DNA from: Escherichia phage A4 | Length of the DNA stretch: 64,000 nt | Sequence record: ON286972 | Reading direction: 5' to 3' (one strand) | Shown: positions 1 through 64,000 of the stretch, one piece after another | Numbering within the stretch: position 1 is the first letter of the stretch | Layout of the letters: every line of letters begins with the position of its first letter | The notes under the pieces: model-generated | Seen by the model: the letters and a program-made list of their open reading frames with translations, nothing else | Told to the model about the DNA's origin: nothing | The model's database searches: none | Program-made: the position numbers and the translations under genes

Positions 1-1
1 C

Positions 2-274
2 AAGAAGTACATGAATCATGAAGTACATTATGTTTTCGAGGACGGTAAAGAATATTTTGCTTATTTGAGTCCCAGGAGTTTAGGTAAGTACGAGTTGCTT
101 CAGGATCTTTCTCTTATGCAGGAAGATGAATTATTTCAGTACAGTCTAATTCATGACCCTTATATGTTTGATATAGATATTATGTGCAGTTTACAGAAGA
201 GGATGAAAGAAGTTTGGGATTCGATTAAAAGAGGTGATTGTATAGAATATGATAGTATACAAGAAGATGCCTAA
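2..274 (+). CDS. hypothetical protein, FQxS-motif paralog family (5' partial)
   Basis: Frame open from window edge; C-terminal motif DELFQYSLIHDPY shared with downstream paralogs. Confidence 0.5.
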   Translation, partial: KKYMNHEVHYVFEDGKEYFAYLSPRSLGKYELLQDLSLMQEDELFQYSLIHDPYMFDIDIMCSLQKRMKEVWDSIKRGDCIEYDSIQEDA

Positions 275-467
275 CGGATATGAATTGAAGTACAGACATT
301 TTATTCGAAATGTAGAATCAGATCCTTTTAATGTTAAAATGGCAGAGTTCGATTTATTATTTTATCTAGGAACGAGAGCACAGCCACAATTCGTTGATGC
401 ATACATAAGGGCTTTACGAACAGAGATAGTATGCACACCAAAGGAGTCTAAATGTACAAAAATGTAA
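249..467 (+). CDS. hypothetical small protein, FxLGT-motif family
   Basis: ORF-track ORF; motif LLFYLGTRAQ..YIRAL matches 452..709 and 10494..10918; start 249 or 267. Confidence 0.45.
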   Translation: MIVYKKMPNGYELKYRHFIRNVESDPFNVKMAEFDLLFYLGTRAQPQFVDAYIRALRTEIVCTPKESKCTKM

Positions 468-709
468 ACCATCATTTGTACGCATCAAAGTACAGGGATT
501 TTTGTTTACAAGGGGGCGATGAAGATTTTGCTTTGCGATTATCGGAATTTAATATGTTATTTTATCTTGGTACATCAGTACAAGAAGAAATGGTACAGAA
601 ATTTATCAAGCACCTTGAACGAAAAATTCATACGCAAATTTTGGTTGTTAAGTTACAGAATGAGATAAATGAATACAATGCAGAATCTAACAGTAGTACA
701 GGATCTTAG
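452..709 (+). CDS. hypothetical small protein, FxLGT-motif family
   Basis: Motif MLFYLGTSVQEEMVQKFIKHL, paralog of 249..467. Confidence 0.5.
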   Translation: MYKNVNHHLYASKYRDFCLQGGDEDFALRLSEFNMLFYLGTSVQEEMVQKFIKHLERKIHTQILVVKLQNEINEYNAESNSSTGS

Positions 710-1070
710 ACCAGTAATAATGATGTTAAATGCAAGACGAGATTTATGGCACGAAATGCATAACAACAAGGATTCATTTGCACAAATCAATTTAGTCTTT
801 CAGGAGTTAATCCAGAGTGCATTGGATGTTATAGTACCAAAATACAAAGATGGTATATTCTGTGTAAAGAATGCAGTTCGTCCTCATGCAATTCCAAGGA
901 AAATTAAGTTAGCCAGATTAACATTTGACGAGAGGGATTTCTTCAGTTATAATCCCAGTACAGCTTTATATTTTATTCCTGATTCAGACAAATATCATCC
1001 TATCCATTACGGATGGATTATGTCGTATGTAGTGAATGAAACGGAATACCCTATTAAATGGGAAAGATGA
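669..1070 (+). CDS. hypothetical protein
   Basis: ORF-track ORF in the + strand gene series; no recognised motif. Confidence 0.4.
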   Translation: MNTMQNLTVVQDLRPVIMMLNARRDLWHEMHNNKDSFAQINLVFQELIQSALDVIVPKYKDGIFCVKNAVRPHAIPRKIKLARLTFDERDFFSYNPSTALYFIPDSDKYHPIHYGWIMSYVVNETEYPIKWER

Positions 1071-1255
1071 TGATAGATGCAAAGACATTAAATGCATTAA
1101 ATGCATTACAGGATTCATTATTAGATAGTATTAAGCTGTATTACAATATGCATTTGAGGGGTGGTATCAATGATTACAATTATTATTTGAGTGTAATTAT
1201 ATTTGAGCATCTTTCAGTACAGGATAGAATTTTACACAAGTACAAACATTATTGA
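1058..1255 (+). CDS. hypothetical protein
   Basis: Short ORF, 4-nt overlap with upstream gene. Confidence 0.3.
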   Translation: MGKMMIDAKTLNALNALQDSLLDSIKLYYNMHLRGGINDYNYYLSVIIFEHLSVQDRILHKYKHY

Positions 1256-1266
1256 GGAAACAAAAT

Positions 1267-1617
1267 ATGTTCAATAAAATCATGTTCATTTTAACATTTG
1301 TGTTTTTATCATTTATAAACACCGCACATACAGCACAGGCATCATCGGATGTACCGTTATATGAAACATACAAATTTGATTGCAGATTACAGAATAATGA
1401 AATAATCAATATCTTTTTACACAATACAGAAGTACCTTATTTGCAGATTGAAGCAACGAAGTACATGTATTATGGTACGAATTCAGTACAGGAATTTTTA
1501 TTCAAACACACCAATCAGGATGTAATTATATCATTGCAGTACGTTGATAGTTCATTGTCTTTAATGCATTTCAAGAATGCAGAGGGATTAGTTACAGTGC
1601 TCAAATGCTATAGGTAA
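1267..1617 (+). CDS. hypothetical protein with N-terminal signal-peptide-like hydrophobic segment
   Basis: ATG at 1267 preceded by GAGG; N-terminus MFNKIMFILTFVFLSFINTAHTAQA; track start 1252 is a TTG. Confidence 0.45.
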   Translation: MFNKIMFILTFVFLSFINTAHTAQASSDVPLYETYKFDCRLQNNEIINIFLHNTEVPYLQIEATKYMYYGTNSVQEFLFKHTNQDVIISLQYVDSSLSLMHFKNAEGLVTVLKCYR

Positions 1618-1623
1618 TAATAT

Positions 1624-2139
1624 ATGAATGAAATTGAATTATTAACGCACAAGATTAGTACAATAATGCTTATGCTCAAAAATAATCATCCTATACATAA
1701 GTACATTGATATAGATGAATTACGCATAGAAGATAGGCATGGTAAATTATCGTTTATGTTTCACAATGCAAATAATGCAGGGAATGTTAACGTTTGTATT
1801 GCAGCATTTACCCAAGCCAATCCAGTACAAACATCTCCTGTTGTATACGAAAATAAAGAAGGGTATTTGTGGGTAAACACAAACGATTATTTCTTTTATG
1901 ATTTGAAACAAGATGATGAAGTAGAAGAACGAATTGATTTAATTGATATTAGTACAGATTGTAGTGCTGAATTATTTCAGAAATCGTTATTATATAGTCC
2001 TCGTCAAATGCATTATCTAAAGTTATTCAGTTCATTGTACGCGAATCCTTTAATTAAGGGTTTTAAATTTTATATAAAAGTTCCTGACATTCAAGCAGTT
2101 TATGATATTTTGATGCAAGGATATAGTTATGAAGTATAA
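1624..2139 (+). CDS. hypothetical protein, FQxS-motif paralog family
   Basis: Motif AELFQKSLLYSP. Confidence 0.55.
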   Translation: MNEIELLTHKISTIMLMLKNNHPIHKYIDIDELRIEDRHGKLSFMFHNANNAGNVNVCIAAFTQANPVQTSPVVYENKEGYLWVNTNDYFFYDLKQDDEVEERIDLIDISTDCSAELFQKSLLYSPRQMHYLKLFSSLYANPLIKGFKFYIKVPDIQAVYDILMQGYSYEV

Positions 2140-2437
2140 AATGCTTTATACAAAAGATATGATTTATGTTGAATTAGAAGGCGATGAAGACGGTTGGAAT
2201 TTGATTTATTCAAGTAGTTCAGGTTGGTACATGGCACATTTAAATGATAACGAAGTTACAGATTATTTTGTAGATTTCAATACATTATCAGACGAAGAAT
2301 TGTTTCAACAGCAATTAGTGATTGACACGGGTGGTTATGATGTGTTATTATTAAAAAAGATACAGAAAGCTGTTATGAATTTTAATGCCCAAGTATCCGA
2401 ATGGGAAAGGAAATATTATGACCTCGAAGTACAATAA
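2129..2437 (+). CDS. hypothetical protein, FQxS-like (divergent)
   Basis: Motif EELFQQQLVID. Confidence 0.5.
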   Translation: MKYKMLYTKDMIYVELEGDEDGWNLIYSSSSGWYMAHLNDNEVTDYFVDFNTLSDEELFQQQLVIDTGGYDVLLLKKIQKAVMNFNAQVSEWERKYYDLEVQ

Positions 2438-2786
2438 TACATTTGATATTAATAAGTTAACAGAATGGTTTTATAATATTGAAATTGAAGCTATTCCGTA
2501 TCACAAGTACGAACAACGTGATTTGCGTAGTATAGATATTCGTGAGTTGTACGAGTATTATCAGAGTGCATTAGAGATGCATAAGATATTTTTGAGTACA
2601 GAATACATGACACGTTGTAATGATGCGTTTGATGAATTCAAGAAGAATGATAATTTAGTACAGAAATATGTAATAGCAAAGTACATGTACCTTCAGGGAA
2701 TTACAAGTATAGTGGAATTCAATACAGTTCTTGCTTTAGTTGAGATTATTTTATTATGCAAAAATGTAAAGTGGAATTTAGTTTAG
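2385..2786 (+). CDS. hypothetical protein
   Basis: ORF-track ORF; start uncertain (alternative ATG ~2418). Confidence 0.45.
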   Translation: MPKYPNGKGNIMTSKYNNTFDINKLTEWFYNIEIEAIPYHKYEQRDLRSIDIRELYEYYQSALEMHKIFLSTEYMTRCNDAFDEFKKNDNLVQKYVIAKYMYLQGITSIVEFNTVLALVEIILLCKNVKWNLV

Positions 2787-3253
2787 AGAGTGCTGTACAG
2801 TACGTTAAGTACATTGAAGGTGTATACAATATAATGAAAGCATATGAAGGAAAAGGATATGCTTCAATAAATCACAAATATGATTACATCAACAATCAGT
2901 TAGAAGAATCAAATTCAGGTAAAGTGCTTTTTAGTTTTTTATATTTTGCTCCTGACAATGTATATCCTGATGAAGATGATCTTCGTCTGGATAGAGATGA
3001 CCTGTGGTATATGTATCCAGGACGTGATAAGCCAATGGATGATGCTTTGTTGGAAATCAAATACAGTACAGAACCATTGACACCGGAGTTGTGGTTCCAG
3101 TACAGTACAATACATGAAGAAATTGATATCTTTTTCTACGCAATATACAAGATGCTTTATGAGAATGGTGTGCTTAAGAATCATGTATATTTTTATTTCC
3201 AGCAAATGAAAAATGTATATGAGTCCTTTTACCCAACCGAGCCTGTATCGTAA
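2756..3253 (+). CDS. hypothetical protein, FQxS-motif paralog family
   Basis: Motif ELWFQYSTIHEE. Confidence 0.55.
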   Translation: MQKCKVEFSLESAVQYVKYIEGVYNIMKAYEGKGYASINHKYDYINNQLEESNSGKVLFSFLYFAPDNVYPDEDDLRLDRDDLWYMYPGRDKPMDDALLEIKYSTEPLTPELWFQYSTIHEEIDIFFYAIYKMLYENGVLKNHVYFYFQQMKNVYESFYPTEPVS

Positions 3254-3278
3254 GATATGGGCTTTTTTCGTTTTGGTA

Positions 3279-3307
3279 TTGACATAGAAGACCAAAGCTG
3301 TTATCAT
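3279..3307 (+). promoter_or_regulatory. sigma70-like promoter (TTGACA-17-TATCAT)
   Basis: Hexamers read in intergenic spacer upstream of 3334; AGGAG RBS follows. Confidence 0.4.
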
Positions 3308-3333
3308 GTGTATTCATTTTAAAGGAGACATTT

Positions 3334-3858
3334 ATGGCGAGTTTCATGATCCCAAGTACATACGAAGATGCATCAAGTGCAGTGTATAAGGTTCATTATA
3401 TTTTTAATTTAATTATTAGTGCATCAAAAAATAAAATGTATGCACCTCTTGTGAAATATGATAAAAATGAGGAAATTTTTGTTAGCACAGAACAAACGAT
3501 TTTTCCATATTTCAAAGAAGATAGATTGTGGTTCATGCATTCAGTCGTATTACAAAGATATAATATAACAAGGTCCAATGAGCATGATTATTTGGATATA
3601 CAATTAGATCAACCCGATATTGGAGAGGATGAATATTTTCAGTACAGCACAGTACACCACCATGAAGATATCTTTGCTGCTATGCTTATTGCTAAATTGA
3701 ACACCGTTGATTTGGAGCAGCACAAATACAATAATAAATCATGTAAGATCATAATCCCTGCATTCATTGCTCTTTATGATTACATTGTGCATAACAAAAA
3801 AGATGATACCTATGCTTTCAATGAAGAGTATTTGGATTTTTTTAAGGAGAACATATGA
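3334..3858 (+). CDS. hypothetical protein, FQxS-motif paralog family
   Basis: Motif EYFQYSTVHHHED; RBS AGGAG upstream. Confidence 0.6.
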   Translation: MASFMIPSTYEDASSAVYKVHYIFNLIISASKNKMYAPLVKYDKNEEIFVSTEQTIFPYFKEDRLWFMHSVVLQRYNITRSNEHDYLDIQLDQPDIGEDEYFQYSTVHHHEDIFAAMLIAKLNTVDLEQHKYNNKSCKIIIPAFIALYDYIVHNKKDDTYAFNEEYLDFFKENI

Positions 3859-4379
3859 GCAGTTCAACAATACAGAAAGCAATGACATTCAATGAAATTG
3901 GTGCATTTAAAGATAAGATTATTGATTGTATTGAATACGCGATTTGTAGTAATATCAAAAGTATAGAGGTATTTAACAAGTCAAATCGCTCTTACCATAT
4001 GATGTACATTGCAAACAATAATGGTATCATTCCATTTGTTTCGGATAGTACAATATGGTTCGCTTGCGATGTGAAAAAATACACAATAGGTTCATATGTC
4101 TTCGGTAAACATGGTGATCTAATTATTCCTGAGCATTGTATGCAAGAAGAAGAATATTTTCAAAAGCAATGTGTACATGAACCATTAGAGATGGTTGCTT
4201 TATATATGATACCTTATATCTCTAAATGTGTTCATGAGAATAAAGCTCCGTGGAATCATGAATTTGTATCGTTGAAGTTATTGTATAATGTTTTAGTACA
4301 ATATTATGATTACAGGCACAATGGTACAATCAGTGATGTATGGGATTTCGAAAATTTAAGGGTAAGTACATATGCATAA
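3855..4379 (+). CDS. hypothetical protein, FQxS-motif paralog family
   Basis: Motif EEYFQKQCVHEP; ATGA overlap with upstream gene. Confidence 0.55.
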   Translation: MSSSTIQKAMTFNEIGAFKDKIIDCIEYAICSNIKSIEVFNKSNRSYHMMYIANNNGIIPFVSDSTIWFACDVKKYTIGSYVFGKHGDLIIPEHCMQEEEYFQKQCVHEPLEMVALYMIPYISKCVHENKAPWNHEFVSLKLLYNVLVQYYDYRHNGTISDVWDFENLRVSTYA

Positions 4380-5010
4380 TTTTCCCAGAAATGCTTCACC
4401 GTATGAGGTGATGAAGTTCATGGAGCCTCATGTTCCTTATATGTTTGAAATGCTAAAGAAGTTCAATGCTATTTTCCCTGAGAATTCAAAATTGGAGATT
4501 CCATTTGATTCCGCATCCAGATACAGTGCATCCTGTGGTAAATTAGTTTTAGTTATCGGTAGTGACAGAATTGGTTTCAGGGAAGTATTTGACACGTCAT
4601 TAGCATTTGGTATATTCGATAACAACAATAACATCACATACATTGACAAGTACATTTGCGACATAGCAGGTTCCTCTAAGCCTGATTCCTTTGTGGATTC
4701 AGTTGCAGATTATGGTGTTTCAAAAGATGGTAATGTAATAAGTACAAAGACGTTCATATCATTATCGTTAGAAGATGACATATGTTACATTGCAGGTCAA
4801 GAGTACGAGGGTGTAGAGGAAGTGCTTTTTCAAATGTCCTTAGTACAGAAGGATATGGTGGACCCTACCGAAATCCTGAAGTTGTGCAAATATGCGAATG
4901 AGTACAAGAAATTGATTGAACCTGGGTTTAGTTTCAGTGCACAGAGTCCACATTTTCAGATAAAAGTATATGAAGATTTCATTTTGAAGTTAAAAGAGAT
5001 TGTGTTATAA
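4372..5010 (+). CDS. hypothetical protein, FQxS-motif paralog family
   Basis: Motif EVLFQMSLVQKD. Confidence 0.55.
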   Translation: MHNFPRNASPYEVMKFMEPHVPYMFEMLKKFNAIFPENSKLEIPFDSASRYSASCGKLVLVIGSDRIGFREVFDTSLAFGIFDNNNNITYIDKYICDIAGSSKPDSFVDSVADYGVSKDGNVISTKTFISLSLEDDICYIAGQEYEGVEEVLFQMSLVQKDMVDPTEILKLCKYANEYKKLIEPGFSFSAQSPHFQIKVYEDFILKLKEIVL

Positions 5011-5053
5011 TACGCTATAACATGCAATAACACACAATACAACAAAGACGGGA

Positions 5054-5599
5054 GTGATTGATATGATCCAGCACAAACATTTTGAGTACGAGTTCGCTGA
5101 CAATTTAGTAAAAATCGTACAGGCGTTTGAGGCTGGGGATTTTGACCACATCTATCCTAAGCACAAGGAAGGATGGCTTGAGCCTAAGAGCGATATTGAA
5201 CAGTATCCCTCTATTGTGTATTACAGGAGAGATACGGTAATGCACGCTGTAGGTGAGAAGATGCAGTTAGAGTATTGTCTTTTGTTCAATGCTATTACAT
5301 CGGCTACATCAGCATCTGAAGAGTTCGCTCCAGTGAATTGGATTCGTTATTTGGATATGAGCAAGAGAGAGGAAGAAACCTTTTTTGGTTTAACAAAGCA
5401 CGTTGATATTGCAACCTTAAATCCTAACATCCTGAGTCCTGAAGAATATTTTCAGGAGTCCTTAGTACAAGATCCTTATGTTTTACAGGTGCAGCAAGTA
5501 TATAATGTATTACGTGCTAATGTGAAAACGAATTTCTTTTTAGCTTTAACGTGGTACGATAGGTTAGTAAAAGATCTCAAAGAGATTAAGGGGGAGTAA
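5054..5599 (+). CDS. hypothetical protein, FQxS-motif paralog family
   Basis: Motif EEYFQESLVQDPY. Confidence 0.6.
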   Translation: MIDMIQHKHFEYEFADNLVKIVQAFEAGDFDHIYPKHKEGWLEPKSDIEQYPSIVYYRRDTVMHAVGEKMQLEYCLLFNAITSATSASEEFAPVNWIRYLDMSKREEETFFGLTKHVDIATLNPNILSPEEYFQESLVQDPYVLQVQQVYNVLRANVKTNFFLALTWYDRLVKDLKEIKGE

Positions 5600-6165
5600 T
5601 GCTGGACCTTCAGGACATAGAAAGTACATGCAAAGTGATAGAAGATGATTTAGAATACATCAAGGGGTTGTATTTAATTGTAGATAGGATTTACAAAAAT
5701 CCGAATGCGTTTCAGGAAACGTACCAGCATGATAAATTTCGTCACGATGCAATCATTACGCTTATGTCGGATTTATCGATTTACGAAAGAAAATCCAACA
5801 AATCACATAGTGTATTATTTGTGAGTACAGATAGATTTTACAGTACAACATCAATTTGTTCAGATGTATCATGTGCATGGTTCAGTTCAAATGAATATAT
5901 AACAGTTAAAAATAATGGCGAAAATGAGAAATTAAAAGTAAGTGAGCTTATTGATTTGATGCCATATAGTCCTGATGTAGTGTTTCAGTACAGTACATTG
6001 CACGATTATAATTCAATACGATATCGTTATTTTGTTAAGCATTATTATGATACCTTCGGGGAGTTAACGGAGAAGTTAACGTTGAGATTTGACAGAGATA
6101 TCGATCTCGTTGCATTGAATCAGTACCTTCAGGAAGTGTTTGATATAAACGCGGAAAAGGGGTAA
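5599..6165 (+). CDS. hypothetical protein, FQxS-motif paralog family
   Basis: Motif VVFQYSTLHDYN. Confidence 0.6.
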   Translation: MLDLQDIESTCKVIEDDLEYIKGLYLIVDRIYKNPNAFQETYQHDKFRHDAIITLMSDLSIYERKSNKSHSVLFVSTDRFYSTTSICSDVSCAWFSSNEYITVKNNGENEKLKVSELIDLMPYSPDVVFQYSTLHDYNSIRYRYFVKHYYDTFGELTEKLTLRFDRDIDLVALNQYLQEVFDINAEKG

Positions 6166-6379
6166 TTTTAAAATGATAAATATAGGCTTGTTTTTGGGGG
6201 CGTTTTGGGGGGTCAAAAAAATTTTCGCTGAAAAACATGTTAAGGTATATGTTTAATATAAAATTTTATATTGTGTTTTTCAGAGTACAGTTCATGTTTC
6301 CTTAAACAAAAAATACCCCCCGCCGCCGAACGTGCTCCTTATATTGGAGTTTACCTTATTAATTATAGTAGAGGTTATT

Positions 6380-6736
6380 ATGAGCAATGATTTTGCTATT
6401 CACAGTTTTTTCTACAAAAAGGTTGAGTTCTATTGTAATCTCGTTAAGGGTGATACCAATCATTCGTTGGACCAATATATTAAGTACACCTCAAATGGAT
6501 TTTCTTTTGTTGATTACGGTCGAGTTGGTGGTGGTGTTAATGAACCTATGCTGGACTATACAGAAATGGATGAGGCTACTCTATTTCAGGAATCATTAGT
6601 GTTCGATAAGAAATATATTTGTACACTAGATGAAGTTATTGGTATTCAGAATATCATGAAAGAATACTCTGCGAAGTGCATGATGGAATTAACTCAAGAT
6701 AAGCACAAGACTGTTCAGTGCTATTTCAATCTTTAG
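6380..6736 (+). CDS. hypothetical protein, FQxS-motif paralog family
   Basis: Motif ATLFQESLVFDKK; ATG at 6380 with GAGG RBS preferred over track start 6332. Confidence 0.55.
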   Translation: MSNDFAIHSFFYKKVEFYCNLVKGDTNHSLDQYIKYTSNGFSFVDYGRVGGGVNEPMLDYTEMDEATLFQESLVFDKKYICTLDEVIGIQNIMKEYSAKCMMELTQDKHKTVQCYFNL

Positions 6737-7092
6737 GGGTCTTAACTATGACATACAATGAATACCGTGAAATAGATCTTCTCCAGAATACATTATATGA
6801 AATTGAAGATTTAATGCACGGATGGACAAGTCTTTCTTTCTTTAATGAAATGTTCGAAGAAATAAAAGTAGTACTACAGAAAAAACATAATGGTACTAAA
6901 ATTAAAATAAAGACTTTCACTGGAGAAGTCTGGTGCGGAGAAATTGTGAAATACATTATAACTCGCAATAACGCATCATTCTGTTTGAATACTGGTCATT
7001 ACAGAAATCATTTCAACAATAGCAGTACTCAAGTTATTTCCGAGGAAGAATACAATGAGCACTGTAATAAACTTCTTAAGAGTAGATTCTAA
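6718..7092 (+). CDS. hypothetical protein
   Basis: ORF-track ORF; alternative start ~6748. Confidence 0.4.
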   Translation: MLFQSLGVLTMTYNEYREIDLLQNTLYEIEDLMHGWTSLSFFNEMFEEIKVVLQKKHNGTKIKIKTFTGEVWCGEIVKYIITRNNASFCLNTGHYRNHFNNSSTQVISEEEYNEHCNKLLKSRF

Positions 7093-7418
7093 TGAATACT
7101 AAAATATATGTTTCTTCAAGTACAATGGGAAGTGGTTTTACTTATACGTGCTTTTTTACTACATTGAATAAAACACCTATATTGATTATTCGTGATTTCA
7201 ATGAATGTAATATTGAGTACGTATCCAAAACAGATAAGCTTCCTAATTACATCGAATGTGAATACATGGAGAACTATGAAAGTTTTATATTTCAGGAATC
7301 ATTAGTATGGGATAAAGAAATCGATTTCTTTATGTACCTTGCATTACAAAAGTACTACAGAGATAACAAGGACAAAATAGTTCGTTCTTGCATTTATTCT
7401 ATTAATCTGGAGTACTGA
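7092..7418 (+). CDS. hypothetical protein, FQxS-motif paralog family
   Basis: Motif FIFQESLVWDKE. Confidence 0.55.
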   Translation: MNTKIYVSSSTMGSGFTYTCFFTTLNKTPILIIRDFNECNIEYVSKTDKLPNYIECEYMENYESFIFQESLVWDKEIDFFMYLALQKYYRDNKDKIVRSCIYSINLEY

Positions 7419-7589
7419 TGCTTAAAAAAGAACAAATGGAATCATTAATGAATGCAGTTATTCGTCGTTTTGTTAAAGACATTAGTCATAAAAACTGTAT
7501 TACAAATGACAGGTACGGTATAGAATTGTATATAGCTAATATTCACATGGCGTACAGAGAATATATTAAGACACGTCACAGGGGTTGAA

Positions 7590-8072
7590 ATGAGTTTAGA
7601 AAGTGCATTGAAAGAAGCAAAGAAGATTCATGAGTACATGAATATGGCAAAAGAAGGTTCAGTTTACGGTATTTTCAAAGACACAAGTACTCAATATTAT
7701 GTCTCTGATAACCTCATTGATAATGACTTCCCAGATACAGAAACGTGCGTACTAGATACCGACCCTAATGATTATGAATGTTTCATTGATATGCATAATG
7801 AGTACATGGTCTATGTTAATGATGGAGATATTACCATCTACAGTACTGTCCACGATACCGATGACATTATAATTCCGTGTGCAGTACTGGATGGTCCTTG
7901 GGATAGTGAAGAGTATTACTTCCAACAAAGTACTGTATACAATGAAGAAGAACTTGATTGTATTGTAATTATGTGGTACTTTAAAAGTATTGGTTCTGAG
8001 AACTTCTATTTCGATTACAGATACGTAAAGAAAACTGTAGATAACGGTATTAATAAACTTCACAGGGGTTGA
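7590..8072 (+). CDS. hypothetical protein, FQxS family, tandem copy 1 of 4
   Basis: N-terminus MSLESALKEAKKIHEYM, motif EYYFQQSTVYNEE..IMWYFKS; near-identical to 8984..9439. Confidence 0.65.
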   Translation: MSLESALKEAKKIHEYMNMAKEGSVYGIFKDTSTQYYVSDNLIDNDFPDTETCVLDTDPNDYECFIDMHNEYMVYVNDGDITIYSTVHDTDDIIIPCAVLDGPWDSEEYYFQQSTVYNEEELDCIVIMWYFKSIGSENFYFDYRYVKKTVDNGINKLHRG

Positions 8073-8073
8073 A

Positions 8074-8544
8074 ATGAGTTTAGAAAGAGCATTAGAGATT
8101 GCGAAGTTAATTGATTTATGCAGCAAAGAAATTGTATCAAATTGTCTCAATGGATATCTATTCAAGGAAGGTAAATCATATTGTCGAATGATATACGATG
8201 ACAGTAGTGAATATATTCATATGTATGAAGAAAATTTAGATTCTTCTGAAACAACACTCATTGGATGTGATGTTAATTTGGAAGATAATTACATGTACTT
8301 CTGTCGTGATGCTGATATTTTAATCCAAGATTCATTTATTCAAACAGGTGCACCAGAGGTATATATTCCGTATTCAGTACTGGATAATGACTGGGGAAGT
8401 GAAGAGTTCTACTTCCAGCAGAATACTATCTACGAGGAAGATGTGCTTGACAAGCTTGTCATTCTGTGGTACTTTAACAACACTGATTGTCCTAGCTTCT
8501 ATATGGACTTGGATCTATTACGAGTTATAAAAGAGGATATATGA
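8074..8544 (+). CDS. hypothetical protein, FQxS family, tandem copy 2 of 4
   Basis: MSLERALEIAK.., motif EFYFQQNTIYEED..ILWYFNN. Confidence 0.65.
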   Translation: MSLERALEIAKLIDLCSKEIVSNCLNGYLFKEGKSYCRMIYDDSSEYIHMYEENLDSSETTLIGCDVNLEDNYMYFCRDADILIQDSFIQTGAPEVYIPYSVLDNDWGSEEFYFQQNTIYEEDVLDKLVILWYFNNTDCPSFYMDLDLLRVIKEDI

Positions 8545-8984
8545 GTTTAGTAAGTGCACTTGAACTGGCACACAAAATACATCACTTCCACGATAACATA
8601 AAAAGTGGGTTCTATGGTGATAAAGTAAGTGCTTTTGGTAATGAGTATTATCTATCAGGTATAAAGACATACTCTGCTGATATTTTACTTATGGGTCATG
8701 ATAAAGACAATACTATACAGTACTCTTCATGTAGTCAATATACTAGTTTTATGGTATATATTCCAGGTACTAAGATTACTTTTGACACATCAAATTCACC
8801 TGTTGACTTCGGGGTACTTGATGGCCCGTGGGGTACTGAAGAGTATTACTTCCAACAGAGTCTCATTTTTAACCAAGAAATGCTTGATTCCTTGGTTGTG
8901 TTGTGGTACTTTAAGGAATTGAATTTTGAACCATTCTTTCTTGACTGGGGAGCATGTGAATATTTAAGTACAGGGGATTTGTAA
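8541..8984 (+). CDS. hypothetical protein, FQxS family, tandem copy 3 of 4
   Basis: MSLVSALELAHK.., motif EYYFQQSLIFNQE..VLWYFKE. Confidence 0.65.
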   Translation: MSLVSALELAHKIHHFHDNIKSGFYGDKVSAFGNEYYLSGIKTYSADILLMGHDKDNTIQYSSCSQYTSFMVYIPGTKITFDTSNSPVDFGVLDGPWGTEEYYFQQSLIFNQEMLDSLVVLWYFKELNFEPFFLDWGACEYLSTGDL

Positions 8985-9439
8985 TGTCGTTACAAAGTGC
9001 ATTGAAAGAAGCAAAGAAGATTCATGAGTACATGATTAAGGTCAAAGGTGGAGAAATTCCAGGTATCTTCAAAATGTCAGAGACTGAATATTGCACGAAG
9101 AATATTGAGGATTTTGATGGTTCTGATACATTAGTACTGCAATGTGATGATTATGATCATGATAATTGTGGTTATAACCCTTTGTACTACTTTATCAATT
9201 ACTACCCAGGGTCAGATATAACCGTATACAACCCTGATTATTATGCTAAAGATTTGACAATTCCGTTTTCAGTACTGGATGGTCCGTGGGATAGTGAAGA
9301 GTATTACTTTCAGCAAAGTACTGTATATACTGAACATGAACTCGATACTCTGGTCATTATGTGGTACTTTAAAAGTATAGATTCAACATGTTTCTATATG
9401 GATTATGAATACATAGAGACACAGAAATATAAGAGGTAA
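8984..9439 (+). CDS. hypothetical protein, FQxS family, tandem copy 4 of 4
   Basis: MSLQSALKEAKKIHEYM, motif EYYFQQSTVYTEHE..IMWYFKS. Confidence 0.65.
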   Translation: MSLQSALKEAKKIHEYMIKVKGGEIPGIFKMSETEYCTKNIEDFDGSDTLVLQCDDYDHDNCGYNPLYYFINYYPGSDITVYNPDYYAKDLTIPFSVLDGPWDSEEYYFQQSTVYTEHELDTLVIMWYFKSIDSTCFYMDYEYIETQKYKR

Positions 9440-9444
9440 TTGTA

Positions 9445-9891
9445 ATGTTTTTTTATTATTATGAAGTAAATGATAAGTTGGTTCAGGATATTGTACAAAT
9501 AATCAAGTACTTCAATGATAATCCTAACGTATTGGGTAGTGAGCTTGAATACGAGAAAGGTGGGTGTGTATATTTTACTTTCTGTGGTGGGTGCTCGGAA
9601 GAGCAATCATTTTTCAATTCTTATTCAAATTACATCTCCTATAATGCACTTGCAGACGAGTTGATTGTGGTACGTGACAGTAGTGATGACCGTACAGTGT
9701 ATACCAGAGAGACAATACAAAGTGTAGGTAATGAAGAAGGATACTTTCAATTGAGTACAGTACTGAATCATGAAGAACTACATGTATTACGTTTGTTTTA
9801 TCTTATTAGTACTATGAACTTGAAGCACGATCAGGTATACATTGATTTAGATTACTTTGAGTACTTACGTAAGATTAGTTCTAAAAAATAA
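9445..9891 (+). CDS. hypothetical protein, FQxS-motif paralog family
   Basis: Motif GYFQLSTVLNHEE; C-terminal VYIDLDYFEYL. Confidence 0.6.
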   Translation: MFFYYYEVNDKLVQDIVQIIKYFNDNPNVLGSELEYEKGGCVYFTFCGGCSEEQSFFNSYSNYISYNALADELIVVRDSSDDRTVYTRETIQSVGNEEGYFQLSTVLNHEELHVLRLFYLISTMNLKHDQVYIDLDYFEYLRKISSKK

Positions 9892-9902
9892 GTTCATGCT
9901 AT

Positions 9903-9929
9903 TGACAAGAGCCTGTACTGTGTTACAAT
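9903..9929 (+). promoter_or_regulatory. sigma70-like promoter (TTGACA-15-TACAAT)
   Basis: Hexamers in spacer upstream of 9964; spacer shorter than optimal. Confidence 0.3.
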
Positions 9930-9963
9930 GCACAGTAATATTAATTAAAAAGGTGCACATGAA

Positions 9964-10497
9964 ATGATTATTAATGCTTACAATGCTGAGGAAATGCAGG
10001 AATTATCTCGTAAAATCAACATTATAGTTCCTTTGCTTAAGGATTGCAGTACTGGTTTGATTCCATCACGAGACATTATTAAAGAAGGATACTACCTACA
10101 GGCAGTCTATAAGGGTGGTACATTTCATCGTTGTCGTGTATTACGTGATGGCCTTCCTGCACTTACACTCATTGGTATTGGTATTGCCGTATGCGGTACG
10201 AACCGTTTGTACTTGAATGAAAAAAATCAAATCATGAATTTGTTTTATACAGGAAAAAGTACTGAATTATATTTTGGTATTCAGAACTGGTGGGATACCG
10301 TAAAGAGTAGTACTATTGAAATCCCGAAATACAATTACAACTCATTTGAAGAGCAGATGTTTCAATTGTCATGTACTGATGACATGTACATGATTCTACG
10401 TCTCTATATGGAGATGCAAATGAACTTCAGAAGTAATTTATACATTGATACTTCAACATTTGAATTCGAAGATGTATTCGTTGATGGTATATTATGA
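9964..10497 (+). CDS. hypothetical protein, FQxS-motif paralog family
   Basis: Motif QMFQLSCTDDMY; C-terminal LYIDTSTFEFE. Confidence 0.55.
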   Translation: MIINAYNAEEMQELSRKINIIVPLLKDCSTGLIPSRDIIKEGYYLQAVYKGGTFHRCRVLRDGLPALTLIGIGIAVCGTNRLYLNEKNQIMNLFYTGKSTELYFGIQNWWDTVKSSTIEIPKYNYNSFEEQMFQLSCTDDMYMILRLYMEMQMNFRSNLYIDTSTFEFEDVFVDGIL

Positions 10498-10721
10498 AGT
10501 ATATTCCAAAACACCAGTACTACAGGATGTGTTCTGACATTTACACAAAATGGAATACATTTCATCCCCTTTTGAAGAAGAGGCGTCCATATCATGATTA
10601 TAAGTTGAATCATTTTCTTGGAACTAATTATCAAGAGGTTGTAATGAAAGATTACATTTTTAACCTTCAGAAATTAATTCAGAATAAAGTTCAAGGAAAG
10701 GGGGAGTCCACGTGGGTATAA
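10494..10721 (+). CDS. hypothetical small protein, FxLGT-motif family
   Basis: Motif NHFLGTNYQEVVMKDYIFNL. Confidence 0.4.
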   Translation: MKYIPKHQYYRMCSDIYTKWNTFHPLLKKRRPYHDYKLNHFLGTNYQEVVMKDYIFNLQKLIQNKVQGKGESTWV

Positions 10722-10918
10722 GACACAGAGACATGCAAGATATTCTTAACCAATACAGTGCTCAAATGTTCACTGCAATCAGGTCTTCCAATCAAAATGA
10801 CGTGTCGGAATTACAGTTACTGATGTACATAGGGACACAATACCAGGAGGCTTCAGTTGAGACGTATATTAAGTACCTATTGGGTATTATAAGGATGAAA
10901 AATGGACAATACTTTTGA
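10712..10918 (+). CDS. hypothetical small protein, FxLGT-motif family
   Basis: Motif LLMYIGTQYQEASVETYIKYL. Confidence 0.45.
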   Translation: MGIRHRDMQDILNQYSAQMFTAIRSSNQNDVSELQLLMYIGTQYQEASVETYIKYLLGIIRMKNGQYF

Positions 10919-11138
10919 ACAAGCACCAGCATCGGATTTTAGTTATGGGTTTATTATAGATATATTTTCTGGTACTGAAGCATCTGATATACCTCTTTAT
11001 ATCTTTGCTAATATGCGTTATATTTTTCGTATTGCAGAGGACAGTGATAAATCTGATATGTCTTTTATGATTAAAAAAATCATATACTTATCGTGCTATG
11101 AATATATGAATGAAATGAGCGAACACTATGACCTATGA
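10902..11138 (+). CDS. hypothetical protein
   Basis: ORF-track ORF; no motif recognised. Confidence 0.35.
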   Translation: MDNTFEQAPASDFSYGFIIDIFSGTEASDIPLYIFANMRYIFRIAEDSDKSDMSFMIKKIIYLSCYEYMNEMSEHYDL

Positions 11139-11676
11139 TGAGATAATTTCTTTTGCAAATAAGTTAAGTACACTAACCAAATTGACGGAAGTAGTACTGC
11201 AAGATGAGCGTATACTTTCTAGGAGTGAGCTAATTGTTTCACAAAACGATTCCATGACGTATATGTCTTTCAGATCGTCAGGCCGAACAATTATTAAGTT
11301 CGGTTCTGTTCCTGAAACAAATGGAAAATTATCTATGTGCACACATAATAATGGGGAATTGTATGGATTAGTGTACAGAAAAGATTCGACAGTACTGAAT
11401 ACTTTCAATGCAGGTGCGAGTGCAGTTGATGTTACATCATTGAGTGATGTTGACAAATACATAGATTTACCACACCTTGAAATTAATGAAGAAAGTGTTT
11501 TTCAGTTAAGTACAGTGCACAATGATATTGAAGTGTTTGGTATTTCTTTATGGAATATCCTTCGTTTAAGGGATGATGCTCCTGTATTTGTATATGCAAA
11601 TTATGAAGACATTGATACTTGTATTGATGAAATGGAGAAATACATTGATCAATTTAAACAAAACTTCCACATTTGA
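11128..11676 (+). CDS. hypothetical protein, FQxS-motif paralog family
   Basis: Motif SVFQLSTVHNDIE. Confidence 0.6.
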   Translation: MTYDEIISFANKLSTLTKLTEVVLQDERILSRSELIVSQNDSMTYMSFRSSGRTIIKFGSVPETNGKLSMCTHNNGELYGLVYRKDSTVLNTFNAGASAVDVTSLSDVDKYIDLPHLEINEESVFQLSTVHNDIEVFGISLWNILRLRDDAPVFVYANYEDIDTCIDEMEKYIDQFKQNFHI

Positions 11677-12223
11677 TATTCACGAGAAAGCTAAGCTACT
11701 TATCAGTACTGCTGAATATTATTACGATACAGTACTGAGTCAATCACCTTCTACATTTCGTGATTTAGTTAAATCATTTAATAAAACACAAAAAGATTGT
11801 GAGCTTTCATATAATGGTGTGAACTTTATGTATATTAAACCATATATGTCAAAGCGTGATTTGATTAAATGCAATGATGATTTCAAGATTGATCGTGATT
11901 TAAATCGTTTCTTCTACGATGTAAGAAGCAATCTGTATCAACTTACATTAAATTCCAGTACTTCTTTCATTATTGGATTGGGTAAGAATTTAGGTACTGG
12001 TACTTCATTTTATAATAAAGGTGAAGTACAAGATGTGGATCTCAATCCAAGTACTGATGTTGCATTCCAACAGGATTTGATTATGGATGTGGATTCAGCA
12101 GCTACATACAGTTCTAATGTTCTGTGCAAGGAATTTCAGAATTCCAAAATTCTTGAGTTATTGTACATTGCGGATTGCAATATACTGTACAAATTTTGTA
12201 CTCATCTGAAGGAGATTTTATGA
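11573..12223 (+). CDS. hypothetical protein, FQxS-like (divergent); start uncertain
   Basis: Motif VAFQQDLIMDVD; long overlap with upstream gene suggests a later start. Confidence 0.45.
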   Translation: MMLLYLYMQIMKTLILVLMKWRNTLINLNKTSTFDIHEKAKLLISTAEYYYDTVLSQSPSTFRDLVKSFNKTQKDCELSYNGVNFMYIKPYMSKRDLIKCNDDFKIDRDLNRFFYDVRSNLYQLTLNSSTSFIIGLGKNLGTGTSFYNKGEVQDVDLNPSTDVAFQQDLIMDVDSAATYSSNVLCKEFQNSKILELLYIADCNILYKFCTHLKEIL

Positions 12224-12588
12224 AAAAAGAAATTAGAATCCAATTCGGTATGAGGAAAAAAGAGGTCATTTGCACACTGAATCATGCGGTCGTGGAAAGG
12301 TTTGATGCATTACAAAAATTCTCCCATTTTGTTCTTGTACTATATGAAAATGGGTCTTTTAAAATCTTCACTTATGATGATTCAAAAAATTATCGTAATG
12401 ATTTTGTAAATCTTACAGTACTGTCAGAAGAGGAATTCTTTCAGGAAAGTACAGTCTGGGATTTACCAGGAGCACCAATTGAATACGTCCGTGCTACACA
12501 GGCAGAAATGATCAAAGCAATGCAGAACTATCCAGAAGATCATATGACTAAGTTTCCTGAATCTATTCATGTAGAGGTTGAGTACTGA
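12220..12588 (+). CDS. hypothetical protein, FQxS-motif paralog family
   Basis: Motif EFFQESTVWDLP; ATG at 12220 with GGAG RBS. Confidence 0.55.
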   Translation: MKKEIRIQFGMRKKEVICTLNHAVVERFDALQKFSHFVLVLYENGSFKIFTYDDSKNYRNDFVNLTVLSEEEFFQESTVWDLPGAPIEYVRATQAEMIKAMQNYPEDHMTKFPESIHVEVEY

Positions 12589-12926
12589 TGGATTTAGTAA
12601 AAGTTACTATAGCCAAACATCAGTACTATGTAATGATTGAGTTAGGTTATAACCACAAGAAAGAACATTTTTATTATCTTACATATGAAAAGAATATGTT
12701 CAAGATAATCACTAATAATTTAGCACGAGATGTATTTCATATTTTTGATTACAGTGATTATAGTGAGGAAGAGTTATTTCAGGAATCATTAGTATGGGAG
12801 TACAATAGAATTGTAGATATTGAAAAGTTAATTAAGTATCAACAACTAATGAAAGATATAATGAATAACTATCCATGTGAACTACAAAGAGAACTGGAAT
12901 TTATTGTCCAATACAAAGAGGTTTAA
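12588..12926 (+). CDS. hypothetical protein, FQxS-motif paralog family
   Basis: Motif ELFQESLVWEYN. Confidence 0.6.
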   Translation: MDLVKVTIAKHQYYVMIELGYNHKKEHFYYLTYEKNMFKIITNNLARDVFHIFDYSDYSEEELFQESLVWEYNRIVDIEKLIKYQQLMKDIMNNYPCELQRELEFIVQYKEV

Positions 12927-12928
12927 TT

Positions 12929-13465
12929 ATGTTAGATTATGACAGAATAGAGAAAGATGATTGGGACGGTACTCACCATTTAAAGGTTGACACTTTTGAA
13001 CACGCTCGCAGTACTGCTCAAGATCTTATGCAAATCCATGAGTTCATTTGTAATAACAGAGAGACTTCTATTTGGGTAAAATCTGACAGATTTATTGATT
13101 CAAGTTATGATTACTTCAGTATTCGTTCAAGAGGTCTGGATGATGACGGGTACAGTGTTGATATGTTCAATATCAACAAATTTAATGACCCTGAATATGA
13201 TCCAAAATACAGCGGTGGCTTTTTAAGTTATTCACCTGACTATGACAGAATAAAGTTCTTTTATGAAGAGGCAGACATTGTTATACCATTTATAGAAGAA
13301 GAACTTACCGAAGAACTGTTCTTTCAGATGAGTACTGTTGACGACCCGTACATAGTTGGTGTACAATTCATGTTCTCTTGGCTTAAACAGAATAACTTCC
13401 CTCCTTTTTATGTTGACCTTACTTTTTACGATCTAATTTGGAATTTTGTTCGTAATCCATCTTGA
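12929..13465 (+). CDS. hypothetical protein, FQxS-motif paralog family
   Basis: Motif LFFQMSTVDDPY; C-terminal FYVDLTFYDLI. Confidence 0.6.
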   Translation: MLDYDRIEKDDWDGTHHLKVDTFEHARSTAQDLMQIHEFICNNRETSIWVKSDRFIDSSYDYFSIRSRGLDDDGYSVDMFNINKFNDPEYDPKYSGGFLSYSPDYDRIKFFYEEADIVIPFIEEELTEELFFQMSTVDDPYIVGVQFMFSWLKQNNFPPFYVDLTFYDLIWNFVRNPS

Positions 13466-13490
13466 CACCTCCTTCTGTGCATGATATAAT
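13462..13490 (+). promoter_or_regulatory. sigma70-like promoter (TTGACA-17-TATAAT)
   Basis: Consensus hexamers with 17-nt spacer upstream of 13522. Confidence 0.5.
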
Positions 13491-13521
13491 CTTTTTCATC
13501 TAATACGAAAAGGATCATATC

Positions 13522-14019
13522 ATGCAATTCAATCCTGAACTCTCATACAGTAATGCTATAACTTTTGCAGACAATTTAATTCGCATTCATAACTTTTTAA
13601 GAGATGTTGAAACTAATTTTGACGTTACATATGTGGACCCCAAAAGTGGAGAGATGTTTACCGATACAGTACAGGTATCCAGTATTCTGTCATTTCGTAT
13701 GCATATGCTATACAGCAAAGTTGAAGCACATAATAATGTAAGAATTCTTGGTTCGTCATTCTTTGGATTCAATGCGAAAGCGAAAGGTACACTTCGTTTT
13801 TATAAAGAATTTTTGGAGTGCGAAGAGATAGATCTCATTGATATCAATGATGAGTGTGAATACTTTCAGTACTGCACAATCTATTCAGAAGATGTGGTTT
13901 TTGCATTAACTGCAATATCTGAATTGCATAAAAAATTACCACCAGATGCCCAATTTTACTTTGACCTTAGTGATTATGATATCATGTTGGATCATATTAA
14001 TCGTGTAGGAGAATTGTAA
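13522..14019 (+). CDS. hypothetical protein, FQxS-motif paralog family
   Basis: Motif EYFQYCTIYSED; C-terminal FYFDLSDYDIM. Confidence 0.6.
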   Translation: MQFNPELSYSNAITFADNLIRIHNFLRDVETNFDVTYVDPKSGEMFTDTVQVSSILSFRMHMLYSKVEAHNNVRILGSSFFGFNAKAKGTLRFYKEFLECEEIDLIDINDECEYFQYCTIYSEDVVFALTAISELHKKLPPDAQFYFDLSDYDIMLDHINRVGEL

Positions 14020-14522
14020 TGCCTGATATTAGCAAACTTAATTACGATGAGATTGAACAGTACGCAAAAGATATCTACGAAATCTATGATGAATTCAAGA
14101 ACAATACTACAGCATTTGGTTCAATGTATTCTCGAAAAAAGAGTCTTAACAGGGATAGGAAAAGTTGTTTAACATATACACAGAAATCAGGCGAAATGAT
14201 GGAAATCTTCTGTGAATCATTTGATGATAGTGAATATAGTGTAGGCATGAATTACCTATCTTACTCAAAAGAAGGTGAAGTTGTAGTAGATTTACGTGAT
14301 GAAAAGGGTCGTAATAAAAAGAGTAGTATCAAGGAAGAAGATGTAAAACTAATTTCTGAAGAAGATTACTTTCAGTTAAGTACTACTATGAATATGTTGG
14401 TATTGAATGTCATAACACTCTACGGTTTCCTCCGATATAAGCATGAAATTGAAACTGACTTCTATTTTGATTTGAATGATTTTGAAGTATGCAAGGGATA
14501 TCTAAATGGGAAAAGTAGTTGA
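14019..14522 (+). CDS. hypothetical protein, FQxS-motif paralog family
   Basis: Motif DYFQLSTTMNM; C-terminal FYFDLNDFEV. Confidence 0.6.
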   Translation: MPDISKLNYDEIEQYAKDIYEIYDEFKNNTTAFGSMYSRKKSLNRDRKSCLTYTQKSGEMMEIFCESFDDSEYSVGMNYLSYSKEGEVVVDLRDEKGRNKKSSIKEEDVKLISEEDYFQLSTTMNMLVLNVITLYGFLRYKHEIETDFYFDLNDFEVCKGYLNGKSS

Positions 14523-14844
14523 TATTGAGTACATGCACGATGGTGATGAAATTTTTATTGTCCAAAAAGAATGCAAGGCTGGACATTGGGTTATCTTCTC
14601 TGTAGAAGAGGATGAATCCATTGTATCTTTTATTTCTACTAAACATAAAGATACGAATTTGGAACTTCTTTACAATTTAAGTGAAGAAGAACTATTTCAA
14701 ATGAGCACTACATTTGAATATGATGTATACGAATTATTAGATGTACAGAATATTTTGTTGGAGTCTCTTCAGAAACTAAAACACAAAGATTTATTTCTGG
14801 TTAAATCATTTATGATGCACAAATTTACACTTGAGGTGGATTAA
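14506..14844 (+). CDS. hypothetical protein, FQxS-motif paralog family
   Basis: Motif ELFQMSTTFEYD. Confidence 0.55.
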   Translation: MGKVVDIEYMHDGDEIFIVQKECKAGHWVIFSVEEDESIVSFISTKHKDTNLELLYNLSEEELFQMSTTFEYDVYELLDVQNILLESLQKLKHKDLFLVKSFMMHKFTLEVD

Positions 14845-15275
14845 TGTATTTTGAAATTATAAAAGTTAAATCAAAGGCTTTACTTAATACAAGATTTCAA
14901 ACGTATGGTTGCACTCATAGTGTAATGCTGGATGATAATAACGAATTGTATTATTCTAAAGTAACACAACCAGTACCGGAGAATAAATTCTATATCTATT
15001 CTCACAAAGATAACTCACAATATGACATTGAGAATCTCGCTGTAATGCCACCTGACGAGCTATTTCAGTACAGCTTAGTATGTCCTTACCGTGGTGATAT
15101 TGACCTTCTCAAGAAGATTCAGGAGGGTTTAATGGACTTTGTGCCTAAGTCTAACCCTGAATATTTTTCAACTAATGTAGAGTTTTTAAAGATCGAAAGA
15201 GAAATTCCTGATTATATGCTTAGTGATGATGAGTTCTACGATAAGCATTTCCCAGGAAAAAAATGGAGAGATTAA
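14844..15275 (+). CDS. hypothetical protein, FQxS-motif paralog family
   Basis: Motif ELFQYSLVCPYRGD. Confidence 0.55.
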   Translation: MYFEIIKVKSKALLNTRFQTYGCTHSVMLDDNNELYYSKVTQPVPENKFYIYSHKDNSQYDIENLAVMPPDELFQYSLVCPYRGDIDLLKKIQEGLMDFVPKSNPEYFSTNVEFLKIEREIPDYMLSDDEFYDKHFPGKKWRD

Positions 15276-15745
15276 TGACATTCCAGGAAGATATTGATTT
15301 TGCAAAAAAGATTTACAAAATTCATCTTATAATGGAAAGTACTGAGTTCCAAAAGCGTTCATATGTCGATAAGATTAAAAGCTGTGATAAAAGTTCATTT
15401 GTCATAAAACTACCCACATTCAAATCCAAAAGAGAGGCCATCTACGCTACGATTTATGATGATTCAGAATACAATCTAATGGATTTGTACATGACCTTTA
15501 CCCCTGGGAATACACTTGTATGTTACTTCCAATGGGAGGAAGAGACAATTGTACTTGATAATATAGGTTCTTATAAGCCTACTGAAGAGACGCACTTTCA
15601 GTTATCTTTGATCTATACAGAAGAAACAGTTCGTGCTATAATGTTGTATTCATATCTCAATAGTGTAAATGCCAGTGCTTTCTATCTGGATTTAGTACAT
15701 CTTGAACTTATTGAGGAATTACTTGCAGAGGAACTTTCTCTATGA
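15275..15745 (+). CDS. hypothetical protein, FQxS-motif paralog family
   Basis: Motif THFQLSLIYTEE; ATG at 15275 overlaps upstream stop. Confidence 0.55.
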   Translation: MTFQEDIDFAKKIYKIHLIMESTEFQKRSYVDKIKSCDKSSFVIKLPTFKSKREAIYATIYDDSEYNLMDLYMTFTPGNTLVCYFQWEEETIVLDNIGSYKPTEETHFQLSLIYTEETVRAIMLYSYLNSVNASAFYLDLVHLELIEELLAEELSL

Positions 15746-16212
15746 TAGAATCCGAAGAGTTAGTACTGGATGGTCACGTTATCCGATACGATTCATATGC
15801 GGCGTGTATTGATTTTGCAAAGATTTTGATGAAGATTTATCATGCTGGTAATAATGGTAAATTTGACAAAGTGTTTGGAAAATCATTTACTCATAATGCA
15901 TGGTATTACGCTGGTACTGAAGTTTTAAACATAGGGGAATCAGTGTGTGATGATGAATCATTCATGAGCTTTGATTACTATTATATTCAGTACCATTCAT
16001 ACCTTGATAAAATTTGTGTTCATGACAGTGATTTTAAAGTATTACCTTCATATATTGAAATATGTAATGAAGAGATGTACTTTCAAAACTCATTATTATA
16101 TACAAGTAATATACTTTTACTATCTGTGATTGTGACATACTTAAGAAGCGAAGGACTTAATTCCTTTTATATTGATTTGGATTTCTTTAATACATTTTTG
16201 GAACATTTATAA
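15742..16212 (+). CDS. hypothetical protein, FQxS-motif paralog family
   Basis: Motif MYFQNSLLYTSN; C-terminal FYIDLDFFNTFL. Confidence 0.55.
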   Translation: MIESEELVLDGHVIRYDSYAACIDFAKILMKIYHAGNNGKFDKVFGKSFTHNAWYYAGTEVLNIGESVCDDESFMSFDYYYIQYHSYLDKICVHDSDFKVLPSYIEICNEEMYFQNSLLYTSNILLLSVIVTYLRSEGLNSFYIDLDFFNTFLEHL

Positions 16213-16221
16213 AGGTGCTAT

Positions 16222-16728
16222 ATGTCGAGGAAACTATCAGAACTAATAAAGTTCGCAAAGGATTGTCTTGATACAATAACTTATTTGTACGTTAATGAAG
16301 TTAATTTGCATAGATATTTCGCTATCCATCACAGTACTGAATCGTCTTTCAATATTCGTCACGGTGCTCATAGTATATATTTTCATACTAAAGCTGAAGA
16401 TCGTCTGGCTCATTCTATGTTTGAGAAAGGTAAAACAGACTATATTCTATTTCGTTCAGATGGTTCTGATATAAAATATATTTCACACCAAAGAGGAAAA
16501 GCACAATTTATTAATCATATACTTCCGTACATTACGGATTTAACGGATGAAAATTATTTCCAAAATTCATTAATTTACAATGACTCTGAACTTAAAGCTA
16601 TGTTTATTCTATCGTACTTTAAAAAATATAGTGAGTTTCAGAGAATTAGTTTTGAATTTGCTTCAATGAAGCACTTTATTAAACAGGTAAGGATTTTAAA
16701 AAATGCTGACAAACGAAACAATAGATAA
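16222..16728 (+). CDS. hypothetical protein, FQxS-motif paralog family
   Basis: Motif NYFQNSLIYNDSE. Confidence 0.55.
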   Translation: MSRKLSELIKFAKDCLDTITYLYVNEVNLHRYFAIHHSTESSFNIRHGAHSIYFHTKAEDRLAHSMFEKGKTDYILFRSDGSDIKYISHQRGKAQFINHILPYITDLTDENYFQNSLIYNDSELKAMFILSYFKKYSEFQRISFEFASMKHFIKQVRILKNADKRNNR

Positions 16729-17317
16729 AATTAGTCAGATAAGTTTAGAACTAATTCGTATTCATGAATTTGCATGGCGTCTAACAAATCGTGTTATTTC
16801 ATTTCATACCAGTACTGAACAAAATTCTACATACAAATTTGACCGTGGTGACAAATGGTTTGATTTAATGGATGAAAATGATAAATGTATCATCTGCGTA
16901 AGAACTGAATTGACCGACCGCAACAGTGCAAGAGATTTAGATATATATATGCCCGGTTCTTATATTTGTATCTCAAGAAGCGATGGTATTTTTATTAGTT
17001 CATCTGGACTTAATTATCTTAATAAAGTCTACATTGATATGGATGAAGAAGAAGAATACTATGTTACAACACATGAACCTGAATTTCTGGATATTCCAGA
17101 TGATGATGTACTCGACGAAACATTGTTTCAGTACTCATTAATTCACAATGCCTGTGTTATTGATGCTATTAAATTTTGTAAAAATCTATCCCCTAAATTA
17201 CCATTAACAAAGTATATCAAATTAGAACCTGAAATATTCAAAGAACAGGACTGGGATGGGTTATTACTTAAATTAAAAAGTATTACTGAAGAAAACATAT
17301 GTACAATTGAGGATTAA
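16703..17317 (+). CDS. hypothetical protein, FQxS-motif paralog family
   Basis: Motif TLFQYSLIHNAC. Confidence 0.55.
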   Translation: MLTNETIDKISQISLELIRIHEFAWRLTNRVISFHTSTEQNSTYKFDRGDKWFDLMDENDKCIICVRTELTDRNSARDLDIYMPGSYICISRSDGIFISSSGLNYLNKVYIDMDEEEEYYVTTHEPEFLDIPDDDVLDETLFQYSLIHNACVIDAIKFCKNLSPKLPLTKYIKLEPEIFKEQDWDGLLLKLKSITEENICTIED

Positions 17318-17321
17318 TTGA

Positions 17322-17954
17322 ATGAGTTCAAAAAGAAAACCAATTTCAAAGTACGTTTTTCATCGCCTAGAATATAAGCACTGCATTGCGTATGCACGAG
17401 CCTTAACGGACATATTACCACGTCTGAAAGATGATAAGTTCCTTGAATGTTATGACATGCGTTTTCATAACAATGTTCTTGAGTACATAGAATCAGATGA
17501 TAGTGAGTTGAATGAAGTATGGCTTGATTTCAGTCCTAGTGGTTTAGATAAAAATAGAGTTGGTAATTTGGGACCATTTTTTACGCACTGCTTGAACTTC
17601 GATTTGTCAGATAAAACATTAGTACTGGACAGTAATGAGGTACTTAGATTAAACCTCAATGATATGGATTATTCAGAAGAATCATTCTTTCAATATAGTT
17701 TATTATATGAACCGAATGATTTATTATATACTATTGTTTTCCCATATCTACATGAGCACCTTAAAGGTACTAAAGTTCAAAGAGCAGACATTGCCTTTAG
17801 TTTAGTAAATTTATTCAAGTACAGTGATGTGTTCAAAGAAATATGTATTGAAGGTGGTTACTTCGATGACCTTGCTGATTTGAATAACATGGCGTTTGAA
17901 AATGATAATTATTTTAACGATACCTATATAGGCGGTTCGAGGATAATGAAATGA
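17322..17954 (+). CDS. hypothetical protein, FQxS-motif paralog family
   Basis: Motif SFFQYSLLYEPND. Confidence 0.55.
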   Translation: MSSKRKPISKYVFHRLEYKHCIAYARALTDILPRLKDDKFLECYDMRFHNNVLEYIESDDSELNEVWLDFSPSGLDKNRVGNLGPFFTHCLNFDLSDKTLVLDSNEVLRLNLNDMDYSEESFFQYSLLYEPNDLLYTIVFPYLHEHLKGTKVQRADIAFSLVNLFKYSDVFKEICIEGGYFDDLADLNNMAFENDNYFNDTYIGGSRIMK

Positions 17955-18502
17955 GTCTCCCATTAACAATAAACCCAGTACTAAAAGATCTATCTAAAGT
18001 TATTATGAACTTTTTTCCTATTGTACTACAAGATATAAAACCTATATCAAATCTTGGTTCATGTTATATTCGACACAGTAATAATAAAAACGGTTCTATA
18101 GGTACTTTGTACATTAGTGATAGTTCATTGTTTCTTTTGCACCCTGAGTTATCAGATGAAGAAATACAAGATGGATGCTCGGAGGCACAGAATCGTGTAC
18201 TCACACGTTATCCATATGTGTACATAAGCAGCATTAAACATAAAAATCTTGCTAATAACTTTTGCCAATGCAATCACGGTGATAACTTAATAGATTTAAA
18301 TGTTGACGATGGGGTGCTTTTCCAGTACAGTACTCTATATGATCAGTTAACAATGGATATCATTGAGTTGGATAAGTTAGTGCGTGATTACATCCCTGAT
18401 GGTTTCTATCTTACAATGGATCTTAATGTACTGAATTCCGTAATGGAACAAGGCACTCTACCAAACATTCTGAGAGACTTACGAGCATTTAAAAGACCCT
18501 GA
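17951..18502 (+). CDS. hypothetical protein, FQxS-motif paralog family
   Basis: Motif VLFQYSTLYDQL. Confidence 0.55.
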   Translation: MSLPLTINPVLKDLSKVIMNFFPIVLQDIKPISNLGSCYIRHSNNKNGSIGTLYISDSSLFLLHPELSDEEIQDGCSEAQNRVLTRYPYVYISSIKHKNLANNFCQCNHGDNLIDLNVDDGVLFQYSTLYDQLTMDIIELDKLVRDYIPDGFYLTMDLNVLNSVMEQGTLPNILRDLRAFKRP

Positions 18503-18516
18503 TGGGTCTTTTTTCG
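18494..18516 (+). terminator. rho-independent terminator
   Basis: Hairpin AGACCC-tgat-GGGTCT followed by T6, overlapping stop of 17951..18502. Confidence 0.6.
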
Positions 18517-18524
18517 TTTATAGG

Positions 18525-18553
18525 TTGACATTAGTAATGTAGAATGTTAGAAT
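18525..18553 (+). promoter_or_regulatory. sigma70-like promoter (TTGACA-17-TAGAAT)
   Basis: Hexamers in intergenic region upstream of 18585. Confidence 0.4.
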
Positions 18554-18584
18554 ATTGTAACCTATTTAAAAGAGAGCGTATTTT

Positions 18585-19133
18585 ATGGACAGCATTGTAA
18601 ATATTATTGAATGCATGATTTATATTTTTAAAAACAGTCCTGATAATGAGACTGTTAATTTTGAGTTAGGTGAATTAAATATCAACCCAAAAGAATCTCC
18701 ATCAGTATATTCTAATATTACATTGTTCATTAGTGGTTTAGGTTATGTCGTAAAGATCATTAATGCAACACAACGTAGACAAGAATACAAGATGGAAATT
18801 CTACGCGGAGATAGTGAAATTCGTCTATATAATGTATCACGCTACACTAAGATACTGGTAAAACATTCTTATGAAGATGACGAGAAGTTAGCTGTAGCTA
18901 AAATTGATTCAAACACTTTCAAAGAACAAATGTTCATGGCTGCTATGTCATATGATCAATTAACTTATAATAAGCTAGAAATGGGTTATAAATTACTTAG
19001 GTTATTAGAAGATCATTATGAAATTACAATTATGGACAAATTGCTTACCAAAAGCCAAGAGGAACTAGAGAAAATGCATTTGTTATTAAAAAAATATATT
19101 GATGATAATTTAAATTATGGAGAAGTACGTTGA
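18585..19133 (+). CDS. hypothetical protein, FQxS-like (degenerate motif)
   Basis: Motif position reads [13 protein letters not shown]. Confidence 0.5.
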
Positions 19134-20542
19134 AAAGTAATTTAGAAAATATACGCAAAAAAGCCGATAATTTAGTACTATGTTGTATAGGGGCTTTATT
19201 TGCTGTTACTTTAGTTTCCGGTGTTGTTCATGGTAGTTTTATTATTGCACTTATCGGTGCAGTTTTATTATTAGTAATGCTAACTCCTTTACTATTTGTT
19301 GAAAGTAATGCATTCACTCGAACGTTATTAAGTATAAATGTGATGTGCTGGAGTGCGTTACTAATACATCTTGGCTTAGGGATGGTGGAATGGCACTTTA
19401 CAGTTTTTGTCTTTTTAAGTTTATTGATTGTATGGCGTGACTGGCGTTGTGTATTAGCAGGTTCAGTACTGATAGCAATACATCATTTATTATTTGGATT
19501 GTTGCAGGGTGCTGGAATTCCAATATTATTCGTGTTTTCTTTTCACCATATTTCGTTATGGCACATTATAGAGCACGCAATATATGTAGTAGTACAGGCA
19601 ATAGTTCTGATGTACGTTGCGTACATTATGGAGAAAGATGCAAATGAAGCAGATGAAATTCAACGAATTGCAAGATCAGTGAATTCTGAAGACGGCAATA
19701 TTACTTTAGAAATACAAAATAATCATTTCAACTCCGAATTTGCACAGACTTTTAGTAAAACAATATCAGCTATGCGTGAGGCAATTGAACAAGTACAAAT
19801 TACAGTTCAGTCAATGAAAAGCAACTCCTATCATCTCGAAAGTAAAAGTAATGATTTAGCTTTCAGAACTGAAACACAAGGACAGGCACTCACTCAAATC
19901 GCTGCTGCTATGGAAGAATTAAGTGCTACATCTGCAAATACATCTGATAACTCCAATACTGCAAAAAGTATGGTTAAAACTACAAAAGAATCCAGTACTA
20001 ATGCAATTGAAAGTATTAATAATTGCAAAGAGCAGATGAATAGAATTAAGGAAGATTCTAATGCTATAGTTGCTATACTCAAAAATATAGAAACTATTGC
20101 TTTCCAGACTAATATTCTTTCTTTAAATGCAAGCATTGAGGCTGCTAAAGCGGGTGAACATGGACGTGGATTCTCTGTTGTTGCACAGGAAGTTCGTAAC
20201 TTAGCAATGAAATGTGATACATGTAGTAAAGAAATTAAAGAAATCGTTGATAACTCCGTAAAAAACAACAACCAAGGAATTGAACAAATCAACGAGACAG
20301 CAAGTGATATTGATTCTATTGTAAAAAATGTTGATTCTCTCTTGCAGTTCATTGATGATTTAGCTATAATGGCTGAACAACAAAGTATTGCAATCCTTCA
20401 GGTCACTGAGAGTGTTAATATGATGGACCGTTCAGTACAGCAAAATGCGGAGCATGTCAAGGACACAATGCTGATGGTAGACAATCAACAGTCTGAAGTA
20501 CATGCTTTACAAAAAGCCACTTCGATTTTTAACGTGAAATAA
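19130..20542 (+). CDS. methyl-accepting chemotaxis protein-like membrane sensor
   Basis: C-terminal [37 protein letters not shown] matches the MCP signalling-domain core; N-terminal ~170 aa has 6-7 hydrophobic helices with paired His; TTG start with GGAG RBS. Confidence 0.85.
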
Positions 20543-20548
20543 TTTTAA

Positions 20549-20576
20549 AGCCAGGGTATTGACTCTGGCTTTTTTC
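20549..20576 (+). terminator. rho-independent terminator
   Basis: Hairpin AGCCAG..CTGGCT followed by TTTTTTC directly after MCP stop. Confidence 0.5.
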
Positions 20577-20615
20577 TTTGCTATTATTTTAATATTATTT
20601 AACCGAGGATATCAT

Positions 20616-21170
20616 ATGGACAATTACCTATTAATCTTACAAATTTACAACGAACTGGGAAAACTTCTTGAAACGTGTAATTCACCGGGACGTAAATTAA
20701 GAATCGGTTTCGATTATGAAATTGAATACACAGGAGAGGGTATTGCAACGCAGCAGATGTTCACAGAAGAAAATAAAACTATTCTGTGCATTTACCCACA
20801 TGAAGGTGATGAGGAAGACTGTGTTGTTGATTTTTCATATGACAGTTCTTGGGCTTTTATTTCACGTAATCCTCGAATGAAAGAGGCAGTGGATTACAAA
20901 GAACCATCATATGATCCTATTGCGTTGTTCAGTACTGAGAATTTAGAAGAACAAAATTTCCAGAGTTCTGTAACTCACGATAAATTAATCACTGATGCAC
21001 TTACGATTGAAGCTTTAGCACGTAACTATAAATTTGATTTCAATCTCAATAATTATTATATGTCATATAGTGCAACAGCATCATTACTCACTGATGATCA
21101 ATTAGTAGTATTACTCAAGGACTTGAAAAACTACGCACAAACGAGAAAAGAACATGAAAACACTAATTGA
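20616..21170 (+). CDS. hypothetical protein, FQxS-motif paralog family
   Basis: Motif QNFQSSVTHDKL; ATG 20616 downstream of terminator preferred over track start 20559. Confidence 0.55.
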   Translation: MDNYLLILQIYNELGKLLETCNSPGRKLRIGFDYEIEYTGEGIATQQMFTEENKTILCIYPHEGDEEDCVVDFSYDSSWAFISRNPRMKEAVDYKEPSYDPIALFSTENLEEQNFQSSVTHDKLITDALTIEALARNYKFDFNLNNYYMSYSATASLLTDDQLVVLLKDLKNYAQTRKEHENTN

Positions 21171-21726
21171 TATTTTTAAAGTACTAGAAGAACTTACTCA
21201 TAAGTTAGATGAACAAAAAAGAACTGAGAATATTTTTCATTACTTCAACAATCCAATGTACCGATTAGTTTTTGATTGCAGTACTTTGTATCGTTATGCT
21301 AATATCCAAATACAACACTGCATTCAACATAAAACCAAAAATATATGGTCAGTTGATGCTTCTTATGTGGCATCAGGCAGAGAGAGTAAATTTCTGGGTT
21401 CAGTTTCTGATTGTAGTCTTACGGTTAATAAACTTAAAGAAACTAACGAATTAATCGTCAGAAATTTGTACGATGATTATTATGATGATGAAGAATATCT
21501 TCATATTGCACCTGAGCTACAAAATCCAGAAGAGCGAGAAGCATATCTTTTCCAGTTGTCGTTGCTTCCTGGTTATGATATGATAGCTAAAGCTGATTTT
21601 GTATATCAACTATCAATGCAACTTGGTAGTGGGGAGTGTTCTGCTTTCAATAATCTATACAATGAAAGTACTGAAACACAAGAAGAATTATTGGAGGAAT
21701 TAAATGCATTTCTCAAATCTTTATAA
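21154..21726 (+). CDS. hypothetical protein, FQxS-motif paralog family
   Basis: Motif YLFQLSLLPGYD. Confidence 0.55.
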   Translation: MKTLIDIFKVLEELTHKLDEQKRTENIFHYFNNPMYRLVFDCSTLYRYANIQIQHCIQHKTKNIWSVDASYVASGRESKFLGSVSDCSLTVNKLKETNELIVRNLYDDYYDDEEYLHIAPELQNPEEREAYLFQLSLLPGYDMIAKADFVYQLSMQLGSGECSAFNNLYNESTETQEELLEELNAFLKSL

Positions 21727-22282
21727 TTACATGTCCGAAGAGTATCAATATTACACTAAGATGGTTTTGAAAGTGAATGCTATTCTTAATAGTGATTTAT
21801 GTAAAACTAAAAAGACATTTAATCTCCCATATATGCGTTTGGCGATTACTAAAGACCAGGAAGGTATGTATGATCATGCAGTAGTTTTGATGAATGATCT
21901 ACGTGTCTTTCTGATAATTAAGTACAATAAAGAAGATTTAACCAATAACGATGGGTACATTAACTACGATTATATTATTGGAGGAAATGCTGAAGTTCCA
22001 GGGACAAGTGAATTTGCAGGGATTGTTATTTCAGGTAAAAAAATTCCAAAGATTAATCTTAACAGTAGTACTATAGAAGAAGAACTATTCCAGTTAAGTA
22101 CTATGTACAGTACTAACGAATTGGATTTATTACTTTTCAGTACAATCGTCAATCATGAACTGGATAAGAAAGACAAATACTGTCCATTACAACAAATTGT
22201 TCATCGTTTTAAACGTAGTGAATTTAAAAGAATTCATGAAGGTCTGGACAGTCTTATCAACAATACTGGGGAGTTCTCATGA
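21704..22282 (+). CDS. hypothetical protein, FQxS-motif paralog family
   Basis: Motif ELFQLSTMYSTNE. Confidence 0.55.
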   Translation: MHFSNLYNYMSEEYQYYTKMVLKVNAILNSDLCKTKKTFNLPYMRLAITKDQEGMYDHAVVLMNDLRVFLIIKYNKEDLTNNDGYINYDYIIGGNAEVPGTSEFAGIVISGKKIPKINLNSSTIEEELFQLSTMYSTNELDLLLFSTIVNHELDKKDKYCPLQQIVHRFKRSEFKRIHEGLDSLINNTGEFS

Positions 22283-22839
22283 AATATAGTCTTTACAGTA
22301 GAGGAAAGTTTCTTGAGAAGTTCATTGAAGATTGTGTAGCTGCACTGAGTTTAATTCGTGAAGGTGAATACATTAAAGTCAATCACACTGTACTAAGAGA
22401 TCTTAATTTTTTTCTGAGTGGTGATTTGAATAATGATATGCACTTCACAATAACGTACAACCACAAAGATATCATTGAAATCAATACACAACAACGACAC
22501 ATAAAAGAATACACCCGATTACGCAATACCAAGACAAAGCGTGTAGTAATCAAAAAAGGTGATGTAGAGTTGATGTGTAAAGATAGTACTGCAATAGATA
22601 TCAGTACTTACTTCGATAATGAAGAAGATATGGATTGTGATTGCTTCCAGAAGAGTTTAATTATTGATGATCCGTATGTACTGTACGGTGCAGTACTGGC
22701 TCCGTTCTGTCAGAAGAACTTACCAGATGGATGTACGGTTGAATTGAACTTGACAGAACTCATGAATGATGATATATTTGAGTACATGAGTACTAACTCC
22801 AAGGCAATGATTGAACATATTAAGGCAATCCAATGTTAA
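22279..22839 (+). CDS. hypothetical protein, FQxS-motif paralog family
   Basis: Motif DCFQKSLIIDDPY. Confidence 0.55.
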   Translation: MKYSLYSRGKFLEKFIEDCVAALSLIREGEYIKVNHTVLRDLNFFLSGDLNNDMHFTITYNHKDIIEINTQQRHIKEYTRLRNTKTKRVVIKKGDVELMCKDSTAIDISTYFDNEEDMDCDCFQKSLIIDDPYVLYGAVLAPFCQKNLPDGCTVELNLTELMNDDIFEYMSTNSKAMIEHIKAIQC

Positions 22840-23318
22840 ATCCAGCAGACGTTATTAAATTTTGTAAAATTCTTGAGAAGTATTCTCATAAATTTGTGCA
22901 CGAAGTACAGATAATGATTGATGGCATTCCCTTTAACTTCGTGAAAAACAACGACATTATATCTGTGTTCTGTGGCTCATGGACATTTTGTGAACTCAAC
23001 TGTCAAGAATCTCAAAATGTTATTGTGAAACGAAACATGATCCTATCAAGGGAAAGTTCAGTATTCATTGAACCAAGTGGTGAAATCATATACGAGAAAA
23101 AGAACGGCGACAGAACTTTAGATGATTTTATGGCTGAATTGAGCCTTGATAATGAGTTTCATAGAAATGCAGTTCTGATACATAGTGCTATGGTGCATGA
23201 AACTAATTTAAATTCTATATCAATTAATTTCGGTGTTTATTCTTATTACAAATTTACATTTGATATGATATTTCAAACACTTAACAAACATCCTATATTC
23301 TGGAAATGCAATGAATAA
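22833..23318 (+). CDS. hypothetical protein (possible degenerate FQxS member)
   Basis: ORF in array; motif position degenerate. Confidence 0.45.
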   Translation: MLNPADVIKFCKILEKYSHKFVHEVQIMIDGIPFNFVKNNDIISVFCGSWTFCELNCQESQNVIVKRNMILSRESSVFIEPSGEIIYEKKNGDRTLDDFMAELSLDNEFHRNAVLIHSAMVHETNLNSISINFGVYSYYKFTFDMIFQTLNKHPIFWKCNE

Positions 23319-23769
23319 AGACGATTACGAATTACTGAAAAAGTTAATCCAGTACTGCCTCAATGAACTGGATAATGGTAAAGCTCGAAAATCAGGTTCA
23401 TGGTTTGATGTAAGCTATCCATCAGACGGCGATGATATGATGACATTATGGTCAAATGAAAGATACATTGATTATAGTGTAATGGATAATACTACTATAG
23501 ATTATGTCAATGACAATGTATGGTATTTCAATACACAGTTAATCATTGATATTAAAAGTATAGATTTAAGTACTGAGATTGATGAAGCAACCATATTTCA
23601 ATTAAGTACTTTGTATTCTGATGAAGTGATATATCCGTTATTACTTCTCCTACAGTTGAGAGCCATTGCAGCGGAACGTGGTTTCACATCCATATCATTT
23701 GCTCATGACATTGATGTACGAAGAGCAGAAATTACAAAATTAGTTGAGGGATATGATGGAACACTTTAG
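23311..23769 (+). CDS. hypothetical protein, FQxS-motif paralog family
   Basis: Motif TIFQLSTLYSDE. Confidence 0.55.
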   Translation: MNKDDYELLKKLIQYCLNELDNGKARKSGSWFDVSYPSDGDDMMTLWSNERYIDYSVMDNTTIDYVNDNVWYFNTQLIIDIKSIDLSTEIDEATIFQLSTLYSDEVIYPLLLLLQLRAIAAERGFTSISFAHDIDVRRAEITKLVEGYDGTL

Positions 23770-24247
23770 TACTAAAGACTTTGTGGAATTGCATAAAATT
23801 CTTGAAGAAAAATATATCAATGAACAATATGGTCGATTCGAACTGGCTCCAGATATTATTCTTAAAATACAAAAAGATGGTATGATCAGAGTTGTATTTG
23901 AGCAGAAAAGAGGTTTAGACCATGACATTTTCATGCTCTTTGATAGCAATAGTCCTATCTATGATGCACCAAGTTTCGATACAAGCACCATTGGTTCACA
24001 ATCCGCAGTCTTTCATCCAGGAACTACTGTTGTAAAAATCGATGGTGTAGATTGCAACATGCGACCTGTATCATTGGGTGAAATTGATGAAGTTGAATTT
24101 CAGAACAGTACTGTGAATAATTATAGTGCAATGTTCACCTACATGTGCTATCTTAACAGTACTTGTTGCAAATTTCTTATGTACACATCGTATGTAAATG
24201 AAGATGAAGTACTACACTATGTATTGAAAAAACTAAGAGAATTATGA
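23744..24247 (+). CDS. hypothetical protein, FQxS-motif paralog family
   Basis: Motif VEFQNSTVNNYS; start uncertain. Confidence 0.5.
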   Translation: MRDMMEHFSTKDFVELHKILEEKYINEQYGRFELAPDIILKIQKDGMIRVVFEQKRGLDHDIFMLFDSNSPIYDAPSFDTSTIGSQSAVFHPGTTVVKIDGVDCNMRPVSLGEIDEVEFQNSTVNNYSAMFTYMCYLNSTCCKFLMYTSYVNEDEVLHYVLKKLREL

Positions 24248-24248
24248 T

Positions 24249-24851
24249 ATGATCATTGACATGCCTATTCTTAATAAAATGCTTAACCCTGTCATTACGT
24301 TAGCTAAAAGTATTTCTAATAATGAAAAGTTGCATCTCCCATACTCTATGTTAACGTATGCAACTGATTTTTACAGGATTGAAATCTCGGCATGTGAACA
24401 ACGAATTACACTAGCATTCAAACGCCTTGGTGCTGGACTTGCAAATGATTTTGATATTTCACTGATACTTCATGGTGAATTAGAAGATAGTAAAATTCTG
24501 TCCTATGAAAGAATTCTTCGCAGTACAAATGAAATAAAATTATTCAAAACATTTTCACATTATAATGGTTCTGATGTTTCATATTATTTTGATAAGGATT
24601 CATTTAAGAATATCAAAAGTGTTGAAGTGAAAGATTTCAGCGAAGAATGGTATTTTCAAAATACATTAATTCATTCTTTACCTTCATATGAAGAAATGAA
24701 GATGAACATTGATCTTTATGAAAAATTAAAATCAGAACTGAAATGTAATTTTCTATTATCAATGAACTACAAAAAGATCAGTACTGATGTGGTATTAGAA
24801 GATGAACTAATGAAACGAATTTGGTCTGCTATACCAGTTATTAAGGAATAA
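24249..24851 (+). CDS. hypothetical protein, FQxS-motif paralog family
   Basis: Motif WYFQNTLIHSLP. Confidence 0.55.
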   Translation: MIIDMPILNKMLNPVITLAKSISNNEKLHLPYSMLTYATDFYRIEISACEQRITLAFKRLGAGLANDFDISLILHGELEDSKILSYERILRSTNEIKLFKTFSHYNGSDVSYYFDKDSFKNIKSVEVKDFSEEWYFQNTLIHSLPSYEEMKMNIDLYEKLKSELKCNFLLSMNYKKISTDVVLEDELMKRIWSAIPVIKE

Positions 24852-24853
24852 TA

Positions 24854-25393
24854 ATGCACATTGCAACATTATCAAATACTAAAGAATTTGAGCTATGGCC
24901 TGAGAAAGTTAACAGCTTACGTCAGCGTTATGTTAATTTCTGCCGTGGCATCAGGAAAGCCAGTAGAATGTCACATTCACTAAGCATGTCAATTGATGGT
25001 TGTGTTATGAATGCAGATAAGAACCGTTTGTACGTTGAATCATACAGTTCGCAAGCTCTGTACATTATGCTTCATGCTGGTACACAAATCCCACAGAATT
25101 CGATTGGTTGTTATTCAATTACATGGTCTGGACGAAAGTCTACTAAATTATATCCGTGCAAAAGAAACGACCAATCGTTCAGTGTTGATATTAATTACTG
25201 TGAGTACACTGAAGAAGAACACTTTCAGCACAGTACTCTTCATGATATCATTGAGTACAATGAATGCATCAATGTACTGGATAAATGTTATGATTTAGAA
25301 CATAATACTGGTATCGTTGTAGTTAATAATTGCTTTTTTGATAGTGATGTACTTGATACATTAGATTATTTTTTAGAGGGTTACAATGACTAA
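24854..25393 (+). CDS. hypothetical protein, FQxS-motif paralog family
   Basis: Motif EHFQHSTLHDII. Confidence 0.55.
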   Translation: MHIATLSNTKEFELWPEKVNSLRQRYVNFCRGIRKASRMSHSLSMSIDGCVMNADKNRLYVESYSSQALYIMLHAGTQIPQNSIGCYSITWSGRKSTKLYPCKRNDQSFSVDINYCEYTEEEHFQHSTLHDIIEYNECINVLDKCYDLEHNTGIVVVNNCFFDSDVLDTLDYFLEGYND

Positions 25394-26003
25394 CATTAGA
25401 ACAGAGTATGTTAAGTACGAGAAAGCACTACGTGATTTACTAAACATTGCACCGGATTTAATTAGAGCTAAACAAACACTATTTGACAAGTACGGTCCGA
25501 AAAGTGAACTCAAGCTATCAAAAAAGGGAAAACCCACACAATATACAACGCTGTATAATAGATATAGCGTTGGGATTTGTAATATCTATACAGATGAATT
25601 AGTACTGGAATTAACCCAAGACGATGATGAAGAAGCACATGATTTATTTCCTGAATTTGAAGAGTGCATGTTTAGTCCAGGTAATCCAGTGTTTTTAACC
25701 TTAAATGATGGAAGAAAAACGCTAAAAGAATCGTTCATCACATATGATGCCAAAACTAAAACACTAATGGATATTGAATCTGGGTATAAGACTGATCTGA
25801 AATCACTTGAAGATTGTAAGGGTGCATTGTTTCAGATGGGTGTAATCACAGAGGTTACCACTACACCAGAAGAATTATGGCTTATGGTTTCAGTACTGAA
25901 TGATTGGTACAAAGTGAAGAGTCTACGAAATATGTTCATTTATATCAAGCCTGATTGCATCAAGAAAGAAACACTAATTAACAATATGGTAATACCTGAA
26001 TGA
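25386..26003 (+). CDS. hypothetical protein, FQxS-like
   Basis: Motif ALFQMGVITEV. Confidence 0.5.
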   Translation: MTNIRTEYVKYEKALRDLLNIAPDLIRAKQTLFDKYGPKSELKLSKKGKPTQYTTLYNRYSVGICNIYTDELVLELTQDDDEEAHDLFPEFEECMFSPGNPVFLTLNDGRKTLKESFITYDAKTKTLMDIESGYKTDLKSLEDCKGALFQMGVITEVTTTPEELWLMVSVLNDWYKVKSLRNMFIYIKPDCIKKETLINNMVIPE

Positions 26004-26599
26004 AAAAAGATCCCAATGAAGACTTAATCAATTCTTTAAGTACTATCAAAGATTTGTGGTTACGATATCGTGGATTGTATAGTGTTAAAGATACAGAAAA
26101 TAACATACTCCAAAGTCTTAAAATCACGATTCGAATGCAATTCAAAAATGGAATGGCAGTTGATGTTGAGATGAACAAAACTGGAGTTTATGTATATGAT
26201 GGTTCTCGAACTGCAATCTTTATGGCAGAATTCATAGATGAAGACTGTAATCTATATTGTTCATACGACATTGAAAGTGGTGATATCGAAATGTTCGCTA
26301 ATGAACCTATCCTGCTCCGTTTCACTAAATCATGGAATGAAGATTACATTATATATCAAAATGGAGGCTTCTTAAATTCCGATGAGGAACCCATCGATAA
26401 CATAGAAGAAATGGCATTCCAGAGCAGTACTGTTAACGATGATGCATTATCTTATCAAGAAATCCTTGACACAGTGAATGGTTATGATAAAATACAGGCT
26501 GCAATGAAAGAGAACGGTATCTGTTATCTTACAGTACTGGACAAACTCTTCTACGATGAACTGTGTTCGTACCTGAACTGTATTCTCACTGAGGATTGA
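26000..26599 (+). CDS. hypothetical protein, FQxS-motif paralog family
   Basis: Motif MAFQSSTVNDDA. Confidence 0.55.
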   Translation: MKKDPNEDLINSLSTIKDLWLRYRGLYSVKDTENNILQSLKITIRMQFKNGMAVDVEMNKTGVYVYDGSRTAIFMAEFIDEDCNLYCSYDIESGDIEMFANEPILLRFTKSWNEDYIIYQNGGFLNSDEEPIDNIEEMAFQSSTVNDDALSYQEILDTVNGYDKIQAAMKENGICYLTVLDKLFYDELCSYLNCILTED

Positions 26600-27015
26600 T
26601 GATGATTCTATACCATGCAAGTACTGTTAAAATTGACAACTTCTACATTCCTTATGGTGGTTTACATATGGGAGGGAAGCATAGTGCTCTTGAGGCTGCG
26701 TTACGCAAGCTGAGAAGCCCACTGAACGTTGTTGATGCTGACATGGTGTACTTGCATACCTTAGAAGTTGACGTTGATAACGTGCTTCTGTGTGAGGATA
26801 TGGGTAGTGATGACGAATGGCGTTCACTTATTGAGTATTGTGATACTGAAGGTTACGATGCAGTTCAGTACAAGAATGAATACGAGCCGGACAATGTTCC
26901 TAGTTATATGATTTGGGATACATCTAAAGTTCGTATTGTTGAAGTTGATACTATGCATATGGATGAAGCTGAAATGATTATCGAAGATTTTCTTGATGAA
27001 TATGAAGGTGTATAA
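26596..27015 (+). CDS. hypothetical protein (not of the FQxS family)
   Basis: Acidic 139-aa ORF interrupting the array; no family motif. Confidence 0.5.
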   Translation: MMMILYHASTVKIDNFYIPYGGLHMGGKHSALEAALRKLRSPLNVVDADMVYLHTLEVDVDNVLLCEDMGSDDEWRSLIEYCDTEGYDAVQYKNEYEPDNVPSYMIWDTSKVRIVEVDTMHMDEAEMIIEDFLDEYEGV

Positions 27016-27539
27016 TGACTGATCCAATGACAGTACTGGTACGTACTAAGTTACTATTGAAGATTGGTGAGATTTTCACAGATCTTATGCACAATCAAAT
27101 TGATATTACAGAACTAGATATTAAGCAACCGTGGGAAATTACAAGGTTCTCGGCGTTCCACCGATTGTCATATAAAGGTGAAACTGTTCTTGATTTTAAT
27201 CACAAAGCACAATTCCTGGATTATGCCGCGTTGTACCGAAATAATTATTCAGGTTGTATAACCAATAACTTCAAAGAAATAAAAGTACAGATTGAATCAA
27301 TTGAATTTAACGAATTACTATATCCAGAATTTAAGTTAACTGAAGAATCTATGTTTCAGTACTCACTAATTCTAAAAGATCTAGAAACTCTAGAGTACTA
27401 CAGAGAGTTAGTAGATATTTTTATGAATGTTCGTCTTTCAAAAGATATTGTGATATTCTGGTATACAGAGCGTATTACAGAGGAAGTACTTGAAGAATTT
27501 CTCGTAAATATGACAGCTATTAAGGAGAATTTATGTTAG
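27015..27539 (+). CDS. hypothetical protein, FQxS-motif paralog family
   Basis: Motif SMFQYSLILKDLE. Confidence 0.55.
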   Translation: MTDPMTVLVRTKLLLKIGEIFTDLMHNQIDITELDIKQPWEITRFSAFHRLSYKGETVLDFNHKAQFLDYAALYRNNYSGCITNNFKEIKVQIESIEFNELLYPEFKLTEESMFQYSLILKDLETLEYYRELVDIFMNVRLSKDIVIFWYTERITEEVLEEFLVNMTAIKENLC

Positions 27540-27997
27540 ACATTTTAGGAAACATTGATACGGTAAACTTTTTTATTCAAGACGCTATTATCAATATCAC
27601 ATCAAAGCCAATCCAAGTTAGAAGTAACTTTTATAGTGGTGATGGTTATATGGTTGATATTGTTGAAGTTAAGAAAAATGTTTTCCAAATCAATATTCTC
27701 ACCCAAACGAGAACACAGATTTCTCGTATCATCATTAATAAAGATGAAGCCGTCATTCGTTATAATTCAAAATTTATGATGTTCTTTAAAAAGAAAACTG
27801 GTATGTTCAGTACTAATCTCTTTGATGAATCATTTTATTCAACCGATGTGGAATCTACCTTCTTCACACAAAGTACATTTATCAAATTTGATAGTATTGA
27901 GTTCGATTCAAATATCATGTCAGAAACATTACAATGCCTAAAGGTATTACATAATGAATTTACCAACTTTATCGATAGCCGAAACAAGATTAACTAA
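27533..27997 (+). CDS. hypothetical protein, FQxS-like (degenerate)
   Basis: Motif position reads FFTQSTFIKFD. Confidence 0.45.
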   Translation: MLDILGNIDTVNFFIQDAIINITSKPIQVRSNFYSGDGYMVDIVEVKKNVFQINILTQTRTQISRIIINKDEAVIRYNSKFMMFFKKKTGMFSTNLFDESFYSTDVESTFFTQSTFIKFDSIEFDSNIMSETLQCLKVLHNEFTNFIDSRNKIN

Positions 27998-28412
27998 TAT
28001 AAATGAATTAGTTAATGCTATCTTATCATGCAAATTAAAAATTGATACCAAATGTAAGTACAATGGTATTAATTTATACAAATTAAAATATTCACGAATA
28101 CATAATTCAGTAAAATACATTTACGGTACTAGTCAAATCATCTTTGAAACGGTTACAGTGAACAGTAAATTACTTATTGATGTTTATATCAGTAATAAGA
28201 TTAAAAATTCACAAAAAGTGTTGACAGTTTCTTCTGATAATGTTACTATGTTTGATACCAACAATAAGAAGTTAGATATTGATTTAGATGTTATTCTTGA
28301 TGGTGACTTATTCCAGTACGAGTGTATTGGTCTAAATAATCCATTTGATAAATCAGTACTAGTCAATTTAATCAAACATATTAAGGGTATTTTAGATGAA
28401 ACTAACAACTGA
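27954..28412 (+). CDS. hypothetical protein, FQxS-like
   Basis: Motif DLFQYECIGLNNP. Confidence 0.5.
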   Translation: MNLPTLSIAETRLTNINELVNAILSCKLKIDTKCKYNGINLYKLKYSRIHNSVKYIYGTSQIIFETVTVNSKLLIDVYISNKIKNSQKVLTVSSDNVTMFDTNNKKLDIDLDVILDGDLFQYECIGLNNPFDKSVLVNLIKHIKGILDETNN

Positions 28413-28896
28413 TATGAAACTTTGCATTTCTTTGATTATGCGTTCATTCGATGACAAAAGGACAAGTAAAGTTACTATCACCAATGACCATTTACAATGC
28501 AGTACACTCAATAGTACTGTAGTTTTCGGATTACATAGCCTCCGTTTGACGATAGTAAATAATATTGACAATACGGCGATGTGTATTACCCCCTGCCACG
28601 TTCAGGATGAACATGGTGTTTATCTTCACCACATGGGGACTTCGTATTTCATTTTCAATGAAGAAAAGGGAGTACAAAAAGACTTTAACACGTTGTGCGT
28701 AGACGGCGGTGAATTGTTCCAGATGGGAACTTTATATCAGTGTGATTTTACTGATACATCTGAAGTACTTCCATTATTTCTTGATCTCATTAAGAATTTA
28801 GGTTCATTTACTGGTCGCTATAACAAATCATTAAAGGCACAGGCAATTCAAAATATCTCGGAAGCAATAGAATATTACGAAAACGCTGTGTCGTAA
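28396..28896 (+). CDS. hypothetical protein, FQxS-like
   Basis: Motif ELFQMGTLYQCD. Confidence 0.5.
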   Translation: MKLTTDMKLCISLIMRSFDDKRTSKVTITNDHLQCSTLNSTVVFGLHSLRLTIVNNIDNTAMCITPCHVQDEHGVYLHHMGTSYFIFNEEKGVQKDFNTLCVDGGELFQMGTLYQCDFTDTSEVLPLFLDLIKNLGSFTGRYNKSLKAQAIQNISEAIEYYENAVS

Positions 28897-28936
28897 CACC
28901 AGCACATGGATGTGCGATGACGATCAAGGATAGATC

Positions 28937-29410
28937 ATGGAGATTAAAACTGTTGAAAACGGAAAGATTGATGACATTTTAGAGTTGGACGCTTTCAAAG
29001 TGCATGATATAATGTTTAACGTAAGAGACATTATCCAATGCCTTTTCTTGTGCAGCAAGTCAATGTATGAACATTTCCATTGCCCACGTACTAATATTTT
29101 TATACTAACTATCAGTACTGAAAACTCATTTATCATGGGTATTCCAATGAATACAAATGAAGAATATATTGATTGTGTTGTTCGTAATGATCCTTCTATC
29201 ACACCACAGAGTGAAGTGCATAAGAAGAAAAATACATATACTATTAAAGACGATAAAATTATGTTGTGCGTGACCAAGGGTTTTCTACTTGACAACTTCA
29301 TAATCAAAGATAGTTATCATGACTTTAAAGTATCTGAGAAGCAAGTCAATGTAGTTCTATATGCAAGTGATATCGAGAGCCTTACAGTGAAAGATCCAGA
29401 CCTGGAGTAA
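28937..29410 (+). CDS. hypothetical protein
   Basis: ORF-track ORF; Cys/His-containing, no motif recognised. Confidence 0.5.
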   Translation: MEIKTVENGKIDDILELDAFKVHDIMFNVRDIIQCLFLCSKSMYEHFHCPRTNIFILTISTENSFIMGIPMNTNEEYIDCVVRNDPSITPQSEVHKKKNTYTIKDDKIMLCVTKGFLLDNFIIKDSYHDFKVSEKQVNVVLYASDIESLTVKDPDLE

Positions 29411-29412
29411 TT

Positions 29413-29550
29413 ATGGCTAAGAAATCTAAAGTAAACAACTTTGTTGCAAAGCACTGTAATGAGTTTAATAAGGCTCAAGTGCACGTGGACCGCAAGAAAG
29501 CTGCAAAAAATGGAAAAATTAAACACCAGTCGAGATTTTATCTCGACTAA
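29413..29550 (+). CDS. small Lys-rich basic protein (45 aa), not in ORF track
   Basis: ATG 29413 five nt after GGAG; translates MAKKSKVNNFVAKHCNEFNKAQVHVDRKKAAKNGKIKHQSRFYLD; hairpin plus T7 at its stop. Confidence 0.45.
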   Translation: MAKKSKVNNFVAKHCNEFNKAQVHVDRKKAAKNGKIKHQSRFYLD

Positions 29551-29557
29551 TTTTTTT
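29529..29557 (+). terminator. rho-independent terminator
   Basis: Hairpin GTCGAGA-tttta-TCTCGAC followed by TAA and T7. Confidence 0.55.
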
Positions 29558-29567
29558 GAGGTAAAAT

Positions 29568-30214
29568 ATGGTATTCAATTTTGGAATAAATGATTCTAAT
29601 GGTGATTCTTCAAGAAAACATAAAGATAACAATATCTATAATTCATGGTATAATATGTTAAAACGATGCTATTCACCATCATTTCACAAAATTGAACCAT
29701 CGTATATTGATATAACCGTTTGTGATGATTGGAAACATTATTCTAATTACAAACAATGGTTCAAGGAAAATTACATACAAGGATATGAAATTGACAAAGA
29801 TATAGCACATGGATATTCAAAAATATATTCACCAAGAACTTGTTTTTTTGTTCCCAAATTAATTAACAATTGTATTTTAGAAGGTACGAAAAAATATCAA
29901 AATATCCCATTGGTGTATCGTATAAAAATAAAAGTTCAAGTATGATTAATGAATACAAAAAACCATATTCTTCACATATTACACGTTATGGTAAACTAAA
30001 AAATAATGGCTATTATCATACACCTGAAGAAGCACATAAAGTTTGGCAAATGTCAAAAAAAGAATATATAGAAGAACTTATAGATATATACAAAAATGAT
30101 GTTTCTATACAAATCATATCAGGTTTACAAAACATAGTTGATATGTTAGATTATGATATACAAAATAATTTAATCACAAAATCGTTAAAATTTAATATAT
30201 GGTGTTCAAAATGA
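29568..30214 (+). pseudogene. homing-endonuclease-associated protein, frameshifted copy
   Basis: ORFs 29568..29945 and 29870..30214 together align to intact paralog 34334..34948; frame changes at an A6 run near 29889-29894. Confidence 0.5.
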
Positions 30215-31050
30215 TGTTCTTAAACTTCAAAGAGTATTCAGTACTTGATCATATCAAGATTCTATCTGAGAATCCTGAAACATTTGGTGCAGTAAAAACA
30301 GCAAATGGAGAATCTTATGATGTTTATAACATTACAGGACATACTGTTTCTGTAAAAAACAATATCCGTCCTTCGACACTAGATATTAATATTCGTAATA
30401 ATGAAACTTATGAAACTTCACTATCATACGAATATGATTCAGATCTTAAGTCTGAAATATTCAACACACCATCAGTCCATTATTACAAGTCAGAAGATAC
30501 AATTCGTTACCGAGATACCACGATTAATGATATAGTTTTTAATCGTAGAATTAATGCCAGTGGTATAGTTTCAGTTCGTAGTACTGATAGATTTGCAAAA
30601 TATACTGTCGAAAATAATGTACGATCATTTGAAACAACTTTCCGTCTAACACAAGGTACAGAAGAAAGCAACATCACACTCCAAGAACGTTTGTCATCAG
30701 ACGGGATTATTATGCGTAGTGTTGCTTTTTTCAGATATAACACCGAAGATGGGCGTCCAGTGATGTGTGATTTGGATATCACTCGTACAGGTGATAAAAC
30801 AATCGCCACTATAACCTCTGGATACCGACATTCGTTTACATTAGAACTGGATGTACCTGATGCATCATTACTTGGTATTTTTGATCCGCTGGCAGCATTT
30901 CAAGCAGAGTTAGTGCTGAACCCTAAGCAGTACGAGATTCTTGATATCTTACGTAAAGGCATAGTTAATAAGTTGAAAACTTACCAACAGTTAGGTGGTA
31001 AGATGAGTATAGTTAATACTATTCTCGAAAATATTGAAAGAGTAAGTTAA
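30199..31050 (+). CDS. hypothetical protein
   Basis: 283-aa ORF rich in T/S/N/R; no motif recognised. Confidence 0.5.
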   Translation: MVFKMMFLNFKEYSVLDHIKILSENPETFGAVKTANGESYDVYNITGHTVSVKNNIRPSTLDINIRNNETYETSLSYEYDSDLKSEIFNTPSVHYYKSEDTIRYRDTTINDIVFNRRINASGIVSVRSTDRFAKYTVENNVRSFETTFRLTQGTEESNITLQERLSSDGIIMRSVAFFRYNTEDGRPVMCDLDITRTGDKTIATITSGYRHSFTLELDVPDASLLGIFDPLAAFQAELVLNPKQYEILDILRKGIVNKLKTYQQLGGKMSIVNTILENIERVS

Positions 31051-31070
31051 TACATGGAGATAGATTTAGT

Positions 31071-31373
31071 ATGGATACTAAATTTGAAATTAAATTCTTG
31101 ACACAACCATATACTCCTAATACTGGGAAACGTTTTATTCCTGAAGGAGCAGTAGAGGTTGTTCACCCTGATGGTACTAAATTGTATTTGAATCCATGTT
31201 CATATGAGCGTGCTGTTGAAATGCTTATCATGAACTGCAAGCACAATACAAAGACAGAGGACAGTAAGTACATCAGTTATCTATATAGCGAGCACATCCT
31301 CGACTTCCAAGACGAGAATATGTTCATTCTTGCAATTCAAGACTTTGAAAATTGGATTGAAAATATTGTCTAA
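31071..31373 (+). CDS. hypothetical protein
   Basis: ORF-track ORF. Confidence 0.45.
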   Translation: MDTKFEIKFLTQPYTPNTGKRFIPEGAVEVVHPDGTKLYLNPCSYERAVEMLIMNCKHNTKTEDSKYISYLYSEHILDFQDENMFILAIQDFENWIENIV

Positions 31374-31439
31374 AATCATCTGGACATATGACAATTCAAT
31401 GATATAATGTTCGCATCTTTTTGATAAACGGAGATAAAG

Positions 31440-31826
31440 ATGAATACAAGTTCTATTCTAAAAGCAATTGGTGGTGTACTTCTCATCGAAGTACAAGGTG
31501 AACCAAAACTATGTTGTTTAGAAGATATGAAACAAACTAAATTCTTTGGTACTGGTCAGATTTTCAATGCAATTCGCGTTTTGAATGATAAAACAGTAGG
31601 TGACTACGGTCGTGCATGGCCTAACTATCGCAATGACGAAGGTGAAATCAGTACTGACTGGAAAACAATTGAAGCTGTTCGTCAGAATTGTGATTCAGAT
31701 TGGGATTTCATTGTTGAAGTGTGTAATCAACTTCAAGAAGAAGTACCAGAGATTGTTGAACGTAAAGAAGTACTATCACAGCTAGAGAAGTTCCGTCACG
31801 GAACACTACAATACGAAGTACTGTAA
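31440..31826 (+). CDS. hypothetical protein
   Basis: ORF-track ORF with GGAG upstream. Confidence 0.5.
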   Translation: MNTSSILKAIGGVLLIEVQGEPKLCCLEDMKQTKFFGTGQIFNAIRVLNDKTVGDYGRAWPNYRNDEGEISTDWKTIEAVRQNCDSDWDFIVEVCNQLQEEVPEIVERKEVLSQLEKFRHGTLQYEVL

Positions 31827-31880
31827 TATCTCCGATTATTAAAACAAACTAATTAAACATTATATAAAAAGGAATTTAAA

Positions 31881-32189
31881 ATGGAAGACAACGGAATGAA
31901 ATTTGATATGTTTGAAGGTGTACCAGAGTTTGATTTCAACAAGCTTGAAAATGGCGAAGAAGCAGAACTCGTAAGTGTTACCTTAAAATCGGATACTAAG
32001 AAGAAATACTCTTCAGCAGTTCGTGCTCGTTCACAAGAAGAATATGAAACGTTCATTGAAAGTATTCATTATGAAACAATGACTCGTGTAGATGGAAGTA
32101 CTTATGAAGTTCGCGTTACAGTACTGAAACCTGAAGTTAATCCTCTTGAGAATTTGAAACCAGTCTACTGCTGGGGAACCTCAAACTAA
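31881..32189 (+). CDS. hypothetical protein
   Basis: ORF-track ORF with AGGAA upstream. Confidence 0.5.
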   Translation: MEDNGMKFDMFEGVPEFDFNKLENGEEAELVSVTLKSDTKKKYSSAVRARSQEEYETFIESIHYETMTRVDGSTYEVRVTVLKPEVNPLENLKPVYCWGTSN

Positions 32190-32202
32190 TACATAATAAA
32201 AA

Positions 32203-32229
32203 AGGTCGGGAATATTCTCGGCCTTTTTG
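32203..32229 (+). terminator. rho-independent terminator
   Basis: GC stem around palindrome GAATATTC followed by T5. Confidence 0.45.
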
Positions 32230-32242
32230 TCTATGAGGCACT

Positions 32243-33082
32243 ATGAAATTAAATTTTATTATCAACTTTAATGTTAAAGAAACCGATCATTACGCATCAG
32301 AAGATGACCGTGTTGCACCAGCTTCGTCTGAATACATCAGAAATGAAAATGTCCATATGCATGAAAATTATTTCGACTTTGGTAATTTTATTATCTACCG
32401 TGGATTTAAGGATGTTGTATTCCGTTCCAGATATGAAGACTTTGAACATGCACTCATTGATGTACCGGATGAATTAGTATTCCAGTTCATGTTACTTGGT
32501 ATTAAAGATTATGACTTTATAGTTTATAACCATTATACTAAGCGTATTATGATTGGTAATGATTCATATGATCTTACTTATTATTCCAGTACTGATGAAG
32601 ATTTAGAAAATATTAAACGCCGTTCTGGTGGTATACGTAATTGTTCATCTTCAAACTCCAGTAGAATGAGTGAAAGGTTTTTTGATTTCAAAAATAGCAA
32701 TAATAACGACTGTGAAGACGCGGACAATACTGAACATGTAATGTTTGAAATTGACCACAATAATGGATATAATGACTTCCTTAACGTTCTGAAGCCTTAT
32801 ATCAATCATAAATTCGTCAAAGATGTAAATCTGGTGGCACGTGACTTACAGTACAGTGATCGTACTGGTGGTATGCCTGTACCAATGGATCGTGTATGTA
32901 CGAACAATACAGTATTCAATGTCCCACGAGAAGATGTTGCATTTGTATTTCTGGCATTTTTGAATTCAGATGCACTATGGGACGATAATGAAAGACAATT
33001 TAGTTCAAGACATATTGAAATAATTCGTCAAAATACATTACTACTGTGGAAGAAATTTACTGAAAATACCCAGGACAAATAA
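32243..33082 (+). CDS. hypothetical protein
   Basis: 279-aa ORF; weak FQxS-like stretch ELVFQFMLLG. Confidence 0.5.
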   Translation: MKLNFIINFNVKETDHYASEDDRVAPASSEYIRNENVHMHENYFDFGNFIIYRGFKDVVFRSRYEDFEHALIDVPDELVFQFMLLGIKDYDFIVYNHYTKRIMIGNDSYDLTYYSSTDEDLENIKRRSGGIRNCSSSNSSRMSERFFDFKNSNNNDCEDADNTEHVMFEIDHNNGYNDFLNVLKPYINHKFVKDVNLVARDLQYSDRTGGMPVPMDRVCTNNTVFNVPREDVAFVFLAFLNSDALWDDNERQFSSRHIEIIRQNTLLLWKKFTENTQDK

Positions 33083-33103
33083 ATTCTTGGTGATATAATG
33101 ATG

Positions 33104-33137
33104 AGTGGCAATATATCTTTGTCACTCTTTTTTTTTT
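33104..33137 (+). terminator. rho-independent terminator
   Basis: Hairpin AGTGGCAA..TTGTCACT (one G-U) followed by T10. Confidence 0.55.
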
Positions 33138-33139
33138 AA

Positions 33140-33776
33140 TCCTGAAAGGTTCCATATGGAAATGATTAAGAGCCTAATCCACTCGAAAATGTAGAGGGTA
33201 GATGAGTAGTCCTTTCAGTACGAACAGCAGATGAAACCCGTCAGATGTGGGCATATTATGAACCCCTCACGGCAATGCGGCTGTATAAAGAACTCCGATA
33301 AGCACACAGAGAGTTCCTAGATAGACATATAAGGATCGCACCTTACCAGATTTGCTAAGGGAGATTTCATTAGAAATTGCGGTCAACTATTTGTACAAGA
33401 TAGTTGCGTCCAAAATTTGGTGAAATCAAATACCAGTACTGTTCATATGGTACTCGTATTATGTGTCGGGATGTTTAAGACCGACGACCGTTGCTACAAG
33501 AACCGCGATAGAGAGAAACAGAGCAACCCGCTTTCGCCTCGTTAAGAGAATTCGTGATATGAAATATGTGAAGACCACCAGCGTCAAATTTTAATTCTTT
33601 CCCCCAGTGGGGGGATGAAATATGCTCTTCCAAACCTCGTCAATATTAATTAAAACCATTTAGTACTATTAGAATTATTCAGAGCGTAGCGATGAATTAA
33701 TTCTACTGATGTTGATTGAGTGCTAACGAAATCAATATCGAGTACATTATTTGATGTTTCCTAAAAAGGAATAATA
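33140..33776. ncRNA. ORF-free, GC-enriched region with multiple stem-loops (candidate structured RNA or element remnant)
   Basis: No ORF of 60 aa or more on either strand across ~640 bp; hairpins such as CCCCC-agt-GGGGG and GTCGG..CCGAC; no tRNA T-loop consensus found. Confidence 0.25.
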
Positions 33777-34319
33777 ATGCCTGTATTTTCAAAGAACAAA
33801 ACAACAGAGATCATTTATAAATCAAAAGAATTTGAAGTACTAGAAGAATTTGATAGAGATTCATTTGATGGATATAAAATAGTAAAAGAAAAAGGAACTA
33901 TCAATCATATTGTTGAGTACATGGGAGGTGTAGAACTAGCAAAAATCACTTGTAGACCTACAAAAAACCCAGTAATTTTTTCTGTTCGCTATGGACATTA
34001 CGGAGAAGAGCGATATAATTCTAATACAGTATCAAGGAAATTCCATGTTGTAGATGGGAAATTAGAAGGGGAATCCAGACAATATAGTGTTCTTGGACTT
34101 CCTTTGTCAGTGAAGTACTTCCATCAAGGACATGATGTTACTATTGAAATTATGGATTTTATTGGGTTCAATGGTACAGTAGATGACTTCAACTTCTATG
34201 TATTAGCAGAAGATGAAGCATTCAATATAATGATGAAGTACGGTTCTAGATTTAAATTTTTATATGAGTACAACCTGGACAGTAAACTGTTCGATAATAT
34301 CTTACAGAACTGTCTATAA
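33777..34319 (+). CDS. hypothetical protein
   Basis: ORF-track ORF after the ORF-free region. Confidence 0.5.
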   Translation: MPVFSKNKTTEIIYKSKEFEVLEEFDRDSFDGYKIVKEKGTINHIVEYMGGVELAKITCRPTKNPVIFSVRYGHYGEERYNSNTVSRKFHVVDGKLEGESRQYSVLGLPLSVKYFHQGHDVTIEIMDFIGFNGTVDDFNFYVLAEDEAFNIMMKYGSRFKFLYEYNLDSKLFDNILQNCL

Positions 34320-34333
34320 TTAAAGGAAAATCA

Positions 34334-34948
34334 GTGATATATAATTTTGGTATTAATGACATTCCTGGCGACTCCATACCATCAAGTTTGGATTATCATA
34401 TATATGATAAATGGACTGGAATAATTAGGCGTTGCTATAGTCTTAAAAGAACTGATAAGAATTTATCATACATAAACACAACAGTTTGTGATGAATGGAA
34501 ATATTATTCCAATTTCAAAAAATGGTTTAAACTTCACTATATTGAGGGATATCAATTAGATAAAGATATAATTGGGGGAGATAAAGATATTTACTCACCT
34601 GAAACGTGTGCCTTTATACCTGGTTTAATTAACAGTTGTATAATTGACGGAAATAGAGGTAATAATTATATTGGTGTGTCGTATTTCAATGATGATAGGT
34701 GTTCCAAAAAATATAGACCTGCAATATGTAAATTTGGAAAACAAATACGAAACTTTGGGTTATTTCACACACCTGAAGAAGCTCATCAAGTATGGCAAAG
34801 GGAGAAAATAAAATATCTATATGAAATCATAGAAAAATACAGTTCTGTTGTCGATTTAAGAGTTATTAATGGAATAAAGCGTAGAATAGATATTTTACAA
34901 TATGATTTAGATAATGGTTTGATAACAGAAACAATAAGTAAAATTTAA
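34334..34948 (+). CDS. homing-endonuclease-associated DNA-binding protein (intact paralog)
   Basis: Motifs W..IIRRCYS, VCDEW, LDKDI..YSPETCAF typical of a phage family usually annotated as HNH/AP2 homing endonuclease; GTG start. Confidence 0.5.
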   Translation: MIYNFGINDIPGDSIPSSLDYHIYDKWTGIIRRCYSLKRTDKNLSYINTTVCDEWKYYSNFKKWFKLHYIEGYQLDKDIIGGDKDIYSPETCAFIPGLINSCIIDGNRGNNYIGVSYFNDDRCSKKYRPAICKFGKQIRNFGLFHTPEEAHQVWQREKIKYLYEIIEKYSSVVDLRVINGIKRRIDILQYDLDNGLITETISKI

Positions 34949-34964
34949 TAATGGAGAAAGTATT

Positions 34965-35486
34965 ATGTCGAAGAAGGATGCTTCGAAAAAACATTCGGTA
35001 CACTTCAGTACTGGAAAAGATAACTGGACTACTCCAAAGGAATTCTTTGAAGATTTGGATGAAGTCTGGGGATTCACACTTGATGCAGCATGTGTTAAAG
35101 AAACTGCATTATGTGACAAGTTTTTTACACCGGAAGATGATAGTCTTTCACAGGATTGGGGAAACAATATCGTCTTTCTTAACCCACCATACAGCGACCT
35201 GAAACCTTGGCTATCTAAGGCAGTTGATGCTTATAATAATGGTGCAACAGTACTGATACTTGTTCCATCACGTACTGATACAATTGCATTTCAGGAATAT
35301 GCATCTAAGCTTTGTGACTGTATTTGTTTTATTAAAGGACGTTTAAAATTTGGCATCCCTGAAGAACCAGATAAAAAGACTGATAGTGCTCCATTCCCTA
35401 GCTGTTTAATAGTACTGGATAAGTACTTAACACCAGCTAAAATCAACTATCTTAAATCTCTCGGTCAGGTGATGAAGAATATATGA
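34965..35486 (+). CDS. DNA N6-adenine methyltransferase (phage Dam-type)
   Basis: Catalytic NPPY motif plus N-terminal FSTGKDNWTTPKEFF signature. Confidence 0.7.
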   Translation: MSKKDASKKHSVHFSTGKDNWTTPKEFFEDLDEVWGFTLDAACVKETALCDKFFTPEDDSLSQDWGNNIVFLNPPYSDLKPWLSKAVDAYNNGATVLILVPSRTDTIAFQEYASKLCDCICFIKGRLKFGIPEEPDKKTDSAPFPSCLIVLDKYLTPAKINYLKSLGQVMKNI

Positions 35487-36022
35487 AAGACACTTGTATA
35501 GTAACGTATGGACGTATAAATCCAGTGCATTTGGGACATGGGTTAATTTTTGATAAAGCCGTATCGATGAAAGAACAATACAATGCTGACTTGAAAATAT
35601 ACCTTAGTACTACACAAGATTGTATTAAGAATCCATTACCACCTGAATTGAAAATGTATTACACTGAGGGTTTCTATCCAAGAATTCAACACAACATCAG
35701 TACTGAAGATAATCTTTTTGATATTATGCAGGAATTGAATGGTAAGTACAGTGATGTTCTTTTCATATGTGGTTCAGACAGGATAGAAAACTTTCAAAAT
35801 GTACTTGACAGATACAATGGAAACTTGTATAATTTTCGTAATATAAAAGCAATCCAAGCTGGTATAGACCGAACCGTTAGCAAGTACAGTTCAACTGAAA
35901 TGCGTTCTTTTGCTAAGCGTGATGATTTTGAAAGCTTCAGTTCTTATCTACCAGGTGATGATAATGACTTGAAAATAAAACTTTTTAAAGATGTAATAAA
36001 ATACATGAGGAAAGAACCATGA
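35483..36022 (+). CDS. NMN adenylyltransferase-like nucleotidyltransferase (NadM type)
   Basis: GRINPVHLGH (HxGH) and SKYSSTEMR (ISSTxxR-like) nucleotidyltransferase motifs. Confidence 0.65.
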   Translation: MKDTCIVTYGRINPVHLGHGLIFDKAVSMKEQYNADLKIYLSTTQDCIKNPLPPELKMYYTEGFYPRIQHNISTEDNLFDIMQELNGKYSDVLFICGSDRIENFQNVLDRYNGNLYNFRNIKAIQAGIDRTVSKYSSTEMRSFAKRDDFESFSSYLPGDDNDLKIKLFKDVIKYMRKEP

Positions 36023-36312
36023 CAGTACTCTTCAAAACTAACCCAGTACTATGGGAACAAAATGAAAGTTCAGGATATCGTAATATCCAAGTAGAATACA
36101 AAGGTAACACTATTGTATCGGTTGTTGCGAACAAAACCCTAGGTGAATGGACATGTCAAGTGGTTCCAATGGGTTATTCATATCGTCTGGATGAAGTTGA
36201 ATTTCTCGCTAATCTTTATTCACAAATGCAGTTCATTATGAACTTCCTTTGTACTGATACTGAACTTACACACGATGATGTAATCAACTTACTGGACAAT
36301 TTACATGTCTGA
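36019..36312 (+). CDS. hypothetical protein
   Basis: ORF-track ORF, ATGA overlap. Confidence 0.45.
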   Translation: MTVLFKTNPVLWEQNESSGYRNIQVEYKGNTIVSVVANKTLGEWTCQVVPMGYSYRLDEVEFLANLYSQMQFIMNFLCTDTELTHDDVINLLDNLHV

Positions 36313-36595
36313 AATAAATGATATCACTTCTATCATATTGGATGAGTGTATTTTAGGATCATACGAAACATTTTCAGTACTAGACGGTATAGAACTATGG
36401 CACATTAAATGCCGTGGTATCAATGGCTTCAGTACTGAATGCAAAAAACTCTTGACTTCGTACAGTACAGAAGGTAAACTGTGTACAGTGAGGTCATCAC
36501 CGAGTCTTTCATATACTGGATATATAATTTATCTTGGAAGTGATCATTTATTCTATCTCACCAAGGAGAACTATTTTGACAAATACAAACAGTAA
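36305..36595 (+). CDS. hypothetical protein
   Basis: ORF-track ORF. Confidence 0.45.
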   Translation: MSEINDITSIILDECILGSYETFSVLDGIELWHIKCRGINGFSTECKKLLTSYSTEGKLCTVRSSPSLSYTGYIIYLGSDHLFYLTKENYFDKYKQ

Positions 36596-37193
36596 TACTT
36601 ATTTTCGTTATCTACGCCTTGGGCTATCCCTTCGTCCAATTCGAGGTAAATGTGATTCTCTTGCTGATTTAGATTATGCATATTCCATTTATGATGATGG
36701 TGTACAGTATGTTCTGGGTGACTTCGGTGAGTTTGAAGAAACCAATGACAGTACTGGTATTATGGACGGCATTGAGAATCTAGATTGCATCGTAAACAGT
36801 TCAAGACATGATGTAATCAAAGAAATTCATAAATTTATTGAAACTAACACAGCAAAAACTACATGGTGTTTAGTAGGTACAGATCCACAAATGGCAATTG
36901 CTTTTGGTAATGAAGATGGATATGTAGCACAACTTATCATGGATTTTGCATCTAAAGAGAAATTTGAAGAATTCAAAGCAAAGATGGTTCAATCACTTCT
37001 TCAGATGGGTATCCCTGAAGATAAGATGCCAGAGATTCAAGATATTGAAGAATTTGTCTTAATTCCTTCAGATGAAAAATATGACGTATTATTCAGTACT
37101 CTGAACATTCCAGGTGTTATCGTTGAAAGCTTTGATGACGATGATGGTGAAATCTACATCGAACTGGATGATGATGACGACGACGATGAATAA
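36534..37193 (+). CDS. hypothetical acidic protein; start uncertain
   Basis: C-terminal poly-Asp/Glu tail DDDDGEIYIELDDDDDDDE; overlaps upstream gene. Confidence 0.45.
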   Translation: MEVIIYSISPRRTILTNTNSNTYFRYLRLGLSLRPIRGKCDSLADLDYAYSIYDDGVQYVLGDFGEFEETNDSTGIMDGIENLDCIVNSSRHDVIKEIHKFIETNTAKTTWCLVGTDPQMAIAFGNEDGYVAQLIMDFASKEKFEEFKAKMVQSLLQMGIPEDKMPEIQDIEEFVLIPSDEKYDVLFSTLNIPGVIVESFDDDDGEIYIELDDDDDDDE

Positions 37194-37198
37194 TAATT

Positions 37199-37226
37199 AT
37201 GCCCGACTTTGTTCGGGCATCTTTTT
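37199..37226 (+). terminator. rho-independent terminator
   Basis: Perfect 8-bp stem ATGCCCGA-ctttgt-TCGGGCAT followed by CTTTTT. Confidence 0.7.
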
Positions 37227-37238
37227 AAGGAAAAGTAA

Positions 37239-37511
37239 ATGGATTATCGAGTACTGAATAGAACATATAAAGCTTTATACAAAACATATATTGAAAGTAA
37301 AGTACATAATCCTATCATTTATAAAAATCCAGTTTATATTATATGGAATGAATATTTTACAATGATTCAAAATTACTTTTACGCTAACGAAATCTTTATA
37401 GATGGTGAAATGCGTAAGCTAACACGCGTTGATAGTATAGGTGGTGAAATTGTGTTATTCTATACTGATTCTATTATTGGACAACAATCTATAAATTTAG
37501 AGATATTATAA
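37239..37511 (+). CDS. hypothetical small protein, YIGK-motif paralog family
   Basis: ~90-aa paralog; MDYRVLNRTYKALY. Confidence 0.5.
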   Translation: MDYRVLNRTYKALYKTYIESKVHNPIIYKNPVYIIWNEYFTMIQNYFYANEIFIDGEMRKLTRVDSIGGEIVLFYTDSIIGQQSINLEIL

Positions 37512-37777
37512 TGAATTATAAGGATTTACATTTCACCTATAAACTAACATTTTATATGTATCGTTACGCTGATAACAACTTCATGGATAATGCATTTTAT
37601 CATCGTTTGTGGAGTGATTATATAAATTCTTTACGTGAACATTTTATAGGTACTATAATTCAATACGAAGGTAAAACAGTAAAAATATTTCAAGTTGATA
37701 GTTACAACGGGGATCTATGCTTCAAGGGTAGAGATTCTAGTGATGGATTACATGAGATTTATATCTATGAATTATAA
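37511..37777 (+). CDS. hypothetical small protein, YIGK-motif paralog family
   Basis: MNYKDLHFTYKL..EHFIGTIIQYEGKTVKIFQVDS. Confidence 0.55.
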   Translation: MNYKDLHFTYKLTFYMYRYADNNFMDNAFYHRLWSDYINSLREHFIGTIIQYEGKTVKIFQVDSYNGDLCFKGRDSSDGLHEIYIYEL

Positions 37778-38042
37778 GGATTTACAATTCACGTACAAAA
37801 TTCTTCATGAACAATATGAACGTGGTGAAGGAATATTAACTTACGATGAACGAGATTTTTTTCTTACATTGTGGTGTGAATATTTGGCAATGATTAACGA
37901 GATTTTTGTTGATAAAGAATATATGATTGACGACATGACTGTACGTATTATCAGAATTAAAAGTTATAATGGAAGTCTTGTTGGAATTTACTATAACAAT
38001 GAAAAGGCGAAAAGCGGATTTGTTGATTTGGAGTACCTATGA
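37767..38042 (+). CDS. hypothetical small protein, YIGK-motif paralog family
   Basis: MNYKDLQFTYKIL; start adjusted to ATG 37767. Confidence 0.5.
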   Translation: MNYKDLQFTYKILHEQYERGEGILTYDERDFFLTLWCEYLAMINEIFVDKEYMIDDMTVRIIRIKSYNGSLVGIYYNNEKAKSGFVDLEYL

Positions 38043-38302
38043 ACTATAATGATTTACAATTCACGTATCAACTTTTATATGATGATATGAATAACGAACT
38101 AGGTTTCTATTATGAAGCACATAATAAAATATGGTCAAATTATCTATCTGAGATACAACATCATTTTATAGGACTTCCAATACGTAGAAATAATAAAAAC
38201 TATCGTTGTACTGATGTAGTAAGTCATAGAGGTAGGTTGCGTTTAGAATTCTACCGCAGAGACGGGGACTTCATTGGTATAAATTTACTGGATTTTAAAT
38301 GA
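38039..38302 (+). CDS. hypothetical small protein, YIGK-motif paralog family
   Basis: MNYNDLQFTYQLL..HHFIGLPI. Confidence 0.55.
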   Translation: MNYNDLQFTYQLLYDDMNNELGFYYEAHNKIWSNYLSEIQHHFIGLPIRRNNKNYRCTDVVSHRGRLRLEFYRRDGDFIGINLLDFK

Positions 38303-38586
38303 TGAAAAACAACTTAAAGGAAATACAAGTATTTTATAGATTCTTATACTTGTCATATGTAACAGATGAGTACTATGAAAGTGTATATTATTTTTTATGG
38401 CAACATTACCGTACTATAGTAAGAGATTTATATATAGGAAAATCTATCATATCCAATGGTGAAAAATGTACCTGTACTGATGTCGTTAGTTTTAATGGTT
38501 CTTTAACACTGTGTTTCATATGCGATAATAATAGTGGGTCATTTTCATTAAACGTATATCAGTTAGAAGGAATAAATTTTGAATAA
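38299..38586 (+). CDS. hypothetical small protein, YIGK-motif paralog family
   Basis: ..DLYIGKSIISNGEKCTCTDVVS. Confidence 0.55.
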   Translation: MMKNNLKEIQVFYRFLYLSYVTDEYYESVYYFLWQHYRTIVRDLYIGKSIISNGEKCTCTDVVSFNGSLTLCFICDNNSGSFSLNVYQLEGINFE

Positions 38587-38779
38587 GTGTCCATATTGTA
38601 ACAGTACTCAATTAGCTCGTTTCCGCTTAGATTCAGACTGGGCCACTGGTGCTGGGGATTTCTTTCCCATCAATGATGATGCGGAATACACTGAAGAACA
38701 GCACAAAGATTTTGATAAATCATGGCGACCAGACATTGAGTGCATTTATTGCCTTAATTGTGAGCGTGTACATGACTAA
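38579..38779 (+). CDS. zinc-ribbon protein
   Basis: Two CxxC pairs (CPYC..CLNC) in 66 aa. Confidence 0.5.
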   Translation: MNKCPYCNSTQLARFRLDSDWATGAGDFFPINDDAEYTEEQHKDFDKSWRPDIECIYCLNCERVHD

Positions 38780-39035
38780 AGCTGAACTAATAGTTCATAC
38801 ATATAAAATGATAGCCAGTACTGAGTTATCCTGTGGTGCAGATAATCCAGTACTGGACTATTTTATAGAATCTTTGAAAGAACATTATATTGGTAAATCA
38901 CTGATTCTTAATAATATTAATTTCACTGTAAAGGATGTAGCACCTGGAAAAAACGTACTAATAGTATGTGTTACTTCATCTGATAACCCAGTATACCCAA
39001 TAACAATAATTTTTGAGGTATTAGGTGATTTATGA
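38772..39035 (+). CDS. hypothetical small protein, YIGK-motif paralog family
   Basis: ..LKEHYIGKSLILNN; start adjusted to ATG 38772. Confidence 0.5.
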   Translation: MTKAELIVHTYKMIASTELSCGADNPVLDYFIESLKEHYIGKSLILNNINFTVKDVAPGKNVLIVCVTSSDNPVYPITIIFEVLGDL

Positions 39036-39322
39036 ATATCATTTTAATACAGAAAACATATGCTATATTGGTGAAAGATTATTCCATTACTTTCGATTCA
39101 CAAGAAAGTGCTCTACATAACCTATACAAAAACGTATCACAAGAATACAGAAATATGTTTTCTGACTTAGTAGTAGGAAGATATTTCAGTACTAGAAAAT
39201 ATCCAAAACTTCAAGTAGAAGATGTTTCTTTTTATTTCAATGGTCATATTACTATTCATAGTTTAGACCAAAATTCACCAACGTACTTAAACTTTTCATT
39301 CGATGAGGTAACCTTTTTATGA
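39032..39322 (+). CDS. hypothetical small protein, YIGK-like
   Basis: ..FSDLVVGRYFSTRKY. Confidence 0.45.
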   Translation: MNIILIQKTYAILVKDYSITFDSQESALHNLYKNVSQEYRNMFSDLVVGRYFSTRKYPKLQVEDVSFYFNGHITIHSLDQNSPTYLNFSFDEVTFL

Positions 39323-39501
39323 GAACATTATTTTTTATCTGGAGTCTTTTTTCTCTTGCAGTACTGACAGTATGTGGGATTTGTTTCTTATCGACAATGA
39401 ATGTCTGGTACATTAATTTACTATTCCCATTCGTAGGTGTAGGTTTAGGATTTACTTTACATAGTGTATGTAAGGATTTCAATGACAAATCAAACAAATG
39501 A
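39319..39501 (+). CDS. small membrane protein (two predicted TM helices)
   Basis: 60 aa with hydrophobic segments FFIWSLFSLAVLTVCGICFL and INLLFPFVGVGLGF. Confidence 0.45.
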   Translation: MRTLFFIWSLFSLAVLTVCGICFLSTMNVWYINLLFPFVGVGLGFTLHSVCKDFNDKSNK

Positions 39502-39766
39502 AGTACTTATTGCTGAAACAATGAAGATGATTTATAGTATTACTACAGCACAGAATATGCCCTATCCCATTAAGTCTTTATTGAGGACCGTGTATCTTGT
39601 GACTGTGCAGGAATACTATAAATCCAAGCACAAAAGCATTATTAGTGTTCATCGTGATTATGAAAGGATTCGTATTTTGTACTGGAACAAGAACCGAGTA
39701 CGTTCTGAATGTGACCTTGCGGACTTCAAATTAGAGAATCTTTATTGTTATAAAGCGGGACAGTAG
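39482..39766 (+). CDS. hypothetical small protein
   Basis: ATG 39482 with AGGA upstream; ~94 aa. Confidence 0.45.
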   Translation: MTNQTNEVLIAETMKMIYSITTAQNMPYPIKSLLRTVYLVTVQEYYKSKHKSIISVHRDYERIRILYWNKNRVRSECDLADFKLENLYCYKAGQ

Positions 39767-39824
39767 TATAAGTAGTGATATAATTGTTGGTATGGAATAA
39801 TAACTAACACAAGGAGCGTGTAGA

Positions 39825-40553
39825 GTGATTGACCGTATCAGATTTGCCAGCGAGTTAGCAAACCAATTAAACATTGCAAATTTCCAAATGCTAACATCCG
39901 TAATGGCAGAACATGCAACTGCATATTCAGTAAGTGGTGTCCAATGCGGACAAGAGAATTTACTAGCTGATGTATACAGTGAAGTGCAAGGTAAACAATA
40001 TTCAGTCAAAACATACAAGGATAAGTTTGTTAGTCTGTATATGAACGGCGATATTGAAGAAGAACGTAAGTTTACCGATTTTATTATTGAACGCCGTGTA
40101 TCAGGTGTGTCAAACCCGAATGCTGCAAGTGATGTAGTATTTGATGAAGTACTGAAAGATATATACGAAAATGAAGCAAAAAGTAAGAATCATTACAATG
40201 TACGTGAAACTAACACAGTGCTCTTGGGATATGATGAAGACGAATTTTTCTATTATTTCCGTATAACTGAAGTACCTTTTGATTATAAAAAACCACATAC
40301 CACATGTGCTCGTGAATTTACTGAAAAGAGTAAAAACTACAAAAAGCACGAAGGTAATCGTTGTAGCGTAAATGGTTATGATGAGAATGGTGTACACATT
40401 TATGAATGGGTGCACCCGAACTGTCAGACTTACACACGTTGCCTTAAAAAGAGATATAATTTAGAAGAACATGAGTCTTTCTACTTCAAAGTTAAGAAGC
40501 AAGATTATAACAGACCAGACGATTCTGAATTACTTGGTATGATTTACTTCTAA
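39825..40553 (+). CDS. hypothetical protein
   Basis: GTG start with AAGGAG RBS; 242 aa; no motif recognised. Confidence 0.5.
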   Translation: MIDRIRFASELANQLNIANFQMLTSVMAEHATAYSVSGVQCGQENLLADVYSEVQGKQYSVKTYKDKFVSLYMNGDIEEERKFTDFIIERRVSGVSNPNAASDVVFDEVLKDIYENEAKSKNHYNVRETNTVLLGYDEDEFFYYFRITEVPFDYKKPHTTCAREFTEKSKNYKKHEGNRCSVNGYDENGVHIYEWVHPNCQTYTRCLKKRYNLEEHESFYFKVKKQDYNRPDDSELLGMIYF

Positions 40554-40561
40554 GGTAAGTT

Positions 40562-40840
40562 ATGAATTTACAAAGAGATGTGTGGACATATGAATATCTT
40601 TTAGAACTTTATGGTGATATGTATATTAAAAATAAACCATACATAGACGATATAAGGGCTATGATAGATGATTTTTCTTCTGAGTTTATTCCACTTTATA
40701 CTAATAAAGAAGTTACACATAAATCAATGAATAAATCAGGTATCATTGATGAAATTGATTTTGATACACATGGTGTATATTTTTATATTATTTTCTCCAA
40801 TGATACTGTTGGTATATACACGTATAAAGAATTAAAATAA
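40562..40840 (+). CDS. hypothetical protein
   Basis: ORF-track ORF followed by terminator. Confidence 0.5.
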   Translation: MNLQRDVWTYEYLLELYGDMYIKNKPYIDDIRAMIDDFSSEFIPLYTNKEVTHKSMNKSGIIDEIDFDTHGVYFYIIFSNDTVGIYTYKELK

Positions 40841-40844
40841 GTAC

Positions 40845-40872
40845 AGGCCAGCATGGATTGCTGGTCTTTTTT
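40845..40872 (+). terminator. rho-independent terminator
   Basis: Stem GGCCAGCA-tggat-TGCTGGTC followed by T6. Confidence 0.65.
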
Positions 40873-40883
40873 GTAGGTACATT

Positions 40884-41183
40884 ATGGACAAAATACAATT
40901 AGTTAGTAGTACGATAACAATGCTCGCAGATGCTGCCAGATGGAGCAGTGGTGGTTCCGTTAGTACTATGCTCAGTATACTCACGCAATACACCTATACC
41001 TGCAATGCAATGTTATATGGCAAGGAAGTTGAAATTGATGATCCCTATGGAATTCCCATATCATATGACCGAGGTGTAATAAAAAGGGTTACTATGAGAC
41101 TAACATATCATCCATATTTTGTAGTAGAACTTCCTGATGGAAAATTAAGAGAATATGTTGCTAAAAGGTTAAAACTAAAATGA
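40884..41183 (+). CDS. hypothetical protein
   Basis: ORF-track ORF. Confidence 0.45.
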   Translation: MDKIQLVSSTITMLADAARWSSGGSVSTMLSILTQYTYTCNAMLYGKEVEIDDPYGIPISYDRGVIKRVTMRLTYHPYFVVELPDGKLREYVAKRLKLK

Positions 41184-41758
41184 ATATTGTAGAATTAAGT
41201 ACTAAGCTGATTACTATGCGTAACGAGTGGTACAATTGGTATTATAACGGTACTGACATGGATTTTTCAAAATATCCATTTATGGAATCAGGATGTGATT
41301 CAAGATACCGCTGGTTGAGTAAAGATGATTCTGGTTTACATATTCGAGTTGATGATAGTGGTCAGGGAATTATAAAAGATTTACTTCAAGTTGAAGAACT
41401 CGTCCATGATGAGTGGTGTGATAATGATCCATACCTAGGAAATATAATTTATGTAACTGAAGATGATTGTATATTCGTCATTCAGCGTCATGGTGATTCT
41501 ATGTTTTATATAGCAGACAGCAGTACACCTGAAGGTGCAGCATCAGATGGTCTTATTCCTAAGATTAATATATTAGATTTTGGCTTACCTGAGCACTTCC
41601 AGATGAGTACTCTATTCGATATTCCACCGTTTGAGTTCTTTGAAGAATTTAAATTGTACTACAGTGATCTTCAGAAATTGAGTACCGAGAGTCGTATTGA
41701 AATAACTGTCAGGTACATGGACGGGGCAAAATTAACCGACACGGGGATAGAATTTTGA
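41180..41758 (+). CDS. hypothetical protein, FQxS-motif paralog family (outlying member)
   Basis: Motif EHFQMSTLFDIPPFEF. Confidence 0.55.
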   Translation: MNIVELSTKLITMRNEWYNWYYNGTDMDFSKYPFMESGCDSRYRWLSKDDSGLHIRVDDSGQGIIKDLLQVEELVHDEWCDNDPYLGNIIYVTEDDCIFVIQRHGDSMFYIADSSTPEGAASDGLIPKINILDFGLPEHFQMSTLFDIPPFEFFEEFKLYYSDLQKLSTESRIEITVRYMDGAKLTDTGIEF

Positions 41759-42444
41759 TTAAAGATTTAGATAGAATTTTATATGTACTAAGGGGTGTAA
41801 TTACTTTACAACCACAGATTAACCGCATGGAGAGAGCCTTTGAATTAAAATCAAGAGAAACTCCATATTCACATATATCAAATGTAGTTGGATCATTCTG
41901 CTCTGAAGACTCTCCTTACGATATTTGTGTATGTGAAGTACAGCCCAGTAATGATCTTGGTTTTGCAATCTTCGATAAAAATCAAGTACTGGTCAGTATG
42001 TTTCAGTGTAATAATCCTTTCTGGAAAACATGCCTGTACCCTGATTGGGCTATGCTTGACCCTACGAATAGTAAGATTAAAGTATATGACTCTAAGAATG
42101 AAGAAGTTGTTATTGATTTAGATGAATCAATGACAGAGGAAGAACACTTCCAGCTTATGATGATGCGTGCAATGCCAGACTATGAAGCAATGATTAACAC
42201 CGTACAATACATTAAGGATACGATGAGATCATTGCGTACACATGAGTTTTGTCATCCAGTATCGTATGAACATTTGGATTTAGATTTCAGTACTATCAAG
42301 TTTAAAGATAGTGTTATTGAATATATCCAAGAGAACACTAAATTTGATTTTATTAGTACTATGATTAATAATCCTGATACAAATTTCAGGCATCAGTACA
42401 ATGAATCTTTGTCTGGTGGTCGAGATACCAGTTGGTGGAAATAA
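41755..42444 (+). CDS. hypothetical protein, FQxS-like (divergent)
   Basis: Motif EEHFQLMMMRAMPDYE; TTG start. Confidence 0.45.
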   Translation: MIKDLDRILYVLRGVITLQPQINRMERAFELKSRETPYSHISNVVGSFCSEDSPYDICVCEVQPSNDLGFAIFDKNQVLVSMFQCNNPFWKTCLYPDWAMLDPTNSKIKVYDSKNEEVVIDLDESMTEEEHFQLMMMRAMPDYEAMINTVQYIKDTMRSLRTHEFCHPVSYEHLDLDFSTIKFKDSVIEYIQENTKFDFISTMINNPDTNFRHQYNESLSGGRDTSWWK

Positions 42445-42445
42445 T

Positions 42446-42709
42446 ATGAATATCCAAGATAGATTGCAATTGTTGCACACACTTGAAGAAGCTGCTTTTG
42501 AACTTGTTAATAAAATTGCACAAGAACTCCCAAAAGGAACCAACGTTCGTGTTCGTGAAATGGATTATTTAACGGGAGAAATTGAAGAAAAAGTTCTAAC
42601 AGTGATCAAAGTAACATACTATGAATCAGAGTTATCAATTCAATGTAAGTCAGATAATGGTTACGTTTCCTACTATGGCACAGATGTAGATATAGAGGTA
42701 ATTAGATGA
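42446..42709 (+). CDS. hypothetical protein
   Basis: ATG 42446 just after upstream stop; 87 aa. Confidence 0.45.
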   Translation: MNIQDRLQLLHTLEEAAFELVNKIAQELPKGTNVRVREMDYLTGEIEEKVLTVIKVTYYESELSIQCKSDNGYVSYYGTDVDIEVIR

Positions 42710-43851
42710 GTAATTTACGAGAAATATACAATGATTTAATGGAACTATGTGAATCTAATGATGCATTTTTCTATATAGATCACACAAGCCCTGGTGGTGG
42801 TTTATACCGTGTATTCACCTATCGTCTGGCATCTTATACCGATTTCACAAATAAAAATGCACTAGAAACTCGTGGTTCTATGTGGGAAATCGATTCCAAC
42901 GGAATTATGATTCGTTGTGCAGCACGTACAATGAAAAAGTTCTTCAATGCATATGAAAACCCGTACACAATGTTCAGTACTGATACGACATGTGATGATA
43001 TTGCAGTTGTAATGCCTAAACTTGATGGTTCTATCATCAGCACATTCCGTGATAACGATGGTGAAATCCGTTGCAAATCACACACTTCGTTATCTTCTGA
43101 CCATGCTATTAACAGTACTCGACTTTTGAACGAGAACCAAAATCTCTATCAATACATTGATGAAGCAGACCGTTTGGGCTATACTGTGAATCTGGAATAC
43201 ACAAGCCCAGAGTATCGAATTGTGTTACCATATCAGGTGGAACAGTTATTTGTTCTTAACGTTCGTCATCGTATTAGTGGTGAGTTGTTATGCGGTAAAG
43301 CACTACGTGATAAGTTTCCATGCCTTTCACAGTACAGTACTAATATGACAGGTAATGACATTCATCATACATTCCCGATTATGCCTACATTTAAAGAGTC
43401 AATCGATAAAGTACGTTCTATGATTGACATTGAAGGTTTTGTGTGTATAATGAAAGATGGTACAATGTGCAAAATCAAAACTGACTGGTATTGCTCTTTG
43501 CATTTAACAAAAGATTCCATTCTTATTGATTCCCATTTATATGAAGCTGTACTGACTGGTGCAAGTGATGACTTAAAACAATTGTTCAGTACTGATACAT
43601 ATGCAATGGATAAGATATTAAGAATGGAACAATTGGTATTTTCGTGCTATAATGCTTTACAAGATGAGGTAGAAAGCTTCGTCCATGCATACAAGCACTT
43701 AGAGCGAAAGGAATTCGCTCAAAAGGTTCAGCAAGATTTACCTAATGTATTGAACCGACAAGGCTTGGCCTTTGCGTTGTACAATGGCAAAAGTGTCGAT
43801 TATAAAGAGACTTTACTAAAGTACTACAAAGATGTACTAAAGGATTTTTAG
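42706..43851 (+). CDS. rnlA: RNA ligase 1
   Basis: Collinear with T4 Rnl1 as recalled: N-terminal NDLMELCE, nucleotidyltransferase KxDG motif (KLDGS), EGFVCIMKDG..KIKTDWY, GASDDLK. Confidence 0.9.
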   Translation: MSNLREIYNDLMELCESNDAFFYIDHTSPGGGLYRVFTYRLASYTDFTNKNALETRGSMWEIDSNGIMIRCAARTMKKFFNAYENPYTMFSTDTTCDDIAVVMPKLDGSIISTFRDNDGEIRCKSHTSLSSDHAINSTRLLNENQNLYQYIDEADRLGYTVNLEYTSPEYRIVLPYQVEQLFVLNVRHRISGELLCGKALRDKFPCLSQYSTNMTGNDIHHTFPIMPTFKESIDKVRSMIDIEGFVCIMKDGTMCKIKTDWYCSLHLTKDSILIDSHLYEAVLTGASDDLKQLFSTDTYAMDKILRMEQLVFSCYNALQDEVESFVHAYKHLERKEFAQKVQQDLPNVLNRQGLAFALYNGKSVDYKETLLKYYKDVLKDF

Positions 43852-43880
43852 TACTAACTAGCCCAGCACAAGGAGAAGTG

Positions 43881-44135
43881 ATGGCTAAACCTAAGTATAA
43901 AAATGATGGTTCCCTTTCTCCTACTGAGTTCAGGAAAATACAACAAGAAATCGATGATTTACAGCACAAACGCTCAATGAAAGGTGTGAAGATTAGTAAG
44001 AAGCGAATCGAGAATACTTTTGGGTGTAGTAGTACTGAATATAAGAAGAAAAGGAAACCAAAGGATGTTAAGCCGAGAATACATGATGTAACTCGCTATA
44101 CATCGAAACGTGAAAATAAATTCGATCCACTATAA
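43881..44135 (+). CDS. hypothetical basic protein
   Basis: AGGAG RBS then ATG 43881; Lys/Arg-rich 84 aa. Confidence 0.5.
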   Translation: MAKPKYKNDGSLSPTEFRKIQQEIDDLQHKRSMKGVKISKKRIENTFGCSSTEYKKKRKPKDVKPRIHDVTRYTSKRENKFDPL

Positions 44136-44144
44136 GGAGTTCAT

Positions 44145-44381
44145 ATGAAAGTTGAAGTTCAGCATAGTATTGTTCAGGATATGTCAGTGGTTAAGTTTCT
44201 TTCTCTGAAAGATTACTTCAGATGTATCAAGTTCCTTGAAGAATCTCAATTACAGTGGACCCCCTTAAAGTACAGTTCATCCAATGACACTGCTAGTATT
44301 CGTTGTGATGAAGCTGTACTTGTAAAAATCTCCAAGCGATTTGGAGTTGGGAAATACAATGAAAAACAATCATTCAAGTGA
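44145..44381 (+). CDS. hypothetical protein
   Basis: ORF-track ORF with GGAG upstream. Confidence 0.45.
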   Translation: MKVEVQHSIVQDMSVVKFLSLKDYFRCIKFLEESQLQWTPLKYSSSNDTASIRCDEAVLVKISKRFGVGKYNEKQSFK

Positions 44382-44613
44382 TTTGTTATATTATAAAGTA
44401 CTATCAGAATGTTTGACGGATATATTGTACCGTGAGAGTAATACTCTACGTGCAAAATATATTAACAAAAGAGTACGTTATAAATCATCTTATGATGGGA
44501 TGAATGTTTATGGTAAAATCACTAATGTATATGTAGATGATGATTTTACATTGAATATCATTGTCGATAATTGTATTGATATCTCAATTGATGATATTAT
44601 TGAGGTAATCTAA
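44359..44613 (+). CDS. hypothetical small protein, YIGK-like
   Basis: ..RAKYINKRVRYKSS; start adjusted. Confidence 0.45.
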   Translation: MKNNHSSDLLYYKVLSECLTDILYRESNTLRAKYINKRVRYKSSYDGMNVYGKITNVYVDDDFTLNIIVDNCIDISIDDIIEVI

Positions 44614-44924
44614 TGAATAAAGCATTAAAAGAACTTAATAATTTAATGAATGCAGAAATTGAATTAACTAATACTATTTCTGAAATTGTTCATGATATGA
44701 TTACACAATACAAGAAATCACTCATTGGTAAGAAAGTTGAATGCTGGGATTACAACACTAAAACATGGTTCGAAACTATCATTAGTGATGTTAATGTTAA
44801 ATTTCATGTAGTTACTCATCACATTTCTGACGAGTGCTATGTAGAAGTAACTATAGGACACAACACGAGACATGAACGTTTTTCGTGGTACAATCTAAAG
44901 AATGTGAAATTTATTGAGGATTAA
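44613..44924 (+). CDS. hypothetical small protein, YIGK-motif paralog family
   Basis: ..YKKSLIGKKVECWDY. Confidence 0.5.
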   Translation: MNKALKELNNLMNAEIELTNTISEIVHDMITQYKKSLIGKKVECWDYNTKTWFETIISDVNVKFHVVTHHISDECYVEVTIGHNTRHERFSWYNLKNVKFIED

Positions 44925-45857
44925 ATGCCAACTATTACACTAACAGTTGGATTGCCAGGATGTGGTAAAACCACGTGGGCAGTGCAAGAAATTAAAAAAG
45001 CAAAGTCCAAGACTATCAACATCAATCGTGATGATATTCGAGAGTCTATGGCTGGGTCACATGATGCTTATAAATTCACTGATGCGAACGAGAAGTACGT
45101 AACTAATCAACAGTTCAGTGCAGCAAACGCAGCAGCAGCGAATGGATGGAACATTATTGTGTCCGATACGAACCTGAAACAAGGTTTTCGTGATGAATGG
45201 AAACGTTGGGCTAAAGATAATGGCTACGACTACAAAGAAAAGAACTTCTACGAAGATTTTGTACCGAATGAAGACCGTGGTGCAGATGTTCATGAATTCT
45301 TTAAGATTAAGGAATTCGTGAAGCTCTGTAAGAAACGCAACCTTCTTCGTGTGCGTTCAGTACAAGATGAAATCATTGACACTATGGCAGATACGTACTA
45401 TTATAGTAAGGCGATGCACATTGGTTACTATGGTAATGCACGTGAAGCTGCTATCATTGTTGATATCGACGGTACTCTTGCTCATAAGTGGGGACGTAAC
45501 CCGTTTGATGAAAGTACTGTCCTTCAGGATACACCAGATGAAGAAGTAATTCTGTCTGTCATTGCTGAGGCTGTTTTCCATAAGCGTAAGGTAATCGTCA
45601 TGAGTGGGCGTACTGAAGGGTGTCGTGCTGATACTGAACAGTGGCTTAAGAATTGGGGCATTCCCTACGATGTATTGTTAATGCGAGCTATCGATGATAA
45701 ACGTCCTGATGATGTTGTCAAATTCGAGTTGTATATGAATAACGTTGTTAATCATTACGATGTTAAGAAAGTATTTGATGACAGGGCCGCCGTTGTATTC
45801 ATGTGGCGTAAGCTACTAGGCTTGAAAGTATTTCAGGTGGAACCTGGACTATTTTGA
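44925..45857 (+). CDS. pseT: polynucleotide 5'-kinase/3'-phosphatase
   Basis: Walker A GLPGCGKTTWA, INRDD kinase motif, phosphatase DxDGT motif (VDIDGTLA), C-terminal KVFQVEPGLF collinear with T4 Pnk as recalled. Confidence 0.9.
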   Translation: MPTITLTVGLPGCGKTTWAVQEIKKAKSKTININRDDIRESMAGSHDAYKFTDANEKYVTNQQFSAANAAAANGWNIIVSDTNLKQGFRDEWKRWAKDNGYDYKEKNFYEDFVPNEDRGADVHEFFKIKEFVKLCKKRNLLRVRSVQDEIIDTMADTYYYSKAMHIGYYGNAREAAIIVDIDGTLAHKWGRNPFDESTVLQDTPDEEVILSVIAEAVFHKRKVIVMSGRTEGCRADTEQWLKNWGIPYDVLLMRAIDDKRPDDVVKFELYMNNVVNHYDVKKVFDDRAAVVFMWRKLLGLKVFQVEPGLF

Positions 45858-45865
45858 TTATTACA

Positions 45866-45895
45866 AAGGGATCAGTACTGATCCCTTTTCTTTTA
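45866..45895 (+). terminator. rho-independent terminator
   Basis: Palindrome AAAGGGATCAGT/ACTGATCCCTTT followed by a T-run. Confidence 0.6.
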
Positions 45896-45909
45896 ATTTA
45901 GGTGATATA

Positions 45910-46170
45910 ATGGATAATAGTTATGATGTACATTTCAAACAATGCCAGTTGGTTTTACACTCCCTAATGGAAGAGTTGCGAATCAAGTACATAGGCAAAA
46001 TTGCTACATGTTTATCAACTGGAAGACGTGGGCAAATTGTAGAGATTTATTATTCTCCACTTAGTGATGAAATTAAAATAAAAGCTAAAATATTCCTAAC
46101 TGGATCTAACAATTTCTTGGGTGAACATATGGTAAAAATTATCTCTGAATTATCGATAACGGATGAATAA
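45910..46170 (+). CDS. hypothetical small protein, YIGK-motif paralog family
   Basis: ..LRIKYIGKIATCLSTGRRGQIVEIYY. Confidence 0.5.
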   Translation: MDNSYDVHFKQCQLVLHSLMEELRIKYIGKIATCLSTGRRGQIVEIYYSPLSDEIKIKAKIFLTGSNNFLGEHMVKIISELSITDE

Positions 46171-46172
46171 AC

Positions 46173-46439
46173 ATGAATATTAATATAGATTTCCAATTTG
46201 TTAATTCACATATTCAAGTACTGAAAAATTTAGTAAAGCAACTATCAGAAAAATATAAAGATACATATGTTAAATGTGTTTATGATACAAGTGACTGGGA
46301 ACGCATTATTAAAATTGATTCAGTATATCTTGATACTAACAATAATATAGTTGTATCTGGCGTTGATATGTATGGGCATAGATACCAATTCACAACGCGA
46401 GCAACAATAACTACAGTGGATGGATATGAATACGAATGA
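46173..46439 (+). CDS. hypothetical small protein, YIGK-like
   Basis: ..LSEKYKDTYVKCVYD. Confidence 0.45.
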   Translation: MNINIDFQFVNSHIQVLKNLVKQLSEKYKDTYVKCVYDTSDWERIIKIDSVYLDTNNNIVVSGVDMYGHRYQFTTRATITTVDGYEYE

Positions 46440-46725
46440 ATTCCAAGCATTATTGAAAACATTATATCTTCTTAAAGAAGAATCTCTTGCAATGTATAAT
46501 GAAAAACAATACAAGTTTGAAGAACAACTCATTCATTTTCATGATGAATATCTTGCCTTTTTGAATAAAAAATACTCAAATGTTCAGTGCAAATATCGAG
46601 GTAGTGATGTTATTATTACCGAAATAGAATCAAGTACTTACGGATATCCATACCTTTGTTGCAAATATATCCCAAGTGATATAACATTTCGCTCAAGAAT
46701 ATATTCGAGGTTTATTTTTTCATGA
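46426..46725 (+). CDS. hypothetical small protein, YIGK-like
   Basis: ..FLNKKYSNVQCKYRGSDVIITEIE; start adjusted. Confidence 0.45.
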   Translation: MNTNEFQALLKTLYLLKEESLAMYNEKQYKFEEQLIHFHDEYLAFLNKKYSNVQCKYRGSDVIITEIESSTYGYPYLCCKYIPSDITFRSRIYSRFIFS

Positions 46726-47003
46726 ATAATGATTCATTGAAGTTTTTTTATTATCATTATCGTATTTTACGCAGTTTATATTTTTCAGAATCCGATGAAA
46801 GATTACTAACATCATTATCAGTACTGATGGATAATTACGAGAACGAATTGTCTAAATTGGTTTTTGGTGTCAATGTTCTAGATGATACCGATTTAACATG
46901 GACAATTATTGAAGTGGCGACCTGGAATGGTAATATTTTGTACAGGTGCGAACGAGCAGGTTTTTTATGGGATGCCACATATGACGAAATTAGAATTGTA
47001 TGA
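46722..47003 (+). CDS. hypothetical small protein, YIGK-like
   Basis: ..LSKLVFGVNVLDD. Confidence 0.45.
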   Translation: MNNDSLKFFYYHYRILRSLYFSESDERLLTSLSVLMDNYENELSKLVFGVNVLDDTDLTWTIIEVATWNGNILYRCERAGFLWDATYDEIRIV

Positions 47004-47280
47004 CAGGCAAGTGAAATTGATAAGAGATACTCGTCGTTTCTTTCATACTCAATTAGTAGATCCATGTTATGATATTTCCGATTTCCTTGAAACCTATCTC
47101 CTTGATCTAACTACACCACTGCTTAAAAAATACGTAGGCACAAAAGCTATATATCTTGGAAGAGAAGTTGAAATTACCAACATATCATATTCTTATGGGG
47201 CATACATGTATACGGCAAAATCTGATAATGGACAAAGATATTATGCAATACGATCAAGAGAACTTACGATTATTGGATAG
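46981..47280 (+). CDS. hypothetical small protein, YIGK-like
   Basis: ..LLKKYVGTKAIYLGREVEITN; start adjusted. Confidence 0.45.
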   Translation: MTKLELYDRQVKLIRDTRRFFHTQLVDPCYDISDFLETYLLDLTTPLLKKYVGTKAIYLGREVEITNISYSYGAYMYTAKSDNGQRYYAIRSRELTIIG

Positions 47281-47572
47281 GCATCTTGCTATTCTTATCG
47301 ACCTTGTGATGGAAAGTGATGTAAAAATTTTTGAAAGTAGATTTCTTGAGGATTATAAAACTGAATTGCAAGAACTGTACAAAGGTAAAAAAGTATTACT
47401 TAGTACTGGTGACTATGGTAAAATTGAGTACGTGTATTATGAATGGAAAAAGGTTATATATTTTATAAAAACCAAAATAAAATACCAAAATAAAACAAGA
47501 ACCTATAAAGCATATTACGATTCAAATGAGATAGAGATTATATATGACCAACACGTTAATAACAAAAAGTGA
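47243..47572 (+). CDS. hypothetical small protein, YIGK-like
   Basis: ..LQELYKGKKVLLSTGDYGKIEY; start adjusted. Confidence 0.45.
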   Translation: MQYDQENLRLLDRHLAILIDLVMESDVKIFESRFLEDYKTELQELYKGKKVLLSTGDYGKIEYVYYEWKKVIYFIKTKIKYQNKTRTYKAYYDSNEIEIIYDQHVNNKK

Positions 47573-47867
47573 ATTAGATTATTTGAATTATATAAACAGA
47601 TACTTTCTGATTCTATATAATATACTTCTTGAAGAACAATGCACTAAATCAAACCATCAGTTATATAACTATATTAACTGTATAATTAGTGAAATATATG
47701 AATCATTGGAAAAGAGATTTAAGTACAGAACTATTAAGTGCGAAGATGATATTGTATATATTCATGGTGTTTTTGGTACAGGATATGGAATATTCGTTGA
47801 TTATAAAATACACCCATTTGATCCGTACATAGAAAATAGTATGTACATAGAAGAGATTGAACTATGA
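47544..47867 (+). CDS. hypothetical small protein, YIGK-like
   Basis: ..LEKRFKYRTIKCEDD. Confidence 0.45.
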   Translation: MTNTLITKSELDYLNYINRYFLILYNILLEEQCTKSNHQLYNYINCIISEIYESLEKRFKYRTIKCEDDIVYIHGVFGTGYGIFVDYKIHPFDPYIENSMYIEEIEL

Positions 47868-48181
47868 CACAAGAAGAATATAATAAATTAATAATGTACG
47901 AGAATCATTTTAATTATTGTCTGAAATGGTTATTGTACATTGATAACGTTGAGATGGATATGTACAGAAAAGAGGTGAATAAACGTGTTAAAGATTTCTA
48001 TTACGAATTGACTGATCTTTTTTATAATAATGTAGTATATGAAGCAAATACCAGTCGTGATTATGACCTTTATATCAAGCAAATATGGGGTACTGACTAC
48101 GGTCTGATGATTGATTGCAGTACTGGTCCTAATATAGACAGACCCAGTACTACATTGTATCTGGATGAGATTTTCATATGA
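47864..48181 (+). CDS. hypothetical small protein (array member)
   Basis: ORF in array, ATGA overlap. Confidence 0.45.
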   Translation: MTQEEYNKLIMYENHFNYCLKWLLYIDNVEMDMYRKEVNKRVKDFYYELTDLFYNNVVYEANTSRDYDLYIKQIWGTDYGLMIDCSTGPNIDRPSTTLYLDEIFI

Positions 48182-48480
48182 ATGAACTATTACTTTGTCA
48201 TAAAACATACATTATGCTATTCAGAACGTGCCATGATATGCGAATTGAAGGTATACTAGACTACCCAACTATGATGATTAACTTCAGGGTGTTAATGGAT
48301 TCATATTCACAATCTGTCATTGATGCATTTGAAGGTAGAGAAATAAAGTTCAAAAATGCCAGGACAAATAATGAGCTATGTGATACAATTAAATCAGTGG
48401 GGATTTCGGTTCCAAATGTGTACGTAATCCCATTGATGTACGGAAGAGTAGTATCCACTAACGAAATTATTAGTATATGA
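48178..48480 (+). CDS. hypothetical small protein (array member)
   Basis: ORF in array. Confidence 0.45.
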   Translation: MNELLLCHKTYIMLFRTCHDMRIEGILDYPTMMINFRVLMDSYSQSVIDAFEGREIKFKNARTNNELCDTIKSVGISVPNVYVIPLMYGRVVSTNEIISI

Positions 48481-48776
48481 TTAAAATATTATATGAAGCA
48501 GAAGAAACATATAAACTTCTGTGGGAAACTTTTATTTTTGACAAATACTATAATAGAACTGAATGGTTAGAGGTAAGTAAAATATATCTTCAAATTTTAA
48601 ATGATTATTTTTGTCCGTTCGTTGCTGAATGTAAAAATAATCCAATTGAAGAAATTAATATAATCGAAATAGTAGATGGGTTTGGTGCGTGGTTGATATA
48701 CCAAGACAACTATCACTTTTCTAATTATATCGAAGATATCGGTAAAATAATTGTAATTAAAGGAGTCATACTATGA
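48477..48776 (+). CDS. hypothetical small protein (array member)
   Basis: ORF in array. Confidence 0.45.
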   Translation: MIKILYEAEETYKLLWETFIFDKYYNRTEWLEVSKIYLQILNDYFCPFVAECKNNPIEEINIIEIVDGFGAWLIYQDNYHFSNYIEDIGKIIVIKGVIL

Positions 48777-49378
48777 TTTATGCACTATACGTACTATACG
48801 TACTTGGTCTGGTTATTGGTTGGTTTTTGGCAAAATCTTACAACCGTAATGCACTGGCATACACAGTATTTGGTATTATTTTTACGCCAGTACTAGAACT
48901 AGGTTTACTCATTATTATGGGTCGCCGTGACATGACACCAGTCATTGACGATAATCGTGATAAAGCAGTACATGATGTACCCGTTTTTGAAGGATATACG
49001 CCAACTTTAACAGTTGATGACGTTTACATTGATGGTGCTGAAGAAGTTAAATCAGTTCAGGAAGAAGTTGAAGAAGTTCCAGTTAAAGAAGAACCACAAC
49101 CAAAAGCACCAACAACTAAAACAAAAGCAAAAACTTCTAAGAAAACGAAAGGTCGCAAGACTAGCACTAAAAATACCAAAAAAACCAGTACAACTCGCAA
49201 AAGCACTAAAACTGATAAGGAAGCATCTTCCAGTACTGATGATGGTACAAGCACTGTTCTACTGACAGCAGCAACAACTGCCGCAATTATCAGTACTTCA
49301 TCCTATAGCGACTCATCTTCCTCTTATGATAGTGGCTCTTGTGATAGTTCAAGCTCAAGTTCAGGAAGCTGTGATTAA
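48773..49378 (+). CDS. membrane-anchored low-complexity protein (acidic, K/T-rich and S/C-rich segments)
   Basis: Two N-terminal hydrophobic helices, then EEVKSVQEEVEEVPVKEEP, TKTKAKTSKKTKGRKTSTK, and SSSYDSGSCDSSSSSSGSCD. Confidence 0.5.
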   Translation: MIYALYVLYVLGLVIGWFLAKSYNRNALAYTVFGIIFTPVLELGLLIIMGRRDMTPVIDDNRDKAVHDVPVFEGYTPTLTVDDVYIDGAEEVKSVQEEVEEVPVKEEPQPKAPTTKTKAKTSKKTKGRKTSTKNTKKTSTTRKSTKTDKEASSSTDDGTSTVLLTAATTAAIISTSSYSDSSSSYDSGSCDSSSSSSGSCD

Positions 49379-49722
49379 TGGTTCCGTTATCATCTGAACT
49401 AAGGTACTTCGAATCTCTCCTTGATCTTCAATCAGAATTCGTTAGTGCCTTAAAAAATAAATTAATAGGCAAAAAAGTAAAATTCACTCAAGAGTATATT
49501 GACCACATCAATAAGGCTAAGGAGGATGAAGTAGATTCTGACTGGATTTATTGTGATGATGAAGCTTCTCATATCAACGAAAATACAGTTATGTTTATTA
49601 CTTTGTTGCGAGTAAAGAATTCATCAATCTATGTTGATGTGGAATATGAAAATCCAAAAAGTTCTGAATGGTACGGATTCACTTACCGTTTAGATCGTTT
49701 AGAACTAATAGAAGAGGAATAA
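49378..49722 (+). CDS. hypothetical small protein, YIGK-motif paralog family
   Basis: ..LKNKLIGKKVKFTQEY. Confidence 0.5.
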   Translation: MVPLSSELRYFESLLDLQSEFVSALKNKLIGKKVKFTQEYIDHINKAKEDEVDSDWIYCDDEASHINENTVMFITLLRVKNSSIYVDVEYENPKSSEWYGFTYRLDRLELIEEE

Positions 49723-49965
49723 ATGATTTTATTTTTTGCTTTGTATGGTGTAGGAGTACTGAGTACATTTTTGAGTACTTTTCTTATCATCAATTGGGGT
49801 TCTTTTAAAGATACCCCTACCACAATGATTAATATTAGTACCTGCTCTATGTTATCAGTACTGTGGCCTGTGTCGTTGGTGTATCTTTTCATTTCAATCT
49901 GTAAAGATTTTTACGATACACTAACAAAATTCAAGAAGAAGAAACATGACAAAGACGGAAATTGA
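49723..49965 (+). CDS. small membrane protein
   Basis: 80 aa, two or three hydrophobic helices, basic C-terminus. Confidence 0.45.
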   Translation: MILFFALYGVGVLSTFLSTFLIINWGSFKDTPTTMINISTCSMLSVLWPVSLVYLFISICKDFYDTLTKFKKKKHDKDGN

Positions 49966-50200
49966 ACAGTTAAAGATGTTACAATCGTTATCTGATGATT
50001 TTGTCCAACGTGCTAAGCACAAATATATTGGTCAAGAAATTCTTCTTAAACACTCCAGAGGTTGGCAAAAAATATGCATAAGAGATATGGGAACATATCA
50101 TGGTGATGTGCGATATTACGTAGATTGCTATGTTAATGACCAAATTGCCAATACTCAAGTTGTCACCTATGATAAAATTATATGGATTAAAGAACAATGA
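49946..50200 (+). CDS. hypothetical small protein, YIGK-motif paralog family
   Basis: ..RAKHKYIGQEILLKH. Confidence 0.5.
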   Translation: MTKTEIEQLKMLQSLSDDFVQRAKHKYIGQEILLKHSRGWQKICIRDMGTYHGDVRYYVDCYVNDQIANTQVVTYDKIIWIKEQ

Positions 50201-50940
50201 AACATTTCTTAGAAGTAACAGTTCCTGATGAAAAAGATTTGTATATAGTAGGAGACATTCACGGTAATGCAAAACTATGGGAACATACCAAGAAAGAATT
50301 TGGTATTACTCCTGAAGATTATGTATTCAGTTTAGGCGATTTAATTGACAGAGGTGAGCAAAGTGCTCACCTTTTGTTTGAGTTTTTATTCGCTGAGAAT
50401 CGATATATGATCATGGGCAATCATGAATCGATGTGTATTGATTCTGCAACTCATCGTGACTGGTATCATTGCTGGACACAGAATGGGGGCGATAAGTTCC
50501 TGGAAGAAGTTGGTGTATCAGGAGTGGAATTCTTCCGTCAGTACTTGGACCAGCTACCTATGATTATCCAAATCAATCACAGAGGACTCAAGATTGGTCT
50601 TGTACATGCAGGTGTAGATCTGAAGTACAATGACTGGAATAAGTTCATTACTGGGACAAAATCAATGTCCAGTGATACAATTGAGTCATGCCTATGGGAC
50701 AGAAAGACATTTGATTTCTGTAAAGCCAACAACGTCTTTAATGCATCACGTATTACCAACGTAGATTATGTACTTAGTGGGCATACTGCCGTGTTTGATC
50801 CCCTCATTTATGGTAACCGTATCTGGATTGACAGTCAGTTTCTTACTGGTGATTTGACTATTGCTACCCCACAAGGTGGTAAGATGCGTTATTTGCGTAA
50901 AGAAAAAGACGAATATTCATTTAGTCGATTCAAAAGGTAA
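50197..50940 (+). CDS. Ser/Thr protein phosphatase-like metallophosphoesterase
   Basis: GDIHG, GDLIDRG and GNHE calcineurin-like motifs. Confidence 0.75.
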   Translation: MKHFLEVTVPDEKDLYIVGDIHGNAKLWEHTKKEFGITPEDYVFSLGDLIDRGEQSAHLLFEFLFAENRYMIMGNHESMCIDSATHRDWYHCWTQNGGDKFLEEVGVSGVEFFRQYLDQLPMIIQINHRGLKIGLVHAGVDLKYNDWNKFITGTKSMSSDTIESCLWDRKTFDFCKANNVFNASRITNVDYVLSGHTAVFDPLIYGNRIWIDSQFLTGDLTIATPQGGKMRYLRKEKDEYSFSRFKR

Positions 50941-50945
50941 TTATT

Positions 50946-51224
50946 ATGCATGACATGATTGATAGTGCATTAACCGAATTTAACTTTTTTAAAAAATCAC
51001 TCGATGCAATAATCAATGATACCAACCAACAAATGAAAGACCATTTAAGTGATAAATTGGTTGGTCGTTGGGTTGAGCTACCATATATAGATGGAACTAC
51101 TGTTGGTGTGATTCATAGAATTGTAACAATTCATGAAGTGAAGGTGTATGTTGAAATTCTGGTTGACAATGAAACTAACAAATGTTTTGTACAATTAAGT
51201 ACTGAAGATTTAACTTTTTTATAA
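50946..51224 (+). CDS. hypothetical small protein, YIGK-like
   Basis: ..LSDKLVGRWVELPYIDG. Confidence 0.45.
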   Translation: MHDMIDSALTEFNFFKKSLDAIINDTNQQMKDHLSDKLVGRWVELPYIDGTTVGVIHRIVTIHEVKVYVEILVDNETNKCFVQLSTEDLTFL

Positions 51225-51233
51225 GGATATAAA

Positions 51234-51461
51234 ATGAAAGTAATTTATGTTCAGGTTGAAAAATATCAAACTGAAGATGGTCGCATTTTTGATTCAGCTA
51301 AACAAGCTGAGCATCATGAACGTATTATTTCTGGTGTTCGTCGCATTTGTCCTAAATGTAACGGAACACAACAAGTTCCCGATGAAGAATTTCGTCGCTA
51401 TTATGCATGTCCAGATTGTGATGGTAAAGGATATGTAGAAAAACAAGAGGTATGGAAGTGA
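51234..51461 (+). CDS. DnaJ-type zinc-finger small protein
   Basis: Two CxxCxGxG motifs (CPKCNGTQ, CPDCDGKG). Confidence 0.5.
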   Translation: MKVIYVQVEKYQTEDGRIFDSAKQAEHHERIISGVRRICPKCNGTQQVPDEEFRRYYACPDCDGKGYVEKQEVWK

Positions 51462-51871
51462 AACTATATTGCTTAACAAACATGTACTGTCAGGGTGTTC
51501 AGGCTGGAGTTCAGGCATTTCATGCTGGTATTAAACTTGTCAAAGAGTATGAAGGTTCAGTATTCAGTACTCTAATCGATGAATGGTATAATGAGCACGA
51601 AACTATTGTAATCCTCAATGCTGGCAACCAAGATAAATTAACCACTCACTATGAGAATCTATCCAAACAGGGCAAGGTTCCATTTGCTAAATTCAATGAA
51701 CCAGGTTTGAACGATACCCTCACTAGTGTAGCAGTATTATGCACTGAAGAAATGATTGATGACATGGCACTGATGCGTACTAACGACCCAATGACTGATT
51801 TACAGCTATGTCACAAATACGGTCATATGTACGAAACACTAAAAGCTATGAGTACAATGAGGACTATTTGA
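51452..51871 (+). CDS. hypothetical protein
   Basis: ORF-track ORF. Confidence 0.45.
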   Translation: MEVKLYCLTNMYCQGVQAGVQAFHAGIKLVKEYEGSVFSTLIDEWYNEHETIVILNAGNQDKLTTHYENLSKQGKVPFAKFNEPGLNDTLTSVAVLCTEEMIDDMALMRTNDPMTDLQLCHKYGHMYETLKAMSTMRTI

Positions 51872-53067
51872 TGAATTTTCCTGAAAAGATTTTCGTCGCA
51901 AGACGTTTTGTTAGTGGGGATCAGGTTGACGGATATATTATCGACGCAACTAAAATGCACACTAAAGCATTTGAAACTAAGAAAGAACGTGTTGAGTACT
52001 GGGCAAGAACCAATAATATGCCGTCACTTACACTCGACAATGAACCGAAAAAAGGTTTCGCTATTGTTCAGAAATTGATTCACAGTGGTCGCGATACTTA
52101 TTTCGTTTGCCGTCACCCAGAAGGATTTGAGTTCAATATCACTGCAAACAATATGCTGGACTTAATCACACACAATGATATCGTTAATGGTGTATTCCAA
52201 GATGCTATGTTCTTTAATAATAATCTTGAACTCATTAATGGTAATACAAAAACATTTGCTAAGATGCAAGAGAAGCAAGAGAAAGCTGAAGAACGTAAAT
52301 GCGTTGTTGGTGAGTTGAAAGTTGGTGATGGATTCCTTTATAACAAAAAAGAGTACTACTATTGTGGTCGCGTTCATGCTCTTTGTTTGAAGAAAACTAA
52401 AGAATTCTCTTTACCTAACAAAAGTTCTTTCTATCATATGGTGTATTGTATCGCTGATGGTACATATGGTGTATGTGCAAGCCTTGACCGATACGAATTA
52501 ACACCCAGAGCACTCCATAACGTTAAAACAACAATGGAAGCTGAAATTGTTAAAGCAAATGCGTATTTCAATACGTACCGAATGCGAACTGAGAACGCAT
52601 TAGGTGAATGCAATAGACCAGTACTGATCAGTACTAAATCATTTAAAAGTACTGATATGAAAGTAAAATACACTGAAATCACTAAAGACGTTCTTGTTAA
52701 TGGTCGTTTCAATGAAAACGTATTATTCATGACTGAACAGAATGGTCAAAAATATCGTGTATTCTTTGGTATTTCAGATAACAACAGCAGAAATTCTTAT
52801 GGATATTATCGCCATGATTATTCTATAGCGTACAAGGGTGATTTTGAAAAATACTGCGGATACCCAGTAGAAGTTGATGCGAATGGTGTAATGTCAATGG
52901 ATGTTGATATCGATGAACATACATCTTTCAATACATGGCGTGGTTATAATTCACCTTTCTATCCACCAACCAAACGATACAGTAATAATACATCAGAATC
53001 TAATAAAAAACCTATGGTTCATATTAGCACTGACTGTCCTATTTTTTATGGAACCTATTATCTATAA
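51871..53067 (+). CDS. hypothetical protein (~398 aa)
   Basis: ATG 51871 overlapping upstream stop (ATGA); no motif recognised; directly upstream of DNA ligase. Confidence 0.55.
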   Translation: MNFPEKIFVARRFVSGDQVDGYIIDATKMHTKAFETKKERVEYWARTNNMPSLTLDNEPKKGFAIVQKLIHSGRDTYFVCRHPEGFEFNITANNMLDLITHNDIVNGVFQDAMFFNNNLELINGNTKTFAKMQEKQEKAEERKCVVGELKVGDGFLYNKKEYYYCGRVHALCLKKTKEFSLPNKSSFYHMVYCIADGTYGVCASLDRYELTPRALHNVKTTMEAEIVKANAYFNTYRMRTENALGECNRPVLISTKSFKSTDMKVKYTEITKDVLVNGRFNENVLFMTEQNGQKYRVFFGISDNNSRNSYGYYRHDYSIAYKGDFEKYCGYPVEVDANGVMSMDVDIDEHTSFNTWRGYNSPFYPPTKRYSNNTSESNKKPMVHISTDCPIFYGTYYL

Positions 53068-53076
53068 GGGAATATA

Positions 53077-54495
53077 ATGAGCATTTTAGCAATTCTGGAA
53101 CAAATCAAAAAGACTTCAAGTACACTTGGTAAGAAAGCAATCCTTGAAGAAAACAAAAACAATGAAACACTCAAAAAAGTACTGAAATATACGCTAGACC
53201 CTACTATCGTAAGTGGCTATAAGAAGCTACCAGACGCTGCTGACGTGTATCAACATATGACGTTAGATGAAGCTATTGATAAGCTAGAATGCATCTATAA
53301 GCGTGGTGTGACGGGTAATACAGGGCGTGATTTCATTGCTTCAGTACTAGGTGCTGTTCCTGAAGATGACCAGGAAGTTCTCCGTAAAATGCTCACGAAG
53401 AACCTTGATTGTGGTATTCAGGAAAAGAACTGTAATGATGTATTCGGTAAAGGCTTCATTAAAGATGAACCTTATATGCGTTGTTCATTGATTGACAAGA
53501 AAACTGCTAAGAACATCAACTTCAAAGATTATGGTTATGCCGTTGCTGAAGTTAAGATGGATGGTCAGTACTTGAACCACGTTGTTATCAATGCATCATT
53601 AACATCCACTTCCCGTAATGGTAAGATTTATGACTTCCTCGGTTGTCGTGATGCTGAAATGGCTGGTCTTGCTCATCATATCCAACGTACAGATGAACGT
53701 TTCAGTAGTGGTGTAGTCTTTATGGGCGAGGGTTTAGTACTGGATACTGATGGGGAAACTATTCTTCCACGTACAACTGGTAACGGCATCATTCAGAAAG
53801 CTGGTAAGGATACTATCACCCAAAACGAAGCAATGCGTACTGTATTTGTACTATGGGATGTAGTGCCATACGATGCATATTGTGATGGTATCTGGGATGT
53901 AAAACGTAAGGAACGACGCGAGATTCTCGAAGGTGCAATCAATGCATTAGGTAGTGAATTCGTGCGTATGGTTGGATATCGTAAGGTGAAGGATCTCAAA
54001 GAAGCCTTTGCTTACAACTCTGAACTCATGAGTTCCGGTGAAGAAGGTTCAGTACTGAAATGTGAAGATGGTATCTGGAAATCTCATACTTCTCCTAAGC
54101 AGTTGAAAATGAAATTGAAAATGCAACTGGACTTGCGTATTGTTGGTTTCAATGAAGGTGAAGGTAAGCGTAAAGGTATGCTTGGTTCTTTACAACTGGA
54201 AAGTGCTTGTGGTACACTAAAAGTAAGCGTAGGAACAGGCATTAAAGAGAAAGATGCTGAATGGACATTTAAAACCATTTGGGAAAGAATGCAAGAACTC
54301 ATTGGTAAAGTTGTTACAATTGAGTGCAATGACGTAGTATATGATAAGCGTACTGGTGAACCGTCACTATTCTTACCAGTGTTTATTGAATTTAGATTTG
54401 ACAAAAACACTTGTGACGATTATACTCGTATCTTAGAAATTCGCGATAGTGCAGTTGAGGTCTTCTCAAACAGTATTATTGAATCACTTGGCTAA
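53077..54495 (+). CDS. 30: ATP-dependent DNA ligase
   Basis: N-terminal ILEQIKKTSSTLGKKAILEENKNNETLKKV resembles T4 gp30 as recalled; adenylation KxDG motif (KMDGQ); C-terminal LFLPVFIEFRFDK. Confidence 0.9.
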   Translation: MSILAILEQIKKTSSTLGKKAILEENKNNETLKKVLKYTLDPTIVSGYKKLPDAADVYQHMTLDEAIDKLECIYKRGVTGNTGRDFIASVLGAVPEDDQEVLRKMLTKNLDCGIQEKNCNDVFGKGFIKDEPYMRCSLIDKKTAKNINFKDYGYAVAEVKMDGQYLNHVVINASLTSTSRNGKIYDFLGCRDAEMAGLAHHIQRTDERFSSGVVFMGEGLVLDTDGETILPRTTGNGIIQKAGKDTITQNEAMRTVFVLWDVVPYDAYCDGIWDVKRKERREILEGAINALGSEFVRMVGYRKVKDLKEAFAYNSELMSSGEEGSVLKCEDGIWKSHTSPKQLKMKLKMQLDLRIVGFNEGEGKRKGMLGSLQLESACGTLKVSVGTGIKEKDAEWTFKTIWERMQELIGKVVTIECNDVVYDKRTGEPSLFLPVFIEFRFDKNTCDDYTRILEIRDSAVEVFSNSIIESLG

Positions 54496-54514
54496 ACATT
54501 TATTGGAGGTAATT

Positions 54515-55306
54515 ATGAAATTTGTCGTAACATCTGATGTGCACGGTGGCACTGATTACCTCCACAGTGGTGATTACAGTGACACAGTACTGATCATTGC
54601 TGGTGACTTTGATGAAGTTAAACGCAGCCGTTATCGTACTGGTATCGAATCACTGTGTAAGCAGTTCAAGAATGTAGTACTGGTTCCTGGCAACCACGAG
54701 TACTACGGTTCGAACATTTACAAAACGCATCAAGTACTGTCCGATATACAAGATGAGTTTCCTAATTTCATCTTTTTGCAAAACAAATTTGTATGGCTGG
54801 ATGGTGTTTTGCTCGTTGGGAGTACTCTGTGGACAGACTTTGACAAAGGTAATTCCATGACGAAGTTTGATGCTCGTCAGAAGATGAACGATTACAAACA
54901 CATCCGTCATGGAACAACATCCGAGCCTTGGCGTAAGAAACTGACACCAGAAGATACTGAGTTCATGCATCACAAAGATAAACAATTTATCAAAAATTCA
55001 GTTGACACAGTACGCTTAATGCAGGATAATGATTTCAAGGTCATCGTGATTACCCATCACGCACCGAGTTTTCAAAGTGTTTCACCAAAATATAAAAACG
55101 ATTCACTGAATGGTTGTTACTGTTCAGACATGGATCAGTACATTGAAGATTTGGGTGCTGATGTTTGGATTCATGGTCATGTTCATAGTAGCTTTGATTA
55201 CCACATCGGTAAGACACGTATCATTTGTAATCCAAGAGGTTACGAATCTTATAGTGGAGCTTGTGAGAATTTCGATTACAATCCTAAATTGGTATTCGAA
55301 ATCTAA
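54515..55306 (+). CDS. calcineurin-like metallophosphoesterase
   Basis: SDVHGG, AGDFDE, GNHEYYG, ITHHAP and GHVH motifs; ATG 54515 after GGAGG RBS. Confidence 0.7.
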   Translation: MKFVVTSDVHGGTDYLHSGDYSDTVLIIAGDFDEVKRSRYRTGIESLCKQFKNVVLVPGNHEYYGSNIYKTHQVLSDIQDEFPNFIFLQNKFVWLDGVLLVGSTLWTDFDKGNSMTKFDARQKMNDYKHIRHGTTSEPWRKKLTPEDTEFMHHKDKQFIKNSVDTVRLMQDNDFKVIVITHHAPSFQSVSPKYKNDSLNGCYCSDMDQYIEDLGADVWIHGHVHSSFDYHIGKTRIICNPRGYESYSGACENFDYNPKLVFEI

Positions 55307-55315
55307 GGGATTACT

Positions 55316-55711
55316 ATGATATATACATTGCATACAAAAGACAAAATGATCGTAATCAATGGAAGTGCTCGTATGTTCCAAAGATATGGTATGCGTCTGG
55401 TGACATATTGTGATAAAGTTCAATTCTATGATGATAAGAAAGGAATCAACTCAGTACTGAAAGATAGGTATCACTATAGTCGTGATATCCAGAGAGCAGA
55501 TGATTTGGATTCTTTTAGTGGTAAAGTGTACGTTGTTGTTTGTGATGATAGTAAAGGTGATGTGTTACCTTTCAGTACTTTTGCATGTAATATGTTCTTT
55601 AGAAATGAACTCCCTGATTCATTAAGAATGATTGAGGTTGATTTTGATACCATACCATGTGGAATTCGTTTAGAATTTCTTAACGCACTGGTATCAATTA
55701 GGGAGTACTGA
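55316..55711 (+). CDS. hypothetical protein
   Basis: ORF-track ORF. Confidence 0.45.
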   Translation: MIYTLHTKDKMIVINGSARMFQRYGMRLVTYCDKVQFYDDKKGINSVLKDRYHYSRDIQRADDLDSFSGKVYVVVCDDSKGDVLPFSTFACNMFFRNELPDSLRMIEVDFDTIPCGIRLEFLNALVSIREY

Positions 55712-56094
55712 TGAAAATTATTACTGTGTACACAATTGTATATAATAACGAAATCAAGTACGTGTTAAATGCAAACTTACACCACACTAGAGGTGAAACA
55801 AAGTTACAACAGAACAGTACTGAAATCTCTCACTACTGGCTGGATGATGATTCAGTTGAAGTGTATATTGATGGTCGTGCTGAATACTATGATGCAGTTT
55901 TCTTTGAAGATTTAGATAAATCGAACGAATTCTTCATTTATGTCAGTACTGACCAATATTATACGCATTCTTTGTTTGACATTACCAACACTTCTGTGTA
56001 TGATACATGTATGGTTAGGTTACTGAAGATAGACCCAACTCTGTACAACAAAGAAACAATTTACGGTTTACTAGATTTTACAAGAAAATTGTAG
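55711..56094 (+). CDS. hypothetical protein
   Basis: ORF-track ORF. Confidence 0.45.
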   Translation: MKIITVYTIVYNNEIKYVLNANLHHTRGETKLQQNSTEISHYWLDDDSVEVYIDGRAEYYDAVFFEDLDKSNEFFIYVSTDQYYTHSLFDITNTSVYDTCMVRLLKIDPTLYNKETIYGLLDFTRKL

Positions 56095-56119
56095 ACAAAT
56101 ACGAACACTGTGATATAAT
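56092..56119 (+). promoter_or_regulatory. sigma70-like promoter with extended -10 (TAGACA-16-TGnTATAAT)
   Basis: Hexamers in spacer upstream of the ClpP-like gene. Confidence 0.4.
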
Positions 56120-56154
56120 ACTCACATCAATGAAACAATAGAGGAAAATATACA

Positions 56155-56850
56155 ATGACTCAACAATTTATGTTTGGTGGTTATGCGAATGGTGAAACAA
56201 CTAACATTTCAATTCCATATGTAGTTGAAAAAGTTAATGGCAACGAACGTACTTATGATCTAGCATCTCGTATGATGCAAGACCGTATCATTTTCCTTGA
56301 TACTGATTTCAACGACCAGATGGCACATATCATCAAGCAACAATTGGTGTGGTTGGATTCTCAAGGTTCTGAACCAATTACTCTTTATATTTCCTCGCCG
56401 GGTGGTAGTGTTCATGCAGGTTTGGGTATTTCTGATATTGCTAAATCTTGTGTATCACCAATCCGCACAGTAGTGATGGGTTATGCAGCATCAATGGGTT
56501 GCTACACACAATCAGTAGTTGGTACTAAAGGTTATCGTCTTGGTGGTAAACGCTCGTACTTTATGTGTCACCAAGTAAGTTCTGGTACACAAGGTCTGAT
56601 CACTGATCAGAAAATTGCACTAAAACACTCTGATGCATTGAACACATTGCTGACGAAAGAAATCGCTGAAGCTGTAGGTGTTTCTCATGAAAAACTACTA
56701 GAAGATGCGGACCGCGATTTGTGGTTGAGTGCAGATGAAGCACTTGAGTATGGTGAACTTGGATTTATCGATGGTATTATCCTTGGTCCACGTAATGAAA
56801 AAGGTCAATACCTAGTTAAACGTCGCGGTGGTGTGGAAGAGTGGGTATAA
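56155..56850 (+). CDS. clpP: ClpP-family serine peptidase
   Basis: RIIFL..LYISSPGG..MGYAASMG (Ser), FMCHQ (His), DADRD (Asp) collinear with ClpP catalytic triad. Confidence 0.85.
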   Translation: MTQQFMFGGYANGETTNISIPYVVEKVNGNERTYDLASRMMQDRIIFLDTDFNDQMAHIIKQQLVWLDSQGSEPITLYISSPGGSVHAGLGISDIAKSCVSPIRTVVMGYAASMGCYTQSVVGTKGYRLGGKRSYFMCHQVSSGTQGLITDQKIALKHSDALNTLLTKEIAEAVGVSHEKLLEDADRDLWLSADEALEYGELGFIDGIILGPRNEKGQYLVKRRGGVEEWV

Positions 56851-56876
56851 TTCAGTACTAAAACTTAAAATATATT

Positions 56877-56901
56877 ATGCCTCACTATGTGGGGCATTTT
56901 C
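56877..56901 (+). terminator. rho-independent terminator
   Basis: Stem ATGCCTCAC-tat-GTGGGGCAT followed by TTTTC. Confidence 0.55.
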
Positions 56902-56913
56902 TAAGGAGTTAAA

Positions 56914-57207
56914 ATGTCAAAGAAACTTGTACGAAACTCTAGCACTGAAGAAGTTGAAATTCTTGATGATTCGGAATTCATCAGTACTGCACTAGAGCAG
57001 ATCAGTACTCAAGCGTTAGCACTAAAAGACATTAAAGAATCAGAAGACCTACTGGTTGGTATGGCTGAAATTCTTGAATTGATGCAAGAAGTTCTTATGA
57101 AGAACAATATTAAACCAATTGATGCGGTGCAATATGCTGCAAATTTGCGAGCCGAACACGGTTCATTCAACGAGAAAAAAGCTGTCAGCACAGAAGATAA
57201 GGAATAA
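56914..57207 (+). CDS. hypothetical protein
   Basis: AGGAG RBS upstream; acidic 97 aa. Confidence 0.5.
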   Translation: MSKKLVRNSSTEEVEILDDSEFISTALEQISTQALALKDIKESEDLLVGMAEILELMQEVLMKNNIKPIDAVQYAANLRAEHGSFNEKKAVSTEDKE

Positions 57208-57211
57208 TACA

Positions 57212-57658
57212 ATGGCTAATGAACAATACAAAGATGGTTATGATGCGTTTAAAAATAAACTAGTATTGTCACCAGAACAACTTAAAATGCAGCATCCAAT
57301 TTTCCGTCAAGGCTATCGTGCTGCACAAGCTGACGCAATGAAGAAAAACAATGTAACCTTCCCAACTACATTGTTTGATATTCCTAAACGTCCTGAAGTG
57401 TTTAAGGCTGATTGGACTGATATTATGGCAGCAACTAAACGACCACGTTTTGCAAAACTACATACCGACGAAGGTAAATGGCTGCTAATGGGTATCATGA
57501 AAGCTGTTGAAAAACGTGCACATACTATTGTCCGTTATCGTGATGTTGTTACTATGGTAGATGAAGCATTTGATATTGTACTTCAGTACGGCTACGATGA
57601 AGGTGTATTAACTGTTGAAGATTGTCAACAATATAACTATACACCGACCGAAAAGTGA
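57212..57658 (+). CDS. hypothetical protein
   Basis: ATG 57212 after AGGAA preferred over overlapping track start 57119. Confidence 0.5.
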   Translation: MANEQYKDGYDAFKNKLVLSPEQLKMQHPIFRQGYRAAQADAMKKNNVTFPTTLFDIPKRPEVFKADWTDIMAATKRPRFAKLHTDEGKWLLMGIMKAVEKRAHTIVRYRDVVTMVDEAFDIVLQYGYDEGVLTVEDCQQYNYTPTEK

Positions 57659-57668
57659 TTAAATAAAT

Positions 57669-57691
57669 GGGAGTCATTGTACTCCCTTTTC
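57669..57691 (+). terminator. rho-independent terminator
   Basis: Stem GGGAGT-cattgt-ACTCCC followed by TTTT. Confidence 0.6.
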
Positions 57692-57706
57692 GCATAGGTA
57701 AATTAT

Positions 57707-58060
57707 ATGAGTAAAGTTTACATTTCTGTTGATATGGATTATTCATCTGATCCTATATGGACTTCTGAAACAGGAGACTATTGGATTAATGATGATCTTG
57801 ATGGATACAAAAAACTTTTTAGTGCAGGTTTAATGCATAGCTTGTATGTTTACCAGCAAATTTGGGAGGCATCCAATTGGAGTTCATATCTGTCACCATC
57901 GGATATGATAAATGTGGAAGCACCTGGGATGTTTATGATCCAACAAGCATCACATATATTAAGTCAAGCTTGTGCAGTACAAATAAAGAAGGAGTTTCCT
58001 GACTGGCACGTCTTTTATTGGTGCGACGCAAGTAACACTAGGAAGGAGGTAATACTTTAA
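57707..58060 (+). CDS. hypothetical protein
   Basis: ORF-track ORF. Confidence 0.5.
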   Translation: MSKVYISVDMDYSSDPIWTSETGDYWINDDLDGYKKLFSAGLMHSLYVYQQIWEASNWSSYLSPSDMINVEAPGMFMIQQASHILSQACAVQIKKEFPDWHVFYWCDASNTRKEVIL

Positions 58061-58569
58061 TGATCTTTAAAATCACTAAAGAAAGCAGTATTGAGTTCTC
58101 AAAAAATATGTTTTTAATAAATGAGTACGCAAAAAATATCAGTACTGAAGCAATAGAAATAACCAAGAAATGGTACGATAATTATTTGAATACAAGAAAA
58201 TGGTATCATAAAATTAATGATTACCAGTGGTTTCTTACTACTATAACTGAGGGAGATGGACTAGTATTAAGATATAATTGTATGAATTTTAATTACATTG
58301 GACTTGATTTCAATTCAACAATTGTTGGTATGGATATTAAAAAAATTAGAAAATTAACATCAATCAATACTAAGGAAATATATGAAGAATCGGGTAAAGT
58401 TTGGGAAGCTGTAACATTTATGATTAAGCACTCGTCATTTATGTATAGAAATTATGATATTAGTATGGATTTACAAAGTCGTAATATCCCATATACTTTA
58501 GATGAAAAACAATATCATCACATGAAAATGTGTGAAGAGATGGTTGAATCTTTAAAATTAAAGGAGTGA
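58060..58569 (+). CDS. hypothetical protein
   Basis: ORF-track ORF. Confidence 0.5.
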   Translation: MIFKITKESSIEFSKNMFLINEYAKNISTEAIEITKKWYDNYLNTRKWYHKINDYQWFLTTITEGDGLVLRYNCMNFNYIGLDFNSTIVGMDIKKIRKLTSINTKEIYEESGKVWEAVTFMIKHSSFMYRNYDISMDLQSRNIPYTLDEKQYHHMKMCEEMVESLKLKE

Positions 58570-58570
58570 T

Positions 58571-59092
58571 ATGAACTATAATCAATTATCACAAGAAGAT
58601 ACTGATATTTGGCTAAAGAACGTAAACAATACGTTGGAACTTGTGCGACAATGTATTTCGGAAGCTGACCGTGTATCAGACGAAGCTAAAGAAAAAACAT
58701 ACAAACACTTTCACCGTAATATCTTCATGAAAATTTATGCACTTACTATGTATAATATGTACAAACCATCTGATATTTTTATTGGGTTGTATAGTGGGGC
58801 GATGTTCACATTAGGTGGGATTTTTTCAGATACTGGTCGTACATTAGAACAAAACGAAAAAGATGTTATCGTGGCAGTTGATAAGATTATGAATAAGGAA
58901 GTGGATTTCATTCTGGAAATCGTTCGTTGCTGGAATGTTTATAGCTCAAAACCATTTGACATTACACAGAAAGATATAGTAGACTATATGCGTATTTTAC
59001 GTACACATCAGATCTGTAAAGAACTATTAACCAATTTAGGGACATATGATGAAACATACAACGTGGTTGAAGATAGCCAGTGTCGTTGCTGA
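58571..59092 (+). CDS. hypothetical protein
   Basis: ORF-track ORF; 3' end overlaps cd start. Confidence 0.45.
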   Translation: MNYNQLSQEDTDIWLKNVNNTLELVRQCISEADRVSDEAKEKTYKHFHRNIFMKIYALTMYNMYKPSDIFIGLYSGAMFTLGGIFSDTGRTLEQNEKDVIVAVDKIMNKEVDFILEIVRCWNVYSSKPFDITQKDIVDYMRILRTHQICKELLTNLGTYDETYNVVEDSQCRC

Positions 59093-59528
59093 GGAAAGTA
59101 AGTGTCTTTCCCAGAAAGTAGGTTGTGTTATTGTAAAGAATAACCGAGTATTGAGTACTGGATATAACGGTACACCATCAAAGCAACCTAACTGTTGTGA
59201 TGTTAATAAACATCTCGTAAACAATGGTCAGTTTCAGGATTGGATTGATGAAGATGCAAAACACTTACATCACGAGTGGAGCAACATTCATGAGATCCAT
59301 GCGGAAATGAATGCATTACTATATAGTTCACCACAAGAACGTCAGGGTGCAACACTTTACACCACACTCCAACCGTGCTATACTTGTTCTAAGTTAATCG
59401 CTGGTAGTGGTATTTCTCGTGTAATTTACGAAAAATCGTATCCTCGCACTCCACCAGAAGCTATTAAAGTACTGGAAGATGCTGGGATTATTGTAAATTG
59501 TATCTATGATAATGGACTCAATAAATGA
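59046..59528 (+). CDS. cd: dCMP deaminase
   Basis: Zinc-binding HAEMNAL and PCYTCSK motifs of the cytidine/dCMP deaminase family. Confidence 0.9.
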   Translation: MMKHTTWLKIASVVAEESKCLSQKVGCVIVKNNRVLSTGYNGTPSKQPNCCDVNKHLVNNGQFQDWIDEDAKHLHHEWSNIHEIHAEMNALLYSSPQERQGATLYTTLQPCYTCSKLIAGSGISRVIYEKSYPRTPPEAIKVLEDAGIIVNCIYDNGLNK

Positions 59529-59785
59529 CAATGGTATATTTGTTTCTAGGTTGTATTGTTATATTTGTATTGTTTGCTATCTATTGTTTAGTTGATACTG
59601 ATTATTCAATGCGTGGTAATAAGAATTATCAAGTACGTTTTTCCCCGCATAATAACAAGTACTACATTGTGAATGTTAGCCACACTACTGGTCGTGAAAT
59701 GAAAGTAACTGGTAGATTTGGCTTTACAATTTACTATGATAACCAAATTGATGTTGATTATGTTGTTGAAAAGTTAAATAAATGA
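59525..59785 (+). CDS. small membrane protein
   Basis: N-terminal hydrophobic helix MVYLFLGCIVIFVLFAIYCLV. Confidence 0.5.
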   Translation: MTMVYLFLGCIVIFVLFAIYCLVDTDYSMRGNKNYQVRFSPHNNKYYIVNVSHTTGREMKVTGRFGFTIYYDNQIDVDYVVEKLNK

Positions 59786-59786
59786 G

Positions 59787-59812
59787 AAAAGGAGCCTATG
59801 GCTCCTTTTTTA
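59787..59812. terminator. bidirectional rho-independent terminator at convergent gene junction
   Basis: A-run, stem GGAGCC-tat-GGCTCC, T-run; sits between + strand block and minus-strand genes. Confidence 0.65.
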
Positions 59813-60187
59813 TTATGCTTTTTTACGTAGGATGTATTGTCCATTATGTAATTTAATTTTGTGAATCATGTACATAGTGCAAAACCCTTCAATACCTGCT
59901 TCTTCATCTTTCAATTTAATGAAGAAAGTATTATCTCTTAGGCTTTCTACAAGGCTTTCATCTGAATCTTCGAAATTCATGATATATGAATCTTTATTTC
60001 TATACACCATCTGAACATATTCATAAACCTTACCGCTTTCATCGATTAGATCATAAGTATGTGCTGAACGTTGTTTTAAAATATATAGTTTACCAAGAAT
60101 AGCTGCTCCATTAATTTTAGCACCAGTAATTTCGATACCATTAATAGAAAAAGGAAGTCTTCCGGTTAATGCAATTGGTTTACCCAT
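59813..60187 (-). CDS. hypothetical protein, paralog of the N-terminal domain of the Big_2 protein
   Basis: MGKPIALTGRLPFSINGIEITGAKINGAAILGKLYILKQRS.. aligns with N-termini of 60245..62413 and 62517..63020; start at internal Met. Confidence 0.55.
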   Translation of the reverse strand: MGKPIALTGRLPFSINGIEITGAKINGAAILGKLYILKQRSAHTYDLIDESGKVYEYVQMVYRNKDSYIMNFEDSDESLVESLRDNTFFIKLKDEEAGIEGFCTMYMIHKIKLHNGQYILRKKA

Positions 60188-60244
60188 TATTATACTTCTC
60201 CAAGTAAAGTGCATGATAATTTTCATGCACTATATTATTAAAAA

Positions 60245-62413
60245 TTAAGCACTGATTGTTACAGTTGCAGTATCAGTTTTATTGCCATTCGCAGTAGTCA
60301 CTGTAATGACTACAGTACCTTCTTCTAGAGCAGTTACTAATCCATCATCACTAATAGATACTTTAGTAGGTTCATCTGCACTATAAGTTACTGATTTGTT
60401 AGTTGCGTTAGCTGGAAGAACTTCTGGAACTAGTTGAACTGTTTTAGTACCTGATAGTGAAAGATCAGTGGCTTTAGGTGTTAAACCAACGCTGGATACT
60501 GGTACTGGAATATTAACAGTTACAGCACATTTTGCAGTTTTTGCACCATCAGTAGTTTTTACAGTGATATCAGCAGTACCGTTTGCAACAGCAGTGATTA
60601 AACCACTTGCACTAACAGTTGCGACCCCAGCAGCAGAAGTACTATAAGTTACTGCTTTGTTAGTTGCATTAGCTGGTAGTACAGTTGGTGTTAGTTGTTG
60701 AGTTGCACCAACAGATGTTAAAGTTGCTGTTGTTGGAGAAACAGAAACACTAGCTACAGGAACTGGGATTGACACAGTAATGACACCTTGACCTGTTTTA
60801 CCACTTCCATCAGCGGCAGTTGCGATAATGTTTGCAGTACCGTTAGTTAACGCAGTTACAACACCAGTACTAGCATCAACTTTCGCTACAGCAGGTGCAC
60901 TAGAAGACCATGTTACAGCTTTATTAGTTGCGTTAGCTGGAAGAACTTCAGCAGCCATTGCTTGAGTTGCGTTAACAGCAGTCAATGTTTTAGTTGCTGG
61001 AGTAACATTAATAGTTGTTACTGGAACTGGAATTGCTACAGTTACTGCACAAACTTTACTAAAGCCACCATCAGCAGTAGTAGCCGTGATATTAGCAGTG
61101 CCATTCGCTACCGCAGTGATTAAACCACTTGTACTAACGGTTGCAACACCAGCAGCAGAAGTTGCGTATGTTACTGCTTTGTTACGAGCATTAGCTGGTA
61201 GAACAGTTGCAGTTAATTGCTGTGTTGCACCAACAGAAGTTAATGAAGCGGTTGCAGGTGTTAGGTTAATACCAGTTACTGGAATCGTCACATCAATAAT
61301 TGATTGTGCGGTTTTTTCACCATCAATAGTTGTTACTGTAATAGTGGCAGTACCATTATTAACAGAAGTTACTAAACCGTCATCATCAACTTCTGCTACT
61401 GTAGGTGCAGAAGATTCATAACGAACTTCCTGATTTGATGCAGTTCTTGGTAGTACCGTTGCTGTTAATGGTTCATTTGCACCAATAGTAGTGAATGTAT
61501 ATGTTTCAGGTGTTAACGTAACACCAGTTACTGCTGTTTGAACTTTAATAGAAGAAGTATCAGTAAATGAACCATCTTCAGTTGTTGCAGTAATAGTAAC
61601 ATCACCATTGGATACACCTGTTACCAACCCAGAATCTTTATCAACTGTTGCAACGGATGGAGCAGATGAAGCCCATGTAACTTTCTTGTCTGTTGCTGAG
61701 GCCGGAGTAACTTCAGCTAACAATTGTTGAGTTGCCCCAACGTTTACAGTTGCAGTTTTAGGAGAAACGGTAACACCAGTAACACCAGTACTGACAACGA
61801 TAGAACACACATCTGTGAAATCACCATCGTGAGTTGTTACGGTTACATCAGCATTGCCATTTGCAAGTGCAGTTGCTAGACCTGTTTGAGCATCAACTTC
61901 AACGATTGTAGGAGCAGATGAAGAGTAGGTTACTGCCTTGTCTTTTGCATTAGATGGAACTACTTGGGCTGATAGTTGTTTTGTTGCACCAACTTTAAGA
62001 GATGCATCTTTGGGTGTAATTACAACACCAGTTACGGGGACATCAGCATTAACATAATCGCGTTTTACGATACGACCATTATTTAATTTAATAACACGAC
62101 CCATATAAAGCATAGTATATCCCATGCTAATACCATCATCAACATAGATCATGAATGAATTGTCTTGAACCATATTAATTGCGTCTGCTGGTTCAACAGA
62201 ATTTGGAATGTCGATACCACGAGTATCATACCAACGCATGGAAACTTTGTAATAGATATCACCATTATCATTGATGAGATCATACACGTTACCGGAACGT
62301 TGACGGTTAATATATAAAGTTTCGGTTAACACCTTACCATCGATTTTAGCGACGGAAACTTTAATACCACCAATACCAAAAGGCAATTTACCTTCACTAG
62401 ATATTGCTTTCAT
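60245..62413 (-). CDS. Ig-like (Big_2) repeat protein with unique N-terminal domain, likely virion-associated
   Basis: ~125-aa N-terminal domain followed by ~7 repeats of ~80 aa (..GATQQL.A.VLPANATNKAVTY.SSA..VA.V..SGL.TAVANGTA.IT..); TATAAATA upstream. Confidence 0.75.
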   Translation of the reverse strand: MKAISSEGKLPFGIGGIKVSVAKIDGKVLTETLYINRQRSGNVYDLINDNGDIYYKVSMRWYDTRGIDIPNSVEPADAINMVQDNSFMIYVDDGISMGYTMLYMGRVIKLNNGRIVKRDYVNADVPVTGVVITPKDASLKVGATKQLSAQVVPSNAKDKAVTYSSSAPTIVEVDAQTGLATALANGNADVTVTTHDGDFTDVCSIVVSTGVTGVTVSPKTATVNVGATQQLLAEVTPASATDKKVTWASSAPSVATVDKDSGLVTGVSNGDVTITATTEDGSFTDTSSIKVQTAVTGVTLTPETYTFTTIGANEPLTATVLPRTASNQEVRYESSAPTVAEVDDDGLVTSVNNGTATITVTTIDGEKTAQSIIDVTIPVTGINLTPATASLTSVGATQQLTATVLPANARNKAVTYATSAAGVATVSTSGLITAVANGTANITATTADGGFSKVCAVTVAIPVPVTTINVTPATKTLTAVNATQAMAAEVLPANATNKAVTWSSSAPAVAKVDASTGVVTALTNGTANIIATAADGSGKTGQGVITVSIPVPVASVSVSPTTATLTSVGATQQLTPTVLPANATNKAVTYSTSAAGVATVSASGLITAVANGTADITVKTTDGAKTAKCAVTVNIPVPVSSVGLTPKATDLSLSGTKTVQLVPEVLPANATNKSVTYSADEPTKVSISDDGLVTALEEGTVVITVTTANGNKTDTATVTISA
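60250..62040 (-). repeat. tandem Ig-like domain repeats within the Big_2 gene
   Basis: Recurrent stretches such as cagcagcagaagt and tactgctttgtta in successive units. Confidence 0.6.
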
Positions 62414-62449
62414 ATACTTTCCTTTATAAATTGTATTGTAGTGTTATAT

Positions 62450-62457
62450 TATTTATA
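62450..62457 (-). promoter_or_regulatory. T4 late-promoter-like TATAAATA box
   Basis: Reverse complement of + strand TATTTATA, ~40 nt upstream of the Big_2 start. Confidence 0.35.
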
Positions 62458-62481
62458 TTATACCAAAAGTATTTTAGGATT

Positions 62482-62503
62482 AAAAAAGGAGTCCGAAGAC
62501 TCC
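62482..62503 (-). terminator. rho-independent terminator for the upstream minus-strand gene
   Basis: Stem GGAGTC-cgaa-GACTCC with A6 on + strand (T-run on minus) just 3' of the gene ending at 62517. Confidence 0.55.
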
Positions 62504-62516
62504 TTAAAATATAAAG

Positions 62517-63020
62517 TTATTGGAAACGAGCATACGGTGGAAATCTGGTTTGGTCAGGCCAATCTTTCGGAGAGAAGTAAGCAGTGAATTGCATTTTATC
62601 ATTTGAATAAAGAACAAAATCATCTGGCTTTATTATAACTTTAGACAACGAATTTGGCTCCACGTTCGTTCTTCTGAAAATTATTTCACCATTATGTAAT
62701 TTTATTTTATTACTTTGATATTGAATACCAAAACCATACTTATTATTAATAGCATCAGCTTCTTTTATGCAAAATGTATTATTTGCTAAAGATTTAGCAA
62801 TTTCAGCATCGTCATCATCATACTACAATGTTGATTTATCTTTATTTCTACCTGTGATTTTTATCTTGAAATTTTCAGATATTAAATCATATGAATCGAA
62901 TGTTCTTTGTTTTATAACATACAATTCTTTAACAAATACTTGCCCTTCTATCTTTGCAGCAGTAACCTGCAATCCACCTATAACAAATGGAAATTGATCT
63001 AAGCCAGCTATTGGTTTCAT
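62517..63020 (-). pseudogene. paralog of Big_2 N-terminal domain, interrupted by in-frame amber (TAG) codon
   Basis: Track ORF 62823..63020 stops at TAG (+ strand 62823-62825); same frame continues to TAA at 62517-62519 and stays collinear with paralog 59813..60187 across the stop. Confidence 0.55.
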
Positions 63021-63154
63021 AACATCTCCTTACCTTAAAAATGGGATTGTAAACTGCCTCCCAATATGATACCATAGTTCAAATGGTCAATTGGTAAATC
63101 AATGAACTTAACAAAAACACTTGATACTACAGTCATAATTGTTCAGTTTTGCAC

Positions 63155-63183
63155 TTGACATAATTGATCAATTATTGTACTAT
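63155..63183 (+). promoter_or_regulatory. sigma70-like promoter (TTGACA-17-TACTAT)
   Basis: Hexamers in divergent intergenic region upstream of 63219. Confidence 0.35.
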
Positions 63184-63218
63184 TATTTATGTTCCTTAAC
63201 TCAAATCCGAGGTAATCA

Positions 63219-63824
63219 ATGAAACGAATCTTGAAAGAGATTGTACAAACCGTTGTTTTAATCGCTGCATTAAACTTTCCGGCAGCGGCAGAAGTTTCAA
63301 AAAAATCATCAGTTTTTCTATTAAATGAACATGTTGTGTCAATTGATGGTGAACTAAATGATGAAACTGTACAAGAAGTGAAGAAGTTGTGGAAAGAAAC
63401 AAGATTTAAAATTTTAACAATTACATCACCTGGTGGAGATTTTGATGCAGGATTAGATTTGGGATTGTTTGTGGCTGCTAAAAAGTTAACTGTTTATGTC
63501 CCAAAGCAATGTAATTCGTCTTGTAGTCTGGTTTTTTTCTCTGCATCATCTGAACGTAGGGATATGAGTGATACCGCAGTGATGGGTTTACATAACATCT
63601 CACTAGTATCTACGAATGGTGCAGATCCAGATACGACATTCGTTTCAGTTAGACAGTTGATGGAGTTTACACATCAAGTCTCAACTAAAGTTGGGTATCT
63701 TTTTACACTGTACGCACATAACGGTATCCCCGCTGAAACACTCATTGATATCAGTACTAAACATGGTGAGGATATCGTTGTCTTACGAAGAACAGATCTA
63801 GTTAAATGGGGAATTATTCAATAA
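63219..63824 (+). CDS. secreted ClpP/SppA-fold serine-peptidase-like protein
   Basis: Signal-peptide-like N-terminus (..VVLIAALNFPAAAEV); core ILTITSPGGDFDAGLDLGLF..CNSSCSLVFFSAS resembles the ClpP/S49 fold. Confidence 0.55.
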   Translation: MKRILKEIVQTVVLIAALNFPAAAEVSKKSSVFLLNEHVVSIDGELNDETVQEVKKLWKETRFKILTITSPGGDFDAGLDLGLFVAAKKLTVYVPKQCNSSCSLVFFSASSERRDMSDTAVMGLHNISLVSTNGADPDTTFVSVRQLMEFTHQVSTKVGYLFTLYAHNGIPAETLIDISTKHGEDIVVLRRTDLVKWGIIQ

Positions 63825-63950
63825 AAGTTGTATTTTTTATGAAGCAATGATATAATCCTAATACTAATTCATGATTTTGGTTAAGGGTGGTGTACTGCCA
63901 CCCGATTTTAAGATATAATGGTTGCACATTAAACAACCAAGGAAACAAAA

Positions 63951-64000
63951 AATGACAGAATTATCACATCTTCAAGGCTGGACAGAGTTCATCTTCTATG
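63951..64000 (+). CDS. hypothetical protein (3' partial at window edge)
   Basis: ATG 63951 after AAGGAAA; frame open to window end. Confidence 0.3.

What the first reader, a model, noticed from the sequence alone, without database searches (positions are those of the whole stretch)
1..28896. Hyper-expanded tandem array of about 50 paralogs sharing an 'EExYFQxS(T/L)(V/I/L)(Y/H)' motif
Nearly every + strand gene from the window start to ~28.9 kb, plus outliers at 41180..42444, encodes a 110-215-aa acidic protein with a variable N-terminal half. Many begin with an amphipathic helix of the form ..A(K)KIhEy.. . About two-thirds along lies a strongly conserved motif (EYYFQQSTVY, ELFQYSLIHDPY, EEYFQESLVQDPY and similar), often followed by W(Y/F) and a terminal (F/Y)(Y/F)(I/L/M)D(L/Y) motif. 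Members are head-to-tail with overlapping stop/start codons, and sigma70-like promoters are scattered through the array. I recognise neither the motif nor the family. A family this large and this diverged inside a phage suggests a diversifying accessory module, for example host-takeover, anti-defence or injected effector proteins.
Basis: seen in the sequence. Interest (0 to 1): 0.8.

Follow-up and report, generated by a model that had tools for sequence, protein, structure and literature searches.

The report
Tandem 43-gene family in jumbo phage
A giant E. coli phage devotes about 29 kb to some 43 head-to-tail copies of one fast-evolving, uncharacterised small acidic protein with an invariant Phe-Gln motif; it looks like an early, non-virion host-interaction gene battery, but its function is untested.

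Summary
The window comes from a 121Q/PBECO4-like (Asteriusvirus-like) jumbo coliphage.

**Family size.** Profile searches tie 37 + strand ORFs into one family, with no hits among 762 decoys. Leave-one-out gives 35 of 37 at E<1e-3. Six more ORFs are weaker members and three or four carry only the motif. This makes 43 to 47 copies, not 50. They cover 70% of bases 1-28,896.

**Motif.** F is invariant and Q 99% conserved in 191 sequences. Synonymous codons vary at every motif position, so conservation acts on the protein, not on a DNA repeat.

**Fold.** AlphaFold gives a confident alpha/beta fold with no convincing PDB match and no Pfam family. PHROGs splits the family across many "unknown function" groups.

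**Distribution.** Phage 121Q has about 43 copies, a RaK2-like Klebsiella phage at least 32, and GAP32 only 8 or 9.

**Evolution.** Most positional orthologues are 26-44% identical, against 83-93% for neighbouring enzymes. Pooled omega is 0.35 against 0.09.

**Expression.** Near-consensus extended -10 sigma70 promoters and terminators fill the few intergenic gaps. No member appears in the phAPEC6 virion proteome.

**Best reading.** An early, cytoplasmic battery of binding proteins aimed at the host, possibly against defence systems. Function is inferred, not shown. An injected-effector role and gene-wide positive selection are not supported.

The parts
1..274 (+). family member (short form), 5' end cut by window edge; EDELFQYSLIHD
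   Evidence: HMM member, leave-one-out E 1e-7; full-length homologue P0052 is 111 aa
1624..2139 (+). family member, 171 aa; SAELFQKSLLYS
   Evidence: LOO E 1e-6; 53% id to 121Q positional orthologue
2129..2437 (+). family member (short form), 102 aa; DEELFQQQLVID
   Evidence: LOO E 3.3e-6
2756..3253 (+). family member, 165 aa; PELWFQYSTIHE
   Evidence: LOO E 1.2e-5; 36% id to 121Q orthologue
3239..3264 (+). terminator-like hairpin + T run ending a transcription unit
   Evidence: 11-bp stem, TTTTCGTTTT tail
3279..3307 (+). sigma70-type promoter TTGACA-17-TGtTATCAT in 80-nt gap
   Evidence: 11/12 match with TG extension
3334..3858 (+). family member, 174 aa; EDEYFQYSTVHH
   Evidence: LOO E 2.3e-9; 78% id, dS 0.14 to 121Q
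3855..4379 (+). family member, 174 aa; EEEYFQKQCVHE
   Evidence: LOO E 1.1e-7; phrog_33775 unknown
4372..5010 (+). family member, 212 aa; EEVLFQMSLVQK
   Evidence: LOO E 7.3e-6; 28% id to 121Q orthologue
5054..5599 (+). family member, 181 aa; PEEYFQESLVQD
   Evidence: LOO E 6.2e-11
5599..6165 (+). family member, 188 aa; PDVVFQYSTLHD
   Evidence: LOO E 9.9e-8
6332..6736 (+). family member (short form; true start probably ATG ~6380); EATLFQESLVFD
   Evidence: LOO E 1.5e-6
7092..7418 (+). family member (short form), 108 aa; ESFIFQESLVWD
   Evidence: LOO E 2.9e-5
7590..8072 (+). family member, 160 aa; EEYYFQQSTVYN; modelled representative
   Evidence: LOO E 1.5e-24; AF2 pLDDT 85.4, pTM 0.83
8074..8544 (+). 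family member, 156 aa; EEFYFQQNTIYE (young sub-cluster)
   Evidence: LOO E 7.2e-16
8541..8984 (+). family member, 147 aa; EEYYFQQSLIFN (young sub-cluster)
   Evidence: LOO E 4.9e-15
8984..9439 (+). family member, 151 aa; EEYYFQQSTVYT (young sub-cluster; 121Q has five copies here, window four)
   Evidence: LOO E 4.3e-19
9445..9891 (+). family member, 148 aa; EEGYFQLSTVLN; no reciprocal orthologue in 121Q
   Evidence: LOO E 2.2e-11
9902..9929 (+). sigma70-type promoter TTGACA-16-TGtTACAAT in 72-nt gap
   Evidence: 11/12 match
9964..10497 (+). weaker family member, 177 aa; EEQMFQLSCTDD
   Evidence: E 4.7e-3 with enlarged profile, above all decoys
11128..11676 (+). family member, 182 aa; EESVFQLSTVHN
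   Evidence: LOO E 3.1e-10
12175..12588 (+). family member (short form; true start probably ATG 12220); EEEFFQESTVWD
   Evidence: LOO E 9.7e-8; 90% id to 121Q
12588..12926 (+). family member (short form), 112 aa; EEELFQESLVWE; modelled representative
   Evidence: LOO E 3.2e-11; AF2 pLDDT 81.4, pTM 0.76
12929..13465 (+). family member, 178 aa; EELFFQMSTVDD
   Evidence: LOO E 2.9e-12
13462..13490 (+). perfect sigma70 promoter TTGACA-17-TGaTATAAT in 56-nt gap
   Evidence: 12/12 match
13522..14019 (+). family member, 165 aa; ECEYFQYCTIYS
   Evidence: LOO E 7.7e-11
14019..14522 (+). family member, 167 aa; EEDYFQLSTTMN
   Evidence: LOO E 2.1e-14; best tblastn in 31 related phages <=31% id
14506..14844 (+). 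family member (short form), 112 aa; EEELFQMSTTFE
   Evidence: LOO E 9.7e-7
14844..15275 (+). family member (short form), 143 aa; PDELFQYSLVCP
   Evidence: LOO E 1.4e-3; in converged HMM set
15263..15745 (+). family member, 160 aa; EETHFQLSLIYT
   Evidence: LOO E 1.1e-15
15742..16212 (+). family member, 156 aa; EEMYFQNSLLYT
   Evidence: LOO E 1e-11
16222..16728 (+). family member, 168 aa, basic (pI 9.3); DENYFQNSLIYN
   Evidence: LOO E 1.3e-11
16703..17317 (+). family member, 204 aa; DETLFQYSLIHN
   Evidence: LOO E 5.9e-11
17322..17954 (+). family member, 210 aa; EESFFQYSLLYE
   Evidence: LOO E 1.9e-8
17951..18502 (+). family member, 183 aa; DGVLFQYSTLYD
   Evidence: LOO E 2.3e-7
18491..18512 (+). 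terminator-like hairpin + T run
   Evidence: 9-bp stem
18525..18553 (+). sigma70-type promoter TTGACA-17-TGtTAGAAT
   Evidence: 11/12 match
20547..20572 (+). terminator-like hairpin after the MCP-like gene
   Evidence: 11-bp stem, 5 GC
20559..20587 (+). sigma70-type promoter TTGACT-17-TGcTATTAT restarting the array
   Evidence: 10/12 match with TG
20559..21170 (+). family member (true start probably ATG 20613); EEQNFQSSVTHD
   Evidence: LOO E 3.1e-6
21154..21726 (+). candidate only (motif-like EAYLFQLSLLPG)
   Evidence: not significant in any profile search; 121Q positional counterpart is an HMM hit E 3.2e-5
21704..22282 (+). family member, 192 aa; EEELFQLSTMYS
   Evidence: LOO E 4.5e-4
22279..22839 (+). 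family member, 186 aa; DCDCFQKSLIID
   Evidence: LOO E 6.5e-7
23311..23769 (+). family member, 152 aa; EATIFQLSTLYS
   Evidence: LOO E 8.8e-11
23744..24247 (+). weaker family member, 167 aa; DEVEFQNSTVNN
   Evidence: E 1.1e-3 with enlarged profile
24249..24851 (+). weaker family member, 200 aa; EEWYFQNTLIHS
   Evidence: E 2.1e-6 with enlarged profile
24854..25393 (+). family member, 179 aa; EEEHFQHSTLHD
   Evidence: LOO E 3.2e-6
25386..26003 (+). candidate only (KGALFQMGVITE)
   Evidence: E 0.28, within decoy range
26000..26599 (+). weaker family member, 199 aa; EEMAFQSSTVND
   Evidence: E 8.2e-5 with enlarged profile
27015..27539 (+). family member, 174 aa; EESMFQYSLILK
   Evidence: LOO E 1.6e-5; 82% id to 121Q
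27954..28412 (+). family member, 152 aa, basic (pI 8.35); DGDLFQYECIGL
   Evidence: LOO E 2.9e-3; in converged set
28396..28896 (+). borderline candidate, 166 aa; GGELFQMGTLYQ
   Evidence: E 0.025, just above best decoy; 121Q orthologue is an HMM hit E 1.3e-4
41180..41758 (+). outlying weaker member, 192 aa; LPEHFQMSTLFD; well conserved (88% id, omega 0.22)
   Evidence: E 6.7e-3; phrog_37163
41755..42444 (+). outlying weaker member, 229 aa; EEEHFQLMMMRA; 86% id, omega 0.11
   Evidence: E 1.4e-3

Best explanation
The region is a tandem multigene family of a 121Q-like jumbo coliphage. About 43 genes encode small, mostly acidic cytoplasmic proteins that share one alpha/beta scaffold.

**Scaffold (predicted).** Long forms have an N-terminal amphipathic helix. 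A 5-7-stranded antiparallel sheet follows, then a short N-capped helix carrying (S/T)EExxFQxS(T/L)(V/I/L), a second helix and a closing F-Y-x-D strand.

**Expression (inferred from sequence).** Host sigma70 RNA polymerase transcribes the genes early, as a few polycistronic units. The proteins are not packaged into virions.

**Mechanism (inferred).**
- The conserved aromatic core and the FQ helix hold the fold, or form a shared contact.
- The rapidly changing N-terminal helix and sheet surfaces give each paralogue its own binding partner.
- Together they form a battery of binders or inhibitors aimed at host proteins, for host takeover and possibly against defence systems.
- Lineages keep the array by purifying selection on each copy. 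They renew it by gene birth and death and by exchanging cassettes between phages.
For: **One family.** The iterative HMM gives 37 members with no decoy hits, and leave-one-out gives 35 of 37 at E<1e-3. Six more join with a larger profile. Long against short forms give hhalign probability 96.4%.

**Protein-level constraint.** Codons vary at every motif position and DNA repeats are limited to motif codons.

**Real genes.** SD cores occur in 26 of 43 members against 11% at random positions, and 27 of 43 starts are coupled to the upstream stop. Pooled omega is 0.35, CI 0.30-0.42, so below 1.

**Fold.** The two AF2 models score pLDDT 85 and 81, with the motif helix in the best-ordered part at pLDDT 95-98. 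Apart from the motif, the conserved columns are mostly aromatic or aliphatic: Y72, I73, Y75, F111, Y117, L122, F139 and Y140.

**Early, host-RNAP transcription.** TTGACA-N16/17-TGnTAnAAT promoters lie at 3279, 9902, 13462 (12/12), 18525 and 20559. Each is in a rare intergenic gap 25-35 nt before an RBS. Hairpin terminators lie at 3239, 18491 and 20547. All 13 sites matching at least 11/12 in 1-40 kb are on the + strand.

**Non-virion.** phAPEC6 array genes gp404c-gp460c are absent from its 62-protein virion proteome. RaK2 virion proteins map to other clusters.

**Fast evolution and turnover.**
- 22 of 34 positional orthologues against 121Q are at most 44% identical, while ligases, PNK, ClpP-like protease, Dam and dCMP deaminase are 83-93% identical.
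- Omega is 0.35 for the family against 0.093 for those enzymes.
- Nine members are 78-90% identical with dS of 0.1-0.7, mostly 0.1-0.5 (pooled 0.33 against 0.82 for the enzymes). This points to exchanged cassettes.
- Nine members have no reciprocal partner in 121Q.
- ORF 14019..14522 has no match above 31% identity in 31 related genomes.

**Retention and growth.** 121Q has about 43 copies, the Klebsiella phage KP13-7 at least 32, and GAP32 about 8-9.

**No enzyme or domain signal.** Pfam, NCBIfam, PADLOC and PDB give nothing recurrent. All 159 database relatives are 65-215 aa single-domain proteins.
Against: - No experiment or homology links any member to a host target, a defence system or any activity.
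- Early timing rests on promoter sequence only. The overall density of promoter-like sites is no higher than in shuffled sequence.
- Omega is below 1 everywhere measured, so an arms race is not demonstrated. Divergence of most pairs is saturated, so their omega values are unreliable.
- Low-abundance virion proteins could escape mass spectrometry.
- The invariant F-Q could be purely structural. In that case the 'common scaffold, variable surface' idea says nothing about the targets.
- The two outliers (41180, 41755) are slowly evolving, so they do not fit the fast-evolving pattern.
Confidence: 0.45

Rival explanations
1. The proteins serve the phage's own programme rather than acting on the host. 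They could be chaperones, regulators or scaffolds for replication, transcription or assembly of a 350-kb genome. Alternatively they are largely redundant paralogues under weak constraint.
For: - Omega is below 1 but relaxed, at 0.35.
- There is no match to any known defence or anti-defence protein.
- The array is stably retained with similar copy number in two genera.
- The two outliers sit among nucleic-acid enzymes and are well conserved.
Against: - Proteins with housekeeping roles in the same window are 83-93% identical between phages, against 26-44% here.
- Copy number ranges from 8-9 to 43 across the clade.
- The genes lie in sigma70-promoter units with other small unknown genes, which is typical of early accessory regions.
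Confidence: 0.25
2. The proteins are acidic nucleic-acid mimics of the Ocr/ArdA type. They would soak up host DNA-binding enzymes such as restriction enzymes.
For: - Median pI is 4.75 and net charge -11, significantly more acidic than other ORFs.
- One member gives a sub-threshold ArdA hit, E 0.074.
Against: - The ArdA hit occurs in 1 of 37 members, at 14 bits against a cutoff of 27.
- Two members are basic.
- Conserved residues are aromatic or aliphatic, not patterned carboxylates.
- Forty-three different mimics of one generic ligand are hard to justify.
Confidence: 0.1
3. The proteins are packaged or injected (internal head or inner-body proteins). EExYFQxS would then be a processing site for a phage protease, given its likeness to the ExxYxQ|S/G site of TEV protease.
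For: - The motif resembles ENLYFQ(S/G); some relatives read EEGYFQGS or EELYFQYS.
- phAPEC6 has an inner body (abstract of PMC7247149).
- The clade encodes several proteases: ClpP-like twice, ClpYQ-like and a prohead protease.
Against: - No array gene is in the phAPEC6 virion proteome.
- The motif is modelled as a helix in the most confident core, pLDDT 95-98, not as an exposed linker.
- The residue after Q is variable and the conserved S is one position further on.
- No 3C/NIa-like protease is annotated in 121Q in the regions examined.
Confidence: 0.05
4. It is not one family. The shared string would be a chance or nucleotide-level repeat in unrelated small ORFs.
For: - BLASTP links only small clusters.
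- Mean column identity is 13%.
- The nine weakest candidates align to the core group only over the 18-column motif, hhalign probability 63%.
Against: - No decoy hits and leave-one-out recovery of members.
- hhalign probability 96.4% over 59 columns between long and short groups.
- Codon variation at the motif.
- Consistent AF2 folds for both forms.
- 149 of 150 database relatives carry the motif at the same relative place.
Confidence: 0.02

Closest known systems
[quoted passage not shown]
   Same: A single small domain is amplified to tens of copies within one giant phage genome, and the function is unknown.
   Different: - The fold differs: alpha/beta, not a zinc ribbon.
- The copies form an ordered head-to-tail array kept across at least two genera.
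- The family, its motif and its extent are not described in any paper found.
Multigene families of large eukaryotic DNA viruses: ASFV MGF360/505 and the poxvirus Bcl-2-like families (own knowledge)
   Same: - Tandem arrays of highly diverged paralogues share one fold.
- They sit in a variable genome region.
- Copy number differs between lineages.
- Individual members are thought to bind different host factors.
   Different: - There is no sequence or fold relationship.
- The host is bacterial.
- A host-directed function is documented for those families but only inferred here.
p32/gC1qBP/MAM33 acidic protein fold (PDB 1P32, 7TE3, 3JV1, 3QV0)
   Same: - Both are very acidic.
- The order of elements matches in the long-form model: N-terminal helix, antiparallel sheet, C-terminal helices (p32 topology from own knowledge).
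   Different: - There is no sequence relationship: hhalign probability 0.1% and Pfam MAM33 in 0 of 37 members.
- The FQ motif has no aligned counterpart.
Phage anti-restriction DNA mimics (ArdA PF07275, Ocr)
   Same: They are small acidic proteins made early by a phage or plasmid, and one member gives a sub-threshold ArdA hit.
   Different: The ArdA hit is not recurrent. No DNA-mimic structure appears among the listed fold matches. Copy number is far higher.
PHROGs 9317, 12674, 33775, 22855, 34600, 13866, 29816, 37163 and others (all 'unknown function')
   Same: Window members match these groups directly, at E down to 1e-124.
   Different: PHROGs treats them as many separate families. Here they are joined into one superfamily by profile, motif and predicted fold.

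Membership tests
ArdA antirestriction family (PF07275) | Match to the Pfam model at its gathering score | tested here: not met
   1 of 37 members, E 0.074, 14.1 bits against a cutoff of 27
ArdA antirestriction family (PF07275) | Fold similarity to solved ArdA or other DNA-mimic structures | tested here: not met
MAM33/p32/gC1qBP family (PF02330) | Sequence or profile similarity | tested here: not met
   Pfam 0 of 37. hhalign of A1 against human p32, whose sequence was verified against 1p32_A: probability 0.1%
MAM33/p32/gC1qBP family (PF02330) | Fold: N-terminal helix, seven antiparallel strands, C-terminal helices | tested here: inconclusive
MAM33/p32/gC1qBP family (PF02330) | Doughnut-shaped homotrimer | not testable with these tools
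   Only single chains could be predicted
Substrates of a TEV/3C-type protease (site ExxYxQ|S/G) | Sequence pattern E(P6), aromatic(P3), Q(P1), S/G(P1') | tested here: inconclusive
   E 80%, Y 37% (plus L, H), Q 99%. The next residue is variable and the conserved S (90%) lies at P2'
Substrates of a TEV/3C-type protease (site ExxYxQ|S/G) | Site lies in an exposed, extended segment | tested here: not met
   The motif is helical in both models and lies in the highest-confidence region
Substrates of a TEV/3C-type protease (site ExxYxQ|S/G) | A cognate chymotrypsin-like Cys/Ser protease encoded by the phage | not tested
   Only the window and parts of 121Q were read. The annotated proteases there are ClpP-like and ClpYQ-like
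Virion internal or injected proteins (T4 IP type, phiKZ inner-body families) | Detected in purified virions | tested here: not met
   The phAPEC6 virion MS list has no gp between gp347 and gp549, and the array is gp404c-gp460c. RaK2 virion proteins map to two other clusters
Known defence or anti-defence protein families | Match to PADLOC models or to solved anti-defence structures | tested here: not met
Viral multigene family (tandem lineage-specific expansion) | Many diverged paralogues of one fold, arranged in tandem | tested here: met
   37-43 members, 41 of them within 29 kb on one strand
Viral multigene family (tandem lineage-specific expansion) | Copy number and content vary between related viruses | tested here: met
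   43 (window), about 43 (121Q), at least 32 (KP13-7), 8-9 (GAP32). Nine window members lack a 121Q partner. The young sub-cluster has four copies here and five in 121Q
Viral multigene family (tandem lineage-specific expansion) | Members act on host factors | not testable with these tools
   Needs genetics or interaction data

The most novel reading that the evidence does not exclude
The invariant EExxFQxS helix is a docking element for one common hub: a host machine such as RNA polymerase, a AAA+ protease or the replisome clamp, or one of the phage's own ClpP/HslV-like proteases. The 40-odd variable surfaces would each capture a different host protein. The array would then be a phage-encoded library of adaptors or decoys, functionally comparable to substrate-receptor families such as F-box or BTB proteins, that neutralises many host factors or defence systems through a single mechanism.
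Probability: 0.1. Interest if true: 0.85.

Novelty: new variant of a known kind. Interest (0 to 1): 0.6.

Why it matters
About 8% of the genes of these 350-kb coliphages, roughly 43 of 550-620, belong to one family. No one appears to have named, modelled or tested it.

If it is an early host-directed battery, several things follow:
- It would be one of the largest paralogue expansions known in a phage.
- It would be a rich source of new inhibitors of bacterial proteins or immune systems.
- It would help explain what jumbo phages do with their extra coding capacity.
- The invariant F-Q pair gives a clean handle for mutagenesis.
- The cassette-like turnover between related phages gives natural variants to compare with host range.

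If the family instead serves the phage's own programme, it still defines a new fold family restricted to the RaK2/121Q clade.

Tried and rejected
- **PDB profile search.** hmmsearch with the family profile gave only E 0.2 and 0.9 hits.
- **Foldseek afdb50.** The library was not available.
- **BFVD.** It returned only uncharacterised proteins of 121Q, RaK2, SP27, GAP32, Serratia BF and Yersinia fHe-Yen9-03.
- **Family libraries.** Pfam, NCBIfam and PADLOC gave no recurrent family. The ArdA, DUF3213 and ER hits each come from a single member and are sub-threshold.
- **tblastn with the HMM consensus.** It found nothing; I suspect BLAST's low-complexity filter removed the Ser/Glu-rich consensus, but this was not checked.
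- **TEV-site idea.** Rejected as the main reading because the motif is helical and buried in the confident core and the proteins are absent from virions.
- **Beta-clamp-binding motif (QL[SD]LF).** This resemblance of Q-x-S-L-[VIL] is from memory only. About half the members have T instead of L and the segment is structured. It was not tested.
- **Gene-wide positive selection.** Not found; omega is 0.17-0.43 by region.
- **ORF 26596..27015 as a PARP-like ADP-ribosyltransferase.** This was my guess and no tool supports it. The putative His5 is not among the residues conserved at 95% or more.
- **Literature.** Searches for any description of the array in 121Q, PBECO4, RaK2, CBB, Sharanji or fEgEco12 papers, or for an RNA-seq study of these phages, found none.

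Full report
**Source of the window.** The window matches 121Q/PBECO4-type jumbo coliphages (Asteriusvirus) at 80-92% nucleotide identity, with only partial coverage. It is therefore a distinct relative of those 350-kb myoviruses. Gene order is shared with 121Q: array, Dam methylase, RNA ligase, polynucleotide kinase, DNA ligase, ClpP-like protease, dCMP deaminase.

- A pattern scan finds the acidic-x-x-[FY]Q-x-S string in about 45 + strand ORFs between 11 and 28,896 and in 41180..42444.
- BLASTP alone joins only small clusters, so the family is very diverged.
- An iterative profile search from the 10-member cluster converges on 37 ORFs. None of 762 reversed or shuffled decoys scores below E 1e-3.
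- With each member left out of the profile in turn, 35 of 37 are recovered at E<1e-3 and the other two at 0.0014 and 0.0029.
- A profile enlarged with 150 database representatives adds six more at E 2e-6 to 7e-3, still above every decoy.
- ORF 28396 is borderline. ORFs 21154, 25386 and 11573 have only a motif-like string.
- hhalign between 29 long members and 44 short-form sequences gives 96.4% probability (E 1.2e-9, 59 columns).
- The nine weakest candidates align to the core group only over the 18-column motif, at 63% probability.

I therefore count 37 robust members, 43 profile-supported members and at most 47 in all. They make up 41 of the 60 ORFs of at least 60 aa in 1..28,896 and 70% of its bases. 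The first gene is cut by the window edge, so the array continues upstream.

**Protein motif or DNA repeat?** It is a protein motif. DNA repeats are short and confined to the motif codons. Both codons of F, Q and E are used there, and both serine codon boxes (AGY 23, TCN 13). Over 191 family sequences F is 100% conserved, Q 99%, S 90% and the two glutamates 80% and 77%. The other conserved columns are mostly aromatic or aliphatic.

**Anatomy.**
- The AlphaFold model of 7590..8069 (pLDDT 85.4, pTM 0.83) has an N-terminal helix (residues 3-22) and seven strands (28-95). A short helix carrying EEYYFQQ follows (107-113), then a longer helix (119-133), the F-Y-F-D strand and terminal helices. Confidence is highest around the motif, at 95-98.
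- The short form 12588..12923 (pLDDT 81.4, pTM 0.76) lacks the N-terminal helix. It keeps five strands, the motif helix (60-69), the second helix and a closing strand.
- By inference, the (S/T)-E-E start is a standard helix N-cap with acidic first turn, and F packs into the aromatic core. The roles of Q and S cannot be read without coordinates.
- Members are acidic: median pI 4.75 and net charge -11, p=6.5e-7 against other ORFs. Two are basic.

**Comparison with known families.**
- No Pfam family recurs. Each weak hit, including ArdA at E 0.074, comes from one member only.
- NCBIfam, PADLOC and a PDB profile search give nothing.
- PHROGs scatters the members over many 'unknown function' groups.
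- The order of elements and the acidity resemble p32. However, hhalign against human p32 gives 0.1% probability, so this is a weak fold-level analogy only.
- BFVD returns only uncharacterised proteins of 121Q, RaK2, SP27, GAP32, Serratia BF and Yersinia fHe-Yen9-03.

**Distribution.**
- A full HMMER scan of 1.84 billion representatives finds only 159 relatives. All are 65-215 aa with a single matched stretch, and 149 of the best 150 carry the motif.
- Apart from one truncated 70-aa fragment filed under Actinomadura, the named cluster members checked come from Escherichia or Salmonella jumbo phages, or from ~350-kb 'E. coli' contigs.
- Scanning syntenic regions gives 38 HMM hits plus 3 motif-only ORFs in the main 121Q locus, and 2 more by orthology to the outliers (41180 and 41755).
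- The Klebsiella RaK2-like phage KP13-7 has 32 hits at E<0.01.
- Cronobacter phage GAP32 has only 5 hits plus 3 motif-bearing ORFs, with the motif relaxed to FQx[LM]T.
- The family therefore predates the clade's diversification and was expanded several-fold on the Alcyoneusvirus/Asteriusvirus branch.

**Evolution.**
- Thirty-four of the 43 members have a reciprocal, mostly collinear partner in 121Q.
- Twenty-two of these pairs are at most 44% identical and three are 53-60% identical.
- Nine are 78-90% identical with low dS (0.1-0.7), which suggests recently exchanged cassettes.
- Neighbouring enzymes are 83-93% identical.
- For the 11 least-diverged pairs, pooled omega is 0.35 (CI 0.30-0.42). 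By region it is 0.43 for the N-terminal part, 0.17 for the motif +-6 residues and 0.28 for the C-terminal part. Eight enzyme genes give 0.093.
- The genes are thus under purifying but much weaker constraint. Gene-wide positive selection is not shown, and saturated pairs cannot be interpreted.
- ORF 14019..14522 has no match above 31% identity in any of 31 related genomes.
- The youngest sub-cluster (7590-9439) has four copies here and five in 121Q.

**Expression and location.**
- Genes are tightly packed: 27 of 43 starts overlap the previous stop, and SD cores occur in 26 of 43 members against 11% at random positions.
- Several of the few gaps contain TTGACA-N16/17-TGnTAnAAT promoters, at 3279, 9902, 13462 (12/12), 18525 and 20559.
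- Hairpin terminators lie at 3239, 18491 and 20547.
- The total count of promoter-like sites is not above shuffles, so only these gap sites carry weight.
- By analogy with T4-type phages (established knowledge), such promoters mark early, host-RNAP transcription. No transcriptome of this group was found.
- The array genes of phAPEC6 (gp404c-gp460c) are absent from its 62-protein virion proteome (PMC7247149).
- RaK2 virion proteins map to other clusters (PMC3622015).

**Interpretation.** The best-supported reading is an early, non-structural, cytoplasmic multigene family built on a conserved core with hypervariable surfaces. Most likely it is a battery of binding or inhibitory proteins directed at host factors.
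- Shown: family status, protein-level constraint, clade restriction, fast evolution with turnover, and absence from virions.
- Inferred: timing, from promoter sequences.
- Inferred by analogy: host-directed function.
- Rivals: a phage-internal or redundant role (0.25), a DNA-mimic role (0.1), packaged or processed proteins (0.05) and a non-family artefact (0.02).

**Novelty.** The genes are present, as 'hypothetical proteins', in genomes published since 2012-2014. The RaK2 paper notes that ~10% of its products are paralogues. No paper found describes this family, its motif or its size. Large paralogue expansions in jumbo phages are a known kind of thing, for example the ~35 zinc ribbons of phage G. 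This is a new, unusually large and ordered example with an unmatched fold.

Noticed in passing
window 19130..20542 (+): A 470-aa membrane protein with a methyl-accepting chemotaxis signalling domain (Pfam MCPsignal, E 4e-37) sits inside the array, in a terminator/promoter-bounded unit (promoter 18525, terminator 20547) that it shares with ORF 18585..19133. It has no orthologue in the 121Q loci compared (L001, L003). It has no close homologue in any phage record: hits are at most 35% identical and the top-ranked ones look like bacterial sequence filed as phage.
   Followed up: partly
window 26596..27015 (+): A 139-aa ORF embedded in the array is among the best-conserved genes of the array region: 91% identical to 121Q, omega 0.086. 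It is present in KP13-7 and as GAP32_055. It has about 31 residues conserved at 95% or more (PxGGxHxGG, RKxR, H52, D66, WR, YxNxxExD), which looks enzyme-like. It has no Pfam, PDB, NCBIfam or PADLOC match (phrog_11632, unknown function).
   Followed up: partly
window ~36000..51300 (+): A second, very diverged family of 85-115-aa proteins. Six members are linked by HMM (37239, 37511, 37695, 38039, 38299, 46420). Many more small ORFs up to ~51 kb share a '...KYIGK..V...' pattern by eye. PHROGs labels them unknown.
   Followed up: partly
window 249..467, 452..709, 10494..10721, 10712..10918 (+); L001 6000..12500: A third family of ~70-aa proteins (F..LFYLGT..Q, phrog_4148) is interleaved with the main array. 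In 121Q about 28 tandem ~70-aa genes (319-346) lie just upstream; I did not test whether they belong to this family.
   Followed up: partly
window 6166..6345: This 166-nt intergenic gap has G-runs (GGGGGCGTTTTGGGGGG) and, about 110 nt downstream, C-runs (CCCCCCGCCGCC) in an otherwise AT-rich region. The predicted long-range pairing is only marginally better than shuffles (z -1.97).
   Followed up: partly
L005 (GAP32) 24917..30011: The distant relative GAP32 carries only 8-9 family members (GAP32_048-056), all of the long form, with the motif relaxed to FQx[LM]T. The 4-5-fold expansion is therefore specific to the Klebsiella/Escherichia jumbo-phage branch.
   Followed up: yes
window 3334..4379, 7590..8984, 12175..12588, 27015..27539 vs L001: Some array genes are 78-90% identical to 121Q with dS of 0.1-0.5. 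The pooled value is below that of the enzyme genes (0.33 against 0.82). Their immediate neighbours are only about 30% identical. This mosaic pattern suggests recent recombinational exchange of cassettes between phage lineages.
   Followed up: partly
window 56155..56850 and 63219..63824; L003 27357..27953: The phage encodes two ClpP-like proteases within the window. 121Q has a ClpYQ/HslV-like protease just beyond it. Annotations of the first differ between records ('head maturation protease' against 'ClpP').
   Followed up: no

Follow-up and report, generated by a model that had tools for sequence, protein, structure and literature searches.

The window analysed here, 64,000 nucleotides of Escherichia phage A4 (sequence record ON286972), belongs to an Asteriusvirus-like jumbo myovirus of the 121Q/PBECO4 group. 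Its left end (1-6554, + strand) is occupied by a block of about 15 co-oriented small genes which extends past the window end and is devoid of the trinucleotide ACT on the sense strand. The block contains a terminator-like hairpin (3239-3264, +) and, downstream of it, a sigma-70-like promoter, TTGACA-17-TATCAT (3279-3307, +); thus it carries more than one transcript. An intergenic spacer (6166-6331, +) closes the ACT-free gene set. The fold predicted for its RNA lacks significance. Conservation is higher in 6207-6377, which shares 94% identity with 121Q, than in the flanking genes. The right block boundary (6555-6875, +) comprises the first ACT at 6555 and the first GTACT at 6871, within an AGTACT at 6870-6875. 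Farther downstream are a predicted Dam-family phage N6-adenine methyltransferase (34965-35486, +), which the original prediction had recognized and which matches PF05869, an RNA ligase gene (42706-43851, +) in synteny with 121Q gp438, a terminator hairpin (45865-45888, +) formed by a perfect palindrome of 24 bp, AAAGGGATCAGTACTGATCCCTTT, with a T-run behind it, and a DNA ligase gene (53077-54495, +) with 88-90% amino-acid identity to Asteriusvirus ligases. Dispersed over the entire window (1-64000), without strand, is the palindrome (C)AGTACT(G).

The abundance of this palindrome is extraordinary. Counted on the + strand and compared with the expectation from base composition, AGTACT is present 175 times versus 21.6, i.e., about eightfold above chance, CAGTACTG 53 times versus 0.6, AGTAC 324 times versus 67.8, GTACT 258 times versus 62.6, and GTAC 540 times versus 196.8. 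The original prediction had noticed the over-representation of AGTAC; its expectation of roughly one per kilobase agrees with ours, and the excess is even stronger than it stated. In 100 dinucleotide-preserving shuffles CAGTACTG had a mean of 0.68 ± 0.84, and under a Markov model of maximal order the top words of their lengths are GTAC (z = 13.3) and AGTAC (z = 12.3). A shuffle preserving codon usage and protein sequence had been named as the decisive comparison. When synonymous codons are permuted per gene, which leaves both unchanged, the excess persists: AGTACT 175 versus 58.8 ± 6.1 (z = 19) and CAGTACTG 53 versus 8.4 ± 2.1 (z = 21). Whole-codon shuffles yield z-scores of 28 and 43, respectively.

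As predicted, the motif populates all reading frames (81/24/56) and conserved enzymes, with five AGTACT in the RNA ligase, one in the polynucleotide kinase and five in the DNA ligase genes; four are inside the methyltransferase gene. Both local examples given at the outset are correct, ten AGTAC in 2401-3120 and a trio of AGTACT within an open reading frame (52620-52653; starts at 52620, 52630 and 52648). Terminator loops, also proposed as a location, are a minor component, since the hairpin at 45865-45888 is centred on the motif and no second clear case exists in the window. Across 6555-59785 the density of AGTACT is 3.2 per kb. Outside the early region coding (2.2-2.4 per kb) and non-coding DNA (2.44 per kb) are equal, and so is the enrichment in genes of both orientations. 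Spacing is near-exponential and devoid of phasing. Even density and exponential spacing would also result if a mutational drive or a repair drive had reached equilibrium.

The sequence logo is symmetric and spans 8 bp, with about 50% C at -1 and about 50% G at +1. Conversely, G at -1 and C at +1 are depleted, and C...G is by a wide margin the commonest flank pair. On the + strand outside the ACT-free block T comes next after only 64% of AGTAC; the full hexamer is thus not required. When window and 121Q are compared, 60 of 85 AGTACT sites are kept (71%), versus 631 of 1610 hexamers of the same composition (39%; Fisher P = 2e-8). As many sites were lost as gained (25/25), and local compensation within 100 bp is weak (9 versus 4.3, P = 0.017). 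The motif has even reshaped the phage protein sequences: the dipeptides Ser-Thr, Gln-Tyr and Val-Leu, singled out in the original prediction, are over-used compared with the same residues in reverse order, and AGT-ACT encodes 81 of the 127 Ser-Thr pairs.

The excess is a property of the lineage. It is shared by 121Q, fEgEco12 and Serratia phage BF, and it persists in metagenomic (IMG/VR) relatives whose ligases are as little as 63% identical. In the whole genome of 121Q AGTACT is the most extreme hexamer under synonymous shuffling (903 versus 362.8, z = 44). T4, PA5oct and XacN1 lack the excess or have AGTACT depleted. The hosts of all phages with the excess are Enterobacterales; the Pseudomonas and Xanthomonas relatives do not have it. 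Thus, AGTACT with preferred C...G flanks is a lineage-wide, highly iterated palindrome under selection at the DNA level, as had been suggested; codon-preserving shuffles, symmetric logo, conservation above background and dipeptide over-use concur.

The density of AGTACT peaks in the early genes and the terminal repeat. There, promoter-like sites carry AGTACT in two places counted from the -10 hexamer, -27 (AGTAC-TTGCAA) and -7/-8 (AGTACT-G-TATAAT), i.e., as a pair 20 bp apart which adjoins the -35 and -10 elements. This arrangement accounts for most early-region sites in fEgEco12, for 34 of 40 in 121Q and for 20 of 35 in BF, and is rare outside the early region. Two genera share these fixed positions, and AGTACT is enriched also in the untranscribed promoter DNA upstream of the start sites. 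Of the three roles originally envisaged, protein binding gains support from these operator-like positions; modification and nicking have none.

The ACT-free block is a hitherto unreported feature, a phenomenon separate from the AGTACT excess and more unusual. On the + strand ACT occurs 0 times in 1-6554 and elsewhere once per 51 bp; synonymous shuffling of the block genes generates 37.7 ± 4.8. Threonine is encoded by ACT in 3 of 88 cases in the first 6.9 kb versus 421 of 992 in the remainder. The complement, AGT, shows no avoidance. Blocks of 4.4-8.3 kb are present in five Asteriusvirus genomes, e.g., 7511 bp in 121Q, 8293 bp in fEgEco12, 7212 bp in Salmonella phage SD-15_S21 and 4447 bp in JNE01, and their gene content varies. 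Beyond the block neither 121Q nor the window has an ACT-free gene of at least 300 nt. One protein family has paralogues inside and outside the block; therefore, the absence of ACT is not explained by protein family.

AGTACT is impossible where sense-strand ACT is purged, and the motif persists in the block as its best ACT-free variant, AGTACA. AGTAC is enriched there (n = 51), T follows in none of the 51 (P = 6e-9), and AGTACA is found 42 times, where composition predicts 2.3 and shuffles give 16.1 ± 3.0; no other ACT-free variant reaches a similar enrichment. Counting either strand, loci with AGTAC are as numerous in the block as elsewhere. The switch of form reported near 6.8 kb is therefore real, with 42 of 51 AGTAC read as AGTACA before the first GTACT. 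Yet AGTACA and AGTACT are not two forms of one signal; the former is the remnant of the motif where ACT is forbidden.

We propose, tentatively and with a confidence slightly short of even, two independent, overlapping constraints: a protein-binding palindrome, AGTACT, and ACU-free mRNAs from the block. The palindrome is most likely bound by a phage-encoded dimeric DNA-binding protein. At the early promoters of the terminal repeat paired sites would act like operators; elsewhere, at about 2.4-3 sites per kb, the same protein might coat, organize or mark the whole phage chromosome. Comparison of about 25 window proteins with Pfam or PHROGs revealed no DNA-binding domain and no AGTACT-binding protein. 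In the block, the purge of ACT would yield messages which escape a trinucleotide-specific endoribonuclease active in infection; by analogy with known systems, the block messages are probably shielded from an ACU-directed enzyme. We know of no RNase in these hosts which cleaves exclusively at ACU. ACA and ACG are frequent in the block, which excludes MazF (ACA) and ChpBK, whose specificity is ACY. MazF-SEA and PemK cleave UACU and also UACG; as UACG remains in the block, MazF-SEA/PemK-xf are excluded as well. A candidate by analogy only is the phage PIN-PhoH (PhoH2-type) RNase/helicase. The mycobacterial PIN-PhoH prefers 5'-AC[A/U][A/U][G/C]; the phage gene lies outside the window and itself has 30 ACT. 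Alternatively, a single contiguous stretch which crosses an internal terminator and a promoter could originate from a region- and strand-specific DNA process.

Several other explanations have to be weighed. AGTACT, the ScaI site, has the typical form of a type II recognition palindrome, and the phages possess genes for a Dam-family N6A methyltransferase and for a short C5 methyltransferase. Accordingly, the motif might be a target of phage DNA modification, more sites affording more protection or a denser mark of self; HIP1 of cyanobacteria, the closest analogue, has methylated sub-motifs. We consider this unlikely. Restriction targets are usually avoided, not enriched, and by word counts GATC, TCTAGA and ACCGGT are indeed depleted here; the RaK2 paper reports CpG-type cytosine methylation; ten enzymes cut fEgEco12 DNA as predicted. 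Further, the operator-like positions are left unexplained, and AGTACA is kept in the block although it is no substrate for a hexamer-specific enzyme. No evidence links the Dam-type methylase to AGTACT, and the papers searched yielded neither methylome nor ScaI/RsaI data on these phages.

A functionless AGTACT generated from near-matches by biased repair or gene conversion, as by Dcm/Vsr, is rather improbable. It agrees with the equal densities in coding and non-coding DNA and in both gene orientations, with near-exponential spacing and with the density maximum in the terminal repeat, which is recombinogenic. Among one-mismatch neighbours the transitions AATACT (O/E 0.80) and AGTATT (O/E 0.89) are the most depleted in 121Q, if only mildly, a weak signature of short-patch repair; the deficit, about 90 sites, however falls far short of the excess of about 540. 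Neither AGTACA in the block, where a drive toward AGTACT cannot work, nor promoter positions fixed across two genera fit, and the 121Q annotation, checked without profiles, has no Vsr-like gene.

We also see little probability in a reading of the AGTAC pentamer on single strands, as a primase start or a Chi-like helicase-nuclease signal. The palindrome would then be the cheapest way to serve both strands, and ACT perhaps a primase trinucleotide, leaving the + strand of the block unprimed. Phage primases do recognize trinucleotides (T7 GTC, T4 GTT/GCT), the hexamer is incomplete in over a third of cases outside the block, either-strand AGTAC is undiminished in the block, and the absence of ACT is contiguous and strand-specific. 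But symmetric outer flanks indicate double-strand recognition, and a few priming sites would do no damage, so that a primase does not account for an absolute absence over 4-8 kb, nor for the promoter positions. An apparent mirror-image AGTAC-free stretch in relatives is in fact a tandem paralogue array of recent origin in which AGT is only mildly low, hence no polarity switch.

Very unlikely is AGUACU as an RNA cleavage site which programs short mRNA half-lives, modelled on RegB/GGAG in T4 early mRNAs, with the block escaping for want of ACU. It would unite both phenomena, the density peaks in early genes, and enterobacteria possess MazF/PemK-type enzymes cutting U^ACU; yet RNA recognition needs no reverse-complement symmetry of motif and flanks, enrichment is equal on either gene strand and reaches untranscribed promoter DNA, and AGUAC is still kept in the block. 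Titration or recruitment of the host nucleoid-occlusion factor SlmA has a negligible chance: its site, GTGAGTACTCAC, shares the AGTACT core and the restriction to Enterobacterales, but binding requires G1, T2, A4 and G5 of the 12-mer, and the sequence already contradicts this, for phage sites lack the outer GT(R)...(Y)AC bases, favour C where a purine is needed, match GT.AGTACT.AC only once in the window and twice in 121Q, and have G...C as the rarest flank pair in 121Q (3/903) and among the rarest in the window (2/175).

Among known systems HIP1 (GCGATCGC) is a hyper-abundant palindrome kept by selection (PMC5861425). Both are short 8-bp palindromes, one to two orders of magnitude in excess, spread through non-coding DNA and every frame of coding DNA, and maintained by selection; HIP1 still has no proven function. 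HIP1 belongs to cellular genomes and the phage motif to a jumbo-phage clade of Enterobacterales; the latter lacks a GATC or CGATCG core as well as an evident cognate methylase, and it also occupies fixed operator-like positions in early promoters. CCWGG of E. coli (Dcm/Vsr) is likewise a palindrome-like word in excess in all frames with depleted T-for-C neighbours. In the phages this depletion is weak (0.8-0.9), a motif-specific C5 methylase or Vsr is not evident, and the AGTACA enrichment of the block cannot arise by such a drive. The pair of palindromes at -35/-10, two helical turns apart, resembles phage early-promoter operators; the difference is that AGTACT also occurs about 900 times genome-wide inside genes. 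Finally, the block resembles ACA-less (MazF) and GCU-less (MqsR) transcripts, in which entire genes are free of a trinucleotide on the sense strand and its complement shows no avoidance; complete absence is understandable, since one site suffices for cleavage. The phage case differs by its triplet, ACU, and by a contiguous extent of 4.4-8.3 kb which includes about 15-20 genes together with their spacers.

The palindrome AGTACT is strongly over-represented in the window. There are 175 copies where base composition predicts 21.6; the corresponding counts are 324 vs 67.8 for AGTAC and 540 vs 196.8 for GTAC. The 8-bp form with the preferred flanks, CAGTACTG, occurs 53 times against 0.6 expected from composition and 0.68 +/- 0.84 in dinucleotide-preserving shuffles. 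In a maximal-order Markov model GTAC (z = 13.3) and AGTAC (z = 12.3) are the top over-represented words of their own length. AGTACT occupies all three reading frames (81/24/56), and the window proteins over-use Ser-Thr (127 vs 68.8), Gln-Tyr (51 vs 31) and Val-Leu (150 vs 91). No such excess affects the reversed dipeptides, and AGT-ACT encodes 81 of the 127 Ser-Thr pairs. The original prediction had claimed the AGTAC/AGTACT excess, its spread over all frames and these three codon pairs; all of this is borne out, and the local examples it gave are exact. The excess also survives the codon- and protein-preserving shuffle which had been named as able to overturn it. When synonymous codons are shuffled within each gene AGTACT falls to 58.8 +/- 6.1 (z = 19) and CAGTACTG to 8.4 +/- 2.1 (z = 21); whole-codon shuffles yield z = 28 and 43, respectively. 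A codon or amino-acid artefact is ruled out by these shuffles. As a side observation, 121Q has an annotated tRNA-Ser with the anticodon ACT (25464-25555 of its sequence L007); it would decode AGU, a Ser codon whose use the motif raises through its AGT-ACT form.

All megablast matches to window 30000-38000 are Escherichia jumbo myoviruses of 350-385 kb, Asteriusvirus, at only about 80% identity; they include 121Q, PBECO4, phAPEC6 and SHEFM2K. The DNA ligase protein shares 90.5% identity with its Escherichia phage Turkey3 counterpart and 63.6% with the Serratia phage BF one, and for the next relatives the figure is at most 32%. About 26 kb of the window are colinear with 161.8-217.7 kb of 121Q at 82% identity. 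In the whole 121Q genome 903 copies of AGTACT are present vs 118 from composition and 362.8 in synonymous shuffles (z = 44), making it by a wide margin the most extreme hexamer. An assembly or sequencing artefact is ruled out since the excess, and likewise the ACT-free block described below, recur in independently sequenced genomes.

Nearly all window genes, from 1 to 59785, lie on the + strand. A stretch of 694 bp between two genes, 33083-33776, lacks a + strand ORF of at least 60 aa; its 121Q counterpart (192745-193356) is likewise unannotated. No Rfam family and no tRNA was detected in this stretch, and tRNA and Rfam scans of the whole window gave zero matches. A 470-aa phage protein (19130-20542, +) carries the signalling domain of methyl-accepting chemotaxis proteins (PF00015, E = 4e-37), which is unusual in a phage gene. 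On the opposite strand, 60245-62413 (-) encodes a 722-aa protein with seven Big_2 Ig-like domains, which has no 121Q counterpart at that position; the adjoining 137-aa ORF 59813-60226 is its paralogue.

The sequence logo of AGTACT is reverse-complement symmetric. C at -1 and G at +1 each reach about 50%, G is scarce at -1 and so is C at +1, and the flank pair C...G prevails; the surroundings are T-rich further 5' and A-rich further 3'. The sites are uniform along genes and their spacing is near-exponential, with no regular spacing or helical phasing. Genes of 121Q carry 2.2-2.4 sites per kb whichever way they are oriented, and its non-coding DNA, the early region excluded, carries 2.44 per kb. 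A placement in terminator loops, as originally proposed, applies to one motif-based hairpin (45865-45888), but this is the sole case in the window. In the segments aligned with 121Q 60 of 85 AGTACT sites are conserved vs 631 of 1610 hexamers of the same composition (Fisher P = 2e-8); conservation of all hexamers is 39%. Further, 25 sites exist only in the window and 25 only in 121Q, thus the motif system is at equilibrium. Lineage-specific replacement sites within 100 bp of lost ones number 9 vs 4.3 expected (P = 0.017).

How far does the motif extend? In the loci surrounding the ligase gene AGTACT is a top hexamer in all IMG/VR relatives found (down to 63% identity, genomes of 355-360 kb), and the preferred flanked form shifts to AAGTACTT. 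The first 20 kb of Serratia phage BF (Eneladusvirus) contain 5-10 AGTACT per kb. The excess is missing in T4 (5 vs 10 expected), Pseudomonas phage PA5oct (1 vs 10) and Xanthomonas phage XacN1 (0 vs 6.3). Therefore, it is a trait of the RaK2/121Q-like jumbo phages of Enterobacterales. In PA5oct, a distant relative, it is CTGCAG, a different palindrome, that is five-fold over-represented (14 vs 2.9 +/- 1.9 in sequence L019, 1-30001; none of 100 shuffles reaches 14); this may be an analogous motif of other specificity.

Other words are depleted. TATTTA and TAAATA are about ten-fold under-represented in the window (10 copies of the former vs 78 expected, 8 of the latter vs 91) and also in 121Q, where they are the most depleted hexamers under synonymous shuffling. 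Because related phages use ATAAATA as a late-promoter motif according to the CBB paper, the scarcity suggests that spurious late promoters are being avoided on both strands. Restriction-type words are scarce in the window and 121Q as well (O/E 0.6 for GATC, 0.57 for TGATCA, 0.43 for TCTAGA, 0.59 for TTCGAA), as are ACCGGT in 121Q (2 vs 35.8) and CTCAG in the window (2 vs 26). The depletion of GATC, TCTAGA, ACCGGT and the like is classic restriction avoidance, the opposite of the AGTACT excess.

The most interesting result is a block at window 1-6554 which contains no ACT trinucleotide on the + strand, i.e., the sense strand. The original prediction had seen it only indirectly, as a predominance of AGTACA before about 6.8 kb. 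This switch of form stands, as none of the 69 GTAC in window 1-6800 is followed by T; yet its cause is a separate one, all ACT being missing. AACT, CACT, GACT and TACT are each absent from the block. The first ACT is at 6555, and thereafter they occur once per 51 bp (1131 in total). Thr is encoded by ACT in 3 of 88 cases in the first 6.9 kb vs 421 of 992 elsewhere in the window, and 15 of 15 AGT-ACN Ser-Thr pairs in the first 6.9 kb use ACA. Synonymous shuffling of the block creates 37.7 +/- 4.8 ACT across codon borders, with a minimum of 27 in 500 shuffles; none is observed. The constraint is strand-specific, for AGT, the reverse complement, shows no avoidance: the first 6.9 kb contain 170 copies where the remainder of the window predicts 133, and fEgEco12, another Asteriusvirus, has 20-32 per kb.

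The same ACT-free block is present in 121Q (161803-169314, 7511 bp), fEgEco12 (29019-37312, 8293 bp), Salmonella phage SD-15_S21 (7212 bp) and the divergent JNE01 (4447 bp). After these blocks, the longest gaps between ACT measure about 450 bp. Outside the block neither 121Q nor the window has an ACT-free gene of at least 300 nt, and the first 30 kb of Serratia phage BF have no such block. The gene content of the block varies among the phages carrying it; that is, the ACT purge is conserved across the genus while the genes turn over. Its right end in the window lies at or just past the intergenic spacer 6166-6331, and a terminator and a promoter are also located inside the block. The conserved stretch at this spacer, 6207-6377, is 94% identical to 121Q vs 74-89% in the flanking coding DNA. 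Its G-runs lie about 110 nt from a complementary C-run; fold prediction for 6160-6390 gave no significant structure.

AGTAC is still enriched within the block (51 copies, 7.8 per kb). AGTACA is found 42 times vs 2.3 from composition and 16.1 +/- 3.0 in shuffles, and the remaining ACT-free variants are not comparably enriched. Thus, the motif pressure acts here too, via the best ACT-free variant, which argues that the function of the motif still allows an A:T to T:A change in the outer position.

At least 16 adjacent window genes (1-18000; products of about 150-210 aa) are paralogues of a single family, marked by an invariant Phe-Gln within the signature EE-x-(Y/F)FQ-x-S(L/T). This FQ family spans the block and continues beyond it to about 18 kb. 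Consequently, position and not protein family defines the block. Descent from duplicated genes as the source of AGTACA and of the missing ACT is ruled out, since the members are only 11-23% identical and occur on both sides of the boundary. The block proteins have no Pfam matches, and every PHROG match is of 'unknown function'. An AlphaFold model based on the 16 window paralogues has a mean pLDDT of only 60.5 with half of the chain below 50, too poor for use.

The block is most likely a set of ACU-free mRNAs which are immune to a putative ACU-directed endoribonuclease. This reading is favoured because all block genes lie on the + strand and the absence of ACT is absolute, as expected if a single site is fatal. 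ACA-less mRNAs escape MazF in just this manner. The known enterobacterial enzymes do not fit: ACA and ACG occur often in the block, which also contains UACG, a target that MazF-SEA and PemK-xf cleave along with UACU. 121Q gp480 (12166-13602 of sequence L003), annotated as PhoH-like, is a fusion of PIN_4 and PhoH, i.e., a PhoH2-type RNA helicase/RNase. Its gene, which has an ordinary ACT content, is located just past the part of 121Q that is homologous to the window. PhoH2 proteins of mycobacteria act as RNase/helicases with sequence specificity and prefer 5'-AC[A/U][A/U][G/C], and PIN-PhoH fusions have been noted in jumbo phages. By this analogy the 121Q protein is a candidate for the sequence-specific RNase behind the block, as a lead only. 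Alternatively, a strand-specific DNA process, e.g., one involving a primase triplet, may have made the block. It would account for one contiguous stretch running across an internal terminator and promoter, which speaks against the RNA reading.

The early promoters of related phages hint at what the motif does. fEgEco12 has experimentally defined ends and a direct terminal repeat of 20,993 bp (PMC13070987). Here AGTACT is densest, with 6-10 copies per kb (10.9 in spacers, 4.5 in genes). The repeat harbours sigma-70-like early promoters in which the motif occupies two positions. At the first it overlaps the start of the -35 element (AGTAC-TTGCAA), its A being at -27 relative to the -10 hexamer (18 promoters); at the second it is directly upstream of -10 (AGTACT-G-TATAAT, -7/-8; 17 promoters). 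Several promoters carry both. The same two positions, 20 bp apart, are occupied in 34 of 40 promoter-like sites in the 121Q early region (131-156 kb) and in 20 of 35 in Serratia phage BF (sequence L022, 1-21000; the fEgEco12 region is 1-20993 of L017); the motif is rare at these positions in promoter-like matches outside early regions. Dozens of near-identical sigma-70-like promoters lie in the early or terminal-repeat region. They are of two types, conserved across two genera: AAAAGTACTTGCAA-N16-TATAAT and TTGACA-N10-AGTACTGTATAAT (or AGTACTGGCATAAT). A pair of palindromes on the same helix face over -35 and -10, kept across two genera, looks like operators. Mainly because of these fixed positions we favour a dimeric DNA-binding protein, itself inferred, as the reader of the motif.

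Other explanations of the motif fare less well. The proposal of selection at the DNA level is supported in part. The shuffles demonstrate selection beyond codon usage; a modification or restriction-modification target, one of the examples then offered, is without evidence. Dam-family and C5 methylases are encoded, and no enzyme specific for AGTACT or GTAC is annotated in 121Q. Against it also stand the depletion of other restriction-type palindromes, the CpG-type cytosine methylation reported in the RaK2 paper, and the finding that ten enzymes cut fEgEco12 DNA as predicted (PMC13070987). A repair drive toward the hexamer of the Dcm/Vsr type would fit the uniform site density. Most one-mismatch neighbours in 121Q are neutral or mildly enriched, and the transition neighbours are mildly depleted (O/E 0.80 for AATACT, 0.89 for AGTATT). 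However, a deficit of about 90 T-for-C neighbours vs an excess of about 540 is too weak a signature, and a drive to the full hexamer is contradicted by the enrichment of AGTACA in the ACT-free block and by the fixed promoter positions.

A polar signal read on one strand (Chi, KOPS or a primase site), mirror-symmetric around an origin or break site, was considered because 121Q and fEgEco12 have an upstream stretch devoid of AGTAC, beginning where the terminal repeat ends. This stretch turned out to be a tandem array of at least 13 paralogous genes of about 70 aa (fEgEco12 20857-25378, 121Q 155502-159569) with a conserved LGTNYQE-like stretch, zero AGTAC and few GTAC, mostly TGTACT. AGT is only mildly reduced, there is no polarity switch and the motif is mostly palindromic, so the idea was dropped. 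SlmA binding is rejected although its 12-bp site GTGAGTACTCAC has an AGTACT core, as the required G1, T2, A4 and G5 with their mirror positions are missing (the window has a single GT.AGTACT.AC and 121Q has two) and the phage sites prefer C at position 3 where a purine is needed.

Combining the dimeric reader with the ACU-free messages gives a picture which, as a joint proposition, we regard as tentative and rather unlikely to hold in full: an interferase-proof, ACU-free gene module together with a roughly 900-copy unmodified 'self' palindrome read by a phage protein. An ACU-specific endoribonuclease, phage-made or host-triggered and possibly PIN-PhoH2, would destroy host and ordinary phage messages, and the approximately 15-20 ACU-free genes adjoining the terminal repeat would remain translatable. 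Independently, some 900 chemically unmodified palindromes on the chromosome would be bound by a phage protein that would both shut off early promoters and mark or organise the phage DNA.

If the block does reflect RNase immunity, jumbo phages would have a new level of control over gene expression or of evasion of defence, and the block would point to an ACU-specific nuclease of possible biotechnological use. The motif predicts unusually frequent cutting of these genomes by ScaI, RsaI and TatI and is a simple sequence signature for spotting members of the lineage in metagenomes. Searches of the literature for AGTACT/GTAC excess in phages, iterated palindromes in phages and trinucleotide-less phage genes returned no prior description. 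As far as searched, the ACT-free block, a one-strand trinucleotide purge across a multigene region, is undescribed.

Among known systems, the block resembles interferase-immune transcripts in that a triplet is wholly absent from the sense strand, over 1-6554 here and over 4.4-8.3 kb in four other genomes, and its reverse complement AGT is not avoided. For the phage motif, the nearest known counterpart is cyanobacterial HIP1, a palindrome that is likewise hyper-abundant and under selection and whose function is still not known (PMC5861425). Like HIP1, the phage motif shows an excess on the order of ten-fold or more (8.1-fold for AGTACT and 88-fold for CAGTACTG over composition in the window; 903 vs 118 in 121Q). 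Codon usage does not account for it: it occupies all frames of coding DNA and reaches like densities in non-coding DNA, and its sites are conserved between related genomes above background. We file the finding as allied to iterated palindromes and to interferase-immune transcripts, not as a member of either family. To the former the phages add operator-like copies at early promoters and a natural experiment, a block with a half-broken motif. The HIP1 puzzle is decades old, and a culturable coliphage lineage is a far more tractable system for such motifs.

What the first reader, a model, noticed from the sequence alone, without database searches (positions are those of the whole stretch)
7590..9439. 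Four near-identical tandem copies mark very recent duplication inside the array
Genes 7590..8072, 8074..8544, 8541..8984 and 8984..9439 share N-termini (MSL(E/V/Q)(S/R)AL..A.KI) and C-terminal cores (LDGPW(D/G)(S/T)EEYYFQQS..WYF(K/N)). Copies 1 and 4 share long identical nucleotide runs, for example agtgcattgaaagaagcaaagaagattcatgagtacatga, and the upstream junction 'cacaggggttgaaatgag' is also duplicated. Duplication here is ongoing, probably by unequal recombination, and the middle copies have diverged in the N-terminal half.
Basis: seen in the sequence. Interest (0 to 1): 0.5.

Follow-up and report, generated by a model that had tools for sequence, protein, structure and literature searches.

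The report
Old diverged tandem paralogues, still recombining
The four neighbouring genes are real relatives, but they are old, strongly diverged copies (28-51% protein identity) within a 42-gene family of a giant E. coli phage, not a fresh duplication; comparison with other phage genomes does show that copies are still being lost and patched by recombination at the short conserved gene starts.

Summary
The window is Escherichia phage A4, an Asteriusvirus (121Q/PBECO4-like) jumbo phage. The four ORFs, their shared N- and C-terminal motifs, the 42-nt exact run (7600-7641 = 8994-9035) and the repeated junction (28 nt exact; 7576-7603 = 8060-8087) are all real.

The copies are not near-identical. 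Protein identity is 51% for c1-c4 and 28-36% for the other pairs, and synonymous sites are saturated (dS >= 1).

c1, c2 and c3 each have positional orthologues in at least 25 related genomes, so these duplications predate the sampled genus diversity; c4 is a divergent lineage at the same position. "Very recent duplication" is refuted.

"Ongoing unequal recombination" is supported, but as loss and patching rather than gain:
- A 98.3%-identical genome lacks exactly one 467-bp unit, leaving a c2/c3 fusion gene.
- Seven phages lack c1, whose ends in the window are the junction repeat.
- The subfamily has 2-5 detectable copies across 35 phage genomes.
- c1 and c4 show low dS only in the N-terminal patch (0.18) and the core (0.51), against 1.84 in the middle, which points to gene conversion.

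The proteins are small and acidic, and the c1 orthologue is not in the virion. They belong to a 42-member family restricted to Rak2-like phages, with a confident predicted fold that matches no solved structure. Function is unknown; an early host-interaction role is inferred.

The parts
7418..7588 (+). 56-aa upstream gene. Its last ~25 nt, together with the start of the next gene, form the left copy of the junction repeat. It has a homologue directly upstream of c2 in fEgEco12 (61 aa).
7576..7603 (+). Left copy of the 28-nt exact junction repeat TCACAGGGGTTGAAATGAGTTTAGAAAG. It covers the last codons and stop of the preceding gene, a GGGG ribosome-binding stretch and the first 14 nt of the next gene.
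7590..8072 (+). c1 (160 aa, A4_354). Orthologue of 121Q gp370, and closest paralogue of c4. Its first 14 nt are c2-type and nt 11-52 are identical to c4. Its last ~25 nt copy the tail of the 56-aa gene, which is a duplication scar.
7600..7641 (+). 42-nt exact run shared with c4 (8994-9035). It lies in an N-terminal patch with dS 0.18.
7884..7985 (+). Conserved core of c1 (VLDGPWDSEEYYFQQS...WYFK). The same core lies at about 8377-8477, 8814-8914 and 9272-9373 in c2-c4.
8060..8087 (+). Right copy of the 28-nt junction repeat, at the c1/c2 boundary.
8074..8544 (+). c2 (156 aa), orthologue of 121Q gp371. This 467-bp unit (8074-8540 by register; the crossover lies within its first ~18 nt) is the one missing from GCA_036253495.1.
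8541..8984 (+). c3 (147 aa), orthologue of 121Q gp372. It is the most conserved of the four across phages (91-97% nucleotide identity).
8984..9439 (+). c4 (151 aa). It sits where 121Q gp373 sits but is a divergent lineage (54-56% protein identity, dS about 1.0-1.1), although its first ~52 nt are 93-97% identical to gp373-type genes. Homology with relatives ends at 9419.
8994..9035 (+). The copy in c4 of the 42-nt exact run.
9902..9929 (+). Sigma-70-like promoter (TTGACA, 16-nt spacer, TG-TACAAT) in the first intergenic gap downstream of the quartet. It marks the start of the next transcription unit.

Best explanation
The four genes are an old, diverged but functional subfamily (PHROG 9317) of a family with 42 members in window 11-28412. 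The window is Escherichia phage A4, an Asteriusvirus jumbo phage.

Shown:
- The copies arose by tandem duplication of whole gene units, ribosome-binding junction included, before the sampled Asteriusvirus genomes diverged.
- c1 is a c4-like copy whose 3' end carries a copy of the tail of the upstream 56-aa gene. This is a duplication scar, and it is present in all c1 orthologues examined.
- Each gene has since been kept by purifying selection (dN/dS 0.06-0.6). c1 in the A4 lineage is relaxed or diversifying (0.6-1.1).
- The cluster is still being remodelled. A 467-bp one-unit deletion fuses the c2 start to c3 in a 98.3%-identical genome. c1 is present or absent, and the junction repeat bounds it. 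A fifth member present in relatives is absent here. Detectable copy number is 2-5.

Inferred from the breakpoint positions:
- The remodelling happens by recombination or replication slippage between the short conserved stretches at gene starts and junctions (13-28 nt).

Inferred from patchy synonymous divergence:
- Short-tract gene conversion keeps the c1 and c4 N-terminal and core segments alike while the middle diverges.

Inferred only, about 30-35% likely:
- The products are small acidic cytoplasmic proteins made early from host-type promoters.
- A conserved helical frame (N-terminal helix plus the EExYFQxS/WYFK helices) presents a hypervariable beta-sheet surface that binds host or defence components.
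- The array would then be a diversified repertoire maintained by birth-and-death evolution.
For: Identity of the window: c1 is 100% identical to A4_354, and other members are named as A4 genes.

Divergence:
- Protein identity is 28-51%.
- dS is at least 1 for all pairs.

Orthology:
- The block 7588-9419 is colinear at 85-87% with 121Q gp370-373, PBECO4, SP27 and JP4.
- A neighbour-joining tree groups c1, c2 and c3 by position, not by genome.
- 25 of 35 phage records have 5 subfamily members, 7 have 4 (no c1) and 3 have 2.

Recent deletion:
- L008 (GCA_036253495.1, a 352-kb contig) matches window 4503-8096 and 8541-13439 at 98.3%, with one unit missing.
- The junction reads as c2 for 18 nt and then as c3, giving MSLERALELANKIH....
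- A metagenome contig (L010) has the window's four-copy arrangement.

c1 polymorphism:
- fEgEco12 has the homologue of the 56-aa gene directly before c2.
- The window has 28-nt exact repeats on both sides of c1.
- The similarity extends to 46 nt at 91%, into the tails of both genes.

Conversion between c1 and c4:
- At identical residues, identical codons number 13 of 14 in the N-terminus (6.2 expected), 21 of 27 in the core (12.7 expected) and 14 of 24 in the middle (11.6 expected).
- dS is 0.18, 0.51 and 1.84 in the same three segments.

Selection: dN/dS values are.

Family:
- An iterated HMM finds 42 members, with F-Q invariant.
- There are 180 cluster representatives among 1.84 billion proteins.

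Protein:
- The AF2 model has pLDDT 88.8 and pTM 0.85.
- Among viral models, only uncharacterised proteins of Rak2-like phages match.
- There are no Pfam or NCBIfam hits.
- Median pI is 4.7.

Not in the virion: the phAPEC6 proteome lists no protein between gp347 and gp549, and the c1 orthologue is gp442c.

Early promoters: strong sigma-70-like sites lie in the few intergenic gaps.
Against: - The direction of the c1 polymorphism (loss in the fEgEco12 group, or gain elsewhere) is not resolved.
- The low dS in the N-terminal and core segments could partly reflect selection on the nucleotide sequence (translation initiation, codon choice) rather than conversion. The segments are short (20 and 34 codons).
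- The overall count of promoter-like sites is no higher than in shuffled sequence (123 vs 117). Only their position and strength is suggestive, and I found no transcript data.
- Nothing links the proteins to any target or defence system. Fold and sequence searches are blank.
- The virion-absence argument rests on one proteome of a related phage.
Confidence: 0.75

Rival explanations
1. One reading: the four copies are products of very recent, ongoing duplication within this phage's own lineage.
For: The copies are adjacent and in the same orientation. There is a 42-nt exact run between c1 and c4, and a 28-nt exact junction repeat. They are the most similar pairs in the array.
Against: - Protein identity is 28-51% and dS is at least 1.
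- Orthologues of c1-c3 sit at the same positions in at least 25 genomes.
- The junction scar at the c1 3' end is present in every c1 orthologue examined.
- The only recent event seen is a deletion in a sister genome.
Confidence: 0.03
2. There is no gene conversion. The conserved N-terminal and core segments, including their synonymous sites, are explained by purifying selection on the protein plus codon bias and constraints on translation initiation. The junction repeat is just a conserved ribosome-binding and coupling signal.
For: - The motif ACAGGGG..ATG also occurs at the c3/c4 junction in a different reading frame, which shows nucleotide-level constraint on the junction.
- A 25-28-nt part of the run is shared by c1 and c4 in all phages examined.
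- Other paralogue pairs also show a modest excess of identical codons in the core.
Against: - For c1-c4, identical codons number 13 of 14 against 6.2 expected. The N-terminal dS of 0.18 is ten times lower than the 1.84 of the middle.
- At four sites within nt 12-25, the A4 c1 differs from every other c1 orthologue examined, and each change makes it identical to c4. This is the signature of a transferred patch.
- The window's c4 is 93-97% identical to gp373-type genes over its first ~52 nt but 50-64% beyond that.
Confidence: 0.15
3. The copy-number differences are assembly or annotation artefacts, that is, collapsed repeats in short-read assemblies.
For: GCA_036253495.1 is a draft bacterial assembly. 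Repeat collapse is common in such data.
Against: - c2 and c3 share no exact run longer than 13 nt and are only 57% identical, too little for an assembler to collapse.
- The junction is an in-frame fusion gene.
- The arrangement lacking c1 recurs in seven independently sequenced phages.
Confidence: 0.04
4. The proteins are packaged virion or inner-body proteins, as with the paralogous inner-body families of phiKZ-like phages. The conserved N-terminus would be a targeting signal and EExYFQ|xS a protease site.
For: - 121Q and phAPEC6 have an inner body (PMC5646251; PMC7247149, abstract read).
- The family is paralogous, acidic and highly variable, with a conserved N-terminus and an invariant FQ that resembles the TEV site ENLYFQ/S (the resemblance is from my own knowledge).
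Against: - None of the 62 virion proteins of phAPEC6 lies between gp347 and gp549, whereas the c1 orthologue is gp442c.
- In the confident model the FQ motif sits inside a helix packed in the conserved core, which does not suit a cleavage site.
- The host-type promoters suggest early, not late, expression.
Confidence: 0.05

Closest known systems
The tandem gene array of phage 121Q and jumbo-phage paralogue expansions noted in the literature
   Same: Hua et al. [quoted passage not shown] The RaK2 paper states that about 10% of its gene products are paralogues (PMC3622015). [quoted passage not shown] The window's quartet is orthologous to 121Q gp370-373.
   Different: None of these papers, in the text I could read, gives gene numbers, subfamily structure, copy-number polymorphism, breakpoints or conversion. 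I could not confirm that their array is this one. The members here are far from 'very similar' (median 19% protein identity).
Multigene families (MGF360/505 and others) of African swine fever virus (own knowledge, not tested)
   Same: Arrays of diverged tandem paralogues toward a genome end of a large DNA virus. Copy number differs between isolates through recombination. The products are non-structural.
   Different: Eukaryotic virus and unrelated sequences. MGF function in interferon evasion is established by experiment, whereas here function is only inferred.
Poxvirus 'gene accordions' (K3L amplification) (own knowledge)
   Same: Recombination-driven expansion and contraction of tandem copies in a large DNA virus.
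   Different: Accordion copies are identical, arise within passages under selection and collapse quickly. Here the copies are anciently diverged (dS >= 1) and individually conserved across genomes. Only contraction is observed.
Deletions and duplications between short direct repeats in T4/T7-type phages (own knowledge)
   Same: The breakpoints fall in 13-28-nt repeats at gene starts, and the fusions are in frame, as in the c2/c3 fusion of GCA_036253495.1.
   Different: Here the repeats are conserved coding and ribosome-binding segments of paralogues. The process therefore removes or adds whole gene units and yields functional chimeras.
PHROG families 9317, 12674, 34017 and 13866 (unknown function)
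   Same: All four genes match phrog_9317 (E 4e-47 to 5e-61). 27 of 52 aligned family members match phrog_12674.
   Different: These PHROGs carry no functional annotation and split one superfamily into many small families.

Membership tests
Recent tandem duplication (near-identical segmental copies) | Copies nearly identical in nucleotide sequence along their whole length | tested here: not met
   Global nucleotide identity is 57-64% and protein identity 28-51%. The middle regions are 31-55% identical.
Recent tandem duplication (near-identical segmental copies) | Low synonymous divergence between copies | tested here: not met
   Overall dS is 1.0-3.1 for all six pairs. Only the c1-c4 N-terminal segment (0.18) and core (0.51) are low.
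Recent tandem duplication (near-identical segmental copies) | Copies absent from close relatives (lineage-specific) | tested here: not met
   c1-c3 have positional orthologues in 121Q, PBECO4, SP27, JP4 and EC.P1. 25 of 35 genomes have the full set.
Tandem multigene family evolving by birth-and-death with unequal recombination | Head-to-tail paralogues of common descent, duplicated as whole units | tested here: met
   Four same-strand units spaced 484, 467 and 443 nt share start, core and junction sequences. A duplication scar sits at the c1 3' end.
Tandem multigene family evolving by birth-and-death with unequal recombination | Copy number differs between related genomes, with breakpoints in the shared segments | tested here: met
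   The 467-bp unit deletion has its crossover within the first ~18 nt of c2 and c3. c1 absence is bounded by the junction repeat. Detectable copies number 2-5.
Tandem multigene family evolving by birth-and-death with unequal recombination | Individual copies kept by purifying selection | tested here: met
   dN/dS between orthologues is 0.06-0.6 for c2, c3, c4-type and n5, and 0.57-1.14 for c1 of the A4 lineage.
Tandem multigene family evolving by birth-and-death with unequal recombination | Copy-number heterogeneity within one phage population | not testable with these tools
   This needs long reads or PCR on A4 lysates.
PHROG 9317 | Significant full-length match to the profile | tested here: met
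   E-values are 4.5e-61, 7.4e-55, 1.1e-54 and 3.8e-47, covering nearly the whole profile.
Virion / inner-body protein families of jumbo phages | Detected in purified virions | tested here: not met
   The phAPEC6 virion proteome (62 proteins) contains none between gp347 and gp549, and the c1 orthologue is gp442c. The evidence is indirect, from one related phage.
Known anti-defence or host-takeover protein families (Ocr, ArdA, Acr and others) | Sequence or fold similarity to a characterised member | tested here: not met
   There are no Pfam or NCBIfam hits. One member has an insignificant ArdA hit (E 0.07). No PDB fold match was found and no PDB sequence match.
Known anti-defence or host-takeover protein families (Ocr, ArdA, Acr and others) | Early expression and an effect on host defence | not testable with these tools
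   The only support is sigma-70-like promoters in the intergenic gaps and acidity.

The most novel reading that the evidence does not exclude
The 42-gene array is a previously uncharacterised, phage-specific 'repertoire' system. A new protein fold has a fixed helical frame, with an invariant F-Q, and a hypervariable beta-sheet face. It is expressed early from host promoters, and its members each neutralise a different host defence or host factor. The conserved 5' and core nucleotide segments would act as built-in recombination handles. These handles would let phages shuffle, delete and replace cassettes, as seen in the c2/c3 fusion, the mosaic c1 5' end and the swapped middle of c4. The array would be a bacteriophage counterpart of the multigene families of large eukaryotic DNA viruses.
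Probability: 0.25. Interest if true: 0.65.

Novelty: new member of a known kind. Interest (0 to 1): 0.3.

Why it matters
The finding as written, a fresh duplication, is not correct, so it does not flag a genome caught in the act of expanding.

The corrected picture is more modest. It is a well-resolved case, in a jumbo phage, of how a large orphan gene family is maintained. Whole-gene units are lost and fused at 13-28-nt conserved gene starts. Short conversion patches keep the ends alike. The middles diverge under purifying selection.

This bears on how jumbo phages reached their genome sizes, where tandem duplication has been proposed (PMC5646251). It also identifies a family with 42 copies in this window that has a confident but unmatched predicted fold and no known function. 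That family is a reasonable target for anti-defence or host-takeover screens.

Tried and rejected
- Chimera test. I asked whether the window's c4 is a fusion of a gp373-type 5' part and a gp374-type 3' part, which would explain the missing fifth member. The protein C-terminus looks gp374-like (DTL, DST, K.KR), but 60-nt sliding windows give no clear switch (75-80% to both), and the last ~60 nt are closer to gp373-type genes. Rejected as unsupported.
- A scar of the c3 tail upstream of c1 in 121Q-type genomes. BLAST extended about 24 nt upstream, but by eye the match is at the level expected for AT-rich sequence. Not used.
- Rfam scan of the whole window: no hits. The G-run/C-run hairpin in the 6165-6380 gap has z = -2.1 only.
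- Literature searches for transcriptomics of Asteriusvirus, or for a description of this family, found none.
- The global count of promoter-like sites is not enriched over shuffles. Only the strongest sites in intergenic gaps were used, and then only as suggestive evidence.
Full report
**What the window is.** The first 28 kb of the window is a dense, single-strand array of small genes at 33.7% G+C. The c1 protein is 100% identical to A4_354 of Escherichia phage A4 (355.5-kb contig), and other array members carry A4 names. The nearest database phages are Asteriusvirus jumbo coliphages (121Q, PBECO4, SP27, JP4, fEgEco12 and others). They cover only 8-28% of window 1-20000 at megablast level, so this part of the genome is highly mosaic. 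The quartet is one of its best-conserved islands.

**Checking the observation.**
- The four ORFs lie exactly where stated and are tightly coupled.
- The N-terminal and core motifs are present, with small deviations in c2.
- The quoted identical run is part of a 42-nt exact match (7600-7641 = 8994-9035). The longest run in 200 shuffles was 14 nt.
- The quoted junction is part of a 28-nt exact direct repeat (7576-7603 and 8060-8087) that occurs only twice in the window. It extends to 46 nt at 91%.
- The repeat finder independently recovers four copies of a 42-nt gene start (71-90% identical to c1) and of a 101-nt core (74-87%), spaced 484, 467 and 443 nt apart.

The copies are not near-identical, however. 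Protein identity is 51% for c1-c4 and 28-36% for the other five pairs. Global nucleotide identity is 57-64%. In 60-nt windows the middle of c1 against c4 is only 31-55% identical. Relative to the array they are still the closest relatives. An iterated HMM finds 42 family members between 11 and 28412. Of the 861 pairs, the quartet holds ranks 1-5 and 8, against a median of 19% protein and 47% nucleotide identity.

**Age of the duplications.**
- Nei-Gojobori dS between the four copies is saturated (1.0-3.1 overall).
- The block 7588-9419 is colinear at 85-87% with 121Q gp370-373 and with the same four genes of PBECO4, SP27 and JP4.
- A neighbour-joining tree groups c1, c2 and c3 with their positional counterparts in six other phages, not with each other.
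- Identity of the window genes to their orthologues is 87-89% nucleotide for c1, 90-93% for c2 and 91-97% for c3. dS is 0.05-0.35.
- A tblastn survey finds five subfamily members in 25 of 35 phage records, four in seven and two in three.

The duplications therefore predate the sampled genus diversity, and "very recent duplication" is refuted. Orthologue dN/dS of 0.06-0.6 shows that the copies are maintained genes. c1 of the A4 lineage is relaxed or diversifying (0.57-1.14).

**Evidence that the cluster is still being remodelled.**
1. A 352-kb contig in assembly GCA_036253495.1 (L008) matches window 4503-8096 and 8541-13439 at 98.3% and lacks exactly the 467 bp between them. At the junction the sequence follows c2 for 18 nt (ATGAGTTTAGAAAGAGCA) and then c3, giving an in-frame fusion (MSLERALELANKIH...). 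c2 and c3 share no exact run longer than 13 nt, so assembly collapse is implausible. A metagenome contig (L010) has the window's four-copy arrangement.
2. fEgEco12 and six similar phages lack c1. The homologue of the window's 56-aa gene (7418-7588) sits directly before c2, with a single copy of the junction. In the window, c1 lies between the two 28-nt repeats, which is the arrangement expected before a deletion or after an insertion by recombination between them.
3. Relatives carry a fifth member (121Q gp374) after c4. The window has an unrelated family member there, and homology ends at 9419, 20 nt before the c4 stop.
4. The window's c4 is 93-97% identical to gp373-type genes over its first ~52 nt but only 50-64% in the middle, with overall dS of about 1.0-1.1. 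It is a different cassette behind a shared start.
5. c1 orthologues differ by a 21-nt internal tandem duplication (TETCVLD twice in 121Q, PBECO4 and SP27; once in A4 and JP4).

**The junction repeat is a duplication scar.** The last ~25 nt of c1 (TATTAATAAACTTCACAGGGGTTGA) copy the tail of the 56-aa gene (TATTAAGACACGTCACAGGGGTTGA). Upstream of that point, the c1 3' region follows c4. The scar is present, shortened by 9 nt, in every c1 orthologue examined. So c1 arose as a c4-like copy in an event that joined the c4 3' region to the tail of the 56-aa gene.

In A4 the first 14 nt of c1 are c2-type (ATGAGTTTAGAAAG). Nt 11-52 are identical to c4. At four sites within nt 12-25, all other c1 orthologues differ from A4. 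A simple scenario is a duplication spanning from the tail of the 56-aa gene to near the c4 3' end, followed by unit deletions between conserved gene starts of the kind seen in L008. That scenario is inference, and the order of events is not resolved.

**Gene conversion between c1 and c4.** The two measures give the same pattern.

| Segment | Identical codons at identical residues | Expected from codon usage | dS |
|---|---|---|---|
| N-terminal 20 codons | 13 of 14 | 6.2 | 0.18 |
| Core | 21 of 27 | 12.7 | 0.51 |
| Middle | 14 of 24 | 11.6 | 1.84 |
| Tail | not reported here | not reported here | 1.48 |

The N-terminal value is in the range of orthologue divergence. That fits short-tract exchange within the time span of the genus. 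Part of the signal may instead be nucleotide-level constraint. A 25-28-nt stretch is shared by c1 and c4 in all phages examined. The ACAGGGG..ATG junction motif also recurs at c3/c4 in a different reading frame.

**What the proteins are.**
- No Pfam or NCBIfam family matches. All four match phrog_9317, and the wider family matches phrog_12674 and others, all of unknown function.
- A profile of 52 sequences finds only 180 cluster representatives among 1.84 billion proteins. The named ones come from Asteriusvirus and Salmonella Munch-like jumbo phages.
- F111 and Q112 are invariant within an EExYFQxS motif.
- The AlphaFold model of c1 is confident (pLDDT 88.8, pTM 0.85). It has a long N-terminal helix, a beta-sheet over residues ~28-95 (the variable part), then helices carrying EEYYFQQ and ELDxxVIMWYFKS.
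- Members are acidic, with a median pI of 4.7.
- The phAPEC6 virion proteome has no entry between gp347 and gp549, whereas the c1 orthologue is gp442c, so the proteins are probably not packaged.
- The few intergenic gaps of the array hold strong sigma-70-like promoters at 3279, 9902, 13462 (12 of 12 matches) and 18525. Two of them follow hairpins. The overall count of such sites is not above shuffles.
- In fEgEco12 the homologous genes lie at about 39 kb of a genome with 21-kb terminal repeats (PMC13070987; coordinates).

From this I infer, with roughly one-third confidence, early-expressed cytoplasmic proteins that use a conserved frame and a variable surface to bind host or defence components. 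Nothing tests this directly.

**Comparison with what is known.** Hua et al. [quoted passage not shown] RaK2 and phAPEC6 papers make similar brief remarks. I found no description of this subfamily, its copy-number polymorphism or its breakpoints.

In kind, this is a tandem multigene family under birth-and-death evolution with unequal recombination and conversion. It resembles the multigene families of African swine fever virus. It differs from poxvirus gene accordions, whose copies are identical and transient (both comparisons from my own knowledge).

**Verdict.** It is a new member of a known kind and of modest interest.

Noticed in passing
window 11-28412: An iterated HMM finds 42 members of one protein family on the + strand, with an invariant F-Q in an EExYFQxS motif. 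Median pairwise protein identity is 19%. The family has only 180 cluster representatives among 1.84 billion proteins, all apparently from Rak2-like jumbo phages. The predicted fold matches no solved structure.
   Followed up: partly
window 5063-5599: This family member is named 'DNA ligase' in the GenBank record of phage A4 (USL83424.1). No Pfam or NCBIfam ligase domain is detected, so it is probably a misannotation.
   Followed up: partly
window 3279-3307, 9902-9929, 13462-13490, 18525-18553: Near-consensus sigma-70 promoters with an extended -10 sit in the few intergenic gaps of the array. Those at 3279 and 18525 follow terminator-like hairpins (3239-3264, 18491-18512). This suggests several early transcription units read by the host polymerase.
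   Followed up: partly
window 7730-7760 (c1); L001 about 3150-3200: c1 orthologues of 121Q, PBECO4 and SP27 carry a 21-nt internal tandem duplication (TETCVLD twice). The window and JP4 have one copy.
   Followed up: no
window 7092-7418: This 108-aa short family member is most similar (76% nucleotide identity) to 121Q gene 375. That gene lies downstream of the quartet in 121Q but upstream here, so gene order within the array differs between genomes.
   Followed up: no
window 6165-6380: This unusually long gap has a G-run (about 6196-6212) and a C-run (about 6312-6326) that can pair around an AT-rich stretch. Folding gives z = -2.1 only, and there is no Rfam hit. The true start of the next gene is probably the ATG at 6381 rather than the GTG at 6332.
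   Followed up: partly
family-wide, e.g. window 7908-7931: The motif EEYYFQ-QS resembles the TEV protease site ENLYFQ/S. In the model it lies in a helix of the conserved core, and there is no evidence of cleavage.
   Followed up: no
L008 and clusters: Many roughly 350-kb Asteriusvirus-like contigs are deposited inside E. coli and Salmonella genome assemblies. They are a ready source of extra genomes for copy-number surveys. They may reflect carrier-state infection or contamination.
   Followed up: no
L008 3558-3600: The c3 part of the c2/c3 fusion gene in GCA_036253495.1 has a 121Q-type c3 5' allele (GCACTAGAACTAGCCAAC) rather than the A4-type. This is another sign of short-patch exchange between lineages.
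   Followed up: no
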